Shown: positions 1 to 61,447 of the stretch, one piece after another
Position numbering within the stretch: position 1 is the stretch's first letter
How the letters are laid out: every line of letters starts with the position of its first letter
Assembly: GCA_964582785.1 (NCBI GenBank)
Contig: CAZOTT010000004.1
Location: 1 to 61,447, forward strand
Origin: an uncultured Acidobacteriota bacterium
GTDB taxonomy: Bacteria > Acidobacteriota > Polarisedimenticolia > J045
DNA length: 61,447 bases
Direction of reading: 5' to 3'
Program-made: the position numbers and the translations under genes
The notes under the pieces: generated by a model
Seen by the model: only the letters and a program-made list of their open reading frames with translations
The model's database searches: none
Told to the model about the DNA's origin: nothing

Positions 1-395
1 GTCGCGGAGCGCGGCCGTCGGCGCACCTTCGAGCACGAGGTTTCGCAGGCCGTCGTTCATCCGCATGATCTCGAAGATCGCCAGCCGGCCGCGGAATCCG
101 CTGTAGTTGCACTCGCGGCAACCCTTGCCGTAGGCGAAGGTCTTCGCCCCTAGAGTGGAACGTTCGAGTCCAAGTTCGAGCAGGATCCTGTCGTCCGGCT
201 CGTACTCCGTCCGGCACGAGGGGCAGATGCGCCGCACGAGCCGCTGCGCCACGACGAACTCGAGCGTCGCCGTCAGAAGAAACGGCTCGAGCTCGAAGTC
301 GAGGAGCCGCGTGACCGCGGACGGAGCGTCGTTCGTGTGCAGAGTCGAGAACACGAGATGTCCGGTCAGGCTCGCCTCGATCGCGGTCCGCGCCG
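1..395 (-). pseudogene. GspE/PilB-family secretion ATPase, C-terminal fragment. It runs off the window start, and its 5' two-thirds are missing at an internal junction near 380-400.
   Basis: Own minus-strand translation: ..[85 protein letters not shown].. This shows the LTGH..STLHTN box and the CxxC..CxxC tetracysteine typical of T2SS/T4P ATPases. No Walker A or N-terminal region follows upstream. Confidence 0.6.
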
Positions 396-399
396 GCGC

Positions 400-870
400 G
401 ACCTGCTCCGCGACCTGGGGATCCGGGCCGTCAGGGTCTCCCCGATGCTGGCCGGCGTCGGGCTGCTCCACGAGCTGGCCCGGGAGGGGCGCCTCGCGAT
501 CCTCGCCCACCCCTCCTGGGGCGGTGTCGGCCGCGTGGCCCCCGAGATCCTCCTCGGCCGGATCTTCCGCCTGCTCGGCGCCGACGCCTCGATCTTTCCC
601 CATGCCGGCGGTCGCTTTGCCTGGAGCCGCGAGACCTGCCGCTCCCTGGCGGCCCGCCTGCGGGAGCCCTGGCACGGACTCGCGCCGGCCCTCCCGGTCC
701 CCGCGGGGGGGATGACCCTCGAGCGGATCCCGGAGCTGGTGCGGTTCTACGGGCGGGACGTGATGCTGCTCCTGGGGGGAAGTCTCTACCTGGCCGGGCG
801 CCATCTCGAGGAGCGGGCGCGGACCTTCGTCGACGCGGTGGCGGCCGCGTCCGCGGGGGTGGCGCCATGA
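400..870 (+). pseudogene. RuBisCO large-subunit-like protein (form IV RLP type), C-terminal ~150 aa only
   Basis: Frame of ORF 337..870: ..[103 protein letters not shown].. This matches the C-terminal barrel strands of RuBisCO/RLP (PV.xGG, GxD..L..GG). The N-terminal ~260 aa are absent. The stop overlaps the next start (ATGA). Confidence 0.55.
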
Positions 871-1343
871 ACCGCGACGGCCGGTCTCCCGGCCCCCCCC
901 CGCTCCGCCGGGAGACCTCTCCCTGCCAGTGGGAATCCGTGCCCGCCCGCGCCTACAAGCCCGCGGGCAGCGCCGACTTCCGGGACGTGACCCGGCGGGT
1001 CCTGTTCGACGCCCCGTGGGGGCTGCGCTCCCAGGTGCGCTGCTTCACGATCGGTCCCGGCGGCTACACCACCCTCGAGCGGCACCGCCACGTCCACGCC
1101 GTCATCATCCTCGAGGGCCGGGGAAGGGTGCTCGTGGGCCGCACTGTCTTCGACGTCGCTCCCCGGGACCTGGTCGCCGTCCCCCCGGAAACGTGGCACC
1201 AGCTCCGGGCCGCCCCCGACACGCCCCTCTCCTTCCTCTGCATCGTCGATGCGGACCGGGACCGGCCGGAGCTCCCCTCCGATGGTGACCTCGCCGAGCT
1301 GCGCCGTGACCCCGCGATCCGGGCGTTCCTCGACGGGCAGTGA
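867..1343 (+). CDS. cupin-domain protein
   Basis: 158 aa. Cupin motifs [22 protein letters not shown] and [12 protein letters not shown] overlap with the upstream RLP frame. Confidence 0.75.
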
Positions 1344-1851
1344 CCCGGGCGGGTAGCCCGGCGCGCGCCCCACCCCGCTGACAATTCCCGCGAGCTGCTC
1401 CCTGCCCCGACAGGGGGACGCTGCCGCAGGGCCAACCGGCACACCGCGCCGGGGCACCCCGAGCGGCGGGACCCGGGAGGGCGCCGGCCACCGGGGGCGG
1501 CCGACTCCGGCGAGCCGTGCGAGACCAGGCACTCGCGGGGTCCGGAGCGCCGAACCGGAGCCGCGAAGCGGCGGGGGCGCAGAGCGCCCGCGGCGAGCCG
1601 GCCGCCGCGCTACCGGGTGGCGCGCCCGGTCAGCGGCCTGCGAGCCGCCAGGCGCGAAGGACCCCGCGACCGCCGCCGGTCGAGCCGGCGAGACGGCCGG
1701 AGGCCGCCCCCGGCAGCCCGTGCCCCAGCGCCCGGGGCCGACACCACCCCCGCGGCCGCACCCGGCGGCCCACGCTCTTTTGTCCGTCGGGCTCACGGAC
1801 AGCGGCGGGCCGCCGGGGACGGCCCGCCGCGTCCCGGTCCCCGCGGGATGC

Positions 1852-2775
1852 TCAGAGCTTCTTCTTGAACTCCTCGATGGACCGGCGCAGGCGGTCGAAC
1901 AGGCCGGTTTCCGTGCCGCCTCCGCGGGTCTTCTTCTCGATCTCCGCGATCGTGTCGTAGAACTTCGCGTAGTCTTCCCGGGCCCCGTACCCGAGCGCCT
2001 CGGCCAGCTCGAGCTGGCGGCGGGCCATCTTCAGGTCGTCGGACAGCTTCTCTTCCTCTTCCCGGGTGCGCTTTTCCTTCTTCGCCAGCTCCGCCGCGCG
2101 TCGCAGCCACGCCTCCGCCCGGACGACCGGGAGCGGGATCACGCTGTCGACGACGACCAGGGTGGACAGGGCCTGCTGCAACGCCTCCTTCGCCCGATCG
2201 ATCTTCCCCTCGTCGATCAGGGGCACGACCTGCTTGATCGCGTCCGGCCAGGTGGAGAGAGGGATGTTGATCACGCGGACCACGATCTCGCTGCCGAGGT
2301 CCCTGAGGACACGCCTCGCCTCCTGCACCCGCCCCTCATCCAGCGCCTCGCGGGCCCGGTCCACCGAGCTCCGGATCTCCGCCACGTCCGCCCGCAGGTC
2401 GTGGGTGATCACCCGCACGTCCACCGGCGCGAGGGAAAGCTGCGGGTAGCGGGCAACGATCAGTTCCAGCTTGCCGACGGCGACGGCCAGGTCCTCGAGG
2501 GCGTCCTGCGGCTTCTTCCGGTCCAGGTCCCGCAGGGCGAGGTTGACCCGGGCGAGGGCGGTCACCGCCTCCTCCAGGATTTTCTTCCGCTCCTCCGTGG
2601 CGCGGGCCCCCGCCTCCTGCCGGCCGGCATCACCCCGCTCGCCGGCAACCGCCCGGCTCTTTTCCGCCTTCGCGCCCGGTTTGCCCGGCGACGGGGCCGC
2701 GAACCCGCCGCCCACCGCGAGACAGCCGGCGAGGATCACGATGGTGAGCACACGAATCCCCTCGATCATCTTCAT
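1852..2775 (-). CDS. secreted helical protein, YfdX-like (family assignment tentative)
   Basis: 307 aa. N-terminal signal with a possible lipobox (ILAGC). Repeated helical A..A..L..G modules (SEIVVRVINIPLSTWPDAIKQVVPLIDEGKIDRAKEALQQAL) resemble YfdX-family proteins. Codon usage and composition are unlike the shadow ORFs. Confidence 0.55.
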   Translation of the reverse strand: MKMIEGIRVLTIVILAGCLAVGGGFAAPSPGKPGAKAEKSRAVAGERGDAGRQEAGARATEERKKILEEAVTALARVNLALRDLDRKKPQDALEDLAVAVGKLELIVARYPQLSLAPVDVRVITHDLRADVAEIRSSVDRAREALDEGRVQEARRVLRDLGSEIVVRVINIPLSTWPDAIKQVVPLIDEGKIDRAKEALQQALSTLVVVDSVIPLPVVRAEAWLRRAAELAKKEKRTREEEEKLSDDLKMARRQLELAEALGYGAREDYAKFYDTIAEIEKKTRGGGTETGLFDRLRRSIEEFKKKL

Positions 2776-2939
2776 CGCGTTCTCTCCTTCTCCTGCCTGG
2801 TTCCGGCGGCTGCCGGGACGTCTCTCGGCCGCCGCCGCGCGCGGGCGCGGACCGCTGCCCGCGTTTCCTCTCGAGGAAATCCTGATGGGATCGCAGGGGG
2901 CCCGCCGTCAAGCGGCGGCCTCCTCTCACCCTGTCCCGC

Positions 2940-3752
2940 CTACCAGTAGCGCTCCACGTGCACCTGGCCCGGCTTCCCCCGGCTGCTCTCCTCGAATCCC
3001 TCCTCCGCGAGGACGGCCGCCATCGCCTCGATCATCCCCGGGGCGCCGCAGAGGAAGACGTCCGTGTTCGCGGGGGAAGGCCGGAAACCGGCCCGCTCGG
3101 CCAGCAGTCCGCTGCGCCAGGCGTCCTGCACGTAGCCCGTCGCTCCCCCCCAGGGGACGTGCTCCTCCCCGGGCCGGGAAACCACGGGAACGTACGCGAA
3201 CGCCGGGGAGAGCCGCTCCATCGTCTCCAGTTCTCCCCGGTAGCCCAGGTCCCAGGAGTGGCGGGCCCCGTGGAGCACGGCCCACCGCGCCCCCTCCCGC
3301 CGGTCGAGGAACGACCGCAGCATGCTCATGTAGGGCGCGAGCCCCGTACCGGTGGCCACGAGGACGACGTGCCGGCCCGGGGCGACCCGGTCCAGCGTGA
3401 AGTGCCCGGTCATCCGCGGCCGCAGGAAGAGCCGATCCCCGGCCTCGAGGGCGAACAGGCGGGGTGTCAGGCGCCCGGACCGGACGAGGGTGATGTAGAA
3501 CTCGACGTACTCCCGGGCCCGCGAGGAGGAAGCGACCGAGTAGGCCCGGCGGATCGGCTTCCCCGCCGGGGGAGGATCCTCCTCGGGGTCGGCGAGACGG
3601 TACCGGGGGGCGTCGGGGGGCAGGCCCAGCACGGTGTACTGCCCGGGCACGAACTCCGGCAGTTCCCACCCGTCGGGAGCGACCCGGAGGATCATCAGTT
3701 CCGGGGAAACCAGGACCTTCTGCCGCACGATCGCGTTCGGTTCCATGCCCAT
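2940..3752 (-). CDS. fpr: ferredoxin-NADP(+) reductase (FNR/Fpr family)
   Basis: C-terminal 270 aa of ORF 2940..5357, starting MGMEPNAIV. Motifs RAYSVAS (FAD binding), VLVATGTGLAPYMSML (NAD(P) binding) and C-terminal ..VHVERYW. The upstream part of the long ORF is a low-complexity extension. Confidence 0.85.
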   Translation of the reverse strand: MGMEPNAIVRQKVLVSPELMILRVAPDGWELPEFVPGQYTVLGLPPDAPRYRLADPEEDPPPAGKPIRRAYSVASSSRAREYVEFYITLVRSGRLTPRLFALEAGDRLFLRPRMTGHFTLDRVAPGRHVVLVATGTGLAPYMSMLRSFLDRREGARWAVLHGARHSWDLGYRGELETMERLSPAFAYVPVVSRPGEEHVPWGGATGYVQDAWRSGLLAERAGFRPSPANTDVFLCGAPGMIEAMAAVLAEEGFEESSRGKPGQVHVERYW

Positions 3753-3957
3753 GGCCGAAGCGTACCACCGGGAGCCCGGCCCCCGGCACCCCGCGCCCGC
3801 AGGGCGCCCCGTCCGGCTGCCCGGAACCGTCGTTCGTCCCCCGGATCCCGTCACCGGTGGACCGGGCCGGGATCCCGCCGCGTCGGCAGCGTAGCGTCCC
3901 CGGCGAACGGCGACGAAGTCCGCAGGTCGCGGACCGGATCGCCGGGAGGACCACGAG

Positions 3958-4539
3958 ATGCCCCGTTTCCACCTGTCGAACCTCTCCCCCGCCCTTCTCC
4001 TCGCCGCCCTCCTCGCGGCCGGTCCGCCGGCCGCCGCGTCGGACGGAAGGGGCGGGATGGACGCCTTCGTCGCCTCGCTGGAGGGCGCCTGGGTGGCGGA
4101 GCAGGTCGAAACGCCCCGCGGCGCGATGCCCTTCGCCCTGCTGTTCGAGCGGCTGCCGGACGGCAGCCTCCACGCCCACACCCCCCGGGACCGCGAGACC
4201 TTCGTGGACGTGACGTTCCGCCGCTCCTCCGACGGGCGCTGGCTGCTGGTCGAGCACGCCCGCTTGCCCGAGGCGGGCGACCAGCAGAGGATCCTGGTGC
4301 CCGCCGGCTCCGCCGGGGGCACCCGCCGCTTCGCCGACGCCATCGACCCGGACCTGGTGGCCCTCGACCTGGCGGTGACGGAGGACTCGATGGAGATCAC
4401 GGCCTGGGTGCGCGGGACGCGCCACGTCCACGGCACGCTCCACCGCCTGCCGGCGGAGGCGGTGCCCGGACTGCGCGAGCGGCTCCGGGCGATGGAAGCG
4501 CGTCCCCACCGGCCCCGGGCCGGGGAGGGGTCCCGGTGA
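3958..4539 (+). CDS. secreted hypothetical protein
   Basis: 193 aa. Signal peptide LSPALLLAALLAAGPPAAAS. The stop overlaps the GTG of the downstream histidine kinase (GTGA). Confidence 0.55.
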   Translation: MPRFHLSNLSPALLLAALLAAGPPAAASDGRGGMDAFVASLEGAWVAEQVETPRGAMPFALLFERLPDGSLHAHTPRDRETFVDVTFRRSSDGRWLLVEHARLPEAGDQQRILVPAGSAGGTRRFADAIDPDLVALDLAVTEDSMEITAWVRGTRHVHGTLHRLPAEAVPGLRERLRAMEARPHRPRAGEGSR

Positions 4540-5618
4540 GCGGGCGAGCCGCCGCGAGGGACGGGGGGAAGGCCCCCCGTCCCCCCCGGGCCGGGTGGCT
4601 GACCATCCTGGCCACCCTGCTCGCCGTCGCCGCCGGCCCGGCCCTGTTCCTCGCCCGGGAACCGGCCGCCCTTCCCCGCGCGTTCCTCTACAGCGCCATG
4701 GTCTCCCTCTGCATCGGCCTGCCCGTCTGGCTCGGCTGGCGTTTCCTGGTCCCCCGGATCGTCGCCCGCCGGCCGACCGCCCTCACGCTGGCCCTCGCGG
4801 GAGGCGGCGTGATCGTGGCCGGCGTTCTCGGGGGCGCCGTGGCCAGCCGCACCCTGCTCCGCGCGGTCGGCATCCCCGCGGGACCCGGCTACCTGGGGAC
4901 GGTCATCCGGATCGGGCTCGTCGTCTCGGTCGCGGTGTCGGCGGTCCTGGTCGCGGCACACCGCCTGCTGGAAGAGGTCCACCTCCGCCGCCTCGAGGCG
5001 GAGGAGGCCCGGCGGCGGGAGGTGGAGGCCCGTCTCGCGGCCCTCCGCGCCCGGGTCAACCCGCACTTCCTCTTCAACACCCTGAACACGATCGCCGGCC
5101 TGGTCCCCGAGGATCCGGCGGCCGCGGAACGCGCCGTCGAGGAACTGGCGGGGCTCCTGCGGTATACCCTCGAGGCCTCCCGGGCCGAGCGGATCCCCCT
5201 CGGCGAGGAGTTCGCGGTGGTCCGCCGCTACCTCGCCCTCGAACGTACCCGTCTCGGTGACCGCCTGCGGACGGAGATCGACCTCCAGGACGGCCTCGCG
5301 ACGCTGGCCGTGCCCCCGCTCCTCGTGCTGCCCCTCGTGGAAAACGCCGTGCGCCACGGGGTGGCTCCCCGCCCGGAAGGCGGTAGGATCGGCGTGGCGG
5401 CCCGCCGGGAAGGCCCGGACCTCGTGATCGAGGTCCGGGACGACGGGCCGGGCCCGTCCGGCTCCCCCGCCCGGGGCACCGGGACGTCTCTCGCCGACCT
5501 CCGGGCCCGGGTCGCCCTGCTAGGCGGTGAACTCCGGGCGGGACGGGGGCCGGGGGGCGGCTTCCTCGCCGCCGTGCGGTTGCCCCTCGCCGGCGGCCGG
5601 GACACGGACGGCCGATGA
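4536..5618 (+). CDS. LytS/YehU-type sensor histidine kinase
   Basis: C-terminal part of ORF 2958..5618. Several N-terminal TM helices, a His_kinase (PF06580-like) box RVNPHFLFNTLNTIAGL and a HATPase box LVLPLVENAVRHG..DDGPG. The GTG start at 4536 is chosen from coupling and is approximate. Confidence 0.8.
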   Translation: MSGRAAARDGGKAPRPPRAGWLTILATLLAVAAGPALFLAREPAALPRAFLYSAMVSLCIGLPVWLGWRFLVPRIVARRPTALTLALAGGGVIVAGVLGGAVASRTLLRAVGIPAGPGYLGTVIRIGLVVSVAVSAVLVAAHRLLEEVHLRRLEAEEARRREVEARLAALRARVNPHFLFNTLNTIAGLVPEDPAAAERAVEELAGLLRYTLEASRAERIPLGEEFAVVRRYLALERTRLGDRLRTEIDLQDGLATLAVPPLLVLPLVENAVRHGVAPRPEGGRIGVAARREGPDLVIEVRDDGPGPSGSPARGTGTSLADLRARVALLGGELRAGRGPGGGFLAAVRLPLAGGRDTDGR

Positions 5619-6370
5619 ACCTGCGCGCCCTGGTGGTGGACGACGAGGCGGTCGCGCGACGGCGACTCCGGCGACTCCTCGGCCGGGTCGGCGGCGTCGA
5701 CGTGGTCGGGGAGGCCCGGGACGGCCGGGAGGCCCTCGCGCGGATCGAGGAGCTGCGTCCCGACGTGGTCTTCCTCGACGTCCGGATGCCCGGCCTGGAC
5801 GGGCTGGCGGTCGCCCGGTCCGGGAACAACCTGCCCCCGATCGTCTTCACGACCGCCTGGAGCGAGCACGCGGTCGCCGCGTTCGACGCCGCGGCGGTGG
5901 ACTACCTGCTGAAGCCGGTGGAGGAGGCCCGCCTGCGCGTGGCGGTGGAACGGGTCCGCCGGCGGCTCGCCCGGGCCGTGGACCCCGGGGTCCTCGCGGG
6001 GCTCCTCGAACGGCTGCGGGAGGAGGCAGCTCCCGCCGCGCCCCCACGGCTCGCCGCCCGCCACGGGGGGGCGATCCACCTCCTCGACCCCCGCCGGATC
6101 ACCCGCCTCGTCGCCCGGGGGGGCTACGTGGCGGTGCATCTCGACGGCCGGGAATTCCTCCTCGAGGAATCCCTGGCGGAGCTGGAGCGGCGGCTCGCCC
6201 CCCTCGGGTTCCTCCGGGTCCATCGCTCCGAGCTCGTGCGCCTCGACGCGATCCGGCGGCTGCGGCGGGAGGGAGACGGGGGCGTCCTGGCCCTGGAGGA
6301 CGGGCAGGAGGCCCGGGTCAGCCGGCGTGCCCTCCCGGAACTCGTCGCCCGGCTCGGGATCGACGCCTGA
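5615..6370 (+). CDS. LytR/AlgR-family response regulator (REC + LytTR)
   Basis: 251 aa. Receiver motifs LVVDDE..DVVFLDVRMPGLDG..KP, with a C-terminal LytTR-like DNA-binding region. ATGA overlap with the kinase. Confidence 0.9.
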   Translation: MNLRALVVDDEAVARRRLRRLLGRVGGVDVVGEARDGREALARIEELRPDVVFLDVRMPGLDGLAVARSGNNLPPIVFTTAWSEHAVAAFDAAAVDYLLKPVEEARLRVAVERVRRRLARAVDPGVLAGLLERLREEAAPAAPPRLAARHGGAIHLLDPRRITRLVARGGYVAVHLDGREFLLEESLAELERRLAPLGFLRVHRSELVRLDAIRRLRREGDGGVLALEDGQEARVSRRALPELVARLGIDA

Positions 6371-6428
6371 CGGCGCCTCCGGCTCCGGCGCCGGTTCCCC
6401 GGGAACGCCCCCGCGCCCCGGGCTTCCC

Positions 6429-7619
6429 TCAGGAAATGACGCCGTGCTTCCGGCCGACCTTCGTGAAGGCCTCGATCGCCCGGTCGAGGTGGCTCTTCTC
6501 GTGGGCGGCGGAAACCTGCACGCGGATCCGCGCCTCGCCCTTCGGCACCACCGGGTAGAAGAAGCCGATCACGTAGATCCCCTCGGCCAGCAGGTCGTCC
6601 GCCATCTTCTGGGCGAGGACCGCGTCGTAGAGCATGATCGGCACGATCGGGTGCCATCCCGGCCTGATGTCGAAGCCGGCTGCGGTCATCTGCTCCCGGA
6701 AGTACTTCGTGTTGCTCTCCAGCCGGTCCCGGAGTTCCGTGGTCTCGGAAAGCCGGTCCAGCACCGCGATCGAGGCGCCGACGACCACGGGCGCCAGGGC
6801 GTTGGAGAACAGGTACGGCCGCGACCGCTGCCGCATCAGGTCGACGATCTCCCGGTGGCTGGCGATGAACCCGCCGGAAGCTCCGCCGAGGGCCTTCCCC
6901 AGCGTGCTGGTGACGATGTCCACCCGGTCCTGGACTCCCCAGTACTCGGGGGTGCCGCGGCCGGTCTTCCCGACGAACCCGGTCGCGTGGGAGTCGTCCA
7001 CCATGACCAGGGCGTCGTACCTCTCCGCCAGCTCGCAGATCTCGGGCAGCGGCGCCACGTCGCCGTCCATCGAGAAGACGCCGTCCGTGGCGATCATGCG
7101 GAAGCGCGCCCCCCGGGCTTCCTTGAGCTTCGCCTCGAGGTCGTTCATGTCACCGTGCTGGAAGATGTACCGGCGGGCCTTGCAGAGGCGGATCCCGTCG
7201 ATGATCGAGGCGTGGTTCAGCCGGTCGGTGATGATCGCGTCCTGCTCGCCGAGCAGGGGCTCGAAGACGCCGCCGTTGGCGTCGAAGGCCGCCGCGTACA
7301 GGATCGAGTCGTCGAGGCCGAGGAACCGCGCGATCTTCTCCTCGAGCTCGCGGTGGATGTCCAGGGTGCCGCAGATGAAGCGGACGGAGGACATGCCGTA
7401 ACCCCGCCGGTCGAGGACCCGGTGGGCCGCCTCGACCAGCCACGGTGCGCCGGACAGGCCCAGGTAGTTGTTCGCGCAGAAGTTGATCACCTGCCGCCCG
7501 TCGGCGAGGGTGATCTCCGCCCCCTGGGGGCTGGCGATGATCCGCTCGGTCTTCCACAGGCCGGACTCGCGGATCCCGTCGAGCTCCTGCCGCAGGAAAT
7601 CGCGCAGCTTGCCGTACAT
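6429..7619 (-). CDS. kbl: glycine C-acetyltransferase (2-amino-3-ketobutyrate CoA ligase)
   Basis: 396 aa. [17 protein letters not shown] and [13 protein letters not shown] (PLP lysine). Full-length colinearity with Kbl/AONS-family enzymes. Confidence 0.92.
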
Positions 7620-7635
7620 GACGCCTCCTTTCAGC

Positions 7636-8214
7636 TCAGCGAACGTACAGGTCGACGCGGCGGAACAGGTGCACCGTCCCGGCGACCAGCAGGAAGACCC
7701 ACAGGACGAGGAAGATCACCGCGCCGGCAAAGGCCCACCAGGGCACGGTCGCCGCCACCAGGTCCCACAGGCCCGCGTCCTGCGGCGCCGCTCCCTGCTT
7801 CTTCAGCGCGGCCAGGCCGAAGCTGGCGAGGCCCAGCAGGTGCTCCCGCGGCCAGGCGGCGGCGATCGCCAGGGCCAGCCCTCCCCAGCCGAAGAGCGGC
7901 CACAGCAGCCGCGCCATCCGGCGCCGCGCCAGCAGCAGCCCGCCCGCCAGCAGGAGGAGCACCGCGACCGCCAGGTGGGTCCAGGTGAAGACCTTCCACA
8001 GGCGCACGATCTGCCGGAAGTCCGGCCCCGGGGGCCGGGACCACGGGACGAGGTAGTCGAAGAACGGCACGGCCTCGACCGGGATCGCCCCGGGCGCCAC
8101 GCGGGCCAGGACCCACAGGCCGCCGACCAGGACCCCGGCGAAGACCGTGAGCAGGCCGAGCACGCGGCCCCAGCTTTCCGCCTCGAACCAGCCCAGACGC
8201 GCCGCGGGAGCCAT
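7636..8214 (-). CDS. integral membrane protein, unknown function
   Basis: C-terminal 192 aa of ORF 7636..8769, from [10 protein letters not shown]. Five or six hydrophobic helices. The rest of the ORF is a shadow over the next gene. Confidence 0.6.
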
Positions 8215-8234
8215 CAGCGGTCCTCCCGGCCCCG

Positions 8235-8762
8235 TCAGCGGAGTTTCTCGGTCCAGACGCGGTCCTCGAGGCGCTGGAGCACCTCGTCGGCGATCTCGTC
8301 CGGGGTGCGGCCCAGCGTCTCGACGACGACATCCGCCTGCTCGTATTCCCGCCGGAAGGTCTCGTAGCGGTTGATGAACGTCTCGTGGCCCTCCGGGTCC
8401 GCCCGGAGCGACCCCTTCTCGATCGCCCCCGCGATGCACTCCTCGAGGGAAGCGTCGACGAAGACGCTCACGCCGGCCTGTTCCATCGTGCGGCGGTTCC
8501 CCCGGTCGAGGAACGTCCGCGTGCCGAGGACGCAGACCGCGGGCGGGCCGGTGGCCACCGCCACCAGGGCCCGGCGCTGCCGCTGCCGGAACCCGCTGTC
8601 CCCTTCCCGGCGAAGAACCTCGACGAGGGGCATCCGGGCCGACGCCTCGATCACCTCGTCCAGGACGAAGAACGGCCGGTCCAGGCGGTCCGCGAGGACG
8701 CGGCCGACCTCGGCCCGCGGGGAACCCTCGTACCCGAGGACGAACAGTCGGTCGGGAATCAT
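8235..8762 (-). CDS. shikimate-kinase-like protein with degenerate P-loop
   Basis: 175 aa, colinear by eye with AroK (LFVLGYEGSPRAEVGRVLADRL..F.DxDE.IE..GE.GFR..E). Walker A GxxGxGKS is replaced by GYEGSPRA. Confidence 0.65.
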   Translation of the reverse strand: MIPDRLFVLGYEGSPRAEVGRVLADRLDRPFFVLDEVIEASARMPLVEVLRREGDSGFRQRQRRALVAVATGPPAVCVLGTRTFLDRGNRRTMEQAGVSVFVDASLEECIAGAIEKGSLRADPEGHETFINRYETFRREYEQADVVVETLGRTPDEIADEVLQRLEDRVWTEKLR

Positions 8763-8765
8763 GCT

Positions 8766-9485
8766 TCACTCACCTCCCGGGCTCGCCGGCTGCCGCCGGC
8801 TGCTCCCGTCGTCGCCGGGAATCGAGGGATCCCCGGCATGCACCCACCCCTTCTCCCCGGCGCGCACGGGAAAGGGCAGCGTGTTCTCTTCCGGGGTGCG
8901 CGGGCAGACGTAGATCTTCCTGCCGTAGGCACAGAGGGGATGGTAGGCCAGGTTGAAGTCGAGAACATACCAGCCGTCGGGTCCCGGGGCCAGATCGACG
9001 TACCGGCCGGCGGCGTAGGTTTCGCGCCCGGACGTGGCGTCGCGGAACGGCAGGAACAGGTCATCCTCGTGGCCCGGCGGCAGGTCCCGCAGGCGGTACA
9101 CCTGGAGCCGCCACCGCTTCCCGCCGTGGTCGAACTCCACGTACCCGACCCGGGCCGCCGGCCGCTCCTTCCCCGAGGTCGTCACCAGGATGAACGGAAC
9201 CTCCTCCGGCCACCGGTGGAGCCGGACGGCGAACCGCCACGAGGGGTCGTACGGCCAGTACTGCAGGCCCCGGAACGAGGCCCGCAGGTCTTCCCGCAGG
9301 GGCGAGTCCGGGTCGGTCCGGAACTCCTCGTCCTTCGCCGCCCGCCTCGCGGCGACCTCCTGCTCCGAGAGGAACGGCATCGCCTCCGGGGGCGGCGGCG
9401 TCTCCGCCGGCGGCGCCGGGCCCCCGCACCCGGCCGGGAGCAGCGCCAGCAGGCAGAGCCACCCGGAGGGGAACCGGGAGCGCAT
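8766..9485 (-). CDS. DUF1684-family lipoprotein
   Basis: 239 aa. Lipobox LLPAGC. Characteristic DUF1684 block FLPFRDATSGRETYAAGRYVDL..LDFNLAYHPLCAYG..YVCPRTPEEN.L..VRAGEK. Confidence 0.8.
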   Translation of the reverse strand: MRSRFPSGWLCLLALLPAGCGGPAPPAETPPPPEAMPFLSEQEVAARRAAKDEEFRTDPDSPLREDLRASFRGLQYWPYDPSWRFAVRLHRWPEEVPFILVTTSGKERPAARVGYVEFDHGGKRWRLQVYRLRDLPPGHEDDLFLPFRDATSGRETYAAGRYVDLAPGPDGWYVLDFNLAYHPLCAYGRKIYVCPRTPEENTLPFPVRAGEKGWVHAGDPSIPGDDGSSRRQPASPGGE

Positions 9486-9488
9486 CGC

Positions 9489-10829
9489 TCACTTCCGGGC
9501 GGCGCGCTCGAACGAGGCGGCCAGGTCGCGGATGATGTCGTCCGGGTGCTCGATCCCGATGGAGAGCCGGATGCCGCCCGGGTCGATCCCGGCCCCCAGC
9601 TTGGCCTCCTCGGGGACCACCGCGTGGGTCATCGCGGCCGGCATCTCGATCAGGGTCCGGAGCTGCCCGAGGCTGACGGCGAGGGTGATCGTGTAGGCGT
9701 TCTCCGCCACGTCGTCCACGAACCGCTTGGCGAGATCGAACCGTTCGCGGGGCTCCCCGGCCAGTTCGAAGTAGATCATGAACCCGGGCATGAACTCCCC
9801 GTCGAAGTCCAGCATCTGCCTCCGCGCGACCTCCCGCCACGGGAAGTCGTCCCGGCCCGGGTAGTGCACCCTGCCCACCAGCGGGTGCTCCGCGAGGAAG
9901 TCCGCGACCTTCCGGGCGACCTCCGCCTGCCGGTGGATCCGCATGTTCAGGGTCGGCAGCCCGTAGACGAGGGTGGGCCAGGCCGACTTCGGCGCGAGGA
10001 CGCCCCCGAAATCCTTCCGGTAGAGGATCAGCTCGCTCTCGAGGGCCGCGGGGCCGGCGACGACGCCCCCCATGTCGGTCCCGAAACCACCGACGTTCTT
10101 GGTCAGGGAGGCGACGACCAGGTCCGCCCCGTGCCGCAGGGGGCGCTGCCCCGCCGGCGTGGCGAAGGTGTTGTCGACGACCACCCGGATCTTCTCCTCC
10201 TCCGCCCGGGGCCCGTTGTGGCGCGCCACCACCCGCGCCACCGCCTCGATGTCGATCACCTCGAGGATCGGGTTCGTCGGGGTCTCGAAGTAGACGACGC
10301 GGGTCTCCGGCCGGATCGCCTCGTCGAGCACCGCGGGATCGGTCAGGTCGACGTAGCTGCCCTCGATCCCGTACCGGGGAAGCCACCCGGTCAGCAGGCT
10401 GTAGGTGCAGCCGTAGAGGGTCCGGTGGGCGATGAAGTGCTCCCCCTGCTTCAGCAGGACCCCGAAGGCGGCGGAGATCGCCGCCATCCCGGTGGAGAAG
10501 CAGAGGGCCATCTCCGCTCCCTCGGCCATCGCCAGGTGGTCCTCGAGCATGGCCCGGGTCGGCTCGTCCAGCCGGTCGTAGATGTACACGGGGTGCCGGC
10601 GATACTCCCGCTCCTCCGGGTCGGCGAACTCCTGGAACCCCATCGCGCCCCGCTCGGCGCTGTCCAGCCGGTAGGTCACGGAGCTGGAAAGGGGCGGGAC
10701 GACGTGGTGGTCGTAGTCCCACTGGCCGGTCCGGTGACGGCCGTGGACCAGGAACGAGCGCAGGTTGTAGTTCCCTTCCCGGACCTCCCGGTGGAAGGGG
10801 GTCTCGTCCGGCCGCTTGCGATCGCTCAT
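9489..10829 (-). CDS. Cys/Met-metabolism PLP-dependent enzyme (methionine gamma-lyase / O-acylhomoserine sulfhydrylase family)
   Basis: 446 aa. YFETPTNP, DNTFATP and SLTKNVGG (PLP lysine). The family is clear; the exact activity is not. Confidence 0.85.
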   Translation of the reverse strand: MSDRKRPDETPFHREVREGNYNLRSFLVHGRHRTGQWDYDHHVVPPLSSSVTYRLDSAERGAMGFQEFADPEEREYRRHPVYIYDRLDEPTRAMLEDHLAMAEGAEMALCFSTGMAAISAAFGVLLKQGEHFIAHRTLYGCTYSLLTGWLPRYGIEGSYVDLTDPAVLDEAIRPETRVVYFETPTNPILEVIDIEAVARVVARHNGPRAEEEKIRVVVDNTFATPAGQRPLRHGADLVVASLTKNVGGFGTDMGGVVAGPAALESELILYRKDFGGVLAPKSAWPTLVYGLPTLNMRIHRQAEVARKVADFLAEHPLVGRVHYPGRDDFPWREVARRQMLDFDGEFMPGFMIYFELAGEPRERFDLAKRFVDDVAENAYTITLAVSLGQLRTLIEMPAAMTHAVVPEEAKLGAGIDPGGIRLSIGIEHPDDIIRDLAASFERAARK

Positions 10830-10908
10830 CGAACACCTCCCGGGAGGACGGCTCTCCCCGGAAAGTGAAGAGGATACCCCATCCGCCGCGCCTCCCGGGA
10901 AGACCGGG

Positions 10909-13900
10909 CTACCAGGAAACCGGCAGCCGGACCCGCTCGCCGGTCCGCTTCGAGCGGAAGACCACGTACCCTTCCTGGCGGCCGTGGGCCCACAGGGCGG
11001 CCGTGATCCGGACGTCGTCCCTGCAATACTTTTCCACCAGGTCGAACCTGCCCTCCGCGACCCAGGCGAGGGACTGGAGCCCGTCGGCGGACTTCCCCGC
11101 GCCGAGGGTCTCCCGCGCCAGGTGGGCCAACGAAAGGCGAAAACCGAGGCGGCGCCGGACCTCGGCCAGCAGGTCGAGGGTGCGGACGCGGTGCACCCGG
11201 GCGCCGGCGTACGCCTCGAGGACGACCAGGTCGAACCGGTCCACGTTGAACCCGACGACCCGGTCGGCGGCGAGCAGGTCTTCCACCAGGTCGCCGGCGT
11301 CCGCCTCGAAGTAGGTCCGGAAGAGCCCGGTCTCGCCGTCCAGCACCACGCCGAGGGCGAGACCCATCTCGCGGATGTTGCCCCAGCCGCCCACGTCCCG
11401 GGCGCCCCGCAGGGTCTCGAGGTCGAAAAAGAGCCAGCGCCCCTCCTCCGGGTGGAGCAGCTCGGCCGGCCGCGCCAGTCCCCCAGGCCAGGGCTCGTGC
11501 TCCAGCAGGACCGGCCCGGACCTTCCCGGCGCCGCTGCCGGCGTGGCCCCGGGCGGCTGCGCCCCCGGCGCCGGCGGGGACGGCTCGGCGGGGCCGTCGA
11601 GTCCCCGCTCCCCGTGCGGACCTTCCGCCCCGGGGGCCCCCTCCGGCAGGGGCCCGCCGCCCCGGACCCCCGGGTGGACGCCCCGCCGGTGGCGGGACAG
11701 GGCCGCCTCCACCTCCGCGGAGCCCGCGTGCGGCTGCCGGGAAAGCTCGACGAGCCCGAGCGTCGCCCGGAGCACCGCCACCGACCCCTCCTTGTCGAGG
11801 GGACGGTTCCCCGAGCCGCACTTGGGGGAGTGGATGCAGGCCGGGCACCCGTCCTCGCAGGGGCACTCCGTCACCAGGCGCAGGGTGCGCCGCAGGAGTT
11901 CCTCCGCCCGCCCGAACCCGGTCCGGGCGAGCCCCACTCCTCCCGGCACCCCGTCGTAGACGAAGATCGCCGGGCCTCCCACCCGGGGATGCCGCGCGTA
12001 GGAGATGCCCCCGAGGTCCCACCGGTCGCAGATGGCGAGGAGGGGAAACAGGCCGATCGCGGCGTGCTCCACGGCATGGAGGCTCCCGGCGGGGTCATGC
12101 CCCTCCGCCACCAGCCAGGCCAGCAGGTCCTCGGGCAGGGCGAGCCAGAAACCGGTGGTCTCGAGGACCTGGGGCGGGGCCTCCAGGGGATGGCGGGAGA
12201 TCTCCTCCTGGGTGAAGAGTCGCTTCCGGGCATACGCCTCGATGAAGGTCGTCACCCGCAGCCGGCCGTGGGCGAGACGCCCCGGCCCGAGCGGCCGCTC
12301 CCCGAGCACCTCCAGGATCTCGGTCTCCTTCCGCGCGTAGACCTGGGTGAAGTGGTCCACCTCCCGCCGCTCGAGGACGATCACGCGCCGCTCCGGGTCC
12401 AGTTCCCGCGAAACGTATGCCTGCCCGGCATGGAGGTAGACCGCGCCCGGGTGTCCCTCGAACCACGCCCGGGCATCGTCCAGGGTCCCCAGGGTGCGGC
12501 CGGACCCCGCCTCCACCAGCTGCCAGGTCGCGCCGGTGCTCCGCAGGGAAACGTCCCGCTGGGGCCGGAGGCGGAGGGTCGCGTACTCCTCCCGCTCGTC
12601 GAGCCGCAACAGGCGCCCCTTCCGGGCCAGGCGTTCCGCCCGGCGCACCGCATCCTCGCCGCCCAGGGTCGCCAGGTCCGCCGGCGACAGGGGAGCCTCC
12701 GCCGCGGCGCAGACCAGGTGGGCGTCGGCGATCGCGTCGTTGCCGGGATCGAGCACCACCCGCTCGAAGGAACCGGAGAAGAACTGCTCCGGGTGACGGA
12801 CCACGTACCGGTCGAGGGCGTCCGGCAGGGCGACGAGGACGGCGAGGGATTCCCGGTCCTGGCGGCCGGCCCGCCCGATCCGCTGCCAGGCCGTGGCGAG
12901 GGACCCGGGGTAGCCGACCAGGATGCAGGCATCCAGCCCGCCGACGTCGATTCCCGCCTCCAGGGCCGAGGTGCTGATCACCCCGGCGAGTTCCCCGCCG
13001 AACAGCCGGCGCTCGATCTCCCGCCGCTCCTCCGGCAGGTAGCCCGCCCGGTAGCTCGCCACCCGCGGGGCGAGGCGGGGCCAGCCCCGGGCGAGCCACT
13101 GGTGCATCAGCTCGGTGATCCTCCGGGCCTTCGTGAAGGCGATCGTCCGGTGGCCCGCCTCGACCGCCAGGGCGAGGGTCCGCACCGCCACCGTGTACGG
13201 GCTGACCATGTCGGGTTCGAGGAAGACCACGTGCCGGGGAGCCCGGGGAGCGCCGGACCGGTCGATGACGGTGAACGGCTCCCCCGTGAGGGTCTCGATG
13301 AACTCCCGCGGGCCGCCGATCGTCGCCGACCCGGCGACCAGCGCCGGCCGGGCCCCGGCGCCCCGGGCGAGCCGCAGGAGGCGCCGGAGGACGTGGTGGA
13401 CGTGGGCCCCGAAGATGCCCCGGTAGACGTGGGCCTCGTCGAGGACCACGAGGGAGAGCCGGGCGAGGAAGCCCCGCCACGAGTCGTGCCACGGCAGGAT
13501 CGCCAGGTGCAGCATGTCCGGGTTGGTGACGAGGACGGCGGGAGGATTCCGCCGGACCCGCCGGCGCACCGCGTCGGGCGTGTCCCCGTCGTACACCTCG
13601 GCGGCCTCCCCCGGCGGGAGCCCCAGGGGAGCGAGCATCTTCCGGATCGCGGTGAGCTGGTCCCGGGCCAGGGCCTTCAGCGGGTAGAGGAAGATCGCCC
13701 GCGCTTCCGGGTTTTCCGCCCGGCGGGCGAGGAACGCCAGGAGGTAGGCGAGGGTCTTCCCCGACGCGGTCGGGGTCGCCAGGAGGACGTTCTCCCCGGC
13801 CGCCACCCGGTCCAGGGCCTCGGCCTGGTGGGACCAGGGACGGGCAATGCCGAGGGCGGCCAGGGTGTCCCGCGCGCCCTCCGGCCACGCCCCCGGCTCG

Positions 13901-14037
13901 GCGTGGCGGGCGGGTTCCGCCGGGGCGAGACCCCGGTACCGCACGTGGGGCGCGATCCGGTCGTCCCGCACCAGCCTCTCGACGAACCTCTTCACCTCGT
14001 CCCCTCCGGGCCGTTCCGGCCGGGCCGCCCCGATCAT
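10909..14037 (-). CDS. MrfA/YprA-type DEXH helicase with DUF1998 zinc module, fused to a C-terminal RNase H-fold (DEDD-like) exonuclease domain
   Basis: From MIGAARPERPGG (cat at 14035-14037). Motif I ATPTASGKT, motif II VLDEAH, motif VI QRIGRAGR, and the DUF1998 4-Cys block CPCEDGCPACIHSPKCGSGN. A ~100 aa Pro/Gly linker follows. The exonuclease-like region is WLFFDLETL..VVGFNVDRFDLVVLE..YCRDDV (nt 10912-11436). Confidence 0.85.
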   Translation of the reverse strand: MIGAARPERPGGDEVKRFVERLVRDDRIAPHVRYRGLAPAEPARHAEPGAWPEGARDTLAALGIARPWSHQAEALDRVAAGENVLLATPTASGKTLAYLLAFLARRAENPEARAIFLYPLKALARDQLTAIRKMLAPLGLPPGEAAEVYDGDTPDAVRRRVRRNPPAVLVTNPDMLHLAILPWHDSWRGFLARLSLVVLDEAHVYRGIFGAHVHHVLRRLLRLARGAGARPALVAGSATIGGPREFIETLTGEPFTVIDRSGAPRAPRHVVFLEPDMVSPYTVAVRTLALAVEAGHRTIAFTKARRITELMHQWLARGWPRLAPRVASYRAGYLPEERREIERRLFGGELAGVISTSALEAGIDVGGLDACILVGYPGSLATAWQRIGRAGRQDRESLAVLVALPDALDRYVVRHPEQFFSGSFERVVLDPGNDAIADAHLVCAAAEAPLSPADLATLGGEDAVRRAERLARKGRLLRLDEREEYATLRLRPQRDVSLRSTGATWQLVEAGSGRTLGTLDDARAWFEGHPGAVYLHAGQAYVSRELDPERRVIVLERREVDHFTQVYARKETEILEVLGERPLGPGRLAHGRLRVTTFIEAYARKRLFTQEEISRHPLEAPPQVLETTGFWLALPEDLLAWLVAEGHDPAGSLHAVEHAAIGLFPLLAICDRWDLGGISYARHPRVGGPAIFVYDGVPGGVGLARTGFGRAEELLRRTLRLVTECPCEDGCPACIHSPKCGSGNRPLDKEGSVAVLRATLGLVELSRQPHAGSAEVEAALSRHRRGVHPGVRGGGPLPEGAPGAEGPHGERGLDGPAEPSPPAPGAQPPGATPAAAPGRSGPVLLEHEPWPGGLARPAELLHPEEGRWLFFDLETLRGARDVGGWGNIREMGLALGVVLDGETGLFRTYFEADAGDLVEDLLAADRVVGFNVDRFDLVVLEAYAGARVHRVRTLDLLAEVRRRLGFRLSLAHLARETLGAGKSADGLQSLAWVAEGRFDLVEKYCRDDVRITAALWAHGRQEGYVVFRSKRTGERVRLPVSW

Positions 14038-14173
14038 GCCCGCCCCGCCGGGTCCCCGCACCCGGGGCCTCCCCGCCGGGGGATGCTCCGCCGGCCGGGC
14101 CGGGAGTTGCGGGGCCCCGGCCCCGGGCGCAGGCTGCGGGGACGCGGCCCGCCGGGGCGGCCGCCGGGACCCG

Positions 14174-15100
14174 ATGCCGATGACCCGCTGGACACCCCTC
14201 GACATCGCGATCTTCGCCCTGCTCACCCTGGTGTGGGGAACCACCTGGGCGGCGATCCGCGTCGGCCTCGCCGGCATCCCCCCGCTCACCGGGGTCGCCC
14301 TCCGGTTCGGGATCGCGGCGGCGGCGCTCCTGCCGATCGCCCTCCTGCGCCGCGTCCGTTTCGGGAGGACCCGCCGGGAGCGGCTGCTGTGGGTCGGCAA
14401 CGGGCTCTCGACGTTCGTCGTCTCCTACGTCGTCGTCTACTGGGCGGAGCAGTGGGTTCCCTCGGGTCTGGCCGCGCTGATCTTCTCCACCTATCCCCTC
14501 TTCGTCGCCCTCCAGGCCCACCTGCTGGTTCCCGGGGAACGGCTCACCCTGCCCGGGATCGCGGGGGTGCTCGTCGGCTTCGCCGGGGTCGCCCTCCTGT
14601 ACTCCGGGGAGCTGGCGGTCCCGGGCGAGACGCGCGCCGCGACCGCCGGGCTGGTCCTCCTGCTCTCCCCCTTCTTCTCCGCCCTCGGCAGCGTGATGGT
14701 GAAGCGGTGGGGCGGGGACGTGGATCCCCTCTCCCTGACCATCGTCCCGATGGCGATCGCCGCGGCGATCGTCGGGGCGATGGCCCTGGCGTGGGAGCGC
14801 GACCGCCCCCTGCTCCTCGACACCAGGTCCGTGGCGGCCCTCCTCTACCTGGCCCTCGCCGGGTCCGCCCTGACCTTCACCCTCTGGTTCCGCCTGCTCG
14901 CCCGGGTGGAGGCGACCCGGGCCTCCATGATCGCCTACACGGTCCCGGTGGTGGCGGTGCTCGTCGGGGTCCTGGCCCTCGGGGAACCCTTCACCTGGCA
15001 GGTCGCCGCCGGGGCGGCCCTCGTGCTCGCGGGCACCGGGCTGGTCCTCCGGCGCCGGGGGTCCCGGCTGCCCGCGGCGAAGACGTTCCACGAGGGCTGA
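14174..15100 (+). CDS. EamA/DMT-family transporter
   Basis: 308 aa from MPMTRWTPLD. Ten hydrophobic helices in two EamA-like halves (WGTTWAAIRVGL..; FRLLARVEATRASMIAYTVPVVAVL). Confidence 0.85.
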   Translation: MPMTRWTPLDIAIFALLTLVWGTTWAAIRVGLAGIPPLTGVALRFGIAAAALLPIALLRRVRFGRTRRERLLWVGNGLSTFVVSYVVVYWAEQWVPSGLAALIFSTYPLFVALQAHLLVPGERLTLPGIAGVLVGFAGVALLYSGELAVPGETRAATAGLVLLLSPFFSALGSVMVKRWGGDVDPLSLTIVPMAIAAAIVGAMALAWERDRPLLLDTRSVAALLYLALAGSALTFTLWFRLLARVEATRASMIAYTVPVVAVLVGVLALGEPFTWQVAAGAALVLAGTGLVLRRRGSRLPAAKTFHEG

Positions 15101-15255
15101 GAGGGACGCCGGGAAGGGAACCGGCCGCGGGGCCGTGGCGGGGGTTCCCGCCGGCGCGGCGGGACCGTGGCGGTGGAGCCGGGCCCGGAAGCGTGGCAGG
15201 CTACCCCCCGTCCCCGGGGGGACGGGGATGTCTCCCCGGGTCCGCGGAGGTCGTC

Positions 15256-15870
15256 ATGCACCCCCTTCCCCTCGCCTCGATGCCTCCCGTCGCCAAGTCC
15301 CTCGAGCTCTGGAGCCTGATGAGCTTCTTCCAGCTCGCCCTCATGCTCCTGGTGATCGGCTTCCTCCTGCACCTGGCGGACGACTACTACCGGCGGACCT
15401 TCGCCTCCTTCCGCCTGAAGCTCAGCGGCGAGAACTGGGGCATCGTCTTCCTGGCGGTGCGGGACGGTTCCCTGTTTCTCTCCTTCGTCGCGGGCCTGCT
15501 GCTGCTCAACCTGGACATCATGGCGGACATCAAGCTGGCGGTGCCGTTCGTCCCGTTCGCGACGGTCCTGACGGGCGCGGCCCTCGTTCTCAAGCTGACC
15601 CGGGACGTCTCCCGGCCGGGCGGCCCGCGGCGGACCTTCCTCTGGCTGCTGGGCGGGGCCACGGCCCTCGCCCTGCTGGGCTACGTCTTCGTCATGGAAG
15701 CGGCCCCGGACGAGTGGACGAACGCCCCCTTCTGGCAGTTCCTCCGCTCCCTGCGCTCGAACGAGAACCCGGCGCTGGCCACCTGGAGCTTCGCCGTCGC
15801 CTTCCCCCTGCTCCTCCTGGAGTTCGCCTGGCTCCTCCTGGCCGCCGGGCGCGGGAAGGCGCGCGACTGA
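15256..15870 (+). CDS. integral membrane protein, unknown function
   Basis: C-terminal 204 aa of the 1684-aa shadow ORF. ATG at 15256 is preceded by GGAGG. There are about six TM helices. Confidence 0.6.
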   Translation: MHPLPLASMPPVAKSLELWSLMSFFQLALMLLVIGFLLHLADDYYRRTFASFRLKLSGENWGIVFLAVRDGSLFLSFVAGLLLLNLDIMADIKLAVPFVPFATVLTGAALVLKLTRDVSRPGGPRRTFLWLLGGATALALLGYVFVMEAAPDEWTNAPFWQFLRSLRSNENPALATWSFAVAFPLLLLEFAWLLLAAGRGKARD

Positions 15871-15885
15871 AACCGCCGGGAACCG

Positions 15886-16734
15886 TCAGAACAGGACGAG
15901 CACCGGCAGGTCCGTCCCCGCCGCCATCGTCTCCACCGGGGAGGGACCGACGGCGCACTCCTCCGCCCGGTACCCCCAGGAGCCGAGAATCAGCAGGTCG
16001 TGGCCGTGGCGGTGGACCGCCTCGAGGATCGCCCCGTCGTGGGGCCCTTCCTCGGGGAGCCCGTCGAGTTCCACCCACCGGACCTCCGCCCGGTGTTCCT
16101 CCACGTGCCGGCGAACGTGGTTCCACTGGGCCTTCGGGTGGTAGCCGGGGACCTTGACGATCGTCAGGGGCACGCCGAGCAGGTGGGCGAGGTCGAGCGC
16201 CGGGTCGAGGGCGCCGTGGGAGGCCGCCCGGCCGTCGTAGGCGAGGACCGGCTTCTCGATCCGCTCGGGGAACGAGTCCCCCGCCAGCAGCACGGGAGCA
16301 GGCAGCCGGCGCAGGACCTTCTCGGCCACGTGTCCGAGTTCCCCCCGCGGCGCTTCCTGGGCGCCCCGCTTGCCCATGGCCAGCAGGTCCGCGTCGCGCC
16401 CGTGGGAGAGGACCCACCCGGAGGGCCGGCCGACCTCGATCAGCCGGTCGACCGGCAGCCCCGCCTCCCGGGCCACCCGCTCCGCCTCGTCGAGGATCTC
16501 CTTCCCCTCGCTCTTGAAGGCGGCCGCCAGCCGGTCCCCGATCTCGTCGATCGTCCCGATCTCGAAGAAGGTCGGCAGCCGCGCCAGGGTCCCGCCGATC
16601 AGCCGGCCGGCGTCGACCACGTGGAGCAGGTGCAGGACGCCCCCCCCGAGCCGGGCGAGGAAGATCGCCCCCGCCAGGGCCGCGCGGGACTCCGGGGAAC
16701 CGTCGAGGGCCACCAGCACGTGTCCGGTCTTCAT
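15886..16734 (-). CDS. tandem universal stress protein (2 x UspA domain)
   Basis: 282 aa. MKTGHVLVALDGSPES..LLHVVD and a second half ending GSWGYR..GPSPVETMAAGTDLPVLVLF (G-2x-G-9x-G(S/T)-like ATP motif). Confidence 0.85.
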   Translation of the reverse strand: MKTGHVLVALDGSPESRAALAGAIFLARLGGGVLHLLHVVDAGRLIGGTLARLPTFFEIGTIDEIGDRLAAAFKSEGKEILDEAERVAREAGLPVDRLIEVGRPSGWVLSHGRDADLLAMGKRGAQEAPRGELGHVAEKVLRRLPAPVLLAGDSFPERIEKPVLAYDGRAASHGALDPALDLAHLLGVPLTIVKVPGYHPKAQWNHVRRHVEEHRAEVRWVELDGLPEEGPHDGAILEAVHRHGHDLLILGSWGYRAEECAVGPSPVETMAAGTDLPVLVLF

Positions 16735-16849
16735 CTGCCGTCCTCCTCCGGGTTCGGGAGCGGCGATTCTATCCCAGCCGCCCGGTTCCCGGGTATCCTC
16801 TGCTCTTCCCGGGACGGCGCGGCACGCCCCGTCCCGCCACGGACGGCCG

Positions 16850-17638
16850 ATGCAGCTTCCCTACCTCTCCGGCGACCTGCGGGATGCCTTCGACGCCTGG
16901 CTTGAGGACACCCTGGCCCGGTACCTGCCGCCGCTCACCTTCACCGAGCTCCGCAAGGGGGTGCAGGCGCTGACCGCCCTGTGGAACCGGGCCGGTTCCG
17001 GCGCCGCCCTCGATCGCCGGGCGACGGACGGGCGGGGAAAGCGGGCGGCCCTCGCCACCTGGTTCGCGGCCCTCCGCTTTCTCACCACCCACCACGCCCT
17101 GCGGATGGTCGGCGAGGAGCTGGGAACCCCGCGGGAGATCGTGGACGCGGGCTGCGGCACGGGGGCGGTGGGAGCCGCCGTCGCCCGGACGATCGCCCCC
17201 TCCGCCCGGATCCTCGGGATCGATCGCTCGGGCTGGGCCCTCGAGGAGGCCCGCCGGACCTGGGCCGCCTTCGGGATCGCGGGGCGGGCCCTGCGGGAGG
17301 AACTCCCCGGGGGCCTGCCCTTCCCCGCCCGCGGGCGGCTGCTCGTCCTCGGGTGGACGGCGAGCCGGCTGGACCCGGGTCCCCGGGAACGGCTCCTCGC
17401 CCGGGCGGTCGCCCACGCGAAGAAGGGGGGAGGGGTCCTGGTGCTCGAGCCGGTATCCCGGAAGGCCGGGGTCGCCTGGTGGAACCTGTGGGCGGAGCGG
17501 CTCGCCCCGGTGGGCGTCCGGGAAGAGACGATCCGGGTCGCGATCCACCGCCCGCGGTTTCTCCGGGAGATGGACCGGGCCGCGCGCCTCGACCACCAGG
17601 TGATCGGGGCCCGGGTGCTGGTCGGCCGCCGGGCCTGA
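16850..17638 (+). CDS. class I SAM-dependent methyltransferase
   Basis: 262 aa from MQLPYLSGDL. Motif I IVDAGCGTGAVG. The upstream part of ORF 16370..17638 is a shadow of the Usp gene. Confidence 0.7.
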   Translation: MQLPYLSGDLRDAFDAWLEDTLARYLPPLTFTELRKGVQALTALWNRAGSGAALDRRATDGRGKRAALATWFAALRFLTTHHALRMVGEELGTPREIVDAGCGTGAVGAAVARTIAPSARILGIDRSGWALEEARRTWAAFGIAGRALREELPGGLPFPARGRLLVLGWTASRLDPGPRERLLARAVAHAKKGGGVLVLEPVSRKAGVAWWNLWAERLAPVGVREETIRVAIHRPRFLREMDRAARLDHQVIGARVLVGRRA

Positions 17639-17743
17639 CCGGGGCCGCGGCGGCGGGACCCCCGCCCGTCCTTGCGTGCAACTCTCCTTCCCCGTACCTC
17701 TTGGGCCGGACCGGGACCGTTCCCCGGGCCCGAAGGAGCCGTC

Positions 17744-20700
17744 ATGCGCCGCCATGCCCCCCTCTCCCTGCTCTGCCTCGCCTTCGCCCTCCTCGCCGCC
17801 CCGCCGCTCCTCGCCGGCGGCGGGACCCCGCCCGATCCCTCGATCCAGCCGCGGATCGTCGACCGGGACCGGGGGGAGGAGCAGGAAATCCGGGCCCGCC
17901 ACGAGTGGTTCTTCGCCCCCCGCCGGCAGGGGACCCTCGGGCCCGCCGACATGGCCCTCCTGCGCCGGGTGGCCGTCGAGTTCACCCGGGAACGGATCCT
18001 CTCGCAGCGGGCCCGGCTGGCCGCGGGCTACGGGGAGACGGACAACTGGTGGGCGGAGATGGGCCCCGCACCCTCCCACTTCGGGGGCTGGGCGTTCGGC
18101 GACGTGGCGGGACGGGTTCCGGCCCTGGCCGCCGACTGGAACTCCGGGACGATCTGGGCGGGGACCGCGAGCGGCGGCCTGTGGAAGACGACCAACGACG
18201 GGGCCACCTGGGAGGAGATGATCCACGACACCGGGACCCAGACGGTGGGGGCGGTGGCGGTCGATCCGAACGACCCGGACGTCATCTGGGTCGGCACCGG
18301 GGAGAACACCCAGGGCTGCGAGGGCTACTTCGGCATCGGGATGCTGCGGAGCACGGACGGGGGCCTGACCTGGGAAACCCGCAACGGAACGGACGGCCAG
18401 GACCTGGAGGACATCGCTTCCTTCGCCTCGATCGTCGTCGACCCGCGCGATTCGAACCACGTGGTCACCGGGGGACGGCACCGGGGCTGTTCCTCGGGGA
18501 ATTCCTGGACCTCCGGCATCTACACCACCGACGATGCCGGGCTCCACTGGACGAAGCGCCTGGCGAACGTCTCGGTGTACGAGATCCAGCAGGACCCCCA
18601 GGTGCGGGACACCTGGTGGGCGGCCACCAGCGAGGGGATCTGGAAGTCCACCGACAACGCGGTCACCTGGACGAAGCAGACCGCCTCCGGCCTGCCCTCC
18701 TCCGGCACGGGGCGGACCGAGCTGGCCGTCGCCCCGTCGGACGGCAACGTGGTCTACGCGCTCTTCGCCACGGGCGCCAGCGGGGACCCGGAGTTCTGGC
18801 GGACGACGGACGGGGGAGCCTCGTGGCAGCTGATGAGTGACGGCGGCGACGCCTGCGACGGCCAGTGCTGGTACAACATGACCATCGCCGTCCACCCGTC
18901 GAACCCCGACGAGGTCTACCGCGGCACCGTCCACGTCTTCCGCTCCACGGACGGCGGGGCGACCTGGACGGACCTCTCCAACCCCTGGGGATCGAGCCAG
19001 AAGGTCCACCAGGACACCCACTTCATCCTCGTCGACCCGAACCACCCGGGAACCTTCTGGGTCGGCTGCGACGGGGGCGTCTGGAAGACCACGGACCGGG
19101 GCGACACGTTCCTCAACCGCAACGGGAACATGAACCTGACCCAGTTCTACGCCGTCGGGGTGCACCCCACCGACGCGGGGACGATCTGCGGGGGAGCCCA
19201 GGACAACAGCTCCCTCGCCCGGACCACGAGCAACGTCTGGGACCTCCAGGCGGTGACCGGTGACGGGTTCGTCTGCCACGTCGACCCGGTGAACCCGGAC
19301 ATCAACTACATCTCTTCCTACCCGTCCGGCGGGTATCCCCACGTGTCCCGCTCCGACAACGGCATCCTGGGGTCCTTCCACGGGATCACCGGGGCCGGGA
19401 GCGGCATCATCCAGGGAGACCGGATCAACTGGGTCACGCCCTACGTCCTCGACCCGACGAGCCCGAACATCCTCTACCTCGGGACCCACCGCGTCTACCG
19501 GTCGACCAACCACGGCGATCACTGGGACCCGGTCTCGGACGACCTGACCGGCGGCAGCGGGAACATCAAGACCCTGGACGTCAACCGCAACTTCCCGGAG
19601 ACCGTCCTGGCGGGCACGACCAGCGGCCGCGCCTGGATCAGCCGCGACTCCGGCACGACCTGGGAGGAGATCACCGACGGCCTGCCGGCCCGCGAGGTCA
19701 ACGATCTCGCCTCGGATCCGACCGACCCCGACCACGCCCTGGCGGTCGTCTCCGGCTTCAACACCGCCCACCTGTGGGAGTGGCGGCGGGGCGGCTCCTG
19801 GACCGCGATCGGCGACGGCCTGCCGAACGTCCCGGCGAACACCGTCGTGATGCTGGACGACCGGCGGGTCTTCGTCGGCACCGATACCGGCGTCTTCCGC
19901 AGCGTCGACGGCGGGCAGAACTTCGAACCGTTCATGAACGGGCTCCCGTCCGGCACCGTGATCGACGACCTGAAGTACAACCAGGACCTGGACCTCCTGA
20001 CGGCCGGGACCTACGGCCGGGGCGCCTGGCAGATCCAGGTGGACCCCCTGGGACCGATCGTCCAGTACGATTCAATCGAGCAGCCCCTGGTCGAAGTGGA
20101 CGGGGACGGGGACGGCTCGGTCGAGCCCGGGGAGACGTGGGAAGTCCGGCCGATCCTGCGCAACGTCGGCTCCACCACGGCGAACGGCGTCACGGCGCGG
20201 CTCGCCACCGCCACCCCCCACGTGACGATCGAGGGCGACGACGTCCGTTCCTACGGGGACATCGCCGGGGGGCAGAAGAACGGCGCCACTACCCGCTACC
20301 GGTTCGTCGTCGACCCCGACTTCCCCTGCGGCGAGCAGATCGTCTTCGACGTGGTCGACATCCGCTCCACGAACGACCCGGGTTCCTACCGGGACTGGCC
20401 GGGAGCCTTCACGGTCACCGTCGTCGACCACTACCTCGACCCGGTGGACCACGTCATCGCCGAGGATGACATGGACCCCGACCCGGAACTGGACTGGTCC
20501 CACGAGGCGATCGACCCCGGCTTCTGGTGGTGCCACGTGCAGTACGCCGACGAGTGGCACCTCGAGCAGCAGGACGCCGCCCACGGGCAGAGCTGGCACT
20601 GCGGCAACGCCACCGGCTACGCGAAGACCAACTACGCCTGGCTCTACCTCGGGGGCCGGGATTCCACCGGCGGCGCCGGCTTCACGATCCCGGCGGAGGC

Positions 20701-21424
20701 GATCGGCGCCCGCCTGACGGTCGTGCACCGCTACCGGACGGCCTTCGAGCAGGACGGCGGGCAGGTGGTGATCGACGCGAGCCCCGACGGCAACGACGTC
20801 TACGAGCCCCTCGTGCCGGACGGGGGATACGACGGGAAGCTCGCCACCGGGCACTGCAACGGCCTCGAGGACAAGGAGGCCTTCACCGGCGACTCCGGCG
20901 GCTGGGTGACGACCACCTTCGACCTGGGCGACTACGTGGGCAGGACCTTCTGGCTGGCGTTCGTCTTCGGCTCCGACACCGCGGCGGACAGCGGCATGGA
21001 GGGCTGGTGGATCGACCGCGTCACCCTGGAGTGGACCGAGCGGGGACAGTCGATCTGCCAGCAGACCTCCTGGCCCGGGACGGTCCCGGAGACGGCGACC
21101 TTCGAGAAGCTCGGCGACGGGACGATCCGGGCGACCTGGGACGACCCCTGCAACGCCGCCCAGGTGCCGGGGCAGACCTGCTCGATCCAGGCCGGTGACC
21201 TGGCGGCGCTGCACGATGCCGGGAGCTGGACCCACTCACCGGTCGAGGGCCGCTGCGACCGGACCTCCCCCGACACCTTCACTCCCGGCCCGGGCAGCGA
21301 GTACTACCTGCTGGCCGCCCACCTGGACGGCCGGGAGGGCGGCCTCGGCACCGGCTCGGACGGGACCCGCCGCCCCCACGCCTCGGACACCTGCGGCCTG
21401 CCCCGGGAGGGCGCCTGCCCCTGA
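17744..21424 (+). CDS. large secreted BNR/Asp-box repeat (sialidase/sortilin-type beta-propeller) protein with lectin-like and Cys-framed C-terminal modules
   Basis: AAGGAG precedes the ATG at 17744. Signal peptide LSLLCLAFALLAAPPLLAGG. At least nine Asp-boxes (STDGGLTW, TTDDAGLHW, STDNAVTW, TTDGGASW, STDGGATW, TTDRGDTF, STNHGDHW, SRDSGTTW, SVDGGQNF). Confidence 0.8.
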   Translation: MRRHAPLSLLCLAFALLAAPPLLAGGGTPPDPSIQPRIVDRDRGEEQEIRARHEWFFAPRRQGTLGPADMALLRRVAVEFTRERILSQRARLAAGYGETDNWWAEMGPAPSHFGGWAFGDVAGRVPALAADWNSGTIWAGTASGGLWKTTNDGATWEEMIHDTGTQTVGAVAVDPNDPDVIWVGTGENTQGCEGYFGIGMLRSTDGGLTWETRNGTDGQDLEDIASFASIVVDPRDSNHVVTGGRHRGCSSGNSWTSGIYTTDDAGLHWTKRLANVSVYEIQQDPQVRDTWWAATSEGIWKSTDNAVTWTKQTASGLPSSGTGRTELAVAPSDGNVVYALFATGASGDPEFWRTTDGGASWQLMSDGGDACDGQCWYNMTIAVHPSNPDEVYRGTVHVFRSTDGGATWTDLSNPWGSSQKVHQDTHFILVDPNHPGTFWVGCDGGVWKTTDRGDTFLNRNGNMNLTQFYAVGVHPTDAGTICGGAQDNSSLARTTSNVWDLQAVTGDGFVCHVDPVNPDINYISSYPSGGYPHVSRSDNGILGSFHGITGAGSGIIQGDRINWVTPYVLDPTSPNILYLGTHRVYRSTNHGDHWDPVSDDLTGGSGNIKTLDVNRNFPETVLAGTTSGRAWISRDSGTTWEEITDGLPAREVNDLASDPTDPDHALAVVSGFNTAHLWEWRRGGSWTAIGDGLPNVPANTVVMLDDRRVFVGTDTGVFRSVDGGQNFEPFMNGLPSGTVIDDLKYNQDLDLLTAGTYGRGAWQIQVDPLGPIVQYDSIEQPLVEVDGDGDGSVEPGETWEVRPILRNVGSTTANGVTARLATATPHVTIEGDDVRSYGDIAGGQKNGATTRYRFVVDPDFPCGEQIVFDVVDIRSTNDPGSYRDWPGAFTVTVVDHYLDPVDHVIAEDDMDPDPELDWSHEAIDPGFWWCHVQYADEWHLEQQDAAHGQSWHCGNATGYAKTNYAWLYLGGRDSTGGAGFTIPAEAIGARLTVVHRYRTAFEQDGGQVVIDASPDGNDVYEPLVPDGGYDGKLATGHCNGLEDKEAFTGDSGGWVTTTFDLGDYVGRTFWLAFVFGSDTAADSGMEGWWIDRVTLEWTERGQSICQQTSWPGTVPETATFEKLGDGTIRATWDDPCNAAQVPGQTCSIQAGDLAALHDAGSWTHSPVEGRCDRTSPDTFTPGPGSEYYLLAAHLDGREGGLGTGSDGTRRPHASDTCGLPREGACP

Positions 21425-21529
21425 ACCGGGCCGGGACGCCGGGGCCCTGCCCTCGGGCCGGCAACCCCTCCACCCGGGGCGGGCCGGGAGGCCCCGCCGG
21501 CGTTTCCCGGGGACGCCGGCGTCCCCCCC

Positions 21530-22276
21530 TCACCGCCCTCCTTCGGGAGGGGCCGCCGGGCGGGTCGCGGAGGCCGGTCGCGGGGCCGAACGCTCGCGCA
21601 GGGGCCAGTCGTACAGCCGGCCGAACTTCTTCTCCCCGGGCAGCGGGGGGTACTTCGCCGGGTCCCAGTCGACGACGTGCAGCACCTCGCGCCGCTTCGT
21701 CTCGTCGAGGGGGGGCGGCGTGAGCCAGGGGAAGAGCGCCGCCCGCAGGATCCGCGCCTCCTCGTAGAACGTCGGTTCCCGCCCGAGGCCGACCCGGGCG
21801 AACGCCTCGAGGGCGGTGGTGAGCTTCTCCGGCAGGCTGCCCGCCAGGGCGTCGAGGGCCTCCCGCGCCCGGCCCGTCATCCGCGCCTCCGCCGGGCCCA
21901 TTTCGAAGGTGGCGACCAGCTTCCCGCCGTTGCCGTGAACCTCGACCACGTTGCCGGTCACGGCGAAGTCGATGACCGGCCTGCCCGGGACCGGCGCGAA
22001 GCTGAACCACCGGCTGCCGCCCCCCTTCCGCTCCTTGACCAGGATCTCCGCGACCAGCGGCGTGCCGTCCGGGGCGGTGAACAGGACCCGCACCCGGTGC
22101 TTCGGCCCGCGGGAAACGTTTTCCACCAGGGTGTAGGCCACCGCGGGCACCCCCGGGGAGGGGACGACTTCGCAGCGCACCCGCGCCCAGGTGAACCCGC
22201 CGTCGGCGGCGGCGGCCGGCCACCAGGCCGCGACCAGCAGCGATACGACCAGCACGATCCACCGGGTTCCACGCAT
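21530..22276 (-). CDS. secreted hypothetical protein
   Basis: 248 aa from MRGTRWIVLVVSLLVAAWWPAAAA (signal peptide). AAGGAGG lies upstream on the minus strand. Confidence 0.55.
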   Translation of the reverse strand: MRGTRWIVLVVSLLVAAWWPAAAADGGFTWARVRCEVVPSPGVPAVAYTLVENVSRGPKHRVRVLFTAPDGTPLVAEILVKERKGGGSRWFSFAPVPGRPVIDFAVTGNVVEVHGNGGKLVATFEMGPAEARMTGRAREALDALAGSLPEKLTTALEAFARVGLGREPTFYEEARILRAALFPWLTPPPLDETKRREVLHVVDWDPAKYPPLPGEKKFGRLYDWPLRERSAPRPASATRPAAPPEGGR

Positions 22277-22454
22277 CCGCCGTCCTCCTTTCGGCCCGCC
22301 CCGGCCGGCGGCGGGCACGGAGAAAACGGTACAACCCGGACGGGGCCGGGGGCAACGATCCGTTCCGCGCCGGGCGGCGGTCGCCGCGCGACGAGCGGAC
22401 CGCCGCGGGGAGCCGCGCCGGTCTATGCTGGAGGTTCATCACGAAGGAGGTCCC

Positions 22455-25400
22455 ATGCGCTCCCGGTCTGCCGCCGTTCCCGCGATCGTCGCCCTGCTCG
22501 TCCTGCTGGCCCCGCTGCCTCCCGCCCGGGCGGAAATCACCCCCGACGGGGGGATGCTCCGCTATCCCGACGTGGGCACCGACCGGGTGGTCTTCTCCTT
22601 CGCCGATGACCTGTGGACGGTGCCCCTGGCGGGAGGTCTCGCGACCCCCCTCTCCAGCCCTCCCGGCCTCGAGGCCCTGCCCCGGTTCAGCCCGGACGGC
22701 AGGTGGATCGCCTACATGGCGGACTACGAGGGGAACTCGGAGATCTACGTGATCCCCGCCACCGGGGGGGTTCCCCGGCGGGTCACGTGGCACCCGGCCA
22801 CGGAGATCCTCTGCGACTGGACGCCGGACGGGAAGATCCTCTTCTTCCAGAACGGGCTCTCCGGCCTCTCCCGCCAGACACGGCTCTTCACCGTCGACCG
22901 GGAGGGCGGCCTGCCCCGCCCGCTCCCGGTCCCCTACGGCGCGTTCGCCACCCTGAGCCCGGACGGCAGGCAGCTGCTCTACACCCCCCACACCCGGGAC
23001 TTCCGCACCTGGAAGCGCTACATGGGGGGGATGGCCACGGACCTCTGGCTGGTCGACCTGCGGCGGAAGACCTCCCGCCGGGTCACCGACTGGCCCGGTA
23101 CCGACACCCAGCCGATGTGGTTCGGCGACACGGTCTACTACCTCTCCGACGCCGGCCCCGCCCACCGGCTCAACGTGTGGTCCTGGAACCCGGCCACCGG
23201 GGAGCGCCGACAGGTCACCCGCTTCACGGACGACGACGTCCGGTTCCCGGGCATCGGGCCCGGCCCGGACGGGCGCGGGCGCATCGTCTTCCAGCTCGGC
23301 AGCGGTCTCCACGTGCTCGACCTCGGCAGCGGCCGCGTCCGGAAACTCGCGGTGACGATCCCCGGGGACCGGCCCACCCTGATGGCCCGGCCGGTGAACG
23401 CGGCGAAGTTCATCCAGTCCTGGGACATCTCCCCCAGCGGGGTCCGCGCGATCGTCTCGGCCCGGGGGGACGCCTGGACCCTGCCGGCGGAGCACGGGAC
23501 CCCCCGGAACCTGACCCGCACCAGCGGCGTGGCGGAACGGGATCCCTCCTGGAGCCCGGACGGGAGGTGGATCGCCTGGTTCTCCGACGCGAGCGGCGAG
23601 GTGGAACTCTGGATCGCCCCCGCCGACGGCCGGGGGAAACCCCGCCAGCTGACCCGGCTCGGCCCGGGCTTCCGCTCGCACGCCACCTGGTCCCCCGATT
23701 CCCGGTACATCGCGTTCCTCGACAAGACCGGGGCGATCCTCCTGTGGGACATGCGCAAGGAAGAGCTCCGCACCATCGCCCGGGACCCGTGGAACCTCAC
23801 CGGGCCGACGGACCGGGGGCTCTCCTGGTCGCCCGATTCCCGGTGGTTCGCCTACGCCCTGCAGGAGGAGGACGGTGTCCACGTGGTCCACGTCTACGAC
23901 GTCCGCGAGGGGAAGGACCACCGGGTGACCCCCGGCTTCCTCGACGCGGTGGCGCCCGTCTTCGACCGGGAGGGGAAGTACCTCTTCTACCGCCAGACGC
24001 TCCACTTCTCGCCCTGGTACTCCAGCCTGGACACGAGCTTCATCTACCCCCGCAGCGAGCGGCTGATCGCGCTGCCGCTCCGCCGGGACGTGGCGAACCC
24101 GTTCGCGCCGAAGAGCGACGAGGAGAAGCCGGCGAAGAACGGCGAGCAGGAGAAGGGCGGAAAGAAGAAAAAGAAGCGGAAGAAGAAGGGGGAGAAGGAA
24201 AAGAAGCAGGACAAGGGCGGCGGGGAGAACGGCAAGCCCGGCACGGGTGGCGGGAAGGACGGGAAGAAGGATGTCCGCATCGACTTCGACGGGATCGCCG
24301 GGCGCGCGGTGATCGTGCCGGTTCCGCCGGGTGACTTCGGGACGCTCGGCGTCAACGACAGGGGCCACCTGGTCTACGTCCGCCGCCCGGTCCGGGGCCA
24401 GGACGAGCCCGCCCGGATCGTCCTGCTCGACCCGGGGGACGAGAAGCACGAGGAAAAGGTCCTCGAGAAGAAGGCCTCCGCCTTCGTGCTCGACGCCCAC
24501 GGGAAGAAGATGCTGGTCCTCGGCGGCGGGCCGGCGCGCATCCGGAAGGCGGCGCCGGGCGACAGGGCGAAGCCGGTGGTCACCGAGGGGATGATCGTTC
24601 GGATCGACCCGCGCGCGGAATGGCACCAGGTGTTCGTCGACGCCTGGCGGATCATGCGGGACTTCTTCTACGACCCCCACATGCACGGGGTCGACTGGGC
24701 GGCCGTGCGATCCCACTACGAGGCGATGCTCCGGGACTGCGTCACCCGCCGGGACGTGGGCTACGTGATCCGCGAGATGATCGCCGAGCTGAACGTCGGG
24801 CATGCCTACTACTTCCCCTCCCCGGAGGAGCGCGGCGGCGGGGATCACCTGCCGGTCGGCATGCCGGGCTGCGACTTCGAGCTGGTCGACGGGGCGTACC
24901 GCATCACCCGGATCTACCGGGGGGCTCCCTGGGACGTCGATGCCCGCGGGCCCCTCGCCCGGCCCGGCGTCGACGTCCACGAGGGGGACTGGCTGCTCGC
25001 CGTGAACGGCGCCCCCGTCGACCCGTCGAAGGCGCCCTGGGCGGCGTTCGCCGGCCTGGCGGGCAGGACCGTCACGCTGACCGTCTCGCGGAAACCCGTC
25101 CTCGACGAGGATGCCCGGGAGGTGACCGTCAAACTCCTCGACTCGGAACGGGAACTCCGGTTCCGGGCCTGGGTGGAGCACAACCGGCGCTACGTCGCGG
25201 AAAGGACCGGGGGAAAGGTGGGCTACGTGTACGTTCCCGACACCGGGATCAACGGCCAGAACGAGCTGGTGCGCCAGTTCTTCCCCCAGGTGCACAGGGC
25301 GGCGCTGATCATCGACGAGCGCTGGAACGCGGGCGGCCAGATCCCGACGCGGTTCATCGAGATCCTCGATCGCCCGGTGATGAACTACTGGGCCCGGCGG

Positions 25401-25841
25401 GACGGCCGGGACTGGCCCTGGCCGCCGGACGGGCATGCCGGGCCGAAGTGCATGCTGATCAACGGGCTTGCCGGGTCCGGGGGAGACGCCTTCCCCGCCT
25501 ACTTCCGCCGCCGCCACCTGGGAAAGCTGATCGGGACCCGCACCTGGGGCGGCCTCGTCGGCATCTCCGGGAACCCCGGCCTGATCGACGGGAGCCGCCT
25601 GGCGGTGCCCCGCTTCGCCTACTACGACCTGGACGGGACCTGGGGCATCGAGGGCCACGGGGTGGACCCGGACATCGAGGTGATCGACGACCCGGCGAAG
25701 ATGATGGACGGTGGCGATCCCCAGCTCGACGCGGCGATCGAGGAGATGCTGCGGGAGCTGGCCGACCATCCCTTCGTCCCTCCCCGGCGGCCCCCCTGGC
25801 CCGACCGGAGCGGGATGGGGGTCCCGGAAAGGGACTGGTAG
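22455..25841 (+). CDS. tricorn protease homolog (S41B peptidase)
   Basis: AAGGAGG precedes the ATG at 22455, and a signal peptide is present. Repeated PRFSPDGRWIAY / WSPDGRWIAW / WSPDSRYIAF propeller blades, a PDZ-like region and a C-terminal S41 core INGLAGSGGDAF. Confidence 0.88.
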   Translation: MRSRSAAVPAIVALLVLLAPLPPARAEITPDGGMLRYPDVGTDRVVFSFADDLWTVPLAGGLATPLSSPPGLEALPRFSPDGRWIAYMADYEGNSEIYVIPATGGVPRRVTWHPATEILCDWTPDGKILFFQNGLSGLSRQTRLFTVDREGGLPRPLPVPYGAFATLSPDGRQLLYTPHTRDFRTWKRYMGGMATDLWLVDLRRKTSRRVTDWPGTDTQPMWFGDTVYYLSDAGPAHRLNVWSWNPATGERRQVTRFTDDDVRFPGIGPGPDGRGRIVFQLGSGLHVLDLGSGRVRKLAVTIPGDRPTLMARPVNAAKFIQSWDISPSGVRAIVSARGDAWTLPAEHGTPRNLTRTSGVAERDPSWSPDGRWIAWFSDASGEVELWIAPADGRGKPRQLTRLGPGFRSHATWSPDSRYIAFLDKTGAILLWDMRKEELRTIARDPWNLTGPTDRGLSWSPDSRWFAYALQEEDGVHVVHVYDVREGKDHRVTPGFLDAVAPVFDREGKYLFYRQTLHFSPWYSSLDTSFIYPRSERLIALPLRRDVANPFAPKSDEEKPAKNGEQEKGGKKKKKRKKKGEKEKKQDKGGGENGKPGTGGGKDGKKDVRIDFDGIAGRAVIVPVPPGDFGTLGVNDRGHLVYVRRPVRGQDEPARIVLLDPGDEKHEEKVLEKKASAFVLDAHGKKMLVLGGGPARIRKAAPGDRAKPVVTEGMIVRIDPRAEWHQVFVDAWRIMRDFFYDPHMHGVDWAAVRSHYEAMLRDCVTRRDVGYVIREMIAELNVGHAYYFPSPEERGGGDHLPVGMPGCDFELVDGAYRITRIYRGAPWDVDARGPLARPGVDVHEGDWLLAVNGAPVDPSKAPWAAFAGLAGRTVTLTVSRKPVLDEDAREVTVKLLDSERELRFRAWVEHNRRYVAERTGGKVGYVYVPDTGINGQNELVRQFFPQVHRAALIIDERWNAGGQIPTRFIEILDRPVMNYWARRDGRDWPWPPDGHAGPKCMLINGLAGSGGDAFPAYFRRRHLGKLIGTRTWGGLVGISGNPGLIDGSRLAVPRFAYYDLDGTWGIEGHGVDPDIEVIDDPAKMMDGGDPQLDAAIEEMLRELADHPFVPPRRPPWPDRSGMGVPERDW

Positions 25842-25842
25842 G

Positions 25843-27327
25843 GTGGCCGGACGCCGGGACACCGGGTCCTCCTCCCGCGAGGAACGGGTACGGGCCGCCC
25901 TGGCCTGGTTCGAGCGTTACCGGGAGATCGTCGACGATCCGGCGGCCTTCCGGGCGGCCCTCGCGGAACCTCCACCGGTGGACCTGCTGGTCCCCCGGGA
26001 AGAACCGGACCGGGTGGCGGAGGAGCTTCGCCGCCGCGGGTTCCGGGTCGAGCGGTTCCCGTGGGCGCCCCGTCACCTGCGCCTCGCCCGGCTCCCGGGC
26101 GGGGCCGTCCCCCGCCCGGGCCTGCTTCCCGAGGTCATCCTCGGCCGCGCCTGGCCCCAGGGCCTGTCGAGCGCGGCGGCGGCCCTTCCCCTCGCTCCCC
26201 GGGCCGGTCAGCTCGTCCTCGACGCCTGCGCGGCCCCCGGCGGGAAGACCCTGCTCCTCGACACCCTTTCCGGCGGGGCAACACGGATCCTGGCGGTGGA
26301 CCCCTCGAAGGGACGCTCCGGGCTGATCGTGCAGGCCCTCTCCCGGCACGGCGTCCCGTCCGCGGTGGTGGCCCTCGGGGACGCCGGCGCCCTGCCCCGG
26401 GTCGCCCTCTTCGACCGCGTCCTGGTGGACGCGCCGTGCACGGGGGAGGGGACGTTTCGCGTCCCGTCCCCCCGCTACGCCCCCACCGGGGAGGAGGGGC
26501 TCCGGCTGGCCCGCGTCCACCAGCGCCGCATCCTCGCCCGCGCCCTCGACCTGCTCGCCCCGGGCGGCCGGCTGGTCTACTCCACCTGTTCCCTCGCCCC
26601 CGAGGAGGACGAGTCGGTCGTCGCGGAGGTCCTGCACGAGCGGGACGACATCCGGGTCCTCCCGCTCCCGGACGGGATCCCGGGCCTGCCGGGCGTCACC
26701 GCGTGGCGGGGAGAGCGCTGGCCGGGGGAGCTCGTTCTCACGCGCCGGATCTTTCCCCACCACACCGGGTCGTGGGGGTTCTACGTGGCCCTGCTGGAGA
26801 AATCCCCCGATTCTTCCCGCGTGGCACGGGCCCGGCGGCGGCCGGCATCCCCCGGCCCCCCCGCCGACGACCCGGACGCCCGGAAGGCCCTGCGGGAAAC
26901 CATGGAAACCCGCTTCGGCATGAACCCGGAAGCGCTCGACCCGTTCCTCGTGGCCGCCCGCGGGAGGGACCTGTGGGTGCTCCGCCGGGTGGAGGGCCCG
27001 GACCTGGACCCGGCCCCGCTCCGCGTGGTGGCCCCGGGCCTCCGGGCCCTGCGGCGGACCGGGACCGGCTGGCGACCCACCACCGGTTTCCTCCGGCTGG
27101 TGGGCCACGCCCTGCGGCAGCGCGTCGCGCGGCTCGACCGGGAGCGGGGAGACGAGCTGCTGGACCGCCGGGAGGGTCCCGCTCCACCGGGAACCCCCCC
27201 GGGCCTGGTCGCCGTGGCGATCGACGGCCGGGTGATCGGGGCGGGGTTCGTCCGGGAAGGGCGCCTGCTCCTCGAACTGCCCCGTTCGCTCCTGCCGGCG
27301 GTTCGCGGGGACGGCCGATCCGGGTGA
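25843..27327 (+). CDS. NOL1/NOP2/Sun (RsmB/RsmF-type) RNA m5C methyltransferase
   Basis: DACAAPGGKT (SAM), DAPCTGEGTFR and YSTCSL (the two catalytic Cys motifs). The GTG start at 25843 is approximate. Confidence 0.8.
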   Translation: MAGRRDTGSSSREERVRAALAWFERYREIVDDPAAFRAALAEPPPVDLLVPREEPDRVAEELRRRGFRVERFPWAPRHLRLARLPGGAVPRPGLLPEVILGRAWPQGLSSAAAALPLAPRAGQLVLDACAAPGGKTLLLDTLSGGATRILAVDPSKGRSGLIVQALSRHGVPSAVVALGDAGALPRVALFDRVLVDAPCTGEGTFRVPSPRYAPTGEEGLRLARVHQRRILARALDLLAPGGRLVYSTCSLAPEEDESVVAEVLHERDDIRVLPLPDGIPGLPGVTAWRGERWPGELVLTRRIFPHHTGSWGFYVALLEKSPDSSRVARARRRPASPGPPADDPDARKALRETMETRFGMNPEALDPFLVAARGRDLWVLRRVEGPDLDPAPLRVVAPGLRALRRTGTGWRPTTGFLRLVGHALRQRVARLDRERGDELLDRREGPAPPGTPPGLVAVAIDGRVIGAGFVREGRLLLELPRSLLPAVRGDGRSG

Positions 27328-27359
27328 CAATGGCGCCATCACCGGAAGGAGCGAGACCG

Positions 27360-27827
27360 ATGGACCGCACGATCGGAGACCTGCTGGAGACGGCGATCGG
27401 CTACGAGATCCGTTCCCAGGAGCTGTACCGGCGAGCCCTGGAGCTCGTCGAAGACCCACGGGCCCGCGCCTTTCTCGAGGAGCTGGTCGCCGAGGAGGAA
27501 CGCCACCAGCACACCCTCGAGGAGCTCCGGGAGTGGGAGATCTTCGACCCCTCGATCCCCCTCGAGGACGAGACGATGGCGGTGGCCGGCGACGGTGCCG
27601 GCCTCCCCGAGGAGATCCCCCCGGGGACGGACCTCGAGGGGATCGTGGAGCTGGCCCTGCGACGGGAGCACCGGGCCCGGACCCTCTTCCAGCGGATGGC
27701 GGCCGCCGCCCGCCACCCGGAGCTGAAGACCCTGTTCGAGAAGCTCGCGGAGGAGGAGAATTCCCACCACGAGAGTGTCCTCGAGCGGTTCCGCCTGCAC
27801 GAGGGACGCCCGCGGGACGAGATGTAG
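27360..27827 (+). CDS. ferritin-like / rubrerythrin-family diiron protein
   Basis: 155 aa. Two ExxH helices (LVAEEERHQH; LAEEENSHHE). GGAAGGAG lies upstream. Confidence 0.7.
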   Translation: MDRTIGDLLETAIGYEIRSQELYRRALELVEDPRARAFLEELVAEEERHQHTLEELREWEIFDPSIPLEDETMAVAGDGAGLPEEIPPGTDLEGIVELALRREHRARTLFQRMAAAARHPELKTLFEKLAEEENSHHESVLERFRLHEGRPRDEM

Positions 27828-27875
27828 CCCCGGCCGGCACCGGGGGGTGCCCGGCCGGCACGGAGGTGGAACCCG

Positions 27876-29351
27876 ATGTCCCTGGCCCGGTCCCCGGTCC
27901 CCCTGCCGGCCCTGATCCCGGCCCTCGCCCTCGTTCTCGGCCCTTCCTGCACCGGCTCCCCGGAGAGCCCCGTCGTTCCCGGCATCGCGGAGCCGTTCCC
28001 CGGCGCCCGGGGCGGCGTCGAGCGGATCCTGGCCGCCGCCCGGAAGGACGATCGCGCCTGGAACCGCCTCGCCGAGCTGTGCGACACGTTCGGGCCCCGG
28101 CCGGCCGGCTCCACCGCCTACCTGGCGGCGGCCCGCTGGGCGGCGGACCGGATGCGAGACGACGGCCTGGACCGGATCCGCCTCGAACCGGTGGAGGTGG
28201 ACGCGTGGGAGCGCGGCGCGGAATCCCTCGTTCTCCTGGAGCCCCACGGCCCCCGTCCCCTCCCGGTGACCGCCCTCGGGGGAAGCGTCGGGACGCCTCC
28301 CGGCGGGATCGAGGCGGAACTCCTGGTGGTTCACGACTTCGACGAGCTGGATCGGAGGGGGGAGGAAGCGCGGGGCCGCATCGTCCTCCTCGACCACCCG
28401 ATGGAAACCCGGGAGGACATGTTCCGCGCCTACGGGGACGCGGTGAAGTACCGCTGGTCCGGCGCCTCCCGGGCGGCGCGCCACGGGGCGCTGGCGGTCC
28501 TGGTTCGTTCCGTCACCACGCGGAGCCTCCGGACGGTTCACACCGGCCAGATGGGCTACGAGAAGGGAGTGCCCCGGATCCCCGCGGCGGCGATCAGCAC
28601 CGAGGACAGCGCGATGCTCGCCCGCCTCGCGGCGCGGGGCGTTCCGCTCCGGGTCCTGCTGCGTCTCGGGGCGCGGGCCGTCGGGCGTCGGCCGTGCCCC
28701 AACGTCGTCGCCGAGCTGCCGGGCCGGGAACTCCCGGACGAGTTCGTGGTCGTCGGCGCCCACCTGGACTCCTGGGACCTGGGCAACGGAGCGATGGATG
28801 ACGGGGGCGGGGTCATCCTGGCCCTCGAAACCGCGCGCCTCCTGCGGGAACTGGGCCTCGTCCCCCGGCGGACCGTCCGGGTCGTGCTGTTCGCCGGGGA
28901 GGAGATCGGGGGGCTGCCGGGCGGCCACGCCTACGTGGACGCCCACCGGGACGAGCTGGACCGGCACGTGGCGGCCCTGGAGTCGGATGCCGGGACCTTC
29001 CACCCCACCGGCTTCACGGTCCGCGCCGGGCCGGAGGCCCGGGAGCGGCTCGCCCGCTTCGTGCGCCTGGTGGCGGGGAAGGGAACGCTCGACCTTCGCG
29101 AGGGAGGCGGGGGACCCGACGTTTCCCCCCTCGGCGCCGCCGGCGTCCCGGCCCTCGGGCTCCGCACCGACAGCACCCACTACTTCGACTTCCACCACTC
29201 CCCCGCCGACATGCCGGAGGCGGTGCCGGACAGGGACCTCCGGGAATCGCTGGGAGCCTTCGCCGCCCTGGCGTGGCTGATCGCCGAGGACCCGGAGCCC
29301 CTGCCCCGTCCTGCCGGGGACGCGGGCGGCACCCGGCCTTCCTCCCGCTAG
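27876..29351 (+). CDS. M28-family peptidase lipoprotein (carboxypeptidase Q-like)
   Basis: 491 aa. Lipobox LVLGPSC. Zinc ligand blocks VVVGAHLDSWDLGNGAMDDGGG, FAGEEIGG and FHHSPAD. Confidence 0.85.
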   Translation: MSLARSPVPLPALIPALALVLGPSCTGSPESPVVPGIAEPFPGARGGVERILAAARKDDRAWNRLAELCDTFGPRPAGSTAYLAAARWAADRMRDDGLDRIRLEPVEVDAWERGAESLVLLEPHGPRPLPVTALGGSVGTPPGGIEAELLVVHDFDELDRRGEEARGRIVLLDHPMETREDMFRAYGDAVKYRWSGASRAARHGALAVLVRSVTTRSLRTVHTGQMGYEKGVPRIPAAAISTEDSAMLARLAARGVPLRVLLRLGARAVGRRPCPNVVAELPGRELPDEFVVVGAHLDSWDLGNGAMDDGGGVILALETARLLRELGLVPRRTVRVVLFAGEEIGGLPGGHAYVDAHRDELDRHVAALESDAGTFHPTGFTVRAGPEARERLARFVRLVAGKGTLDLREGGGGPDVSPLGAAGVPALGLRTDSTHYFDFHHSPADMPEAVPDRDLRESLGAFAALAWLIAEDPEPLPRPAGDAGGTRPSSR

Positions 29352-29585
29352 CGAGGGAGCCTTCCGCGGCGCGCCCGACGGGGCAGCGCCTCGAGAACCG
29401 GGTCATCCTGCCGCCGGCCGGGGAGGTGTCCGCGGCAGCGCCGGGGAGCGGTCGCGGCGCGCCCCGGGGCGGAGAGCCGCGGGAGCACGGCCGTCCATCC
29501 CGGCGGGTGCGCGAAGGGCCGCCTCTTCGTCCGGGGCCGCGACGCGGTTCCCGGCGGGCCGCGGCGGGCGAAAGGCCCGCCCCCC

Positions 29586-30086
29586 TCAGGAATGTCCGAA
29601 GGGCCGCTTCTTCGTCCGGGGCCGGGGACGGCGGTCTTTCCGCGGCGCCGGGGGAGCAAGGTTCATCCGCAGCTTTTCCAGGCGCGCCCGGACCTTTTCC
29701 CGTTCCCGGACCTTCGGCAGCCGCCGGAACCGCTGATCGAGCACGGGCAGGAAGTCGCGGAGCGCGGCCCGGGACTCCGCCCGCCGGGCAAGCTGCCAGA
29801 ACACGAGAGCGGCGCTTTCCATGTCCCGGCAGGCCAGGGCATCCTTCGCCGAGAACGAACCCTCGCGGTGAATGACGGGAACCCGGAGGGAACTCTCGGA
29901 GTCCGTGCGAAGGTCGTATCCCCCGAGCACGCGCTTCGTGCACTTGACGGTCGCGTAGTAGAGCTTCCGCGCCTGCTCCTTCAGTTTCCCGCCCGGCCGG
30001 TCCGGGTTGCGGGCCCCCGCCGGGATCCCCGCCAGGAACGCGACCAGGAGACCCGCCACCGCGAGGCGACGGAACGATCCTGCCAT
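29586..30086 (-). CDS. secreted hypothetical protein with basic C-terminal tail
   Basis: 166 aa from MAGSFRRLAVAGLLVAFLAG (signal). AAAGGAGGA lies upstream on the minus strand. Confidence 0.5.
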   Translation of the reverse strand: MAGSFRRLAVAGLLVAFLAGIPAGARNPDRPGGKLKEQARKLYYATVKCTKRVLGGYDLRTDSESSLRVPVIHREGSFSAKDALACRDMESAALVFWQLARRAESRAALRDFLPVLDQRFRRLPKVREREKVRARLEKLRMNLAPPAPRKDRRPRPRTKKRPFGHS

Positions 30087-30139
30087 CGGCTTGTCCTCCT
30101 TTTTCGTGCGCCGGGCTCCACGCGCCGGGACGGCGGCCT

Positions 30140-30826
30140 TCACGCCTGCCCTGCCGGGTCTTCTCCCGCGTCGTTCCCCGGCCCGTCCGCGGCCTGCCGC
30201 AACTTCCGCATCATCTCGAGGAAGGTCTCCCGGTTCGCCTCCACGGTCGGCCGGGGACCGGTCACCTTGAAGAACCAGGGTCCTCCCTCGCCCTCGACGA
30301 CGGCCCCGAGCAGGGCGGTCCGCGCGAGGGGCCTGCCCGGGCCCCCTTCCTCCCGGGCGGCCCGGTAGGCCCCGGCCACTTCCACCACGTGGACCCGGAA
30401 CGGGCCCACGGGGAAATCTTCCCGCCGGGGACGGGCTCCCGGGTCCGGTTCGACCTGGGCGATCCAGCGCCGGATGTTGGCCTCGACCCCGCCGCCCTGC
30501 CCCGGCCCGAACCAGAAGACGACGAGCAGGGCATCCCCGGCGGGGCCGGGGATCTTCGCCTGGGCCGCCCGCATCCGGGACTCCGGCACCTGGGGCGTCC
30601 ACGATTCCGGAATCCGGCAGACCAGGTTCCCCAGGTCGAGCATCCTTGCCGGCATCGCGTGTCCCGGGGGCATCTCCATCCCACCGTGGGGATCCGCGGC
30701 GGTGGCGGGTCCATGCCCCGCCCCCGCGTTCTCCGCCGCGGGGGGTGGCGCCGCTTCCCGCCCGCACCCCGCCAGCAGCAGGAGGGCCCCCGCCATTCCC
30801 GCCAGCACAACGCCGGTCCGTCCCAT
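30140..30826 (-). CDS. lipoprotein, unknown function
   Basis: 228 aa from MGRTGVVLAGMAGALLLLAGC (lipobox). A GGAGAGGA-like SD is present. Confidence 0.55.
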   Translation of the reverse strand: MGRTGVVLAGMAGALLLLAGCGREAAPPPAAENAGAGHGPATAADPHGGMEMPPGHAMPARMLDLGNLVCRIPESWTPQVPESRMRAAQAKIPGPAGDALLVVFWFGPGQGGGVEANIRRWIAQVEPDPGARPRREDFPVGPFRVHVVEVAGAYRAAREEGGPGRPLARTALLGAVVEGEGGPWFFKVTGPRPTVEANRETFLEMMRKLRQAADGPGNDAGEDPAGQA

Positions 30827-30953
30827 CGTTCGTCCTCTCCTTCCGTTCCGCGCCCGGGCCTCCCGGACGATTCCGGGAGGCCATTCTATCCACCGATCCA
30901 CGGAAACGGGCGGGCCCGCGCCCGCCCGCTCCGCGCCGGAACCCGTTTCCGGG

Positions 30954-31346
30954 TCACTCGACCTCGACGACCGTCTCCTCGCTCATCCAGACCCCGTGCT
31001 TCGTGCAGTAGGACATGGCGGTCAGCCGGCCGGTCTTCGCGAGGGAGACGTGGAACGTGACCTGGGTGAACCCGGACGCCTCCTCCTTGCCCGCAACGGT
31101 CACGCCGGGCTGGTACATCGCCATGGCGAGCATGGTGTTCCCGTCGTAGAGCTGGACCCACTGGATGTGGTGGTCGATCACGTCCGGGTGAACGTACTCG
31201 TTGCCCAGCTTCACGGTCACGTCGAACGCCTCCCCCTTCTTCACCTTCGCCGGGGCGACGACGTGGGGGGTGTGCCGGTCGATGTAATCCTTCTTGGCCT
31301 CCTTCATGTCGGCCGTGATTTCCTGGGGCATGTTGATCTTCAGCAT
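30954..31346 (-). CDS. superoxide reductase (desulfoferrodoxin/neelaredoxin family, centre II domain)
   Basis: 130 aa. HxP....H ligands in KDYIDRHTPHVV, HPDVIDHHIQW and C-x2-H in YCTKHGVW. Confidence 0.85.
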   Translation of the reverse strand: MLKINMPQEITADMKEAKKDYIDRHTPHVVAPAKVKKGEAFDVTVKLGNEYVHPDVIDHHIQWVQLYDGNTMLAMAMYQPGVTVAGKEEASGFTQVTFHVSLAKTGRLTAMSYCTKHGVWMSEETVVEVE

Positions 31347-31617
31347 CGGTTCGTTCTCCTCTTCCAGCCGGCCGAAAGGCCGGGGATCGGTCGGTCGCTT
31401 CCGGTGGACACCTAGGCTAACACGCTCGGACCACTTTGCAACTTGATTGCATCAGGAGGGGGTGCGATCCCGAGGCCGGGAAGGTGCCCTCCACTTTGCC
31501 CCACATCCCCCCCGCGCCTGTCACCACCGGGGACACATCCCCCCGGCGCATGTCCCCCGCCGGGGTTCCGCCGGCTCCCCTCCCGGCCACGCCGCCGCCC
31601 GCTATGATGGCCCGGCC

Positions 31618-32997
31618 ATGCGGATCCCGGTCCCGGAACCGATTCTCGATCTCAGCCGCCGCGCCCGCGCCGCGGGGGGGCGCGTCCTGGTCGTGGGCGG
31701 GGCAGTGCGGGATGCCGCGTTCGGACTTCCCCCGGGAGGATTCGATCTCGAGGTGTACGGCCTGGCCCCCGACCGGCTGGAGTCGCTCCTCGCTTCCCTG
31801 GGCCCGGTGTACCGGGTGGGCCGGTCGTTCGGTGTGCTGAAGGTCCGGGTCGAGGGGGTGGGCGAGGTGGACGTCGCGGTTCCCCGCCGGGACAACCGGG
31901 TCGGCCGCGGTCACCGCGGTTTCCTGGTCGAGGCCGACCCTTCCCTTTCCCCCCGGGAGGCCGCGCGCCGGCGGGACTACACGATCAACGCGATGGCCTG
32001 GGACCCGCTGACCGGCGAGCTGCTCGATTTCTTCGGCGGGATGGACGACGTGCGCGCCCGCCTCCTCCGCCCGGTGTCCTCCGCCTTCCGCGAGGACGCC
32101 CTGCGCGTCCTGCGGGGCTTCCAGTTCGCGGGGCGCTTTCGCCTCGCGCCGGCCCCGGAACTGCCTTCCCTCGCCCGGCAGATGCTCCCGGACTACGCCG
32201 ACCTGGCGATCGAGCGGGTCTGGTGGGAGTGGCGAAAGTGGGCCGAGCGATCGGTCGCCCCCTCCCGGGGGCTGGAGCTGCTCCGCGCCACCGGCTGGCT
32301 GGCCCCGTACCCCGAGCTGGCCGCCCTCGTCGGCTGCCCCCAGGAACCGGACTGGCACCCGGAAGGGGATGCCTGGACCCACACCCTCCTCGCCTGCGAC
32401 GCGATGGCGGCCCTGCTCTCCCGGGAAGGGACCGGGGGCGAGGACCGGGTGGTTCTCCAGCTGGCCGCCCTGGTCCACGACCTGGGGAAACCGGAGACCA
32501 CCCGCCGGGAGGGGGGCCGGATCCGTTCCCCCGGGCACGAGACCCGGACCGGGACGATGGAACGGTTCCTCGGCCGGATCGGCTGCCCCGCCCACGTCGC
32601 CCGGCGGGTCGTGGTCCTCTGCCGGCATCACCTCTCGCACCTGCATTTCCGGGGGAGCCGACGCCACGTTCGCCGGCTGGCCGCCGCCCTCGGGGAAGCG
32701 GGGGAAACGATCGCCCGGCTCGCCCTGCTGATTCGGGCGGACCAGGCCGCCCGCCCTCCGCTCCGGGACGACCCGCCCCACCTGGAGGAACTGCTGGAGG
32801 TCGCCCGGGAGCTGGCGGCCGAGGCCGCGGCGCCCCGCCCCCTGCTCCGGGGGCGGGACGTCCTCTCCCTCGGGGTCCCGCCGGGCCCCCCCGTGGGGCG
32901 GATTCTCCGGGAAGCCTGGGAGGCCCAGCTGGACGGCGCCTTCACCGACCGGGAGGGGGCCCTCGCCTGGCTCCGCGACCGCCTGGCGGGCTCCTGA
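31618..32997 (+). CDS. cca: CCA-adding enzyme (tRNA nucleotidyltransferase with HD domain)
   Basis: 459 aa. GGAVRDAAFG..DLEV, RRDYTINAMA, and an HD domain (LLACDAMA..LAALVHDLGK). Confidence 0.85.
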   Translation: MRIPVPEPILDLSRRARAAGGRVLVVGGAVRDAAFGLPPGGFDLEVYGLAPDRLESLLASLGPVYRVGRSFGVLKVRVEGVGEVDVAVPRRDNRVGRGHRGFLVEADPSLSPREAARRRDYTINAMAWDPLTGELLDFFGGMDDVRARLLRPVSSAFREDALRVLRGFQFAGRFRLAPAPELPSLARQMLPDYADLAIERVWWEWRKWAERSVAPSRGLELLRATGWLAPYPELAALVGCPQEPDWHPEGDAWTHTLLACDAMAALLSREGTGGEDRVVLQLAALVHDLGKPETTRREGGRIRSPGHETRTGTMERFLGRIGCPAHVARRVVVLCRHHLSHLHFRGSRRHVRRLAAALGEAGETIARLALLIRADQAARPPLRDDPPHLEELLEVARELAAEAAAPRPLLRGRDVLSLGVPPGPPVGRILREAWEAQLDGAFTDREGALAWLRDRLAGS

Positions 32998-33112
32998 TGC
33001 CGGTCCGCCGGGAACCGGTCGCCCCCCGGTTTCCCCCGGCCCGATCCCGGGGCATGCTTTCTCCCGTGCCCCTACCTGCCGGGGACCCGTTCCCCGCCAT
33101 GGAGACCTGCCG

Positions 33113-33886
33113 ATGAAACGGACCCTCGCCATCGTTCCCGCCCTCGCCCTCTTCCTCCTCGCCGCCCTCCCCTCCGCCGCGGCCGGGGAGATGACCCTCG
33201 ACCAGGCCCTCCGGAAGCACTACGCGGCCCGGGGCGGCCTCGAGAAGATGGAGGCCGTCCACGCCCTGCACATGAAGGGAAAGATGACCCTCCCCCAGGG
33301 GATGGAGGCTCCCCTCGAGACCTGGTGGGAGGCGCCGAACCATTTCCGCGTGGAGTTCTCCTTCCAGGGGATGACCGCCATCCAGACGTTCGACGGAAAG
33401 GAAGGATGGTCGCTGATGCCGTTCACGGGGAAGCAGGAACCCCAGCCGATGCCGAAGGAGCAGGTGGAGGAGGCGAAGACCCAGTCCGACTGGATGGGCC
33501 TCCTCGTCCACGCGAAGGACAAGGGGATCACCCTCGAGTGGAAGGGACCCGCCGAGGTGGACGGCTCCCCCGCCTGGCGCATCGACGCGGTCGGCCGGGA
33601 CGGGCAGCGGACCGAGGTCTACCTGGACGGCGGGACGTTCCTCGAGCGGCGGGAGGTGCGGCACATCCAGCGGGGGGGCCAGGACCTGGAACTGCGGGTC
33701 GACTACGGGGACTACCGGAACGTCGACGGGCTGGTCTTCCCCTTCGAGATGCGGACCAGCATTTCCGGGATGCCCGCCGGCCGGTCGATGACCATCGAGT
33801 CCCTGGAGGTCGACCCGGAGATCCCGGCCGGCCTCTTCGGCAAGCCCGCGGTCCCTTCCCCGCCGGCCCGGCAGGAAGCCCGCTGA
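33113..33886 (+). CDS. LolA-like outer-membrane lipoprotein-sorting family protein (tentative)
   Basis: 257 aa. A signal peptide and an all-beta composition typical of the LolA-fold 'lipoprotein-sorting' family. Assigned by pattern recognition only. Confidence 0.6.
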   Translation: MKRTLAIVPALALFLLAALPSAAAGEMTLDQALRKHYAARGGLEKMEAVHALHMKGKMTLPQGMEAPLETWWEAPNHFRVEFSFQGMTAIQTFDGKEGWSLMPFTGKQEPQPMPKEQVEEAKTQSDWMGLLVHAKDKGITLEWKGPAEVDGSPAWRIDAVGRDGQRTEVYLDGGTFLERREVRHIQRGGQDLELRVDYGDYRNVDGLVFPFEMRTSISGMPAGRSMTIESLEVDPEIPAGLFGKPAVPSPPARQEAR

Positions 33887-33971
33887 TCCGGGCGCCGTCC
33901 GGTCCCCCGCCCCGCCCCGGCCGCGGCCGGGTGCGGGATCCTTTCCCCGGGCGCAGACCGGGTCCGGGGAG

Positions 33972-35609
33972 GTGGTCGCCTCCCCGGACCCCGGAGGACC
34001 GGCCGTGGGCCCGGTTCTGCTCGCGCTGATCGCCGCATCCATCCTGCTGCCGGCCGCCCCCCGGGCGATCGCCGTCGGTGACGTGGACGGGGACGGGTCG
34101 CCGGAAATCGTCCTCCTGCTCGCGTGGCCCCGCTGGGGCTCGGCCCTGCGGAACGGGGCGACCGCGCCGGGCATGATGGAGGTCGACGTGGTTCCGGCCG
34201 TCGAGGAGCGGCGGGAGATCCGGGTCCTGCGGTTGGCGGACGGCCGCCTGGCTCCCGCCGCCACCCCGCTGCGGGTCGGGCAGGAGGTGCTGGCCCTGGG
34301 CGCGGGAGGCCCCCGGCAACCGGTGCTGGTCCTGGCGGACGGTGGCATCTTCCGCCTCGCCCCCGTCCCCTCCGCCGCGGCAGGTGAACCGCCCCGCCTC
34401 CGGCTGGAACAGGTGGCCTCGATCCCCGGCCACCTCCTCTCCGGGACCGGGCGTGTCGTCTCCCGCTTCCCCTTCGTCCGGGACCTGGACGGGCGCCCGC
34501 CGGCGGAAGTGACCGTGCCCGTACAGGACGGCTTCCTCCTCGTGCAACCCGGCGGCGTCCGCTCCCGGCTGCCGGCTCCCGTCGCCCGCGTCGAGGGCAC
34601 CGCGGCCGACCTGGCGATCCCGGTCCCGGCGGACCTGGACGGGGACGGAACCGGGGATCTCGTCGCCTGGCTCGACCGGGCCGCGGGACCGGACGGTCAC
34701 GCCTCCCTCGGCCGGGTGGCCCTCTTCCGGGGGCGGGGACGGCTCGCCTGGGCCCCGCCGCGGGTCTTCGACCTGGACCCGCTCCTCGAGGTTCTTCTCC
34801 CCCCCGCCCCGGAGCGGGACCCGGGTTCCTGGCAGGGACTGGTGGTCGCCGGCGTGGCCGACTGGGACCGGGACGGAACGCCGGAGGTCGCCCTCGAGCG
34901 GCGCACCCTCGCCGTCTCTTCCGCCCGGGAAGCGCTCCGGACGTTCCGCCGGGCGCCGGTGCGGTACACCTTTCACCGGCTGCTTCCGGGAGGAAGGGTC
35001 GAGGAACGCCCGGAATGGACCCTGGAGGCGACCGGTCTCGACTACCCGTTCGTCGAGGGAGGACCCCGCTCTCCCTTCGCCGACCTGGACGGGGACGGGG
35101 TGCCGGAACTGGTGACGGTCGACCTGGGGATCGGGTGGTTCGGGGTCGGCCGGGCCCTGGTCACCGGGACCGGCAGGGCGTTCGTCCGGCCCCACCTGTT
35201 CCGCTTCGCGGGCGGCCGGTTCCGGGAGGTGGCGGGGGCGGTGCCGCAACTCGTCGGCCGGATGAACCTCCGCGAGGGGGAGCTGCGCCGGTTCGCCCGC
35301 TGGCCCGCCGACCTGGACGGGGACGGGATCCGGGAACTGGTCGAGGTCGCGGAAGACCAGCTGCGGATCCGGTACGGCCGGCCCGGCCCGCGGTGGCCGG
35401 CCCGGCCCGATGCCCGGGTCCGGCTCGCGGGCCCCCTCCGCCACTGGCTCGGGATGCAGGCGGTGGACCTGGACGGGGTCCCTCCCCGGGAACTGCTGCT
35501 GGTGGAAACCGTGCCGGTGCGCGGGAAACGGACCCCGGAGGGGGAGGAGCTGGCGGAACCGGTCCTCCTCGAGATCGTCCGGCCTCCGCTGCCGGGGGAG
35601 ACCCGCTGA
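33972..35609 (+). CDS. FG-GAP/VCBS repeat protein
   Basis: 545 aa. Repeated Ca-binding loops DVDGDGSPEIV, DLDGDGTGDLV, DWDRDGTPEV, DLDGDGVPELV, DLDGDGIRELV. The start is approximate. Confidence 0.7.
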   Translation: MVASPDPGGPAVGPVLLALIAASILLPAAPRAIAVGDVDGDGSPEIVLLLAWPRWGSALRNGATAPGMMEVDVVPAVEERREIRVLRLADGRLAPAATPLRVGQEVLALGAGGPRQPVLVLADGGIFRLAPVPSAAAGEPPRLRLEQVASIPGHLLSGTGRVVSRFPFVRDLDGRPPAEVTVPVQDGFLLVQPGGVRSRLPAPVARVEGTAADLAIPVPADLDGDGTGDLVAWLDRAAGPDGHASLGRVALFRGRGRLAWAPPRVFDLDPLLEVLLPPAPERDPGSWQGLVVAGVADWDRDGTPEVALERRTLAVSSAREALRTFRRAPVRYTFHRLLPGGRVEERPEWTLEATGLDYPFVEGGPRSPFADLDGDGVPELVTVDLGIGWFGVGRALVTGTGRAFVRPHLFRFAGGRFREVAGAVPQLVGRMNLREGELRRFARWPADLDGDGIRELVEVAEDQLRIRYGRPGPRWPARPDARVRLAGPLRHWLGMQAVDLDGVPPRELLLVETVPVRGKRTPEGEELAEPVLLEIVRPPLPGETR

Positions 35610-37075
35610 TGGCCCGGTGGCGGCGAGGGCTGCCGGTGGCGGCCTGCCTGTTTCTCGCCGTGACCTGCCCGGGCCTGGCCGGGAGCGTCCTGCGGGCGGA
35701 CGTACCCGGGAAACTCGAGCCGGTCCCGGGCCCCCCCGGGGGAACGCCCTTCGTCCTCTTCCGGGGGGAGCCCGGGGCGCCCGGGAAACCGGCGCCCCTC
35801 TTCCGCGCGGGGATCCGGGGGGGAAGAATCACCGTCGAGGAGGCCGGTCACCTGCCCCCCCGGACCCTCGCCGTCGAGCTCCTGCCGGCGGCGGCCGGCT
35901 CTCCCCCCGCCTGCCTCGTCTCCCTGCCGGGGAAGGTCGGCCTCCTGCCGGCGGGGGCGGGGGGCACGTTCCACCCGGAAGACCTCGTCTCCCTCCTGGA
36001 GGATCCGCGCCTCGCGGCGGACCGCCTGCTCCACCCCGACCTGGACGGGGACGGCACCGGCGACCTGCTGGTGGAAACGTGGGCGGGGGTGCTGCTGCTC
36101 CGCCGGACCGGTCCCCGGCGGTGGGATCCCCGGGGCTGGCTGCCCCTTCCCCGCGCGGCGTACCTGGCCGGTGGAGCGGTCCACGTGCGAGCCCGGCCCC
36201 CCGCGCCGCCGGCGCCCGGCCCGCCCCCCCGCACCCTGTGGGCGAGGGACCACTCCGAGGGGGAGATCGTCGTCTTCCGCGGGGCACCGGTCGAGGCCGC
36301 GCGCCCGCGCCCCGGCGGTGGAAAACCGCCCCTGGTCGCCCGGGTCCGCCTCCCCGGGGGGCCGCGGTCCCCCGTGGCCTCGATCCTGGTTCCGGGAACG
36401 CCGGACCGGGTCGTGCTGGTGGACGTCGCTTCCGGCTGGCTCGGTCCCCGGGGCCGGCCCCGCCTGCTCGCCTGCCCCCTCGCCCCCCGGGACGCGGGCG
36501 TTCCCGCAGCGCCGGAACTGGCGTCGGCGCTGCCCCTCGATCCCCGGCGCGGGGACCCGCTCCTCGCCGTCGCGGACGCGGACGGCGACGGAACCCGGGA
36601 CCTCCTCGCGGGAGGCGTGTCCCGGGGCTCCTCCCGCGCCATCGCGGTCCTCGTCTTCCGCGGTCTCGGGGCCGGGCGGTTCGCCGCGGACCCGCTCGTC
36701 TTCCGGGCCCGTGCCGGGAAGTCCGCCGCGCTCCTCTCCCTGCGGGACCTGGACGGGGACGGGCGGCCCGACCTGCTGGCCGTCGCCCGCGGTTCCGTCC
36801 TCTGGTGGAAGGGCGAAGCCCCCCAGCCGGGAACCCTCCCCTGGCCCCGGCGGCCCACGGCCCGGTGGACGGTTCCGGGCCGGGGCTCCCTCCCGGGGCC
36901 CCCGCTCCTGCTCAACGCGGGCAGCGGGCGGCGGCTGGTCTTCCGCCACCTCCTGCCCGACGGCAGGACGACCCGCCTGCTGGCGTTTCCCCTCCCTTCC
37001 GGGACCGGCCGGCCCCGCCCGCGGGACGGATCCCGGGGCGCGGCAGGCACCCGCGGCGCCGGCCGCGGAAGCTGA
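35609..37075 (+). CDS. FG-GAP repeat protein (second copy)
   Basis: 488 aa from MARWRRGLPVAACLFLAV (signal). DLDGDGTGDLL, DADGDGTRDLL, DLDGDGRPDLL. TGATG overlap with the upstream gene. Confidence 0.65.
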   Translation: MARWRRGLPVAACLFLAVTCPGLAGSVLRADVPGKLEPVPGPPGGTPFVLFRGEPGAPGKPAPLFRAGIRGGRITVEEAGHLPPRTLAVELLPAAAGSPPACLVSLPGKVGLLPAGAGGTFHPEDLVSLLEDPRLAADRLLHPDLDGDGTGDLLVETWAGVLLLRRTGPRRWDPRGWLPLPRAAYLAGGAVHVRARPPAPPAPGPPPRTLWARDHSEGEIVVFRGAPVEAARPRPGGGKPPLVARVRLPGGPRSPVASILVPGTPDRVVLVDVASGWLGPRGRPRLLACPLAPRDAGVPAAPELASALPLDPRRGDPLLAVADADGDGTRDLLAGGVSRGSSRAIAVLVFRGLGAGRFAADPLVFRARAGKSAALLSLRDLDGDGRPDLLAVARGSVLWWKGEAPQPGTLPWPRRPTARWTVPGRGSLPGPPLLLNAGSGRRLVFRHLLPDGRTTRLLAFPLPSGTGRPRPRDGSRGAAGTRGAGRGS

Positions 37076-37182
37076 GCGAGGAGGAGGCGGGGGGCGGGCC
37101 ACCTCTTCCGTTTTTCGTGGCCCCGGGAAGCCCGGCCCGGTACTTTCCGAAGACCGAGAGGAACGCTCGTCCCCCCGGAGGT

Positions 37183-39477
37183 GTGCCCTTGTCGTTCGTT
37201 CGCCCCCCTGTCGTCGCCCTTGTCCTTTCCCTGCTCCTCGCTCCCGCCATGGCGTTCCGCGACCCGGGTCCGGACGGCTCCCCGCCGCGGTTCGACCACA
37301 CCGCGTTCGCCGCCGGCCGGCTCGCGGATCCCGATCGGCGCCCGTCCATCGAGTCACGGGTCCGCTCCGCCTTCGGGCGGGATGCCGTGATCCACTGGAG
37401 CCCGGAGGGCGAGCGCCCCCACTTCGTGTGGCGCCCCGCGGGTCTCCTGGCCCGCCTGCCCGACCCGGGGAAGACCCTGGAGACCCGGGTCCGGGAATTC
37501 CTGCTGCGCTACCGGGAGGCCCTGGGGTTGACCGCCCCCGAGGTGGACGCCCTGGAACTTTCCGCCGTCCAGGTGACCGCGAACGGAACCGCGCGCCGCC
37601 TCACGTTCCGGCAGCGGGTGGGGAAGATCCCGGTCTTCCGCGGCCAGGTGCGGGTCACCGTGGACCGGGAAGACGGGGTGATCGCCATCGGGGGCCCGTG
37701 GCATCCCGGCCTCCGCGCTCCCCGGCCGGCCGCCCTGGGGGCCGCCGAGGCCCTGGCGATCGCCTCCCGCGGCCTGGGCCTGTCGGGCGACGTGCCGGAC
37801 CCGGTCCGGGAAGAGCCGGGCGGGGACCGGCGGACCATCTTTCCCGCCGGCGGAGAGTACGCCGAGGCCCCGGTCGTCCGGCTGGTGGTGCTGCCGGAGG
37901 GAGCCGGCGCCTCCCGCCTCGCCTGGGAAGTCCGGCTGATGGAAGCGGTCTCCGGCCGGGACGACCTGTGGCGGGTGCTGGTGGACGCCGTGGACGGAAC
38001 GGAGTTGCTCCGGGAGCGGACGACCCTGTACGTGGCCGACCCGGCCGACGCCACCGGCCTCGTCTTCGAGAAGACGCCGGAGGACGGTCCCCGGGTGGAG
38101 AAGTCCTTCGCGGGAGACCCGGTCGCGTCCCCCGCCCACTGGGTGGCCGCCGGCCAGACGTTCTCCCGGGGCAACAACGTGGCGGCGCGCCGTGACTGGG
38201 GCGGCAACAACCGGGACGAGACGAACCCGATGGCCGATGGCGGCAACGCGCTGCAGTTCGACTTCCCGTTCCTCGATACCTGGGCGACGGAGGGCCGGAT
38301 CGGTGACACCGACGCGGCGATCACCAACGCCTTCTGGCTGGGAAACCTGTACCACGACGTCTACTACCCGCTCGGTTTCGACGAGCCCTCCGGCAACTAC
38401 CAGGACGACAACTTCGGCCGGGGCGGGATCGGCGGGGACCACGTGAACGTGGACGTCCAGGACTCCTATTCCCTGTTCTTCATGCGGAACAACGCCAACT
38501 GGTCTCCCAGCGAGGACGGAACGCCGCCCCGCACCAACTACTTTCTCTGGACGAATCCCGACCGGGACGGGGCCTTCGACGCCACCGTCATCTGGCACGA
38601 GTTCACCCACGGCCTGTCCACCCGGCTGGTCGGTGGGCCGGCGACGATCTGCCTTTCGGGGCCCCAGCCCGGGGGCATGGGGGAGGGCTGGTCGGACTTC
38701 TTCGCCGTGTCGTACTTCTCCGGTCCCGACGAGGACCCCGCGGGGCCGGCGATCGTCGGCGCGTACGTGACCGGGAACCATGACCGTGGCATCCGCCGCT
38801 ACCCCTATCACCACGACAAGTCGATCGACCCCCTGACCTACGCGGATCTCTGCGACAACGGGACCTGCGAGGTCCACGACGAGGGAGAGATCTGGGCGAC
38901 GGTGCTGTGGGACGTGAGATACGAGCTGATCCAGCAGTACGGCTACGACGAGGGCCGCCAGCGGGCGGAACTGCTCGCCATCGACGGGATGAAGCTCTCG
39001 CCCTGCAACCCGAACATGGTCGAGGAGCGCGACGCCATCCTCCAGGCGGACCGGGAACGCTATGGCGGCGCGGACGAGTGCCTGCTCCGCCGGGCTTTTG
39101 CGCGCCGGGGACTCGGGGGTGACGCCTGGTCCGACGGCACGGGGGCGGACGCCGGGGCCGACTTCGCGGTCGGACGTCCCCTCGGGGCATCCCTCCGGTT
39201 CCCCGCCGGCGAGAAGGACCGGCTGACCTGGGACGCGGGGGAAGACGCGGTCTCCTGGCAGGTGGCCCGGGGCGACTTCGGCGCCGGCGCCGCCTCCGGT
39301 ACCTTCGACGACGCCGAGTGCCGGGGGGAAGTCGACGCCCCCTCGTGGACGGACGACGAAACCCCGGCCACGGGGGCGCGGTTCTACTACCTGGTCGCCG
39401 TGCGGGACGCGTGCGGGCTGTCCGGCTGGGGCCGGCGCTCGGACGGCACCCAGCGCACGGTGATTTCCTGCCCCTGA
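37183..39477 (+). CDS. M36 (fungalysin-like) secreted zinc metalloprotease with FTP propeptide and Cys-framed C-terminal module
   Basis: A signal-like VVALVLSLLLAPAMA and an FTP-like propeptide. HEFTHGLSTRL (HExxH) plus GEGWSDFFA and EGEIWA, characteristic of M36. The start is GTG 37183 or TTG 37189 after GGAGG. Confidence 0.85.
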   Translation: MPLSFVRPPVVALVLSLLLAPAMAFRDPGPDGSPPRFDHTAFAAGRLADPDRRPSIESRVRSAFGRDAVIHWSPEGERPHFVWRPAGLLARLPDPGKTLETRVREFLLRYREALGLTAPEVDALELSAVQVTANGTARRLTFRQRVGKIPVFRGQVRVTVDREDGVIAIGGPWHPGLRAPRPAALGAAEALAIASRGLGLSGDVPDPVREEPGGDRRTIFPAGGEYAEAPVVRLVVLPEGAGASRLAWEVRLMEAVSGRDDLWRVLVDAVDGTELLRERTTLYVADPADATGLVFEKTPEDGPRVEKSFAGDPVASPAHWVAAGQTFSRGNNVAARRDWGGNNRDETNPMADGGNALQFDFPFLDTWATEGRIGDTDAAITNAFWLGNLYHDVYYPLGFDEPSGNYQDDNFGRGGIGGDHVNVDVQDSYSLFFMRNNANWSPSEDGTPPRTNYFLWTNPDRDGAFDATVIWHEFTHGLSTRLVGGPATICLSGPQPGGMGEGWSDFFAVSYFSGPDEDPAGPAIVGAYVTGNHDRGIRRYPYHHDKSIDPLTYADLCDNGTCEVHDEGEIWATVLWDVRYELIQQYGYDEGRQRAELLAIDGMKLSPCNPNMVEERDAILQADRERYGGADECLLRRAFARRGLGGDAWSDGTGADAGADFAVGRPLGASLRFPAGEKDRLTWDAGEDAVSWQVARGDFGAGAASGTFDDAECRGEVDAPSWTDDETPATGARFYYLVAVRDACGLSGWGRRSDGTQRTVISCP

Positions 39478-39498
39478 CCCGGCCCCGGCAGGGCGCGG

Positions 39499-39563
39499 CG
39501 GGCGGGAGGACGGCGGGGATGCCGCGGTCCCCCCGCCCGGCGCCCGTTGCCCGGGCGAACGGG
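39499..39563. terminator. two GC-rich stem-loops between convergent genes (possible bidirectional terminator)
   Basis: cgggcggg (39499-39506) pairs with cccgcccg (39532-39539). cccgtt (39543-39548) pairs with aacggg (39558-39563). There is no U-tract, so function is uncertain. Confidence 0.25.
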
Positions 39564-39576
39564 AGGTGGGAAACGC

Positions 39577-44005
<4,429 letters not shown>

Positions 44006-44009
<4 letters not shown>

Positions 44010-44821
44010 GCGTTCTCCCGCTTCCGGACGGCGCAGCTCCACCAGCGGACGGGGTGGGTCTCTCCCGGGGCCACCCGGGCCAGCGCCGCGTCGATCCACG
44101 CGTCCCGCTCGGCCAGGGGCGCGACCGGGTAGAGCCGCCCGCCGAACGCCGGCAGCCGCACCAGGTCCGCGAGTTCCCGGGCGGGCACCTCCACGTCGTC
44201 CAGGCGTTCCCCGCACGGTTCGAGCCCTGCCTCCCGGGCGAGCGCCAGGAGGTCCTCCCGGCGCCGGACGGGCCCGGCGGGGGCCGGTTCCCGGTGAAAC
44301 CGGCGCTCTCCCTCCCGGGCCAGCGCCACCTGGAGGGGGGTCGGCGGGAGGTCCGGCACGTCACCCAGCTGGGCGGCGGGAACGTTCCAGGCGAAGCGGC
44401 CCCCGGGCCGCAGGACACGGGCGATCTCCCGGAAGCACTCCCCGAGGGGGACGAAGTGCCAGAGGGCGGCGGAGCAGGTTCCCCCGTCGAAGACCCGGTC
44501 CCGGAAGGGAAGCGCTCCCGGCCGGGTGACCACCGCCCCGGCCGCGCCCGGGGGAAGGCGGCAGAGCGCCACCCGCAGCATCTCCCGCGAGCCGTCCGCG
44601 AGGGCCAGGAGCAGGTCCGGACCTGCCCGGGCCAGCAGCCGCTCGGAGACGATCCCGGTCCCCGCCGCGAGGTCGAGGATCCGCTCGCCGGGCCGGGGGT
44701 CCACGAGGTCGACGAGCATCCCGGCCAGGAAGCGGTAGAGCACCCCTTCCGCCGCGATTTCCCCGTAGGCCTCCGCCGCGCGGGGATCGTCCCAGGAATC
44801 CGGCCCCGGCGAACCCCCCAC
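44006..44821 (-). CDS. class I SAM-dependent methyltransferase
   Basis: C-terminal 271 aa of ORF 44006..45730. ILDLAAGTG (motif I), LRPGGRF. The GTG start is approximate. Confidence 0.7.
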
Positions 44822-44826
44822 CGTGG

Positions 44827-45957
44827 TCAGGCGCGGCTCCCGGCCCAGGCCCGGGCGAGGAACTCCACGAGGTCGGCCGCGGCGACCAGGACGCCCGGGT
44901 CGAGGTTTTCCGGTACGTCCCGCCGGGTGTGGATCGCCAGGACCGCCGGCGAAACGCCCCCGCAGGTCAGCGTGACGACCCCCCGGCACACCCGCTCGAG
45001 CACCGTGGCGTCCGTTGCCGCGCCCGGCGGCAGGCACACCCGCCGGGCGGGGATGCCCGCCTCCGCCGCCCGTTTCAGCGTCCAGGCGACCGCCGGGCGG
45101 TGGCCGACGACCCCGACCGGGCCCGGCCCCCCCACCGACTCCAGGTTGATCACCAGGGTCTGCTCGAGATCCCACAGGAGGGCGTCCCTCCGGGCGAGGT
45201 TCCGGACCCCGGCGAGCATGTCCTCCTCGCCCCCGGTGAAGACGACGACGAGCTCGGTCCAGGGGGGCGGGTCCGCCACGAAGCGACGGGCGGCCTCCAG
45301 GGCGACGGCAAGGGAGCCGGCGTTGTCCAGGGCCCCCGGCGAGTCGTTGCCGAAGGAGAGCGCGGCCAGGCCGAGAAACGCCAGCGCCCCCGCCCCGGCC
45401 AGGAACCGGCCTGCGCCGTCGCCGGCCCCCTCGTCCGGCGAGAGCCAGGAAAGGAGCGTGCCCGCCAGCCCCGCCCCCCCGGCGGCGGCGAGGGCACCCC
45501 GCGCCAGGAGGGGCAGGTTCTGGGACTTCGTGTCGTGGTGGGCGACCAGGACCACCCGCCGGTCCGGTTCCTCGACGGGGAGGCGGGCGACCAGGTTCGC
45601 GGTCCCGGTTTCCTGCCGCCCGTGCTCGAACAGGGAATCGGCCCGCAGGAGGGAGCGCAGCAGGGAGAACCCCGCGGCGGCCGCGGTCCCGGAGGCGACG
45701 ATCTCCGGCGGCCGCTTCCGGCCGCGCCACCCCAGGGCGCAGGCCCCCGCCAGTGCGGCCATCGCCAGCCGGTAGACGAGGATCGGCCCCCCGCGGCGGT
45801 AGCGGACCTCGTCCTCGTCCACCTGGAGACCCGCCTCCCGGAGCAGCTCCCGCAGGCGGGCCCGGACCCGCTCGTCCCCGGGGCTCCCCGCCGCCCGGGG
45901 GACGGCGAGTTCCCGCACCGTCGCGAGCAGGTCGGGGATCTCGCGGTGCTCGTCCAT
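44827..45957 (-). CDS. M28-family peptidase with membrane-spanning insert
   Basis: 376 aa. VVLVAHHDTKS, GALDNAGS, FTGGEEDMLAG, ..HTRRD. Hydrophobic segments interrupt the fold. Confidence 0.7.
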   Translation of the reverse strand: MDEHREIPDLLATVRELAVPRAAGSPGDERVRARLRELLREAGLQVDEDEVRYRRGGPILVYRLAMAALAGACALGWRGRKRPPEIVASGTAAAAGFSLLRSLLRADSLFEHGRQETGTANLVARLPVEEPDRRVVLVAHHDTKSQNLPLLARGALAAAGGAGLAGTLLSWLSPDEGAGDGAGRFLAGAGALAFLGLAALSFGNDSPGALDNAGSLAVALEAARRFVADPPPWTELVVVFTGGEEDMLAGVRNLARRDALLWDLEQTLVINLESVGGPGPVGVVGHRPAVAWTLKRAAEAGIPARRVCLPPGAATDATVLERVCRGVVTLTCGGVSPAVLAIHTRRDVPENLDPGVLVAAADLVEFLARAWAGSRA

Positions 45958-46006
45958 GGTCGGCCTCCCTTTTTCCGGCCCGCCCGGGCCGGGTCCCGGG
46001 GAGAAG

Positions 46007-46474
46007 CTAGTGCTGGGCGCTCACCGTGACCTTCATCTTCTTCACCAGCGGGATCGCGTAGTTCAGGGTGATCCGCTGGATCCGGGCCTGCCCCGCCCGT
46101 CCCCGCCAGATCCGCTTCCGGAAGACGAACTCGTCGATGACCGCGTCGTTCCGGTCGAGGAGGGTGACCTGGACGTTCAGGGTCCAGGCCTGGTCGCCCG
46201 GGTTCTCGGCGAAGACGGTGTACCGGACCCAGGAGAACCGGGTCTCTCCCCCCGGCGGGGGCAGCAGCTCCCGGAGGAGCGGCTTCCGGTCCCGGACCAC
46301 CTGGATCGAGGTGACCCGCAGGTCCCCGACCTGGAGATCGAGGTTCACCGCCCGGTCGAGGGCGAACGGCACCGTCTTCGTGGCCACCAGGCCCGCCGCC
46401 GGGGCGGGCGCCGCCGCGGCGACCAGGCAGGCGAGAACAACCGGGACCAGGGTCGGGATGGTCGCGTGGCGCAT
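46007..46474 (-). CDS. small secreted hypothetical protein
   Basis: 155 aa from MRHATIPTLVPVVLACLVAAAAPAPA (signal). GGAGGAG lies upstream. Confidence 0.5.
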   Translation of the reverse strand: MRHATIPTLVPVVLACLVAAAAPAPAAGLVATKTVPFALDRAVNLDLQVGDLRVTSIQVVRDRKPLLRELLPPPGGETRFSWVRYTVFAENPGDQAWTLNVQVTLLDRNDAVIDEFVFRKRIWRGRAGQARIQRITLNYAIPLVKKMKVTVSAQH

Positions 46475-46626
46475 CGGGATCTCCTCCGTTCCGGACGGGC
46501 CCGGACGGGTCCGCGGCCGGCCGGAACCATGGTACCCCGCGGGCCGCGCCGGGCGAAACTGGACGCGCCCCGGGCGGATCCCTAGATTCGCCCCGAGGAA
46601 CGTGGCCCCGGCCATGGAGGAGACGC

Positions 46627-47499
46627 GTGAGCGAAGCGACGACGGACGCGACCCTCCACGAGCTGCGCCTGCTGCTCGAGGAGGAGATCGAGGCCGGGCG
46701 ACTTACGCTGCCGGTGATGCCCGACGTGGCCCTGCGGGCCCGGGAGGCCGCCGCCAGCGCGACGACCAGCGCGAAGGACCTGGCCCAGGTTCTCGAGGCC
46801 GACCCCGCCCTCGCCGCCCGCATCCTGAAGATGGCGAACTCGGCGATGTACGCCGGGCTCTCGGAAATCCGCGACCTCTCCCACGCGATCGTGCGCCTCG
46901 GGGCCGCGATGGTGGTCGCCGTGGTCGTCGGCGCCGCGGGCAAGGAGGTGTTCCGCACGAAAGAACCCTCGTTCCGGGCGCTCCTGCGGGAATCCTGGGA
47001 AGCCTCGGTCCACGCCGCCGCGGTCGCCCGCCTGCTCGCGGACCGGGCCGGCCTGCCCCGGGAGGAAGGACTCCTCGCCGGGCTCCTGCACGCCTCCGGG
47101 GACCCGATCCTCGTCCAGCTCATCGAGGACCTGGCGGCCCAGGGACGGATCGGCCGCCCCCCCGTCGAGACCGTCCGGGAGCTGCTCCGGCTGCTCGCCC
47201 CCCGGGCCGCGGTCCGGCTGCTTTCCAAGTGGGGCCTGCCCGAAGCGATCGTCCGGGCGATCGAGTACCAGCAGGCGCCGGGGGCGGCCCCGGAACCGTT
47301 CCGCAAGGCGGCCGCCCTCGTGACCCTGGCCGCCCTGACCGGGCACGGGTCGGTCGCCGGGGAGCCGGCGGACGAGCTCGCGCACACCCTCGGCTCTCAC
47401 CCGGCGGCCGGGCTGCTCCTTCTCGACGAGGAGGTGGCGCTGGATCTCCTCGAGCGGGCGCGGGAAGAGGGCCGCGAGATCGCCCGGGCGTTCACCTGA
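46627..47499 (+). CDS. HDOD-domain protein (copy 1)
   Basis: 290 aa. HDOD signature LPVMPDVALRAREAA..SAKDLAQVLEADPALAARILKMANSAMYAG..IRDLSHAIVRLG. The HD-equivalent position reads HASGDP. Confidence 0.8.
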   Translation: MSEATTDATLHELRLLLEEEIEAGRLTLPVMPDVALRAREAAASATTSAKDLAQVLEADPALAARILKMANSAMYAGLSEIRDLSHAIVRLGAAMVVAVVVGAAGKEVFRTKEPSFRALLRESWEASVHAAAVARLLADRAGLPREEGLLAGLLHASGDPILVQLIEDLAAQGRIGRPPVETVRELLRLLAPRAAVRLLSKWGLPEAIVRAIEYQQAPGAAPEPFRKAAALVTLAALTGHGSVAGEPADELAHTLGSHPAAGLLLLDEEVALDLLERAREEGREIARAFT

Positions 47500-47614
47500 T
47501 GGACGTTGGACGGGCGTTCAACTTTCGGGCCGACGGCCCTCAATGCGAGAAGGTTCCGGCCGATGAAGGATACCGGGGGGAACGGAAGGCGCCGGGCCCC
47601 GGGCAGGAGACCAG

Positions 47615-48184
47615 GATGCGAGACAGTCGAGGCTACACGCTGACCGAGATCATCGTGGCGGTGGCGGTGATCGCCATCCTCGCCGGCGCGATGACCCCCC
47701 TCATCTTCAAGCAGATCGAACGGTCCCGGGCCGCCCGCGCCCGCCAGGACCTGGACGCCGTCAAGGCCGCCTTCCTCCAGTACCGGGCCGACACCCAGTA
47801 CTGGCCCTGCAGCTGGGACGCCTCCACCAGCAACAACGTCAAGGGCTGGTTCACCGGCTACTACTGCCTCTACGAGGACGACCACCGCCACGGCTGGGAC
47901 GGCCCCTACCTCGACAGGTCCGGCGGCCAGGTCAACGGCCACTACCGCGCCGCCGTCTACCAGGACGGACAGTGGACCGGCGTCGTCGACCCCTGGGGAC
48001 GCCCCTACATGGTCTACGAGGCCAACACCTCCACCTCCGGCGCGGAGTACGGCGCCGTCGTCCTCTACTCCGTCGGCAAGAACGGCCGCGCCGATACCGC
48101 CGACGCCGACCTCCTCCAGGGGAACGCCTCCGGCGACGACGTCGTCGTCCTCGTCACCCGCCGCGCCGCGGACTGACGCCGCGG
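47615..48184 (+). repeat. 570-bp perfect direct repeat, copy A (covers pseudopilin ORF)
   Basis: Base-for-base identical to 49193..49762 by direct comparison. The six-frame peptides are identical in several frames. Confidence 0.95.
47616..48176 (+). CDS. GspG-like major pseudopilin (copy 1)
   Basis: 186 aa. Class III (prepilin) signal MRDSRG/YTLTEIIVAVAVIAILAG with Glu+5. GspG-like blocks LDAVKAAFLQYRADTQYWP and DPWGRPYMVY..SVGKNGRADT..DDV. Confidence 0.85.
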   Translation: MRDSRGYTLTEIIVAVAVIAILAGAMTPLIFKQIERSRAARARQDLDAVKAAFLQYRADTQYWPCSWDASTSNNVKGWFTGYYCLYEDDHRHGWDGPYLDRSGGQVNGHYRAAVYQDGQWTGVVDPWGRPYMVYEANTSTSGAEYGAVVLYSVGKNGRADTADADLLQGNASGDDVVVLVTRRAAD

Positions 48185-48207
48185 ACCCGGAGCACGGAGG
48201 GACCCGG

Positions 48208-49077
48208 ATGCCCAGCGGAATCGCGCACGTCGGCGAGCTGCTCCCGCGCCTGCGGGCGGCGATCGAGGCGGGGGAACTGACGATCCCGGTGATGCCGGAG
48301 ACGGCGATCCGGGTGCGGGAGGCGGCGGACGATCCGGCCACCACCGGCCGGGACATGGCCCGGATCCTCGAGGCGGACCCGGCCCTGGCCGCCCGGGTGC
48401 TGCGCCTCGCGAACTCGGCGCTCTACGCGGGACGGACCGAGATCAAGGACCTGACCCACGCGATCGTCCGCCTGGGGTCCTCCACGGTCGTGTCCCTGGT
48501 CGTCGGCGCCGCGGGCCAGGAGGTCTTCCGGTCCCAGGCGCCGGAAGCGGCGGCGATCCTCCACGACGCCTGGACCCGCTCCATCTACGCGGCGGCGATC
48601 GCCTCCCTTCTCTCGGACCGTTTCTACATTCCGCGGGAGGAGGGACTGATCGCCGGGCTGCTCCACGCCGCCGGCGAACCGATCCTCCTCCAGCTCGTCG
48701 AGGACCTGGTCGAGCGGGGAGACATCGAGCGACCGGATCCCGCGGACCTCAGGGACCTGCTCGCCGAGCTCGCGCCGGAAGCGGGAGTCCGCCTGCTGGA
48801 GGCGTGGGACATCCCCGGCCCGGTGGTCGCCGCGATCGCCCACCAGCGCGACCCGGCGGGGGCCGACGAGGTGGACCGCCACCGGGCGGCGATGGTCGCC
48901 CTGGCGGCCACCGGTGGCGCGGGGTTCCTGGCGGGGAAGCAGCCCCACGAGCTGGTGGGAGAACTGCTCGACCACCGGGGCAACGACATCCTCGGGCTCG
49001 ACCAGCTGACGATCGGGAGCCTCCTCGAAAAGGCGGTGGAGCACGGCCGGGAAATGGCCCGCGCGTTCTCGTCCTGA
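48208..49077 (+). CDS. HDOD-domain protein (copy 2, diverged paralog)
   Basis: 289 aa. IPVMPETAIRVREAA..GRDMARILEADPALAARVLRLANSALYAG..IKDLTHAIVRLG. Roughly half of its residues are identical to copy 1 by eye. Confidence 0.8.
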   Translation: MPSGIAHVGELLPRLRAAIEAGELTIPVMPETAIRVREAADDPATTGRDMARILEADPALAARVLRLANSALYAGRTEIKDLTHAIVRLGSSTVVSLVVGAAGQEVFRSQAPEAAAILHDAWTRSIYAAAIASLLSDRFYIPREEGLIAGLLHAAGEPILLQLVEDLVERGDIERPDPADLRDLLAELAPEAGVRLLEAWDIPGPVVAAIAHQRDPAGADEVDRHRAAMVALAATGGAGFLAGKQPHELVGELLDHRGNDILGLDQLTIGSLLEKAVEHGREMARAFSS

Positions 49078-49192
49078 CCCCTTCTCAAGAACCGGTACGG
49101 GCGTCCGATGAGGCGGGTGGAAGAGCCCGGGCGGGACCCGTGTCTCCCGGTGACCGGCGGAACGCCCGGGACGGACCCGGAGGAGAACGCGA

Positions 49193-49762
49193 GATGCGAG
49201 ACAGTCGAGGCTACACGCTGACCGAGATCATCGTGGCGGTGGCGGTGATCGCCATCCTCGCCGGCGCGATGACCCCCCTCATCTTCAAGCAGATCGAACG
49301 GTCCCGGGCCGCCCGCGCCCGCCAGGACCTGGACGCCGTCAAGGCCGCCTTCCTCCAGTACCGGGCCGACACCCAGTACTGGCCCTGCAGCTGGGACGCC
49401 TCCACCAGCAACAACGTCAAGGGCTGGTTCACCGGCTACTACTGCCTCTACGAGGACGACCACCGCCACGGCTGGGACGGCCCCTACCTCGACAGGTCCG
49501 GCGGCCAGGTCAACGGCCACTACCGCGCCGCCGTCTACCAGGACGGACAGTGGACCGGCGTCGTCGACCCCTGGGGACGCCCCTACATGGTCTACGAGGC
49601 CAACACCTCCACCTCCGGCGCGGAGTACGGCGCCGTCGTCCTCTACTCCGTCGGCAAGAACGGCCGCGCCGATACCGCCGACGCCGACCTCCTCCAGGGG
49701 AACGCCTCCGGCGACGACGTCGTCGTCCTCGTCACCCGCCGCGCCGCGGACTGACGCCGCGG
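49193..49762 (+). repeat. 570-bp perfect direct repeat, copy B
   Basis: Identical to 47615..48184, at an offset of 1578 bp. Confidence 0.95.
49194..49754 (+). CDS. GspG-like major pseudopilin (copy 2, identical)
   Basis: Same 186-aa product as 47616..48176. Confidence 0.85.
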   Translation: MRDSRGYTLTEIIVAVAVIAILAGAMTPLIFKQIERSRAARARQDLDAVKAAFLQYRADTQYWPCSWDASTSNNVKGWFTGYYCLYEDDHRHGWDGPYLDRSGGQVNGHYRAAVYQDGQWTGVVDPWGRPYMVYEANTSTSGAEYGAVVLYSVGKNGRADTADADLLQGNASGDDVVVLVTRRAAD

Positions 49763-49786
49763 GCGGACGCGCCGGGGAAGCGGCCG

Positions 49787-51505
49787 ATGGCGATCCTTCG
49801 CTTCGGGGAGCGGCTGGTCCGCGCCGGGGTGATCACCCCGGAACAGCTCGAGACGCTCCTCGCCGAGCAGAAGGGGACCGACCTCTCGATCGGGCAGCTC
49901 GCCGTCCGGCTCGGGTTCGCCACCCCCGAGCAGATCGCCGAGGTGCTCGCCGAGATGACCGGGCTGCGCTACGAGTCCCTCGCCCGGCGCCGCCCGGACC
50001 CGGAGCTGGCCGGCCTGGTGGACGAGGAGTTCGCCCGGGAGCGCCAGCTCGTCCCGATCGCCCGGGAAGGCGGCCGCCTCACGATCGCCCTCGCCAATCC
50101 CCTCGACGTGGTCTCCATCGACGCCGTCCGGGAACGCACCTCCCTCGACGTGGAGGCGGTCGTCTCTTCCGACCGGGAGATCCGGGCCTTCCAGGACGAG
50201 CTCTACGGCCGGCCGGACGGGACCGACAGGTTCGAGGGGCTGGTCGAGGCGGCCCGCCGGGCCCTGCTCGACCGGGACGAGCGGGGCGGACGGGAGCTGG
50301 GACCGGTCCGGGAGCTGGTGGACGAAATCCTCCGGGAAGCGGTCCGGAGGCGGGCGACCGACGTCCACGTCGAGCCCGAGGAACGGGCGGTCCGGGTCCG
50401 GTACCGGGTCGACGGGATGCTCGTCCCCGCCGTCACCCTGCCCCCGGACCTCCGGGCCACGGTGACCGCCCGGCTGAAGATCCTCGCGAACCTGGACATC
50501 TCCGAGTCCCGCCTGCCCCAGGACGGGCGGATCCGCACCGAGCTCGAGGGCCGCACGATCGACCTGCGGGTCTCGACGATCCCCTGCGTTCACGGGGAGA
50601 ACGTCGTCCTGCGCCTCCTCGACAAGACGAACGTCGTCAAGGGACTCGACCGCCTGGGCATGTCGCCGGGGGACCTCGAACGGTTCCGTGCCCTGCTGGC
50701 CACCCAGGCGGGGATGATCCTCGTGACCGGCCCCACCGGTTCCGGCAAGACGACGACCCTCTACTCCACCATCGCCTCGCTGGACGCCGAGCGGTTCAAG
50801 ATCGCCACCCTCGAGGACCCGGTCGAGTACGAGCTGCCCCTGGTGCGCCAGTCCCAGGTCCACGAGAAGGCGGGATTCACCTTCGCCGCCGGCCTGCGGG
50901 CCCTGCTGCGCCAGGACCCGGACATCATCTTCGTCGGGGAGATGCGCGACGCGGAAACCGCCTCCATCGCGGTCCGGGCGGCTCTCACCGGCCACCTGGT
51001 GTTCAGCACCCTCCACACCACGTCCGCCCTCGCCACCCTGGCCCGCCTCGACCAGATGGGCATTCCCCAGGACCTCGTGATCACGTCGGTCCGCGGGATC
51101 CTCGCCCAGCGCCTGGTGCGGGTCGTCTGCCAGGCGTGCGCGGAGCCGGACGACCCCGACCCGCTGGTCCTGCGGCGCCTGGGCCTCGGGCCGGGCGACC
51201 TGGAGGGCGCGTCCCTGCGCCGGGGCGCCGGCTGCGCCCGCTGCCGCGGAACCGGTTTCCGGGGCCGGACCGGCCTCTACGAGCTGGTCGTGATGACCCC
51301 CGACCTGGCGGACGCCTTCGCGGCCGGCGCCCCCCCCGGTGAGCTGGCCCGCCTCGCGGCGGCGGCCGGCACCCGCTTCCTCCGGGACGACGGCCTCGCC
51401 AAGGCCGGGGCCGGGATCACGACCCTCGAGGAGGTTCTCCGCGCCACGGCCGACGCCCCGGTCCGGGCCGGGGCGCCGGCCGCCCGGGAGACGGCCCATG
51501 CCTGA
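49787..51505 (+). CDS. gspE: type II secretion / type IV pilus assembly ATPase (GspE/PilB family) with MshEN-like N-terminus
   Basis: 572 aa. Walker A GPTGSGKTTT, Asp box, Walker B/His box [12 protein letters not shown], and tetracysteine CQAC..CARC. Confidence 0.93.
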   Translation: MAILRFGERLVRAGVITPEQLETLLAEQKGTDLSIGQLAVRLGFATPEQIAEVLAEMTGLRYESLARRRPDPELAGLVDEEFARERQLVPIAREGGRLTIALANPLDVVSIDAVRERTSLDVEAVVSSDREIRAFQDELYGRPDGTDRFEGLVEAARRALLDRDERGGRELGPVRELVDEILREAVRRRATDVHVEPEERAVRVRYRVDGMLVPAVTLPPDLRATVTARLKILANLDISESRLPQDGRIRTELEGRTIDLRVSTIPCVHGENVVLRLLDKTNVVKGLDRLGMSPGDLERFRALLATQAGMILVTGPTGSGKTTTLYSTIASLDAERFKIATLEDPVEYELPLVRQSQVHEKAGFTFAAGLRALLRQDPDIIFVGEMRDAETASIAVRAALTGHLVFSTLHTTSALATLARLDQMGIPQDLVITSVRGILAQRLVRVVCQACAEPDDPDPLVLRRLGLGPGDLEGASLRRGAGCARCRGTGFRGRTGLYELVVMTPDLADAFAAGAPPGELARLAAAAGTRFLRDDGLAKAGAGITTLEEVLRATADAPVRAGAPAARETAHA

Positions 51506-52706
51506 GTTCGCCTGGCAGGCGCGGTCCCCCGCGGGGGACGTCGTCCGGGGGACCGGGGAGGCGCCCGACCCGGTGGCCCTCGCCCGGTCTCTCCGGGAAC
51601 GGGGCCTCGTCCTGACCCGGGCGCGGTCGACGCACCGGCGGGCCCGCCGGGGACCCTCCCGCCGCACCCGTCTTCGCCGCAAGGAACTGATCCTGCTGAC
51701 CCACCAGCTGGCGGATGCCCTGGGCGCGGGGATTCCGCTGGTCGAAACCCTCGCCGAGTTCGCGCGGACCTGGCCGCACCCCCGCGTCCGGGAAGTGCTC
51801 GACCGGGTGCGGGGAGAGGTCGAAGCGGGCGGCGGATTCGCGGCAGCCCTCGCCCGCTGGCCACGGGCGTTCCCCCCGGCCTGGGTGGAGGCGGTGCGGG
51901 CCGCGGAGGACTCGGGCCGGCTCGACCGGGTGTTCGCCGAGCTGGCCGAGGACCTGGAGTGGCAGGACGAGATGGCGTCCCGGGTGACGTCCGCCCTGCT
52001 CTACCCGGCGATCCTGCTGGTGGCGGTGGCCGGGGTGGCCACCCTCTTCGTGACCGTCCTCTTCCCCAAGCTCCGGCCCCTGTTCGAGGCGACGGGAATC
52101 GAGCTGCCCCTCGTCACCCGGATCCTCCTCGGGATCTCCGACCTGGCCGTCCGCTGGTGGACCCTGCTGCCCCTGGTCCCCGCGCTTCTCGTGCCGGGCA
52201 CGTCCCTCGCCCTGCGGACCGGGCCCGGGCGTCTCGCCTGGCACCGCCTCCTGCTGGCCCTGCCGGGGATCCGGCGGGTGACCCGCCACCTGCTGGCGGC
52301 CCGCTTCGCCCGCACCGCGGCGACCCTGCTCGACGCGGGGACCTCGATGCCCCGTGCCCTGCACGTGGGGGGAGCCGGCGTGGACAACATCCCGTTCACC
52401 CGGGCGATCGAGCGGGCCCGGGAAGACGTCGTCGCCGGCAGCAGCCTGGCCGACGCGCTGGAACGGACGTCGTTCTTCGGCCCCCTGGACGTCCGCATGG
52501 TCTCGGTGGGAGAGCGCTCGGGAACCCTGGTCCGGGCCCTCGGCAACCTGGCCCGCCTCCACGAGCGGCAGGCACGGCGGGCGATCCAGGCGGCCGTCAC
52601 CCTGCTCGAACCGATCCTGCTGGTGCTGATGGCGGCGATCGTCCTCGGCCTCGCCCTTTCCGTCTTCCTGCCGATCTACCAGTCGATCGACGCGATCGGG
52701 AGGTGA
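51498..52706 (+). CDS. gspF: GspF/PilC-family inner-membrane platform protein
   Basis: 402 aa. Two T2SSF repeats (LADALGAGIPLVETL..; LLDAGTSMPRAL..) and three TM segments. 8-nt overlap with gspE. Confidence 0.9.
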   Translation: MPEFAWQARSPAGDVVRGTGEAPDPVALARSLRERGLVLTRARSTHRRARRGPSRRTRLRRKELILLTHQLADALGAGIPLVETLAEFARTWPHPRVREVLDRVRGEVEAGGGFAAALARWPRAFPPAWVEAVRAAEDSGRLDRVFAELAEDLEWQDEMASRVTSALLYPAILLVAVAGVATLFVTVLFPKLRPLFEATGIELPLVTRILLGISDLAVRWWTLLPLVPALLVPGTSLALRTGPGRLAWHRLLLALPGIRRVTRHLLAARFARTAATLLDAGTSMPRALHVGGAGVDNIPFTRAIERAREDVVAGSSLADALERTSFFGPLDVRMVSVGERSGTLVRALGNLARLHERQARRAIQAAVTLLEPILLVLMAAIVLGLALSVFLPIYQSIDAIGR

Positions 52707-52711
52707 GACCG

Positions 52712-53272
52712 ATGGGAAGCGCGGGAGGAACCCGGGGATACACGCTCAGCGAGATCGTCGTCACGCTGGCGATCGTGACGATCCTCGCCGGCACCCTCGC
52801 TCCCCTCGTGACCCACCAGGTGGCGAAGGCCCGGCGCGCCCGGGCCCTGCGGGACATCGCGGCGATCGCCCAGGCGATCCAGGCGTTCCGGCAGGACGTC
52901 CGGTCGTTTCCCGACAGGAGCGGCGGATCGCCCGGCGTGCTCGGCTACCTGCTGACCGCCGGCGCGGCACCCGGGGGGCTCGGATCGTGGCAGGGCCCGG
53001 CGGGCCGGACCGCCCGGCACCTGGTGGACAACGATCCTCCCGGCGCGGACTACCCCGAGAGCGGCTCGACCGCCTGGCGGGGCCCCTACCTGCCGAACGA
53101 CCCGGTGGACCCCTGGGGTCACGCCTACGTGGTCTCGGTCGCGGGGATGCGGGGGGACGCGGGGGTCCGCGGATGGATCCTTTCCGCGGGGCCCGACGGA
53201 GTCCTGCAGACGGACGACGGGGACGACGCGATCCCGGCCGGGAGCGACGACGTCGGCTGGAGGCTGCGGTGA
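52712..53272 (+). CDS. GspG-like pseudopilin
   Basis: 186 aa. Prepilin signal GTRG/YTLSEIVVTLAIVTILAG. W.GPYL and DPWGHAYVV..SAGPDG motifs. Confidence 0.8.
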   Translation: MGSAGGTRGYTLSEIVVTLAIVTILAGTLAPLVTHQVAKARRARALRDIAAIAQAIQAFRQDVRSFPDRSGGSPGVLGYLLTAGAAPGGLGSWQGPAGRTARHLVDNDPPGADYPESGSTAWRGPYLPNDPVDPWGHAYVVSVAGMRGDAGVRGWILSAGPDGVLQTDDGDDAIPAGSDDVGWRLR

Positions 53273-54171
53273 CCGGCCGGGAGCGGGGTGCGAGTCTCCT
53301 CGAGACGATGGCCTCCGTGGCGATCCTGGTGGTGCTCGCGACGGCGGCCGTTCCGGGCGTCCTCCGGCTGCTCGAGCAGCGCGAGGAGGAGGCGTGCCGG
53401 GCCCGCCTGGACGCCATCGCGGACGGCCTGCGGTCCTTCTGGCGGGATCACGGGAGGTTCCCCACGGCGACGGAAGGGCTCGGCGCCCTCCTCGCGGACC
53501 CGGGAACCGGCCGCTGGCGCGGGCCCTACCTGCGGGCGCCCGCGCCGGGCCTCGACCCCCTGGCCGATCCCCGTGGCCATCGTTTCTCCTACTCGCCGTC
53601 GGGGGACGGCGCCCGGGTGGTCCCTCCCGGGTTCCCCGCCCTCGCCCGGACCGTGCTCCCCGGGGGCGCGGCGTCCGGGCTCGTGGCGCGCGCCGGGGCG
53701 GAACTCGCGCTCGTCGCCGCCGCCGCCGAGCGGTGGCGAGAGACCCGGGGCAGCTGGCCGGGAAGGATCGACGACCTGGCGTCCCTCCTCGGCGCCGACC
53801 TCCTGCGGGATCCCTGGGGACGTCCCTACCGGCTCGACACGTCCCACCTGGTTCCCTGGTCGGTGGGGCCGGACGGCCGCCCGGGGACGGCCGACGACGT
53901 CTACCCGGTCGGGTGGGATCCGGACGCGGTTCCCGCCGCCGAGCCCCCCCCGGACGGGGGAACGGAGGGCGGCGGCGTCACGCCGGCGGACGAGCTGGAC
54001 GCCGCGATCGCCGCCGAACTGTCCGCCTGGCGCCGGGAACTCCGCGCGTACCTCTCCTCCCTGGCGGACCCGGGAACCACCTGGGAGGAGCGCTACGACC
54101 ACCTGGGGCGCGCCGTCTACCACGCCCTGCGCTGGCAGGGCCTGCGGCGTCGCCGGGCGATGGAGGGTTGA
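53269..54171 (+). CDS. pseudopilin paralog A (extended GspG-like)
   Basis: 300 aa. RERG/ASLLETMASVAILVVLA (Glu+5). RDHGRFPT..EGL.ALLADPGTGRWRGPYL and DPWGRPYRL..GPDGRPGTADDV. GTGA overlap upstream. Confidence 0.7.
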   Translation: MTGRERGASLLETMASVAILVVLATAAVPGVLRLLEQREEEACRARLDAIADGLRSFWRDHGRFPTATEGLGALLADPGTGRWRGPYLRAPAPGLDPLADPRGHRFSYSPSGDGARVVPPGFPALARTVLPGGAASGLVARAGAELALVAAAAERWRETRGSWPGRIDDLASLLGADLLRDPWGRPYRLDTSHLVPWSVGPDGRPGTADDVYPVGWDPDAVPAAEPPPDGGTEGGGVTPADELDAAIAAELSAWRRELRAYLSSLADPGTTWEERYDHLGRAVYHALRWQGLRRRRAMEG

Positions 54172-54174
54172 CCG

Positions 54175-55062
54175 GTGGCCGCCCGGGACCAGCGGGGACT
54201 CTCCCTGCTCGAGGCGATGGTCTTCGTCGCCGCGGCGGCAATGCTGGCCGCGGCGGCGATGCCCCTCGCCCTGCGGGTGCTGGAGCTGCGCGAGGAACGC
54301 GCCCTGGACCGGAGGATGGAGGTCCTGGCGCAGGGGCTCCTGGCGTTCTACCGGGACCACGGGCGGCTGCCGACGGAGGACGAGGGACTGGCGGCGCTCC
54401 TCGCGGACCCGGGAACCGGCCGCTGGCGCGGTCCCTACCTGCCGCTGGCCGACCGGGACCTGGTCCTGCGGGGCCCCCGGGGATCGGCGATCACTTGGCA
54501 TCGCGCCGGCCGGGCCGGCGTGCTGGGGAGCGCGGCGTTTCCGGGCGTGACCCGGACCGTGAACCCGGCGCCGGTGGACCTTGCCTTCCGCCGCATCGCG
54601 ATCCGGGAGCTGCGGGCGCTGAAGAGGGCGGCCCTCGCCTACCGGGCCGAGAACGGCGGCCTGCCGGGTTCCGTGGCGGACCTGGTTCCCGCGCGCCTGG
54701 GCGGAGATTTCGCCCTCGACCCCTGGGGCCGGCCCTACGCCATCGACCCGGACGCGGGGGAGATCCGCTCGGCGGGGCCGGACGGGTCAGCGGGAACCGC
54801 CGACGACGTGGTCCTCCCCCTCGGGGTGACGGGGGCGGCGACGGGCTTGTCCGGCATCCCGGCTCCGCCCGCCTTCACGCCGACGAGCCCGGGGGACAGG
54901 GCCCGGGCCGAGGAGGAGCAACGGGCCCTGTTCCGGCGGTACCGGCGGGAAGCGGCGGCCGCCCGGGACGGAACACCGGCGGGCGCCGAGCGGTCCGCCA
55001 CGCTGCGCGGTCTCGCGCTCTACCACCTGTACCGCGCGATCGGGATCCGGAGGGACCGATGA
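54175..55062 (+). CDS. pseudopilin paralog B
   Basis: 295 aa. DQRG/LSLLEAMVFVAAAAML. Same internal motif set as paralog A. Confidence 0.7.
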   Translation: MAARDQRGLSLLEAMVFVAAAAMLAAAAMPLALRVLELREERALDRRMEVLAQGLLAFYRDHGRLPTEDEGLAALLADPGTGRWRGPYLPLADRDLVLRGPRGSAITWHRAGRAGVLGSAAFPGVTRTVNPAPVDLAFRRIAIRELRALKRAALAYRAENGGLPGSVADLVPARLGGDFALDPWGRPYAIDPDAGEIRSAGPDGSAGTADDVVLPLGVTGAATGLSGIPAPPAFTPTSPGDRARAEEEQRALFRRYRREAAAARDGTPAGAERSATLRGLALYHLYRAIGIRRDR

Positions 55063-55721
55063 AACGGGGAAGCCGCCGCCGGGACGGTTTCACCCTGGCG
55101 GAGGCGGTCGCCTCCCTGGCGATCGCCGCGATCCTCGCCGCGGCGGCGGTGCCGGCGGTGCTGCGGCTGATCGAGATCTCCGAGGAACGGACGACCCGGG
55201 CGCGTCTCGAGCGGGTCGAGGAGGGCCTGCTCGCCTTCTACCGGGACCACGGCCGGTTCCCGACCGACGACGAGGGACTCGAGGCGCTGCTCGTCGACCC
55301 GGGAACCGGCTCCTGGCACGGGCCGTACCTGCCCCCGGGAGGAACGGGGGAAAACCCGCTGGAGGATGGCCGGGGCCATCCCCTCGTCTACGCGGGGGGC
55401 CGGACGAGCTGCCGGGTCGTCCCCCCCGGGTTCCCCGACCTGGCCGTCGACGGCAGCGCCGCGCCGGTGGTCCTCGAGTGGGTGGCCCGGGCCCGGGAGG
55501 AGATCGCCCGGTTGAACGATGCGGCCGAGGACTGGCGGGACGTGCACGGCAGCTATCCCGCGTCCGTGGACGACCTGGTCCCCGGCATCCTCGGGGCGGA
55601 CTACGGAACCGACCCGTGGGGCCACCCGTACCGGGTCGATGCCGGGCGGGAAACGTTCTATTCCGCGGGACCGGACGGGACACCGGGGACGGCCGACGAC
55701 GTTCATGCCCCGGGCCTCTGA
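55059..55721 (+). CDS. pseudopilin paralog C
   Basis: 220 aa. RRDG/FTLAEAVASLAIAAILA. Same motif set. ATGA overlap upstream. Confidence 0.75.
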   Translation: MKRGSRRRDGFTLAEAVASLAIAAILAAAAVPAVLRLIEISEERTTRARLERVEEGLLAFYRDHGRFPTDDEGLEALLVDPGTGSWHGPYLPPGGTGENPLEDGRGHPLVYAGGRTSCRVVPPGFPDLAVDGSAAPVVLEWVARAREEIARLNDAAEDWRDVHGSYPASVDDLVPGILGADYGTDPWGHPYRVDAGRETFYSAGPDGTPGTADDVHAPGL

Positions 55722-55748
55722 GCCGATAAGGGAAGAGGAGGGAAAAGG

Positions 55749-57233
55749 GTGTCCCGGAAACGAGCCAGCATCGGGATCGAGATCGGGCCCGAGGCGGTCC
55801 GGGCCGTGGCGCTGGTCGGAAGGAAGCCTCCATTCCGGCTCGCCGGCGCGGAGGACCTGGCGATCGGGGGCCTCGACGAGGTCCCGGCCGCCCTGGCCGA
55901 GGTGCTCGGCAGGCTGGGGGCCAAGGGACCCGCCCGGCTGGTCCTCCTCGGCCTGCACGGCAACCACCTCCGGCTGCGGTTCCCCCCGATGCGCCGGGGC
56001 GAGCTCGCGGAGGCGCTGGACCTGCACCTGGCGCAGGTCCTCGAGGAACCGCCCGCGGGCCGGCTGATCGGCCGGCGGGTGCGCCGCGAGGACGACGGCG
56101 CCCTGGTGATCGACGTGCTGGCGCTGCCCCGGGACCCGGTGGAGACCTGGTGTGCCCAGCTCGCCGCCTCGGGCTTCCCCGTGACCGGCCTCAGAACCCC
56201 CGCGGCCGCCGCGCTGGCGGACGATCCCCGCGCCCCCGGGGAGCGGCGGGGCGGTCTCCTGTGGGTGGACGCGGGCGGAACGAGAACCGTCCTCACGTTT
56301 CTCAAGGGGGACGAGATCGTCCTGGTGCGGGAGATCCCCCGGAAGGAACCGGAGGAGGACGGCCAGCTGGCCCGGATCGAACGGCGCCTGGCCGACTTCC
56401 AGGAGATCGAGCGGTCGATCCTCTACTACCGCCAGCACCACGACCGCGGGGGGGTGAGGACGCTGGTCCTCTGCGGTGATCTCGAGGAGGTGCAGCCCCT
56501 CCACGACCAGATCGCTCCGCCCCTGCGGGAACTGGAGGTCGAGATCCGGCTGGTGGACGCCTGGGCACCGGTCGGTGCCGGGCGGGATGCCCTGTCGCCG
56601 GGGGCCGGGCCGCGGCTCGCCCTCGCCGCCCGCACGGCGGCCTGGGACGGCGGGTCCGGCCTCGGCATCGTGCCCCCCGCCACCGTGGCGTCCCGGCGCC
56701 GGACCCTGCGCCACCGGGCCCTGGCGGGGGCGGCCGCCGCCGCAGTGGCCCTGGCCGGGGGGCTCGCCTGGTGGGAAGCGTCCGCGACGGCCCACCTCCG
56801 GGAACGGCTCGCCCTCGAGCGGGCCCGGCTGGCCTCCCTGCCCGCGCCCCCTACCGGTTCCGACAGGCCCGTGGTGCAGGTCCACCCTCCCCGGGCTGCC
56901 GACTGGTCCGGGCTCCTGTCGGAGATCGGGGTCCTCGCCCGGCCCGGGATCGACTACGAGGAGCTCGAGCTCGTGATCACCGCGGACGGCCCGGTCGTCG
57001 GCCTCGTCGGAACCGCCGGCGGGAAGGACACGCGGGCGACGGGCCTGCTCCTGGCCGGCCTGCACGAGGGGGTCCTGGCCAGCGCATACTCCCGCGGCAT
57101 CCCCCGCATGGCCGCGGAGACCGACCCCGGGGCCCGCCGCGGGGAACGGGTCCGCTACGCCCTCGAGGGAGCCGTGGACGATCGGCCCGCCCGGCAGGCA
57201 GAAGCGGCGGGCCGGGAGCGGGGGCGCCGATGA
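55749..57233 (+). CDS. PilM-like (actin-fold) assembly protein fused to a PilN-like TM/periplasmic segment (GspL-analogous)
   Basis: 494 aa. N-terminal IGIEIGPEAVRAVAL.. and LWVDAGGTRTVLTF (PilM/FtsA-like phosphate motifs). TM helix ALAGAAAAAVALAGGLAWW, then a coiled segment. Confidence 0.65.
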   Translation: MSRKRASIGIEIGPEAVRAVALVGRKPPFRLAGAEDLAIGGLDEVPAALAEVLGRLGAKGPARLVLLGLHGNHLRLRFPPMRRGELAEALDLHLAQVLEEPPAGRLIGRRVRREDDGALVIDVLALPRDPVETWCAQLAASGFPVTGLRTPAAAALADDPRAPGERRGGLLWVDAGGTRTVLTFLKGDEIVLVREIPRKEPEEDGQLARIERRLADFQEIERSILYYRQHHDRGGVRTLVLCGDLEEVQPLHDQIAPPLRELEVEIRLVDAWAPVGAGRDALSPGAGPRLALAARTAAWDGGSGLGIVPPATVASRRRTLRHRALAGAAAAAVALAGGLAWWEASATAHLRERLALERARLASLPAPPTGSDRPVVQVHPPRAADWSGLLSEIGVLARPGIDYEELELVITADGPVVGLVGTAGGKDTRATGLLLAGLHEGVLASAYSRGIPRMAAETDPGARRGERVRYALEGAVDDRPARQAEAAGRERGRR

Positions 57234-57958
57234 GTCCCCCGCGCTTCCTGGCCGCCTGGCTGGCCCTCGCCGCCACCGGGACCCTCGCCCTCGGCATCGT
57301 GGCCGCCCGGGAGGCGGCCGAACGGGCACGGCTGGAGCGGGATCTCGCCGGGACGAGGGAGGAGATCCGCGTGCGCCTCGGCCAGGCGGAGCGCCACCGG
57401 GACCGGGTGGTGGTCCGCGCGCCGTTCGCCACCTGGGCCCACCTGGTCGCCGGCCTCCACGAGGCGGCGGCGACGAGCCGGCTGGACCGGTTCCGGTACG
57501 TCACCCTCGGGGTGGTGCCGGTCACCGACCCCGGTGCGCCCCTCCCTACCGCGGACAAGGGGGATCACGGGGAGACCTCCCGGGACGGGGACACCGGCGG
57601 CGAGAAGGAGGGGGCCCGGGGAGAGCGCCGGGACCGGGCCCCGGCCACCGCCCCCTACCGGGCCATGCGGGCCCGGGTCGAGGGAGGCGGCACCTACGGG
57701 CAGATCGTCTCGTTCGTGCGCGCCCTCGCGGCGGTGGACCCGCCCCTGCAGCTCGACCGGATCGTGCTCCGCGCCGGCCCGGAGGGCCCCACCTTCGAGG
57801 CCACCGTCCACCTGGTAACGGCCCTCCCGGTGGAATCTCCCCGGGTCGTCACCCTCGACCGGCTGCCTGCGGCGGAACCCCCGGGCGACCTCGGGGCGGC
57901 CCTGGCCGGCCTCGTTCCCGCCGGCGCGGCGCCGGCCCCCGCGGAGGTGGCGAGATGA
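57230..57958 (+). CDS. PilO/GspM-like bitopic assembly protein (tentative)
   Basis: 242 aa. N-terminal TM FLAAWLALAATGTLALGIVAA, a coiled coil and a C-terminal ferredoxin-like segment (YGQIVSFVRALAAVDPPLQLDRIVL). ATGA coupling on both sides. Confidence 0.5.
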   Translation: MSPPRFLAAWLALAATGTLALGIVAAREAAERARLERDLAGTREEIRVRLGQAERHRDRVVVRAPFATWAHLVAGLHEAAATSRLDRFRYVTLGVVPVTDPGAPLPTADKGDHGETSRDGDTGGEKEGARGERRDRAPATAPYRAMRARVEGGGTYGQIVSFVRALAAVDPPLQLDRIVLRAGPEGPTFEATVHLVTALPVESPRVVTLDRLPAAEPPGDLGAALAGLVPAGAAPAPAEVAR

Positions 57959-58578
57959 GCCGCGGCAAGGTGTTCACCCTGGTCGGGCTCGCGGTCGCGG
58001 TGCTCGTGTTCGACGCGTGGTTCTTCCTCGGCAACGGGGAGGCTGCCGCCCCGATCGAGGCCGGGACGGAGCCGGGCTCCCCGCGCGGCGGGGAGTTCCA
58101 CCTCGCGGACCTTCTTCCCGGGGCGGAGCCCGCCCCCACCCCCCGGCCGGCGGCGGTGCCCTGGCACGATCCGGCCACGTGGCCCCTGCCGGAACGGCGT
58201 CCGCCCCGGAGGGGACACCCCCGGCCCGGGCTGATGGTCCGGCCCCCGGCACCGGCGGGGGAGGACGGCGCGCGGGCATCCCTTCCGCGGCGGGTTCCCG
58301 TGATTCTCTGGCGGCCCGGGGGAGCCCTCGCCCTGGTCGGGAACCGCCTGGTCCGGGAAGGGGACCGGGTGGGGCCCTGGCTGGTGCGGGAGATCCGCCC
58401 CGATCGCGTCCGCCTCGTCCGGGCGGACGGAGGCGGAAAGCCCCTCGTCCTCCCCCTCGGCGGGCCCCCGCGCCCGCAACCCGCCGCCGCCTCCCGGGCC
58501 GGGGCGGCGGCGCCGGCCCCGGCGCCCTCCCCCGACCCCGCACCACCGGCGGCGCCGGCCCCGGAGGAGGTTCCCTGA
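57955..58578 (+). CDS. GspB/PilP-like small assembly protein (tentative)
   Basis: 207 aa. TM VFTLVGLAVAVLVFDAWFFL, a Pro-rich linker and a C-terminal block ALVGNRLVREGDRVGPWLVREIRPDRVRLV. Confidence 0.45.
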   Translation: MSRGKVFTLVGLAVAVLVFDAWFFLGNGEAAAPIEAGTEPGSPRGGEFHLADLLPGAEPAPTPRPAAVPWHDPATWPLPERRPPRRGHPRPGLMVRPPAPAGEDGARASLPRRVPVILWRPGGALALVGNRLVREGDRVGPWLVREIRPDRVRLVRADGGGKPLVLPLGGPPRPQPAAASRAGAAAPAPAPSPDPAPPAAPAPEEVP

Positions 58579-60095
58579 TGGCTTCCCGGAAGAGAACGCT
58601 TTCCCTCCTGGCGGCGGTCCTCGGCCTGCTCCTGGGCGCCTGCGCCTCGGGCACCGCCCGGGGGCCGGCCCGGCCCCTCGCCCGGGTGCCGTCCGGGATC
58701 CCCGCCCCCGCGGTGCGGGTCGAGGCTCCCGCCCTGCCCTCCCTCGAGGAAACCGTCCTCGAACCCGGAAACGACGGCCTGGAGCGCCTGGACGAGATCT
58801 TCGCCGGTGCCCCGCCGGTGACCCTCAACGTCGAGGATGCCCCGCTGGAGGAGGTTCTCCGGGCCCTCTCCGAGGCGTCCGGCCGGAGCCTTCTCCTGGC
58901 TCCCGGCGTCGAAGCCCGGGTCTCGGCGTCGTTCCACGAGACACCGATCCCGCGGATCCTCCGTGCGCTCCTGGGGGACCGGGGGCTCGGCGTGCGGGCC
59001 GAGGGGAACCTGGTGCGTATCGAGCCCGCTCCCCTGTCCACGGTCGCCTTCCACCTGTCGCTGCCGGACATGGCGGCGGCCGGCAGCGAGAAGGCGGCGG
59101 CCGGCGGTCCCAGCCCGGCCACCTGGAAGACGATCGGGGACGCGGTGAAGCTGGTCCTCTCGTCCCGGGGCGAGGTCCACCTGGACCCCGCCGGGTCCCT
59201 CCTCATCGTCCGGGACGTGCCGGCCCGGATCGAGCGGGTGCGGAAGGTTCTCGAGGAAACGGTCGCCCCCCGCCGGCGGCAGGTGACGATCGAGGCCTCG
59301 ATCCTCGAGGTCGCCCTGGACGACGGCCTGTCCTACGGCATCGACTGGTCCGCCCCCGACCTGCTGGCCACGATCTCCGGCAGCCGGGTGACCGGACGGA
59401 TCGCGACGAACCTGGTCCAGGACCGGGGAGTGGTGACGTTCGCGATCGACTCCCACAAGCTTTCCGCGCTGTTCCGTGCGCTCCGGGACCGGGGCCAGCT
59501 CGAGGTGCTGTCCGCCCCCCGGCTGACCACCCTCAACCGGGTCCCGGCCCGGATCGCGATCACCGAGGAGATCCCCTACTACACCTCCGACTTCAGCGCC
59601 GTCGGCCAGGAACCGATCCAGTCGATCCAGGTCGAGTTCCGGGAGGCGGGGGTCGTCCTCGAGGTGACGCCGATCGTCGCCTCCACGGGGGAGGTCACCC
59701 TGCTCCTCCACCCGAAGGTGACGGAGCTGACCGGCTGGACCCCGGCCCTGCCGAACCTGCCGCCGAACCCGATCCTGGACGTGCGCGAGGTGACGACCAC
59801 GGTCCGCGCCGTGCACGGCCAGTCCGTGGTCCTCGCCGGCCTGATCCGCAACCGCTTCCAGGAGCAGCGCCAGGAGGTTCCCGGGCTGGGACGGGCGCCG
59901 GGGGTCGGGGCGGCGTTCCGCAACCTTTCCCAGTCCGGGGAGCGCACCGAGCTGGTGATCGTGATCACCCCGGTGGTCGCCGACGCGGAATGGCAACGGC
60001 GGGCGCTGAAGAAGGGGCTCGACGACATCGAGGAGCTCCGCCGCCCGTTCACCCCCGGGCCCGTGCGCGGCATCCTCCGGGGGCGCGTGCCCTGA
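58578..60095 (+). CDS. secretin (GspD/PilQ family), lipoprotein form
   Basis: 505 aa. Lipobox LLLGAC. An N-domain LNVEDAPLEEVLRALSEASG, and a secretin core VLSAPRLTTLNRVPARI..GVVLEVTPIV..VVLAGLI..VPGLG..LVIVITP. Confidence 0.88.
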   Translation: MASRKRTLSLLAAVLGLLLGACASGTARGPARPLARVPSGIPAPAVRVEAPALPSLEETVLEPGNDGLERLDEIFAGAPPVTLNVEDAPLEEVLRALSEASGRSLLLAPGVEARVSASFHETPIPRILRALLGDRGLGVRAEGNLVRIEPAPLSTVAFHLSLPDMAAAGSEKAAAGGPSPATWKTIGDAVKLVLSSRGEVHLDPAGSLLIVRDVPARIERVRKVLEETVAPRRRQVTIEASILEVALDDGLSYGIDWSAPDLLATISGSRVTGRIATNLVQDRGVVTFAIDSHKLSALFRALRDRGQLEVLSAPRLTTLNRVPARIAITEEIPYYTSDFSAVGQEPIQSIQVEFREAGVVLEVTPIVASTGEVTLLLHPKVTELTGWTPALPNLPPNPILDVREVTTTVRAVHGQSVVLAGLIRNRFQEQRQEVPGLGRAPGVGAAFRNLSQSGERTELVIVITPVVADAEWQRRALKKGLDDIEELRRPFTPGPVRGILRGRVP

Positions 60096-60161
60096 CCCCG
60101 CCCGTGGTGTAGCGAAGCTTCCAGGGGGCGTGCCCCGGCGCCGAGGGGAGGAGGCCCGCGC

Positions 60162-60764
60162 CTACCTCCCGCGGGCGGGAAGGGCGGCGCGCAGTGAGGC
60201 GGCGTCCCGGAAGGGAACCGTCCGGATCCCCAGTTCGCGGGCCGCCGCGAGGTTCCGTTCCCGGTCGTCGACGAACAGGAGCTCCCCCGGCTCGACGCCG
60301 AGCCGGGAGAGCACCCGCCGGTAGTAGGCGGGGTCGGGCTTCCGCGCCCCGACTTCCCAGGACAGGTGGTGCCCGGCGAAGAACCGTTCCAGGCGGAAGC
60401 GGCGGGCCAGATCGAGGTACCACCGCGGGTAGTTGGACATCACGTGGAGGGGCGGAGAGCCCCGGGCCGCCAGCTCCCCCAGCAGCTCCTCCATGCCGGG
60501 AACGAACCGGTACCGGCGTTCCGCCGCGGCCCGGAAGGCGGCCGGGTCCAGGGGTGGCCGCCCGCTGCCCGGCCGCCAGAACCGGGCCCCCCACTCCCGG
60601 TCGTCGATCTCTCCCAGCTCGAGCAGGCGCCAGGCATCCCGGTCCATCTCCCGGTAGACCGTCTCCACCGGGAGGCCGGTCACCTCCTCGATCGCGGGCA
60701 CGAACGGGTCGACCAGGACCGTGTCCATCAGGTCGAACCCGATGACGCGGATGCCCCGGGGCAC
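60162..60764 (-). CDS. HAD-superfamily hydrolase
   Basis: 200 aa. Motif I GFDLMDT, motif II VMSN, K..P and motif IV FVDD. Confidence 0.8.
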   Translation of the reverse strand: MPRGIRVIGFDLMDTVLVDPFVPAIEEVTGLPVETVYREMDRDAWRLLELGEIDDREWGARFWRPGSGRPPLDPAAFRAAAERRYRFVPGMEELLGELAARGSPPLHVMSNYPRWYLDLARRFRLERFFAGHHLSWEVGARKPDPAYYRRVLSRLGVEPGELLFVDDRERNLAAARELGIRTVPFRDAASLRAALPARGR

Positions 60765-60804
60765 AGGGAACCCTCCTTTCCTCCCCGACCATTATGCTGG
60801 GGGC

Positions 60805-61341
60805 ATGGCCCGCCACCCGGACCACCCCCCCGCGGAACCCCGTTTCGTGGCCGACGCGATGCTCGGCCGCCTCGCCCGCTGGCTGCGCCTGCTCGGGTGG
60901 GACGTGGCCTACGACCCGGGCCTCGGTGACCGGGAGCTTGCCCGCCTCGCCGCCCGGGAGGACCGGGTCCTGCTGACCCGGGACCGGGGCCTCCTCGCCC
61001 GGCGCATCGTTCGCCGGGGCCTGCTCGTCCGGGACGACGGCGTGGGCCGCCAGCTGGCCCAGGTTCTCCGGGACCTGGGCCTGGACCCGGACCCCGCCCG
61101 GGCGTGGACCCGGTGCAGCCTGTGCAACACACCCACGGAGGAGGTCCCGAAGGAATCCGTGGCAGGACGGGTGCCCGCGTACACGTACGCCACCCACGAA
61201 CGGTTCCGCCGCTGCCCCGGCTGCGGGAAGGTCTACTGGGGGGGAACCCACCGGGCCCTCGCGTGCGCCGACCTGGTCCGGTGGCTCGGGGAAGGAAAGG
61301 CGCCGGGCTGCGGGGGAGACGACCCGGAAAAAGTTCCTTGA
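60805..61341 (+). CDS. Mut7-C RNase domain (PIN-like + zinc ribbon) protein
   Basis: 178 aa. FVADAMLGRLARWLRLLGWD..LLTRDR and a C-terminal CSLCN..CPGCGKVYW zinc ribbon. Confidence 0.8.
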   Translation: MARHPDHPPAEPRFVADAMLGRLARWLRLLGWDVAYDPGLGDRELARLAAREDRVLLTRDRGLLARRIVRRGLLVRDDGVGRQLAQVLRDLGLDPDPARAWTRCSLCNTPTEEVPKESVAGRVPAYTYATHERFRRCPGCGKVYWGGTHRALACADLVRWLGEGKAPGCGGDDPEKVP

Positions 61342-61366
61342 CGAGCGGGGGGTCGCACCCTACCCT
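61338..61366 (+). promoter_or_regulatory. candidate sigma-70 promoter for tRNA-Val
   Basis: TTGACG (61338-61343), a 17-nt spacer, then TACCCT (61361-61366), 10 nt before the tRNA 5' end. Confidence 0.4.
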
Positions 61367-61376
61367 TCCGCACTGC

Positions 61377-61447
61377 GGGCGGCTAGCTCAGCTGGCAGAG
61401 CACCTGCCTTACACGCAGGGGGTCACTGGTTCGAGCCCGGTGCCGCC
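61377..61447 (+). tRNA. tRNA-Val (anticodon TAC), truncated by the window end (last acceptor base and 3' tail missing)
   Basis: Manual fold: acceptor GGGCGGC, D-arm GCTC/GAGC, anticodon stem CCTGC/GCAGG with loop CTTACAC, T-arm ACTGG-TTCGAGC-CCGGT, 3' acceptor GCCGCC.. Confidence 0.9.

Follow-up and report, generated by a model that had tools for sequence, protein, structure and literature searches.

Fourteen genes reading in the same direction at positions 46627-60095 (+ strand) of the window, the whole stretch of 61,447 nucleotides that was analysed, are best explained as the operon of a type IV filament machine from an uncultured Acidobacteriota lineage, in which features of the type II secretion system (T2SS) and of type IV pili (T4P) are mixed. 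The conserved trait of this operon is an HDOD gene in first position, not an HDOD gene 5' of a pilin gene. Judging from sequence, there is about an even chance that the HDOD proteins gate the filament machine as non-catalytic cytoplasmic regulators, acting on the MshEN-type motor or on the PilM platform. The genes and elements of the operon are:

46627-47499, + strand: HDOD1, 290 aa, cytoplasmic, at the head of the operon (Pfam PF08668, E 1.3e-41, model positions 1-196 of 196)
47539-47565, + strand: intergenic motif CTCAAT-N15-CCGATG, 50 nt 5' of the ATG of pilin copy 1
47616-48176, + strand: major GspG-like pilin, copy 1, 186 aa (Pfam N_methyl and T2SSG)
48208-49077, + strand: HDOD2, 289-aa paralogue of HDOD1 (PF08668, E 2.3e-39)
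49084-49110, + strand: second copy of the motif, CTCAAG-N15-CCGATG, 83 nt 5' of the ATG of pilin copy 2
49194-49754, + strand: major GspG-like pilin, copy 2, same DNA as copy 1
49787-51505, + strand: assembly ATPase of PilB/GspE/MshE type, 572 aa (Pfam T2SSE 1e-125, MshEN 3e-20)
51498-52706, + strand: GspF-like inner-membrane platform, 402 aa (Pfam T2SSF, two domains, E 1.8e-51)
52712-53272, + strand: GspG-like pilin 3, 186 aa (Pfam T2SSG 6.7e-13 and N_methyl; leader G|YTLSE)
53269-54171, + strand: GspG-like pilin 4, 300 aa, with a long C-terminal extension (T2SSG 3.5e-13; leader G|ASLLE)
54175-55062, + strand: GspG-like pilin 5, 295 aa (T2SSG 7.2e-11; leader G|LSLLE)
55059-55721, + strand: GspG-like pilin 6, 220 aa (T2SSG 1.5e-14, N_methyl 1.8e-5; leader G|FTLAE)
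55749-57233, + strand: PilM-PilN fusion, 494 aa (AF2 and Foldseek)
57230-57958, + strand: PilO/GspM-like bitopic protein, 242 aa (AF2 core pLDDT 85-93)
57955-58578, + strand: small bitopic protein with a Pro-rich linker, 207 aa
58578-60095, + strand: short lipoprotein secretin, 505 aa (Pfam Secretin 3.6e-38; lipobox LLGAC)

The gene models, for which a GC3 frame plot and the translations were used, mostly overlap. The original prediction spoke of 15 genes, but its own list likewise totals 14, while the overlaps it described are all present in the coordinates: 8 nt between GspE and GspF (51498-51505), GTGA at 53269, ATGA at 55059, 57230 and 57955, and a TGATG junction at 58578. Larger gaps are limited to HDOD-to-pilin (116 nt in each of the two cassettes), pilin-to-HDOD2 (31 nt), pilin-to-GspE (32 nt) and pilin 6-to-PilM-PilN (27 nt), and tight translational coupling is observed from the ATPase gene through the secretin gene. 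HDOD1 starts with GTG, preceded by the ribosome-binding site GGAGGAG, and pilin 3 has an alternative GTG start at 52703 that would overlap the GspF stop codon.

The assignment to the type IV filament superfamily is borne out by Pfam matches to T2SSG, T2SSE with MshEN, T2SSF and Secretin, and the closest relatives of the locus are found in Acidobacteriota MAGs. All six pilins match T2SSG and present G-1/E+5 prepilin N-termini, with N_methyl scores ranging from over the cut-off to weak. As had been predicted, the locus contains no PDZ-type GspC and no recognisable GspH/I/J/K, the six pilins matching the GspG model alone. Neither an A24 prepilin peptidase nor a PilT retraction ATPase was found among the approximately 50 gene models of the 61-kb window; the predicted absence of both thus stands for the window and does not reach beyond it.

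Regarding the motor, the ATPase carries an intact N-terminal MshEN c-di-GMP-binding motif (NCBIfam NF053729, 58.4 bits against a cut-off of 38) and a tetracysteine motif. Since this motif exceeds its cut-off, the earlier suggestion of a signal-regulated machine is plausible. The ATPase reached neither the PilB (541, cut-off 676) nor the GspE (511, cut-off 630) model of NCBIfam, and the platform protein scored 304 bits as GspF versus 211 bits as PilC, both under the cut-off.

The last three inner-membrane genes (55749-58578) gave no Pfam match, and for the first two of them the assignment relies on structure models. The AF2 model of the PilM-PilN protein (pLDDT 78) is most similar in Foldseek to PilM 5eou (E 4.9e-16), followed by FtsA and by the cytoplasmic domains of GspL/EpsL; the predicted fusion is supported because, after this cytoplasmic, actin-like PilM domain, the modelled chain continues into a long transmembrane (TM) helix and ends in an alpha/beta domain on the periplasmic side. 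This protein is the functional analogue of GspL and the marker protein of the system, and a search of 1.84e9 proteins at E<=1e-30 gave only 13 clusters of its family. The model of the following protein agrees with the PilO-like call, with matches to PilO (3jc8_Oa, E 7e-4; 2rjz_A, TMt 0.56) and Amuc_1100. On the other hand, the label GspB/PilP-like for the small bitopic protein is unproven: its sole NCBIfam match is a weak one to GspC_delta (E 0.017, residues 130-197). It is possibly PilP/GspC-like, and a gene for it also lies between the PilO-like and secretin genes in the related loci L008, L093, L094, L176 and L177. The secretin scored 171 bits as PilQ, 162 as GspD and 157 as MshL in NCBIfam, all under the cut-off.

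The major pilin presents an MRDSRG|YTLTE prepilin leader, two cysteines and a DPWGRPY motif, and reaches 56.9 bits with NCBIfam GspG (copy 1), under the cut-off of 88.85; its orthologues in seven related loci are 43-77% identical. The two copies, described before as identical pilins, match fully at both the protein and the DNA level, within a 570-nt block (47615-48184 = 49193-49762) that covers both genes. Within L001 and within L008 the pilin paralogues share just 81% DNA identity. The copies could have been homogenised by gene conversion, and having two of them might raise the pilin dosage. The motif upstream of both copies has only these two exact matches in the window and likewise stands ahead of the major pilin gene in L001, L006, L008, L013, L093, L095 and others, being a putative promoter or operator of the pilin.

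Both HDOD calls were verified by profile HMM, clearing the PF08668 cut-off (22.9 bits) over the full-length model. HDOD1 and HDOD2 share 53% protein identity, and HDOD2 is the more diverged copy (its identity to single-copy HDODs is 37-41%, that of HDOD1 44-49%). Set against the di-iron HDOD 3HC1, the HDODs of the window's clade retain a single histidine. In HDOD1 this is the one from the HD pair (LLHAS), the remaining Fe ligands being gone, and the clade as a whole lacks the first His and has other residues in place of the Asp of HD, the third His and the HH pair. Because almost all metal ligands are lost, these proteins look like non-catalytic adaptor or regulator subunits. There is a precedent in SadB, a protein adaptor whose HDOD likewise has one His (PMC12075610); this HDOD did not bind c-di-GMP (PMC12075610), which leaves a c-di-GMP connection via the HDOD itself conjectural. 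HDOD proteins had been said to be foreign to described T2SS and T4P machines, and indeed a literature search found no published link of HDOD to pili or type II secretion.

Concerning the related loci, nine lineages were sampled, and in seven of them, reaching down to some 38% PilM-PilN identity, the operon starts with HDOD, so that the prediction fares well as to the retention of HDOD. Adjacency of HDOD and pilin, which had been put forward as the characteristic feature, is more restricted. L001, L008 and L009 have two HDOD-pilin cassettes and L006, L093 and L175 only one, the double cassette being confined to the window's close relatives; in L094 and L178 the PilM-PilN gene follows HDOD directly. 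Each HDOD could be a dedicated partner of the next pilin, as a pilin-specific expression factor or a cytoplasmic prepilin chaperone or gatekeeper, and the duplicated unit is indeed HDOD plus pilin, adjoining in the window, L001, L006, L008, L093 and L175. This proposal, which is close to the HDOD-pseudopilin cassette first suggested, is improbable. The HDODs of L094 and L178 have no neighbouring pilin, neither a DNA-binding domain nor a signal peptide nor a TM segment was seen in HDOD by sequence or Pfam, and the pilin genes have a conserved upstream motif of their own. Moreover, two identical pilins stand behind 53%-identical HDODs, and therefore pairwise co-evolution is absent.

L176 and L177, more distant versions of the same machine, do without HDOD, so HDOD is a conserved accessory and not a core part. 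These two versions are also what would be expected if HDOD were an unrelated signalling gene placed upstream by chance and kept by inherited synteny in one small clade. All instances are MAG or metagenome contigs of one narrow clade (13 clusters at 50% identity), many loci share a methyltransferase-M28 flank, the sister HDODs P0016 and P0017 lie behind histidine-kinase genes without pilus genes, and part of the synteny is shared ancestry. Nevertheless, chance placement seems quite unlikely, considering that the adjacency persists with different flanks in L093 and L178 and outlasts rearrangements that removed pilin, E and F genes (L094, L178), that HDOD and machine are always on the same strand at short spacing, and that HDOD or HD-GYP is linked independently to MshEN-type ATPases in other phyla, once by fusion.

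In other taxa, HDOD genes lie 0-55 nt 3' of orphan MshEN-T2SSE ATPases (L011, L012, L101, L110, L142, L170, and the cut contigs L104 and L127). L101 presents the order MshEN-ATPase, HDOD, MshEN-REC, and P0029 is an MshEN-HDOD fusion protein; the searches gave no characterisation of these orphan pairs or of P0029. These HDODs are only 21-29% identical to those of the window, and in L011, L101 and L142 the HD, H and HH residues are retained, so they may work differently and the analogy is weakened. Together with the place of HDOD within the HD superfamily and with GAF-HD-GYP phosphodiesterase genes directly 5' of GspE homologues in four Planctomycetota MAGs (Phycisphaeraceae, Tepidisphaerales and relatives), they could suggest that the window's HDODs are active metal-dependent phosphohydrolases, for instance local c-di-GMP/pGpG phosphodiesterases lowering the ligand at the MshEN motor. 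With the ligand losses described above and a pocket resembling the one-His pocket of the non-catalytic SadB (PMC12075610), this is very hard to credit. The same GAF-HD-GYP genes also speak for a link to the motor, as do MshEN-HD-GYP fusions, which are already on record (PMC5013675).

The genome comparisons tie HDOD to the MshEN-type ATPase or to the cytoplasmic platform more than to the pilin. In the preferred reading of a non-catalytic regulator, the HDODs would contact the machine from the cytoplasm, most likely through the MshEN N-domain of its ATPase, otherwise through the PilM-like domain, and would gate filament assembly or secretion on a cellular signal, probably connected to c-di-GMP; two diverged paralogues might bring two inputs into one machine. 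The partner could be PilM or something else because L094, L175 and L178 have no ATPase gene in the locus. An action through the PilM-like domain instead of the ATPase, such as motor recruitment or machine polarity, would suit these loci, where PilM-PilN comes directly after HDOD (L094, L178) or after HDOD and pilin (L175), as well as the co-occurrence of HDOD with the system-specific PilM-PilN family. It is a possible but less probable route, as the independent HDOD associations in other phyla involve MshEN-ATPases or MshEN domains, never PilM, and the short loci may be split operons with the ATPase encoded elsewhere in the genome.

Outside the operon, one neighbouring gene should be mentioned:

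46007-46474, - strand: divergently transcribed ORF with a signal peptide, 155 aa

It has no Pfam or NCBIfam match. Orthologous ORFs of 151-155 aa adjoin the HDOD gene in most relatives (L001, L006, L008, L094 and L175), but not in L093, and its membership of the filament system is uncertain. The idea that nearby exoproteins are cargo found no support: no signal peptide was found in the flanking M28, the M36, tricorn and BNR genes are 7-29 kb away from the operon, and the neighbour genes of the more distant relatives L093 and L178 differ from those of the window.

Among known systems, the proteobacterial T2SS (Gsp/Eps/Xcp) shares with the locus GspG-type pseudopilins with a DPWG.PY motif, a platform scoring best as GspF, the ATPase tetracysteine motif, a GspM/PilO-like partner, a secretin, a tightly coupled operon and no retraction ATPase in the locus. 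GspL, like the PilM-PilN protein, is a single chain running from an actin-like cytoplasmic domain through a TM segment to a periplasmic domain. However, the ATPase of the locus has an MshEN N-domain in place of N1E, the actin-like domain of the PilM-PilN protein is a full-size PilM fold and not the reduced GspL fold, the T2SS components GspH/I/J/K have no recognisable counterpart, a PDZ-type GspC is absent, and N0-N3 domains are not detectable in the short lipoprotein secretin. The locus also has a duplicated major pilin with its own upstream element and HDOD genes, and its proteins reach no NCBIfam equivalog cut-off.

The MSHA pilus of Vibrio cholerae has a PilM-PilN-like fusion, MshI, whose gene comes before PilO/PilP-like genes and a secretin gene. 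The secretin MshL is, as in the locus, a lipoprotein of similar size. The extension ATPase MshE likewise carries an N-terminal MshEN c-di-GMP motif (PMC5013675, PMC4624772, PMC7096442). Nevertheless, the gene order of the locus differs, its pilins are GspG-like and not MshA/B/C/D-like, it has no MshM or MshN genes, its secretin misses the MshL equivalog (157 vs 250 bits), and MSHA has no HDOD component.

PilZ-FimX of Xanthomonas and Pseudomonas, reviewed with other protein cofactors of PilB (PMC11656802), resembles the role proposed for HDOD: FimX, with degenerate GGDEF/EAL second-messenger domains, is a cytoplasmic protein that binds to the extension ATPase and permits assembly. The review does not list HDOD as a PilB cofactor; the cofactor family of the locus would be HDOD, and the link is drawn from gene neighbourhood and one fusion. 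SadB of Pseudomonas, a YbaK-HDOD protein that acts as the adaptor in AmrZ proteolysis when cells change to a surface-bound life (PMC12075610), has the same degenerate pocket, but it carries an extra YbaK domain absent from the stand-alone HDODs of the window, targets a transcription factor and has no pilus or secretion genes encoded alongside it. The orphan pairs of MshEN-T2SSE ATPase and HDOD (L011, L101, L142 and others) differ in having HDOD 3' of the ATPase, with no pilins, platform or secretin nearby; what they and the fusion P0029 have in common with the window is the pairing of HDOD and MshEN, and such an HDOD-motor pairing would give a testable role to a poorly understood domain.

At a G+C content of about 74%, raw ORF lists cannot be relied on for the window. 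Gene models were built from a third-position GC frame plot, stop-to-stop translations and gene calling by a simple coding score. Between 46627 and 60095 these models give 14 co-directional genes on the + strand, one fewer than the fifteen of the original prediction, whose own gene list also sums to 14. Starting with the ATPase gene (49787-51505), neighbouring genes overlap or nearly abut, and every predicted type of overlap (ATGA, GTGA, TGATG and 8 nt) is present in the coordinates of the models:

51498-51505, + strand, gene overlap of 8 nt
53269, + strand, GTGA overlap
55059, + strand, ATGA overlap
57230, + strand, ATGA overlap
57955, + strand, ATGA overlap
58578, + strand, TGATG overlap

Bigger gaps are confined to the surroundings of the two HDOD-pilin cassettes, where the HDOD-to-pilin gap is 116 nt in both cases, and to the 27 nt before the gene of the PilM-PilN fusion (PilMN, 55749-57233). 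The first HDOD gene (HDOD1, 46627-47499) has a GTG start with a Shine-Dalgarno sequence, GGAGGAG, upstream. The genes encode a type IV filament machine that is complete and translationally coupled, with degenerate cytoplasmic HDOD proteins at its head.

Very few functions have been assigned to HDOD, a widespread domain associated with signalling, and the Pseudomonas YbaK-HDOD adaptor SadB is the main characterised case. HDOD1 and HDOD2 (48208-49077) were confirmed as HDOD proteins by full-length matches to Pfam PF08668 (model 1-196/196; 142.7 and 135.3 bits, E 1.3e-41 and 2.3e-39, cut-off 22.9), and they match the HDOD structures 3i7a, 3m1t, 3mem, 3hc1, 9qzk and 1vqr by sequence. Neither protein has a signal peptide, a TM segment or a domain for DNA binding. 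In the Geobacter HDOD structure 3HC1, two iron ions are held by five His and one Asp (PMC12075610). Compared with 3HC1, the HDODs of the window retain a single ligand, the His of the 'HD' pair (LLHAS, LLHAA): AHS has changed to EAS/TRS, HD to HA, the third His is gone and HH is replaced by QQ/QR. Pfam gave no GYP motif and no HD_5 match in either protein. A catalytic metal-dependent HD/HD-GYP phosphohydrolase was considered and rejected, since the H...HD...H...HH...D ligands are not kept, and an active phosphodiesterase is nearly excluded by the same loss of metal ligands. The whole machine-linked HDOD clade is degenerate (HD to HA, HG, HT or NG; HH to xQ). The degenerate one-His pocket resembles that of SadB, in which the pocket is dispensable and the protein works as an adaptor (PMC12075610).

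Regarding relatives of these proteins, the closest HDODs outside pilus loci (compared loci L003, 4989-8032, and L010, 7818-10858) are each preceded by a hybrid histidine kinase/receiver gene whose stop codon overlaps the HDOD start codon. As in the window (17744-21424), large Sortilin/BNR proteins are encoded in the vicinity. The sister HDODs P0016 and P0017 (the latter with a full-length identity of about 42%) lie behind hybrid histidine-kinase genes and are not accompanied by pilus genes; the subfamily is therefore a signalling module recruited to different outputs.

The two major pilin genes (47616-48176 and 49194-49754) had been predicted to be identical, and they are so at the DNA level over a 570-nt block (47615-48184 = 49193-49762) which extends from one base 5' of the ATG to eight bases 3' of the stop codon. 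HDOD1 and HDOD2 share about 70% DNA and 53% protein identity. The pilin paralogues of two close relatives, L001 and L008, show only 81% DNA identity, and those of L095 differ too, so the duplication is older than these lineages. The identical copies of the window could be due to recent gene conversion or, less likely, to assembly collapse. As judged by protein identity, HDOD2 is the derived copy, because it is less similar to the single-copy HDODs found in other lineages (37-41%) than HDOD1 is (44-49%).

Each HDOD-pilin spacer carries one copy of the element CTCAAK-N15-CCGAWR, and these are its only exact matches in the window:

47539-47565, + strand, copy 1, HDOD1-pilin spacer, 50 nt upstream of the pilin start
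49084-49110, + strand, copy 2, HDOD2-pilin spacer, 83 nt upstream of the pilin start

Across lineages the element stands 50-83 nt 5' of every major pilin gene of this system; it precedes the major pilin in L001, L002, L006, L007, L008, L013, L014, L093, L095 and L097 (positions 3626/5205 in L001, 11090 in L006, 3762 and 9957 in L093, 1454 in L095), and in L093 it is additionally found 5' of the PilMN gene. It is unlike the sigma-70 or sigma-54 consensus and may be a candidate lineage-specific promoter or operator for the abundant subunit. Neither sigma-70 promoters nor intrinsic terminators rose above shuffled background within the locus. A riboswitch (c-di-GMP or other) 5' of the pilins was discarded, as the sole match in an Rfam E-value scan of 45900-60400 was to a snoRNA and due to chance. 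A GAF + sigma-54 activator (NorR/NifA-like) is encoded 2.6 kb upstream of the locus (41562/42516-44009, + strand), and from gene sizes and order it appears absent from the corresponding position in L002. A sigma-54 promoter, considered on account of this activator, was also rejected, with no consensus within the locus.

Concerning distribution, the ATPase shows 88-90% identity to genes of 'Acidobacteriota bacterium' MAGs, and the next best match among 185,579 species genomes is at 47%. The PilMN family comprised 7 clusters by word-index search and 13 clusters at E<=1e-30 by exhaustive profile search of 1.84 billion representatives, where scores fall from 263 to 81 bits after the 13 clusters. 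By these profile scores, PilMN defines a small family. Nine lineages were compared, every instance being a MAG or metagenome contig and all of them belonging to a narrow clade, with the following gene orders (E, ATPase; F, GspF-like platform; x, small protein):

The window, L001/L009, L008 and L095: HDOD-pilin-HDOD-pilin-E-F-4 pilins-PilMN-PilO-x-secretin
L006: HDOD-pilin-ATPase, where the contig ends
L093: HDOD-pilin-E-F-4 pilins-PilMN-PilO-x-secretin, with a differing flank (NosD)
L175: HDOD-pilin-PilMN-PilO-x
L094: HDOD-PilMN-PilO-x-secretin
L178: HDOD-PilMN-PilO-x
P0008 and P0046 (compared proteins): HDOD and PilMN on one 8.9-kb contig
L176 and L177: pilin-E-F-pilins-PilMN-PilO-x-secretin-(REC-CheB methylesterase), HDOD absent

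The HDOD is thus the conserved first gene in seven of the nine lineages; the predicted adjacency to a pilin gene is not constant (L094, L178). A pilin-specific role of the HDOD is a rival explanation that these two loci count against, and mere inherited synteny is another one for its presence at the locus. The HDOD behaves as an accessory component, presumably a regulatory one, because the core machine can exist without it, as in L176 and L177. In these two loci the REC-CheB methylesterase gene lies directly 3' of the secretin gene (L176 10230-11252, L177 14185-15225) and may be an alternative regulatory input. L094, L175 and L178 are shortened: all three keep the HDOD, PilMN, the PilO-like protein and the small protein, L175 also the pilin, and none has ATPase, platform or minor pilin genes; the secretin, too, is missing from L175 and L178. 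They may represent split operons or decaying systems. On the other side of the HDOD gene there is a divergent block on the - strand, consisting of a 155-aa secreted ORF without known domain (46007-46474), an M28 peptidase (44827-45957) and a class I methyltransferase (44006-44743). This block adjoins the HDOD gene in L001, L006, L008 and L175, is present without M28 in L094 and is absent in L093 and L178.

Profile HMMs agreed with the T2SSG, T2SSE and Secretin calls. All six pilin-like proteins have a G-1/E+5 prepilin N-terminus and match Pfam T2SSG, with N_methyl ranging from above cut-off to weak, and they share the GspG-like motifs DPWG.PY ... G.DG..(G)T.DD(V/I). In NCBIfam they resemble GspG alone, at most 66 bits against a cut-off of 89. 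No significant signal for the minor pseudopilins GspH/I/J/K was obtained for any pilin with Pfam or NCBIfam. The four extra pilins are significant only to the GspG and T2SSG models, in line with the predicted lack of GspH/I/J/K, and their GspH, GspI and GspJ matches (E >= 0.007) cover the N-terminal helix only. The platform is nearer GspF (304 bits, cut-off 424) than PilC (211 bits). The secretin (58578-60095) is a 505-aa lipoprotein with the lipobox LLGAC, has no Pfam match to the AMIN domain and scores about equally, below threshold, on PilQ (171, cut-off 284), GspD (162, cut-off 351) and MshL (157, cut-off 250).

Structure prediction was needed for PilMN, the PilO-like protein and the small protein encoded at 57955-58578, since Pfam at E<=5 and PDB sequence searches yielded nothing usable for them. 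The AlphaFold2 model of PilMN (pLDDT 78) has PilM as its best match (5eou, E 4.9e-16, TMt 0.62), followed by FtsA and then the GspL/EpsL cytoplasmic domains, and its PilM-like part continues into a long TM helix and then, at the C-terminus, an alpha/beta domain. This combination supports a predicted PilM-PilN fusion that would be a functional analogue of GspL. The model of the 57230-57958 product (core pLDDT 85-93) matches PilO (3jc8_Oa, E 7e-4; 2rjz_A, TMt 0.56, rmsd 2.6 Å) as well as the PilO-like protein Amuc_1100. The fusion and PilO-like calls of the original prediction are upheld by predicted structures and not by sequence matches; the PilM-fold fusion would take the GspL role and the PilO-fold protein that of GspM. 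The small protein has a single weak GspC_delta match (E 0.017) and no PDZ domain, and its GspC/PilP-type label is tentative. Neither an A24 prepilin peptidase nor an ATPase of the PilT type is encoded within the 61-kb window, which extends to the whole window an absence predicted for the locus.

Two readings of the machine's function are considered. The GspG-like subunits, the GspF-like platform and the lack of a PilT gene nearby favour T2SS-like secretion, and the duplication of the 186-aa major subunit, with its own conserved upstream element, favours an abundant surface fibre. The exoproteins proposed as cargo found no support: the adjacent M28 has no signal peptide, and the M36, tricorn and BNR/sortilin genes are 7-29 kb distant and are not conserved neighbours in L093, L176, L177 and L178.

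The ATPase carries MshEN (Pfam 3.3e-20) and T2SSE domains and falls short of both NCBIfam cut-offs, PilB (541, cut-off 676) and GspE (511, cut-off 630). It passes the NCBIfam c-di-GMP-motif model NF053729 over residues 5-56 (58.4 bits versus a cut-off of 38); its stretch RFGERLVRAGVITPEQLETLLAEQ matches the pattern RLGxxLLxxGLLxxxxLxxxLxxQ, and residues 5-28 agree with the published 24-residue MshEN motif (PMC5013675). By this N-terminal tandem 24-residue motif, it is an MshEN-type ATPase and a predicted c-di-GMP receptor.

Overall, the HDODs could be non-catalytic regulators which would dock at the machine's cytoplasmic face, where they would gate filament assembly or secretion, the two diverged paralogues providing two inputs; we give this picture an even chance. 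The likeliest partner would be the MshEN N-domain of the ATPase, a choice held with less confidence than the picture as a whole. The PilM-like domain of PilMN is an alternative partner, because the HDOD gene adjoins that of PilMN in L094 and L178.

Docking on the MshEN domain was also considered in the light of HDOD genes elsewhere. A metagenome scan with the HDOD-clade alignment covered 80 loci, only 51 of them with >=1.5 kb of upstream sequence, and a T2SSE-type ATPase gene lay <=700 nt from the HDOD gene in 8/80, a raw count that ignores kinship. Two of the eight, L095 and L097, are the window's own system; the other six (L101, L104, L110, L127, L142 and L170) have an orphan MshEN-T2SSE ATPase with the HDOD gene 0-55 nt downstream. 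The same pair occurs in L011 and L012, probably Burkholderiales from their TctC-rich gene content (modules at 8058-10846 in L011/L012, 4130-7885 in L101 and 7991-10831 in L142). The pairs recur in unrelated taxa, and no pilins, platform or secretin were found near them. In L101 the order is MshEN-ATPase, HDOD, MshEN-REC, and in the compared protein P0029 (473 aa, from a 2.4-kb Logan contig) MshEN (residues 76-160) is fused to HDOD (residues 218-409). The ATPase-paired HDODs are 21-29% identical to those of the window and have retained their HD, H and HH residues, and the analogy is suggestive, not proof.

Moreover, a GspE-anchored survey of 80 loci gave no HDOD neighbour beyond the 88-90% identical Acidobacteriota MAGs (others <=47%). 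Its sole related finding was a GAF-HD_5 (HD-GYP-type) gene directly 5' of a GspE homologue (41-44% identity) in four Planctomycetota MAGs (Phycisphaeraceae, Tepidisphaeraceae, Tepidisphaerales and one unclassified):

L019, 7910-9613, GAF-HD-GYP upstream of GspE homologue
L020, 7829-9574, GAF-HD-GYP upstream of GspE homologue
L024, GAF-HD-GYP upstream of GspE homologue
L025, GAF-HD-GYP upstream of GspE homologue

MshEN fusions to HD-GYP are on record (PMC5013675). A 311-kb metagenome contig with 39% G+C (L117, 3039-11730) encodes GspD-GspE(N1E)-GspF-GspG, a GCV_T/YgfZ-like gene, three tandem HDODs (59-67% identity among themselves) and CtaA; it is weak evidence because the ATPase is of N1E type and an unrelated gene lies between.

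How PilB/GspE-type motors are regulated is under active study; HDOD is absent from the list of their cofactors (c-di-GMP, PilZ, FimX, CpiA, phage peptides), and a 2024 review of PilB cofactors does not mention it (PMC11656802). No paper with both 'HDOD' and 'pilin' was found in the searchable literature, and the sole top-ranked paper naming HDOD with T2SS or pilus terms does so in an unrelated passage, which agrees with the earlier view that HDOD is no part of described T2SS or T4P machines. Taken together with the MshEN-HDOD fusion and the orphan ATPase-HDOD pairs, the locus leads to a testable prediction, namely that HDOD binds and regulates MshEN-type motors, and this suggested HDOD function is the main interest for specialists in pili, T2SS and c-di-GMP. 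A broader reading of the same sequence associations, which we consider rather unlikely, is that HDODs generally would serve as partner modules for c-di-GMP receptor domains of the MshEN type, a stand-alone HDOD docking on MshEN and setting whether c-di-GMP switches the motor on. If true, this Acidobacteriota operon would be the first case of HDOD built into a complete filament/secretion machine, its two diverged paralogues would be alternative licensing factors, and HDOD partners would be the MshEN N-domains of PilB/GspE-type motors or other MshEN proteins.

Compared with a canonical T2SS, the equivalog cut-offs for GspE, GspF, GspG and GspD are all missed, and no GspH-K, PDZ-type GspC or N1E domain was recognised in the locus. 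With respect to the type IVa pilus, the PilB and PilQ family scores are missed and there are no separate PilM and PilN genes, these being fused, and no PilQ-type secretin. As for the MSHA pilus, the MshL cut-off is missed, no AAA (MshM) or TPR (MshN) gene is found in the locus and the pilins are GspG-like, not MshA-type. Every curated NCBIfam equivalog threshold for T2SS, T4aP and MSHA components is thus missed by the locus. It belongs to the type IV filament superfamily, as it combines G-1/E+5 prepilins with an ATPase of the PilB/GspE family and a GspF/PilC platform, and the description that suits it best is a T2SS/T4P hybrid variant whose motor is of the MshE type. This small, sharply delimited Acidobacteriota machine family, which combines T2SS and T4P parts with GspG-like pilins only, a PilM-PilN fusion and a lipoprotein secretin, is relevant to the classification of type IV filament machines and to surface contact or protein export by these abundant soil and sediment bacteria.

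What the first reader, a model, noticed from the sequence alone, without database searches (positions are those of the whole stretch)
47615..49762. ORF-precise 570-bp perfect duplication of the pilin gene while the partner HDOD genes have diverged
47615..48184 and 49193..49762 are identical base for base. Identity begins 1 nt before the ATG and ends 8 nt after the TGA. The 116-nt leaders upstream of the two copies show no similarity. The HDOD genes that precede each copy share only about half of their residues. The cassette duplication is therefore old, but the pilin ORFs are being homogenised (gene conversion or concerted evolution) or were replaced very recently. Assembly collapse or duplication is the alternative.
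Basis: seen in the sequence. Interest (0 to 1): 0.62.

Follow-up and report, generated by a model that had tools for sequence, protein, structure and literature searches.

The report
Twin pseudopilin genes kept identical
Two neighbouring copies of a secretion-pilus subunit gene in a hydrothermal-vent Acidobacteriota genome are really present and base-for-base identical because they keep copying each other (gene conversion), while their partner genes drifted apart; a clean but ordinary example of a well-known process.

Summary
The 570-nt perfect repeat (47615-48184 = 49193-49762) is real and has the stated boundaries. Independent assemblies and contigs from three other sequencing runs show the same order: pilin end, HDOD2, leader 2, pilin start. 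The repeat node has roughly twice the flank depth in the deepest run.

The gene encodes a 186-aa GspG-like major pseudopilin. It heads a T2SS-like cluster of GspE, GspF, minor pseudopilins and a secretin.

Three related lineages with full data (two more are partial) carry the same HDOD-pilin-HDOD-pilin layout. More distant relatives, including the isolate Mor1, have one cassette. HDOD genes group by position: orthologs are 82-88% identical and paralogs 62-65%. Pilins group by genome: paralogs are 100%, 93.5% and 80.6% identical, against 77-88% between genomes.

One correction: the leaders are not unrelated. Both keep a conserved sigma-28-like promoter motif, CTCAAK-N14-KCCGATGA.

One caveat: only graph-assembled contigs were available. 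Exact 100% identity is therefore partly imposed by assembly, and a few hidden differences cannot be excluded.

This is a new member of a known kind, of moderate interest.

The parts
46627..47499 (+). HDOD1, a 290-aa stand-alone HDOD-domain protein; first gene of cassette 1
   Evidence: Pfam PF08668 E=1.3e-41. Position-specific orthologs in L001 and L003 are 84-85% nt identical.
47500..47615 (+). Leader 1 (116 nt). Carries a sigma-28-like promoter motif CTCAAT-N14-GCCGATGA at 47539-47566 and SD AGGAG at 47605-47609. Predicted TSS is near 47574.
   Evidence: Motif search. Conserved in orthologous leaders and in single-cassette outgroups. Consensus taken from PMC12784957. The TSS is inferred.
47615..48184 (+). 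Repeat copy 1 (570 nt), containing pilin ORF 47616-48176. The product is a 186-aa GspG-like major pseudopilin with prepilin motif RG|YTLTE.
   Evidence: Exact identity. Pfam N_methyl and T2SSG. AlphaFold model pLDDT 87.8, with the top 10 Foldseek PDB hits all GspG/PulG/EpsG.
48177..48207 (+). 31-nt spacer between the pilin-1 stop and the HDOD2 start. Its first 8 nt belong to the repeat. No terminator found, so pilin 1 and HDOD2 are probably co-transcribed.
48208..49077 (+). HDOD2, a 289-aa HDOD-domain protein; the diverged paralog of HDOD1
   Evidence: Pfam PF08668 E=2.3e-39. 55% aa identity to HDOD1. dN between paralogs 0.43 against 0.07-0.08 between orthologs.
49078..49193 (+). Leader 2 (116 nt). 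Carries a sigma-28-like promoter motif CTCAAG-N14-TCCGATGA at 49084-49111 and SD GGAGGAG at 49179-49185. Predicted TSS is near 49119.
49193..49762 (+). Repeat copy 2 (570 nt), containing pilin ORF 49194-49754, identical to copy 1
   Evidence: Independent contigs L024, L025 and L042 are 100% identical here.
49787..51505 (+). GspE/PilB-type assembly ATPase (MshEN + T2SSE domains)
   Evidence: Pfam PF00437 E=1e-125 and PF05157.
51498..52706 (+). GspF/PilC-type platform protein
   Evidence: Pfam PF00482.
52730..55721 (+). Four further GspG-domain pseudopilins: 52730-53272, 53269-54171, 54175-55062 and 55059-55721. The last three are a diverged tandem triplet.
   Evidence: Pfam T2SSG. About 70% nt identity over the first 232 nt.
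55702..55729 (+). Third sigma-28-like motif, TTCATG-N14-GCCGATAA, upstream of the 494-aa gene at 55749-57233
   Evidence: Conserved in L001 and L003, and matched by CTCAAG...ACCGATGA at the same place in L002.
58578..60095 (+). Secretin (GspD/PilQ family), closing the cluster
   Evidence: Pfam PF00263 E=3.6e-38.

Best explanation
An ancestral three-part cassette (HDOD gene, sigma-28-like promoter/leader, major pseudopilin gene) sat at the head of a T2SS-like cluster. It was duplicated in tandem before the present lineages split. Since then the HDOD genes and leaders have diverged beyond the reach of homologous recombination. The two pseudopilin ORFs have repeatedly overwritten each other by homologous recombination between the direct repeats 1.58 kb apart. 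The likely mechanism is RecA-type non-reciprocal gene conversion, possibly with some unequal sister-chromatid exchange.

In the window's lineage the latest event covered the whole ORF, leaving 570 identical bases. The tract looks ORF-precise because homology ends at the ORF edges. The strongly conserved N-terminal helix region supplies the long identical blocks that recombination needs. The 3' end, which is kept similar between the two copies within a genome, does the same. The flanks offer none.

The net effect is two separately promoted genes making one and the same filament subunit for a single machine.

Shown: the identity, the tandem two-copy structure, and the contrast between position-wise HDOD phylogeny and genome-wise pilin phylogeny. 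Inferred: the recombination mechanism, the promoter function, and any selective benefit (dosage, or compatibility with one assembly machine).
For: 1. Exact 570-nt identity with sharp edges.
2. Two-copy topology in independent data. L024 (MEGAHIT k141) equals window 48044-49762, L042 equals 48107-49318 and L025 equals 48855-49762, all at 100%.
3. Logan contigs. In runs X2 and X3 a 570-nt contig exactly equal to the repeat has two in-edges and two out-edges. In the shallower X1 the repeat is joined to leader 2 in one 908-nt contig and only the two out-edges are seen. In X3 the repeat depth is 98.6, against 33.3 + 54.2 in and 38.5 + 38.7 out.
4. The same double cassette occurs in L001, L003/4/5 and L026, with partial evidence in L022 and L023. 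A single cassette occurs in L002, L013, L014 (isolate Mor1) and L015.
5. HDOD orthologs by position are 82-88% nt identical and paralogs 62-65%. Pilin paralogs are 100, 93.5 and 80.6% identical, against 77-88% between genomes.
6. NJ bootstrap trees show pilins grouping by genome (100, 100) and HDODs grouping by position (100, 83).
7. dN of HDOD paralogs is 0.41-0.44, against 0, 0.055 and 0.128 for pilin paralogs. This is despite pilin evolving faster between lineages in the window-L003 and L001-L003 comparisons (dN 0.17-0.19 against 0.05-0.08 for HDOD); between the window and L001 the two are about equal (0.06-0.07). Synonymous sites are also identical in the window.
8. In all three lineages similarity starts at the start codon and stops at the stop codon.
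9. The longest exact block between HDOD paralogs is 14-20 nt. Even the most diverged pilin pair (L003) keeps blocks of 42, 27 and 26 nt.
10. A run test for a conversion tract in L003 gives P=0.004.
Against: Only contigs could be laid, not raw or long reads, and contigs drop rare variants. Graph assemblers emit one collapsed node for both copies, so a few real differences could be hidden. Depth in the shallow runs X1 and X2 is only 1.0-1.7 times the flank. The run test is not significant in L001 (P=0.19). The L003 pair is no more similar than cross-lineage pairs, so conversion after the split is not shown for that lineage beyond a short tract. Synonymous divergence is saturated (GC3 about 95%), so events cannot be dated. 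Direction of the last event (copy 1 to 2 or 2 to 1) could not be resolved. Non-reciprocal conversion cannot be told apart from cycles of unequal crossing-over.
Confidence: 0.8

Rival explanations
1. Assembly artefact: the genome has one HDOD-pilin cassette, or a different arrangement, and the assembler duplicated or mis-joined it.
For: The source is a metagenome assembly. A 570-nt exact repeat is longer than usual k-mers, and both copies would be printed from one graph node. Depth of the repeat in X2 (9.97) is not clearly twice the flanks (5.7-10.3).
Against: Contigs from other assemblies and runs contain end-of-repeat, HDOD2, leader 2, start-of-repeat in one piece (L024, L042, X2 record 13). 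Each repeat end has exactly two continuations. HDOD2 depth equals flank depth in X3, and the repeat is about 2.4-2.9 times the flank. The same two-cassette layout, with non-identical copies that assemble without ambiguity, occurs in L001, L026 and L003-5.
Confidence: 0.03
2. The copies are real and nearly identical but not strictly identical. A few differences were erased by bubble-popping or consensus in graph assembly.
For: All available data are contigs. MEGAHIT-type and Logan contig simplification merge near-identical paths. The tool notes that contigs drop rare variants.
Against: In two runs (X2 and X3) the repeat came out as a single unbroken 570-nt contig, and in X1 it lies without differences inside a longer contig. 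No alternative letters were listed, at depths up to about 99. Several differences would probably have left at least one unresolved bubble. This reading would not change the interpretation of very recent conversion.
Confidence: 0.12
3. Homogenisation comes from repeated unequal crossing-over (expansion to three copies and contraction, or deletion and re-duplication) rather than non-reciprocal conversion.
For: Tandem direct repeats of 570 nt are good substrates. Contig L010 joins HDOD1 and leader 1 to a pilin that runs straight into the GspE upstream region, as a one-cassette deletion product would. The repeat depth in X3 is somewhat above twice the flank.
Against: L010's right-hand part is 99% identical to another lineage (L022), whose flanks are only about 82% like L001. 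L010 also comes from a co-assembly, so it is more likely chimeric. HDOD2 depth equals flank depth, so there is no sign of copy-number variants. HDOD1 and HDOD2 have kept their positions in all lineages.
Confidence: 0.1
4. Both ORFs were recently replaced by an allele imported from another strain (a gene-specific sweep by inter-strain recombination), not copied from each other.
For: Co-occurring strains in X3 and X4 differ from the window by 0.1-1.2% in flanking contigs. Locally they differ by 5 SNPs in the 48 nt before copy 1 and 8 SNPs in 47 nt of leader 2. No differences are listed inside the repeat.
Against: Two independent imports with the same end points are less parsimonious than one import or mutation followed by one conversion. 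SNP density between strains is mosaic anyway, for example 0 in 2.9 kb at 58.5-61.4 kb. Contigs can hide variants.
Confidence: 0.06

Closest known systems
Concerted evolution of duplicated bacterial genes by RecA-dependent gene conversion (tufA/tufB; rRNA operons)
   Same: Paralogs stay nearly identical within a genome while diverging between genomes. Identity includes synonymous sites. The tract is limited to the homologous segment (background: PMC5485169 and PMC8022953, listed).
   Different: Here the copies are tandem, 1.58 kb apart, and each is part of a two-gene cassette whose other gene (HDOD) has escaped homogenisation. The gene is a fast-evolving filament subunit, not a slow-evolving translation gene.
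Long-lasting recurrent concerted evolution in prokaryotes (Wang & Chen 2018, PMC6053082)
   Same: The same phylogenetic signature of synteny-defined positions against genome-wise clustering. Most of their 26 genes encode subunits of complexes, and they include tandem copies of fla. From my own knowledge, fla encodes the archaeal flagellin, a type IV pilin-like filament subunit.
   Different: No pilin or pseudopilin appears in that paper's main text (0 occurrences of 'pilin' or 'pilus'). The time span here is short, among closely related Acidobacteriota lineages, not hundreds of millions of years.
Neisseria pilE/pilS pilin antigenic variation
   Same: Gene conversion between pilin-family sequences in one genome.
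   Different: In Neisseria, silent, truncated, promoterless donors diversify one expressed gene. Here two complete, separately promoted genes are made alike. This is homogenisation, not diversification.
T2SS major pseudopilin GspG/PulG/EpsG
   Same: Prepilin N-terminus, T2SSG domain, DPWGxPY motif, predicted fold, and location next to GspE/GspF with a secretin in the cluster.
   Different: It is 186 aa against about 140, with an extra Cys65-Cys84 loop region that is the most variable part. It is present twice, and each copy is preceded by an HDOD gene.
Sigma-28 (FliA) promoters, e.g. P. aeruginosa fliC: TCTAAAG-N14-GCCGATAA
   Same: The motif before each pilin copy has the same two boxes and the same 14-nt spacing (CTCAAK-N14-KCCGATGA).
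   Different: It lies in front of pseudopilin genes, not flagellar genes. No FliA gene or transcription start has been shown for this organism.

Membership tests
Interlocus gene conversion / concerted evolution | Paralogs within a genome are more alike than orthologs between genomes | tested here: met
   Window 100% and L001 93.5% within the genome, against 86.7-88.0% between them. NJ bootstrap 100 for each genome pair. The L003 pair at 80.6% only equals cross-lineage values.
Interlocus gene conversion / concerted evolution | The duplication predates the species split, shown by a linked marker with positional orthology | tested here: met
   HDOD1 and HDOD2 form separate clades that each contain all lineages (bootstrap 100 and 83). 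Orthologs are 82-88% identical and paralogs 62-65%.
Interlocus gene conversion / concerted evolution | Similarity extends to synonymous sites, so it is not just protein-level constraint | tested here: met
   Window: 0 synonymous differences in about 134 sites. L001 paralogs have pS 0.098, against 0.30-0.33 between the window and L001.
Interlocus gene conversion / concerted evolution | Statistically supported tracts (mosaic pattern) | tested here: inconclusive
   Permutation run test gives P=0.004 for L003 and P=0.19 for L001.
Interlocus gene conversion / concerted evolution | Non-reciprocal transfer, as opposed to unequal crossing-over | not testable with these tools
   Needs long-read population data or an experimental system.
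T2SS major pseudopilin (GspG) / type IV pilin-like proteins | Class III signal peptide: short basic leader ending in G, then a hydrophobic helix with Glu at +5 | tested here: met
   MRDSRG|YTLTEIIVAVAVIAILAG. PF07963 scores 29.9 bits, above the 21.2 cut-off.
T2SS major pseudopilin (GspG) / type IV pilin-like proteins | GspG globular domain | tested here: met
   PF08334 scores 29.7 bits, above the 21 cut-off. The model has pLDDT 87.8. The Foldseek top 10 PDB hits are all GspG/PulG/EpsG, with probability 0.89-1.0 and target-normalised TM 0.52-0.64, although E-values are only 0.01-0.15.
T2SS major pseudopilin (GspG) / type IV pilin-like proteins | Encoded with an assembly ATPase, platform protein, minor pseudopilins and a secretin | tested here: met
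   GspE, GspF, four T2SSG-domain genes and a secretin lie at 49787-60095.
T2SS major pseudopilin (GspG) / type IV pilin-like proteins | Prepilin peptidase present | not tested
   No Peptidase_A24 hit among the window genes scanned. The rest of the genome was not available.
pilE/pilS-type antigenic variation | Silent, truncated, promoterless donor copies feeding one expression locus | tested here: not met
   Both copies are full-length ORFs, each with its own SD and conserved promoter-like motif.
Sigma-28 (FliA)-type promoter | -35 CTAAAG-like and -10 GCCGATAA-like boxes 14 nt apart | tested here: met
   CTCAAT-N14-GCCGATGA at 47539-47566 and CTCAAG-N14-TCCGATGA at 49084-49111. Two hits against 0.01 expected. 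Consensus from PMC12784957. The pattern was derived from these sequences, so the statistic is partly circular.
Sigma-28 (FliA)-type promoter | Conserved at orthologous positions | tested here: met
   Present in the pilin leaders of 13 of the related loci, including the single-cassette outgroups L012, L013 and L014 (Mor1). A third copy lies before the 494-aa gene.
Sigma-28 (FliA)-type promoter | A FliA-type sigma factor in the genome, and a transcription start about 8 nt after the -10 box | not tested
   No sigma factor gene in the window. No RNA runs hold the locus.
Assembly artefact (false duplication) | Independent data show only one cassette, or the repeat at single-copy depth | tested here: not met
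   L024, L042 and the X2 and X3 contigs link repeat end, HDOD2 and repeat start. In X3 the repeat is at 98.6 against flanks of 33-39.

The most novel reading that the evidence does not exclude
The pseudopilin ORF behaves as an exchangeable cassette. One allele is installed at both separately promoted expression sites. It is also shared unchanged by co-occurring strains whose immediate flanks differ, including SNP clusters within 2-50 nt of the repeat edges. This would mean gene-specific sweeps by inter-strain recombination followed by intragenomic conversion. The driver would be selection on the exposed variable Cys-Cys loop, for example from phage or predation. The 570-nt direct repeats could additionally allow loss and regain of HDOD2 as a copy-number switch.
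Probability: 0.12. Interest if true: 0.6.

Novelty: new member of a known kind. Interest (0 to 1): 0.35.

Why it matters
This is a clean natural case of one duplicated two-gene cassette splitting into two fates. One part, HDOD and the leader, escapes homogenisation. The other part, the filament subunit, stays under concerted evolution, with the boundary at the ORF edges in at least three lineages. That makes it a useful example for how sequence conservation sets conversion-tract limits. It also shows how filament-subunit paralogs can mislead phylogeny and metagenome assembly: the repeat breaks several public assemblies at exactly this point. In addition it flags a conserved HDOD, sigma-28-like promoter and pseudopilin module in Acidobacteriota T2SS-like clusters, whose regulation is unstudied. 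It does not reveal a new mechanism.

Tried and rejected
- **Sigma-54 promoter in the leaders.** A GAF-AAA+ enhancer-binding protein lies upstream at 42516-44009. No GG-N10-GC match is conserved across orthologs (reading). Rejected.
- **Sigma-70 promoters or intrinsic terminators at 46300-50100.** None found.
- **Riboswitch or known RNA in the leaders.** Rfam E-value scan of 44-54 kb gave only a chance snoRNA hit at E=0.67.
- **Hairpins at the stop codons or in the 5'UTRs.** Folding z-scores ran from -1.9 to +1.2, mostly near 0, and nothing was conserved.
- **Direction of the last conversion, from the 8 nt after the stop and from flank comparisons.** The signals contradict each other. 'TGAC' is typical of copy-1 flanks, while 'CCGCGG' is typical of copy-2 flanks. 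Left unresolved.
- **Expression evidence.** No RNA runs hold the locus.
- **Literature link between HDOD and pilins.** No paper holds both 'HDOD' and 'pilin'. One paper, on SadB, describes an HDOD protein as an adaptor.
- **L010 as evidence for a single-cassette strain.** Its right part is 99% identical to a different lineage (L022) and it comes from a co-assembly. It is treated as probably chimeric.
- **dS-based dating.** Abandoned because synonymous sites are saturated at GC3 of about 95%.
Full report
**Observation**

The window has 74% G+C. At offset 1578 the longest exact run is 47615-48184 = 49193-49762, 570 nt. It begins one base before the ATG and ends eight bases after the TGA. A whole-window scan finds no other long repeat except the diverged HDOD pair and a diverged pseudopilin triplet.

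The ORF (47616-48176 and 49194-49754) encodes a 186-aa protein with a prepilin N-terminus (MRDSRG|YTLTE...). It has Pfam N_methyl and T2SSG domains. An AlphaFold model has pLDDT 87.8, and its ten best PDB matches are all T2SS major pseudopilins GspG, PulG or EpsG. By sequence, PDB pilins match only the N-terminal helix.

Each copy is preceded by a stand-alone HDOD gene (46627-47499 and 48208-49077). These are 55% identical as proteins.

Downstream lie:
- GspE (49787-51505)
- GspF (51498-52706)
- four more T2SSG-domain pseudopilins (52730-55721)
- three unknown genes
- a secretin (58578-60095)

Together these form a complete T2SS-like / type IV filament cluster. The rest of the window is ordinary chromosome with no mobile-element genes. 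It encodes peptidases, oxidative-stress genes and a sigma-54 activator.

**Real or artefact**

The locus is found in five public runs, two of them labelled hydrothermal-vent metagenomes. Only assembled contigs, not raw reads, could be laid.

In runs X2 and X3 there is a contig of exactly 570 nt equal to the repeat. Exactly two contigs enter it, from leader 1 and from leader 2. Exactly two leave it, into HDOD2 and into GspE. All overlap it by k-1 = 30 nt. In X2 one contig runs 48155-49222, which is end of repeat, HDOD2, leader 2 and start of repeat. In the shallower X1 the repeat is joined to leader 2 in one 908-nt contig, and only the two out-edges are seen.

In the deepest run, X3, depths are:

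| Element | Depth |
|---|---|
| Repeat | 98.6 |
| In-edges | 33.3 + 54.2 |
| Out-edges | 38.5 + 38.7 |
| HDOD2 | 38.5 |

In the shallow runs the ratio of repeat to flank is only 1.0-1.7.

Three independently assembled contigs are 100% identical to the window and tell the same story:
- L024 equals 48044-49762. It starts one 141-mer before the end of copy 1 and ends at the end of copy 2.
- L042 equals 48107-49318.
- L025 equals 48855-49762.

A single-cassette artefact is therefore very unlikely.

One caveat remains. In a graph assembly both copies are printed from one node, and simplification can erase a few differences. '100.0%' should be read as 'identical, or within a very few bases'.

**Comparative evidence**

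Homologues of the pilin are few and come from Acidobacteriota MAGs.

The same HDOD-pilin-HDOD-pilin-GspE layout is present in three further places:
- L001, confirmed by an independent JGI contig, L026
- L003, L004 and L005
- partially in L022 and L023

More distant relatives have one HDOD-pilin cassette in front of GspE-GspF. These are L002, L013, L015 and the isolate genome 'Acidobacteria bacterium Mor1' (L014).

Nucleotide identities:

| Comparison | HDOD | Pilin |
|---|---|---|
| Between genomes (for HDOD: orthologs by position) | 82-88% | 77-88%, with no positional signal |
| Paralogs within a genome | 62-65% in every genome | 100% (window), 93.5% (L001), 80.6% (L003) |

In L023 the last 99 nt of the two pilin copies match at 92 positions.

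Bootstrapped NJ trees place HDOD1 and HDOD2 in separate clades that each contain all lineages (100 and 83). The pilin copies of the window and of L001 each pair with each other at 100%.

Non-synonymous divergence of the HDOD paralogs is 0.41-0.44, against 0.05-0.08 for HDOD orthologs. Pilin paralogs differ by 0, 0.055 and 0.128. This is despite pilin evolving faster than HDOD in the comparisons with L003 (dN 0.17-0.19 against 0.05-0.08). Between the window and L001 the two are about equal (0.06-0.07). Synonymous sites are identical in the window and little changed in L001.

This is the classical signature of concerted evolution. The cassette duplication is old, and the pilin ORFs have been homogenised repeatedly, most recently and completely in the window's lineage.

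**Why the boundary sits at the ORF edges**

In all three fully sequenced lineages, paralog similarity starts at or within a few codons of the ATG. It stops at the stop codon.

The first 120 nt encode the N-terminal helix and are the most conserved part between lineages, at 85-91% among the double-cassette lineages. The 3' end stays similar between copies within a genome in the window and L001, but less so in L003.

Even the most diverged pair (L003) retains identical blocks of 42, 27 and 26 nt. The HDOD paralogs share at most 14-20 identical bases in a row, and the leaders cannot be aligned.

From general knowledge, RecA-type recombination needs roughly 25 or more identical bases. I infer that conversion can still nucleate and resolve inside the pilin ORF but not outside it. 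That makes the homogenised segment look ORF-precise without any special mechanism.

A permutation run test supports a short tract in L003 (P=0.004) but is not significant in L001 (P=0.19). In L001 the differences cluster in codons 66-92, the loop between Cys65 and Cys84.

**The leaders**

The leaders are not unrelated. Both carry CTCAAK-N14-(G/T)CCGATGA, at 47539-47566 and 49084-49111. These are the only two matches in the window, against 0.01 expected.

The motif is conserved in front of the pilin in 13 of the related loci, including three single-cassette outgroups, while the surrounding bases vary. A related box (TTCATG-N14-GCCGATAA) sits before the 494-aa gene at 55749 and is conserved in L001, L003 and L002.

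Boxes and spacing match the sigma-28 (FliA) promoter as described for P. aeruginosa fliC, TCTAAAG-N14-GCCGATAA (PMC12784957). I therefore read each cassette as HDOD gene, own promoter, pseudopilin gene, so the two identical ORFs are probably transcribed independently.

This is a sequence-level inference. No sigma factor gene lies in the window, and no RNA data exist for the locus. No sigma-70 promoter, terminator, Rfam family or significant RNA fold was found.

**Function**

HDOD domains are poorly understood. The closest solved structures are uncharacterised structural-genomics entries. One paper describes an HDOD protein, SadB, as a proteolysis adaptor. No paper holds both 'HDOD' and 'pilin'.

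The most likely reading is one filament subunit supplied from two separately controlled genes. Conversion keeps both compatible with the single assembly machine, or simply doubles dosage. This step is inferred.

**Comparison with known cases**

The process is the same as for tufA/tufB, rRNA operons and the 26 genes catalogued by Wang & Chen (PMC6053082). That catalogue includes tandem fla copies, which from my own knowledge encode archaeal flagellins, but its main text does not mention pilins.

It is unlike Neisseria pilE/pilS, because both copies here are complete and promoted and the outcome is sameness, not variation.

**Verdict**

This is a new member of a known kind, of moderate interest.

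Noticed in passing
window 47539-47566, 49084-49111, 55702-55729; same positions in L001-L014: A conserved sigma-28/FliA-like bipartite motif (CTCAAK-N14-KCCGATGA, and TTCATG-N14-GCCGATAA) lies before both pilin copies and before the 494-aa gene of the cluster. This suggests the T2SS-like cluster is driven by a FliA-type sigma factor.
   Followed up: partly
window 53269-54171, 54175-55062, 55059-55721: Three tandem T2SSG-domain pseudopilin paralogs are about 70% nt identical over their first 232 nt. This is a diverged triplication with no sign of homogenisation, in contrast to the identical major pseudopilin pair.
   Followed up: partly
L010 (CAYQTA010000016.1) 6013-6615 vs L001 and L022: The contig matches L001 with 1 mismatch in 6 kb up to about 70 nt into pilin 1. 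It then becomes 99% identical to the pilin and GspE-upstream sequence of another lineage (L022), skipping HDOD2. It is either a chimeric co-assembly or a real recombinant or single-cassette variant.
   Followed up: partly
window 47567-47613, 48191, 49078-49124 (runs X3, X4): Strain SNPs cluster right next to the repeat: 5 in the 48 nt before copy 1, one 7 nt after it, and 8 in the first 47 nt of leader 2 in a second allele. None is listed inside either copy. The promoter boxes themselves are untouched.
   Followed up: partly
L007/L010, L008/L009, L024, L042 (contig ends): Several public short-read assemblies and MAGs break exactly at the pilin genes. The (near-)repeat is a recurrent assembly breakpoint in this clade.
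   Followed up: yes
window 42516-44009: A GAF-AAA+-HTH sigma-54 enhancer-binding protein lies 2.6 kb upstream of the cluster and is syntenic in L001. No sigma-54 promoter was found in the pilin leaders, so its target is unknown.
   Followed up: partly
window 17744-45957: The neighbourhood has many predicted secreted or processing peptidases: a sortilin/MAM-like protein, a tricorn protease, an M36 fungalysin and two M28 peptidases. It also has oxidative-stress genes: KatG, Dps, desulfoferrodoxin and a rubrerythrin-like gene. The peptidases are candidate cargo for the adjacent T2SS-like system.
   Followed up: no
pilin residues 65-92 (window 47808-47891 and 49386-49469): The loop between the two cysteines (C65, C84) is the most variable part of the pilin, both between lineages and between the L001 paralogs. 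It is predicted to lie between the N-terminal helix and the beta-sheet.
   Followed up: partly
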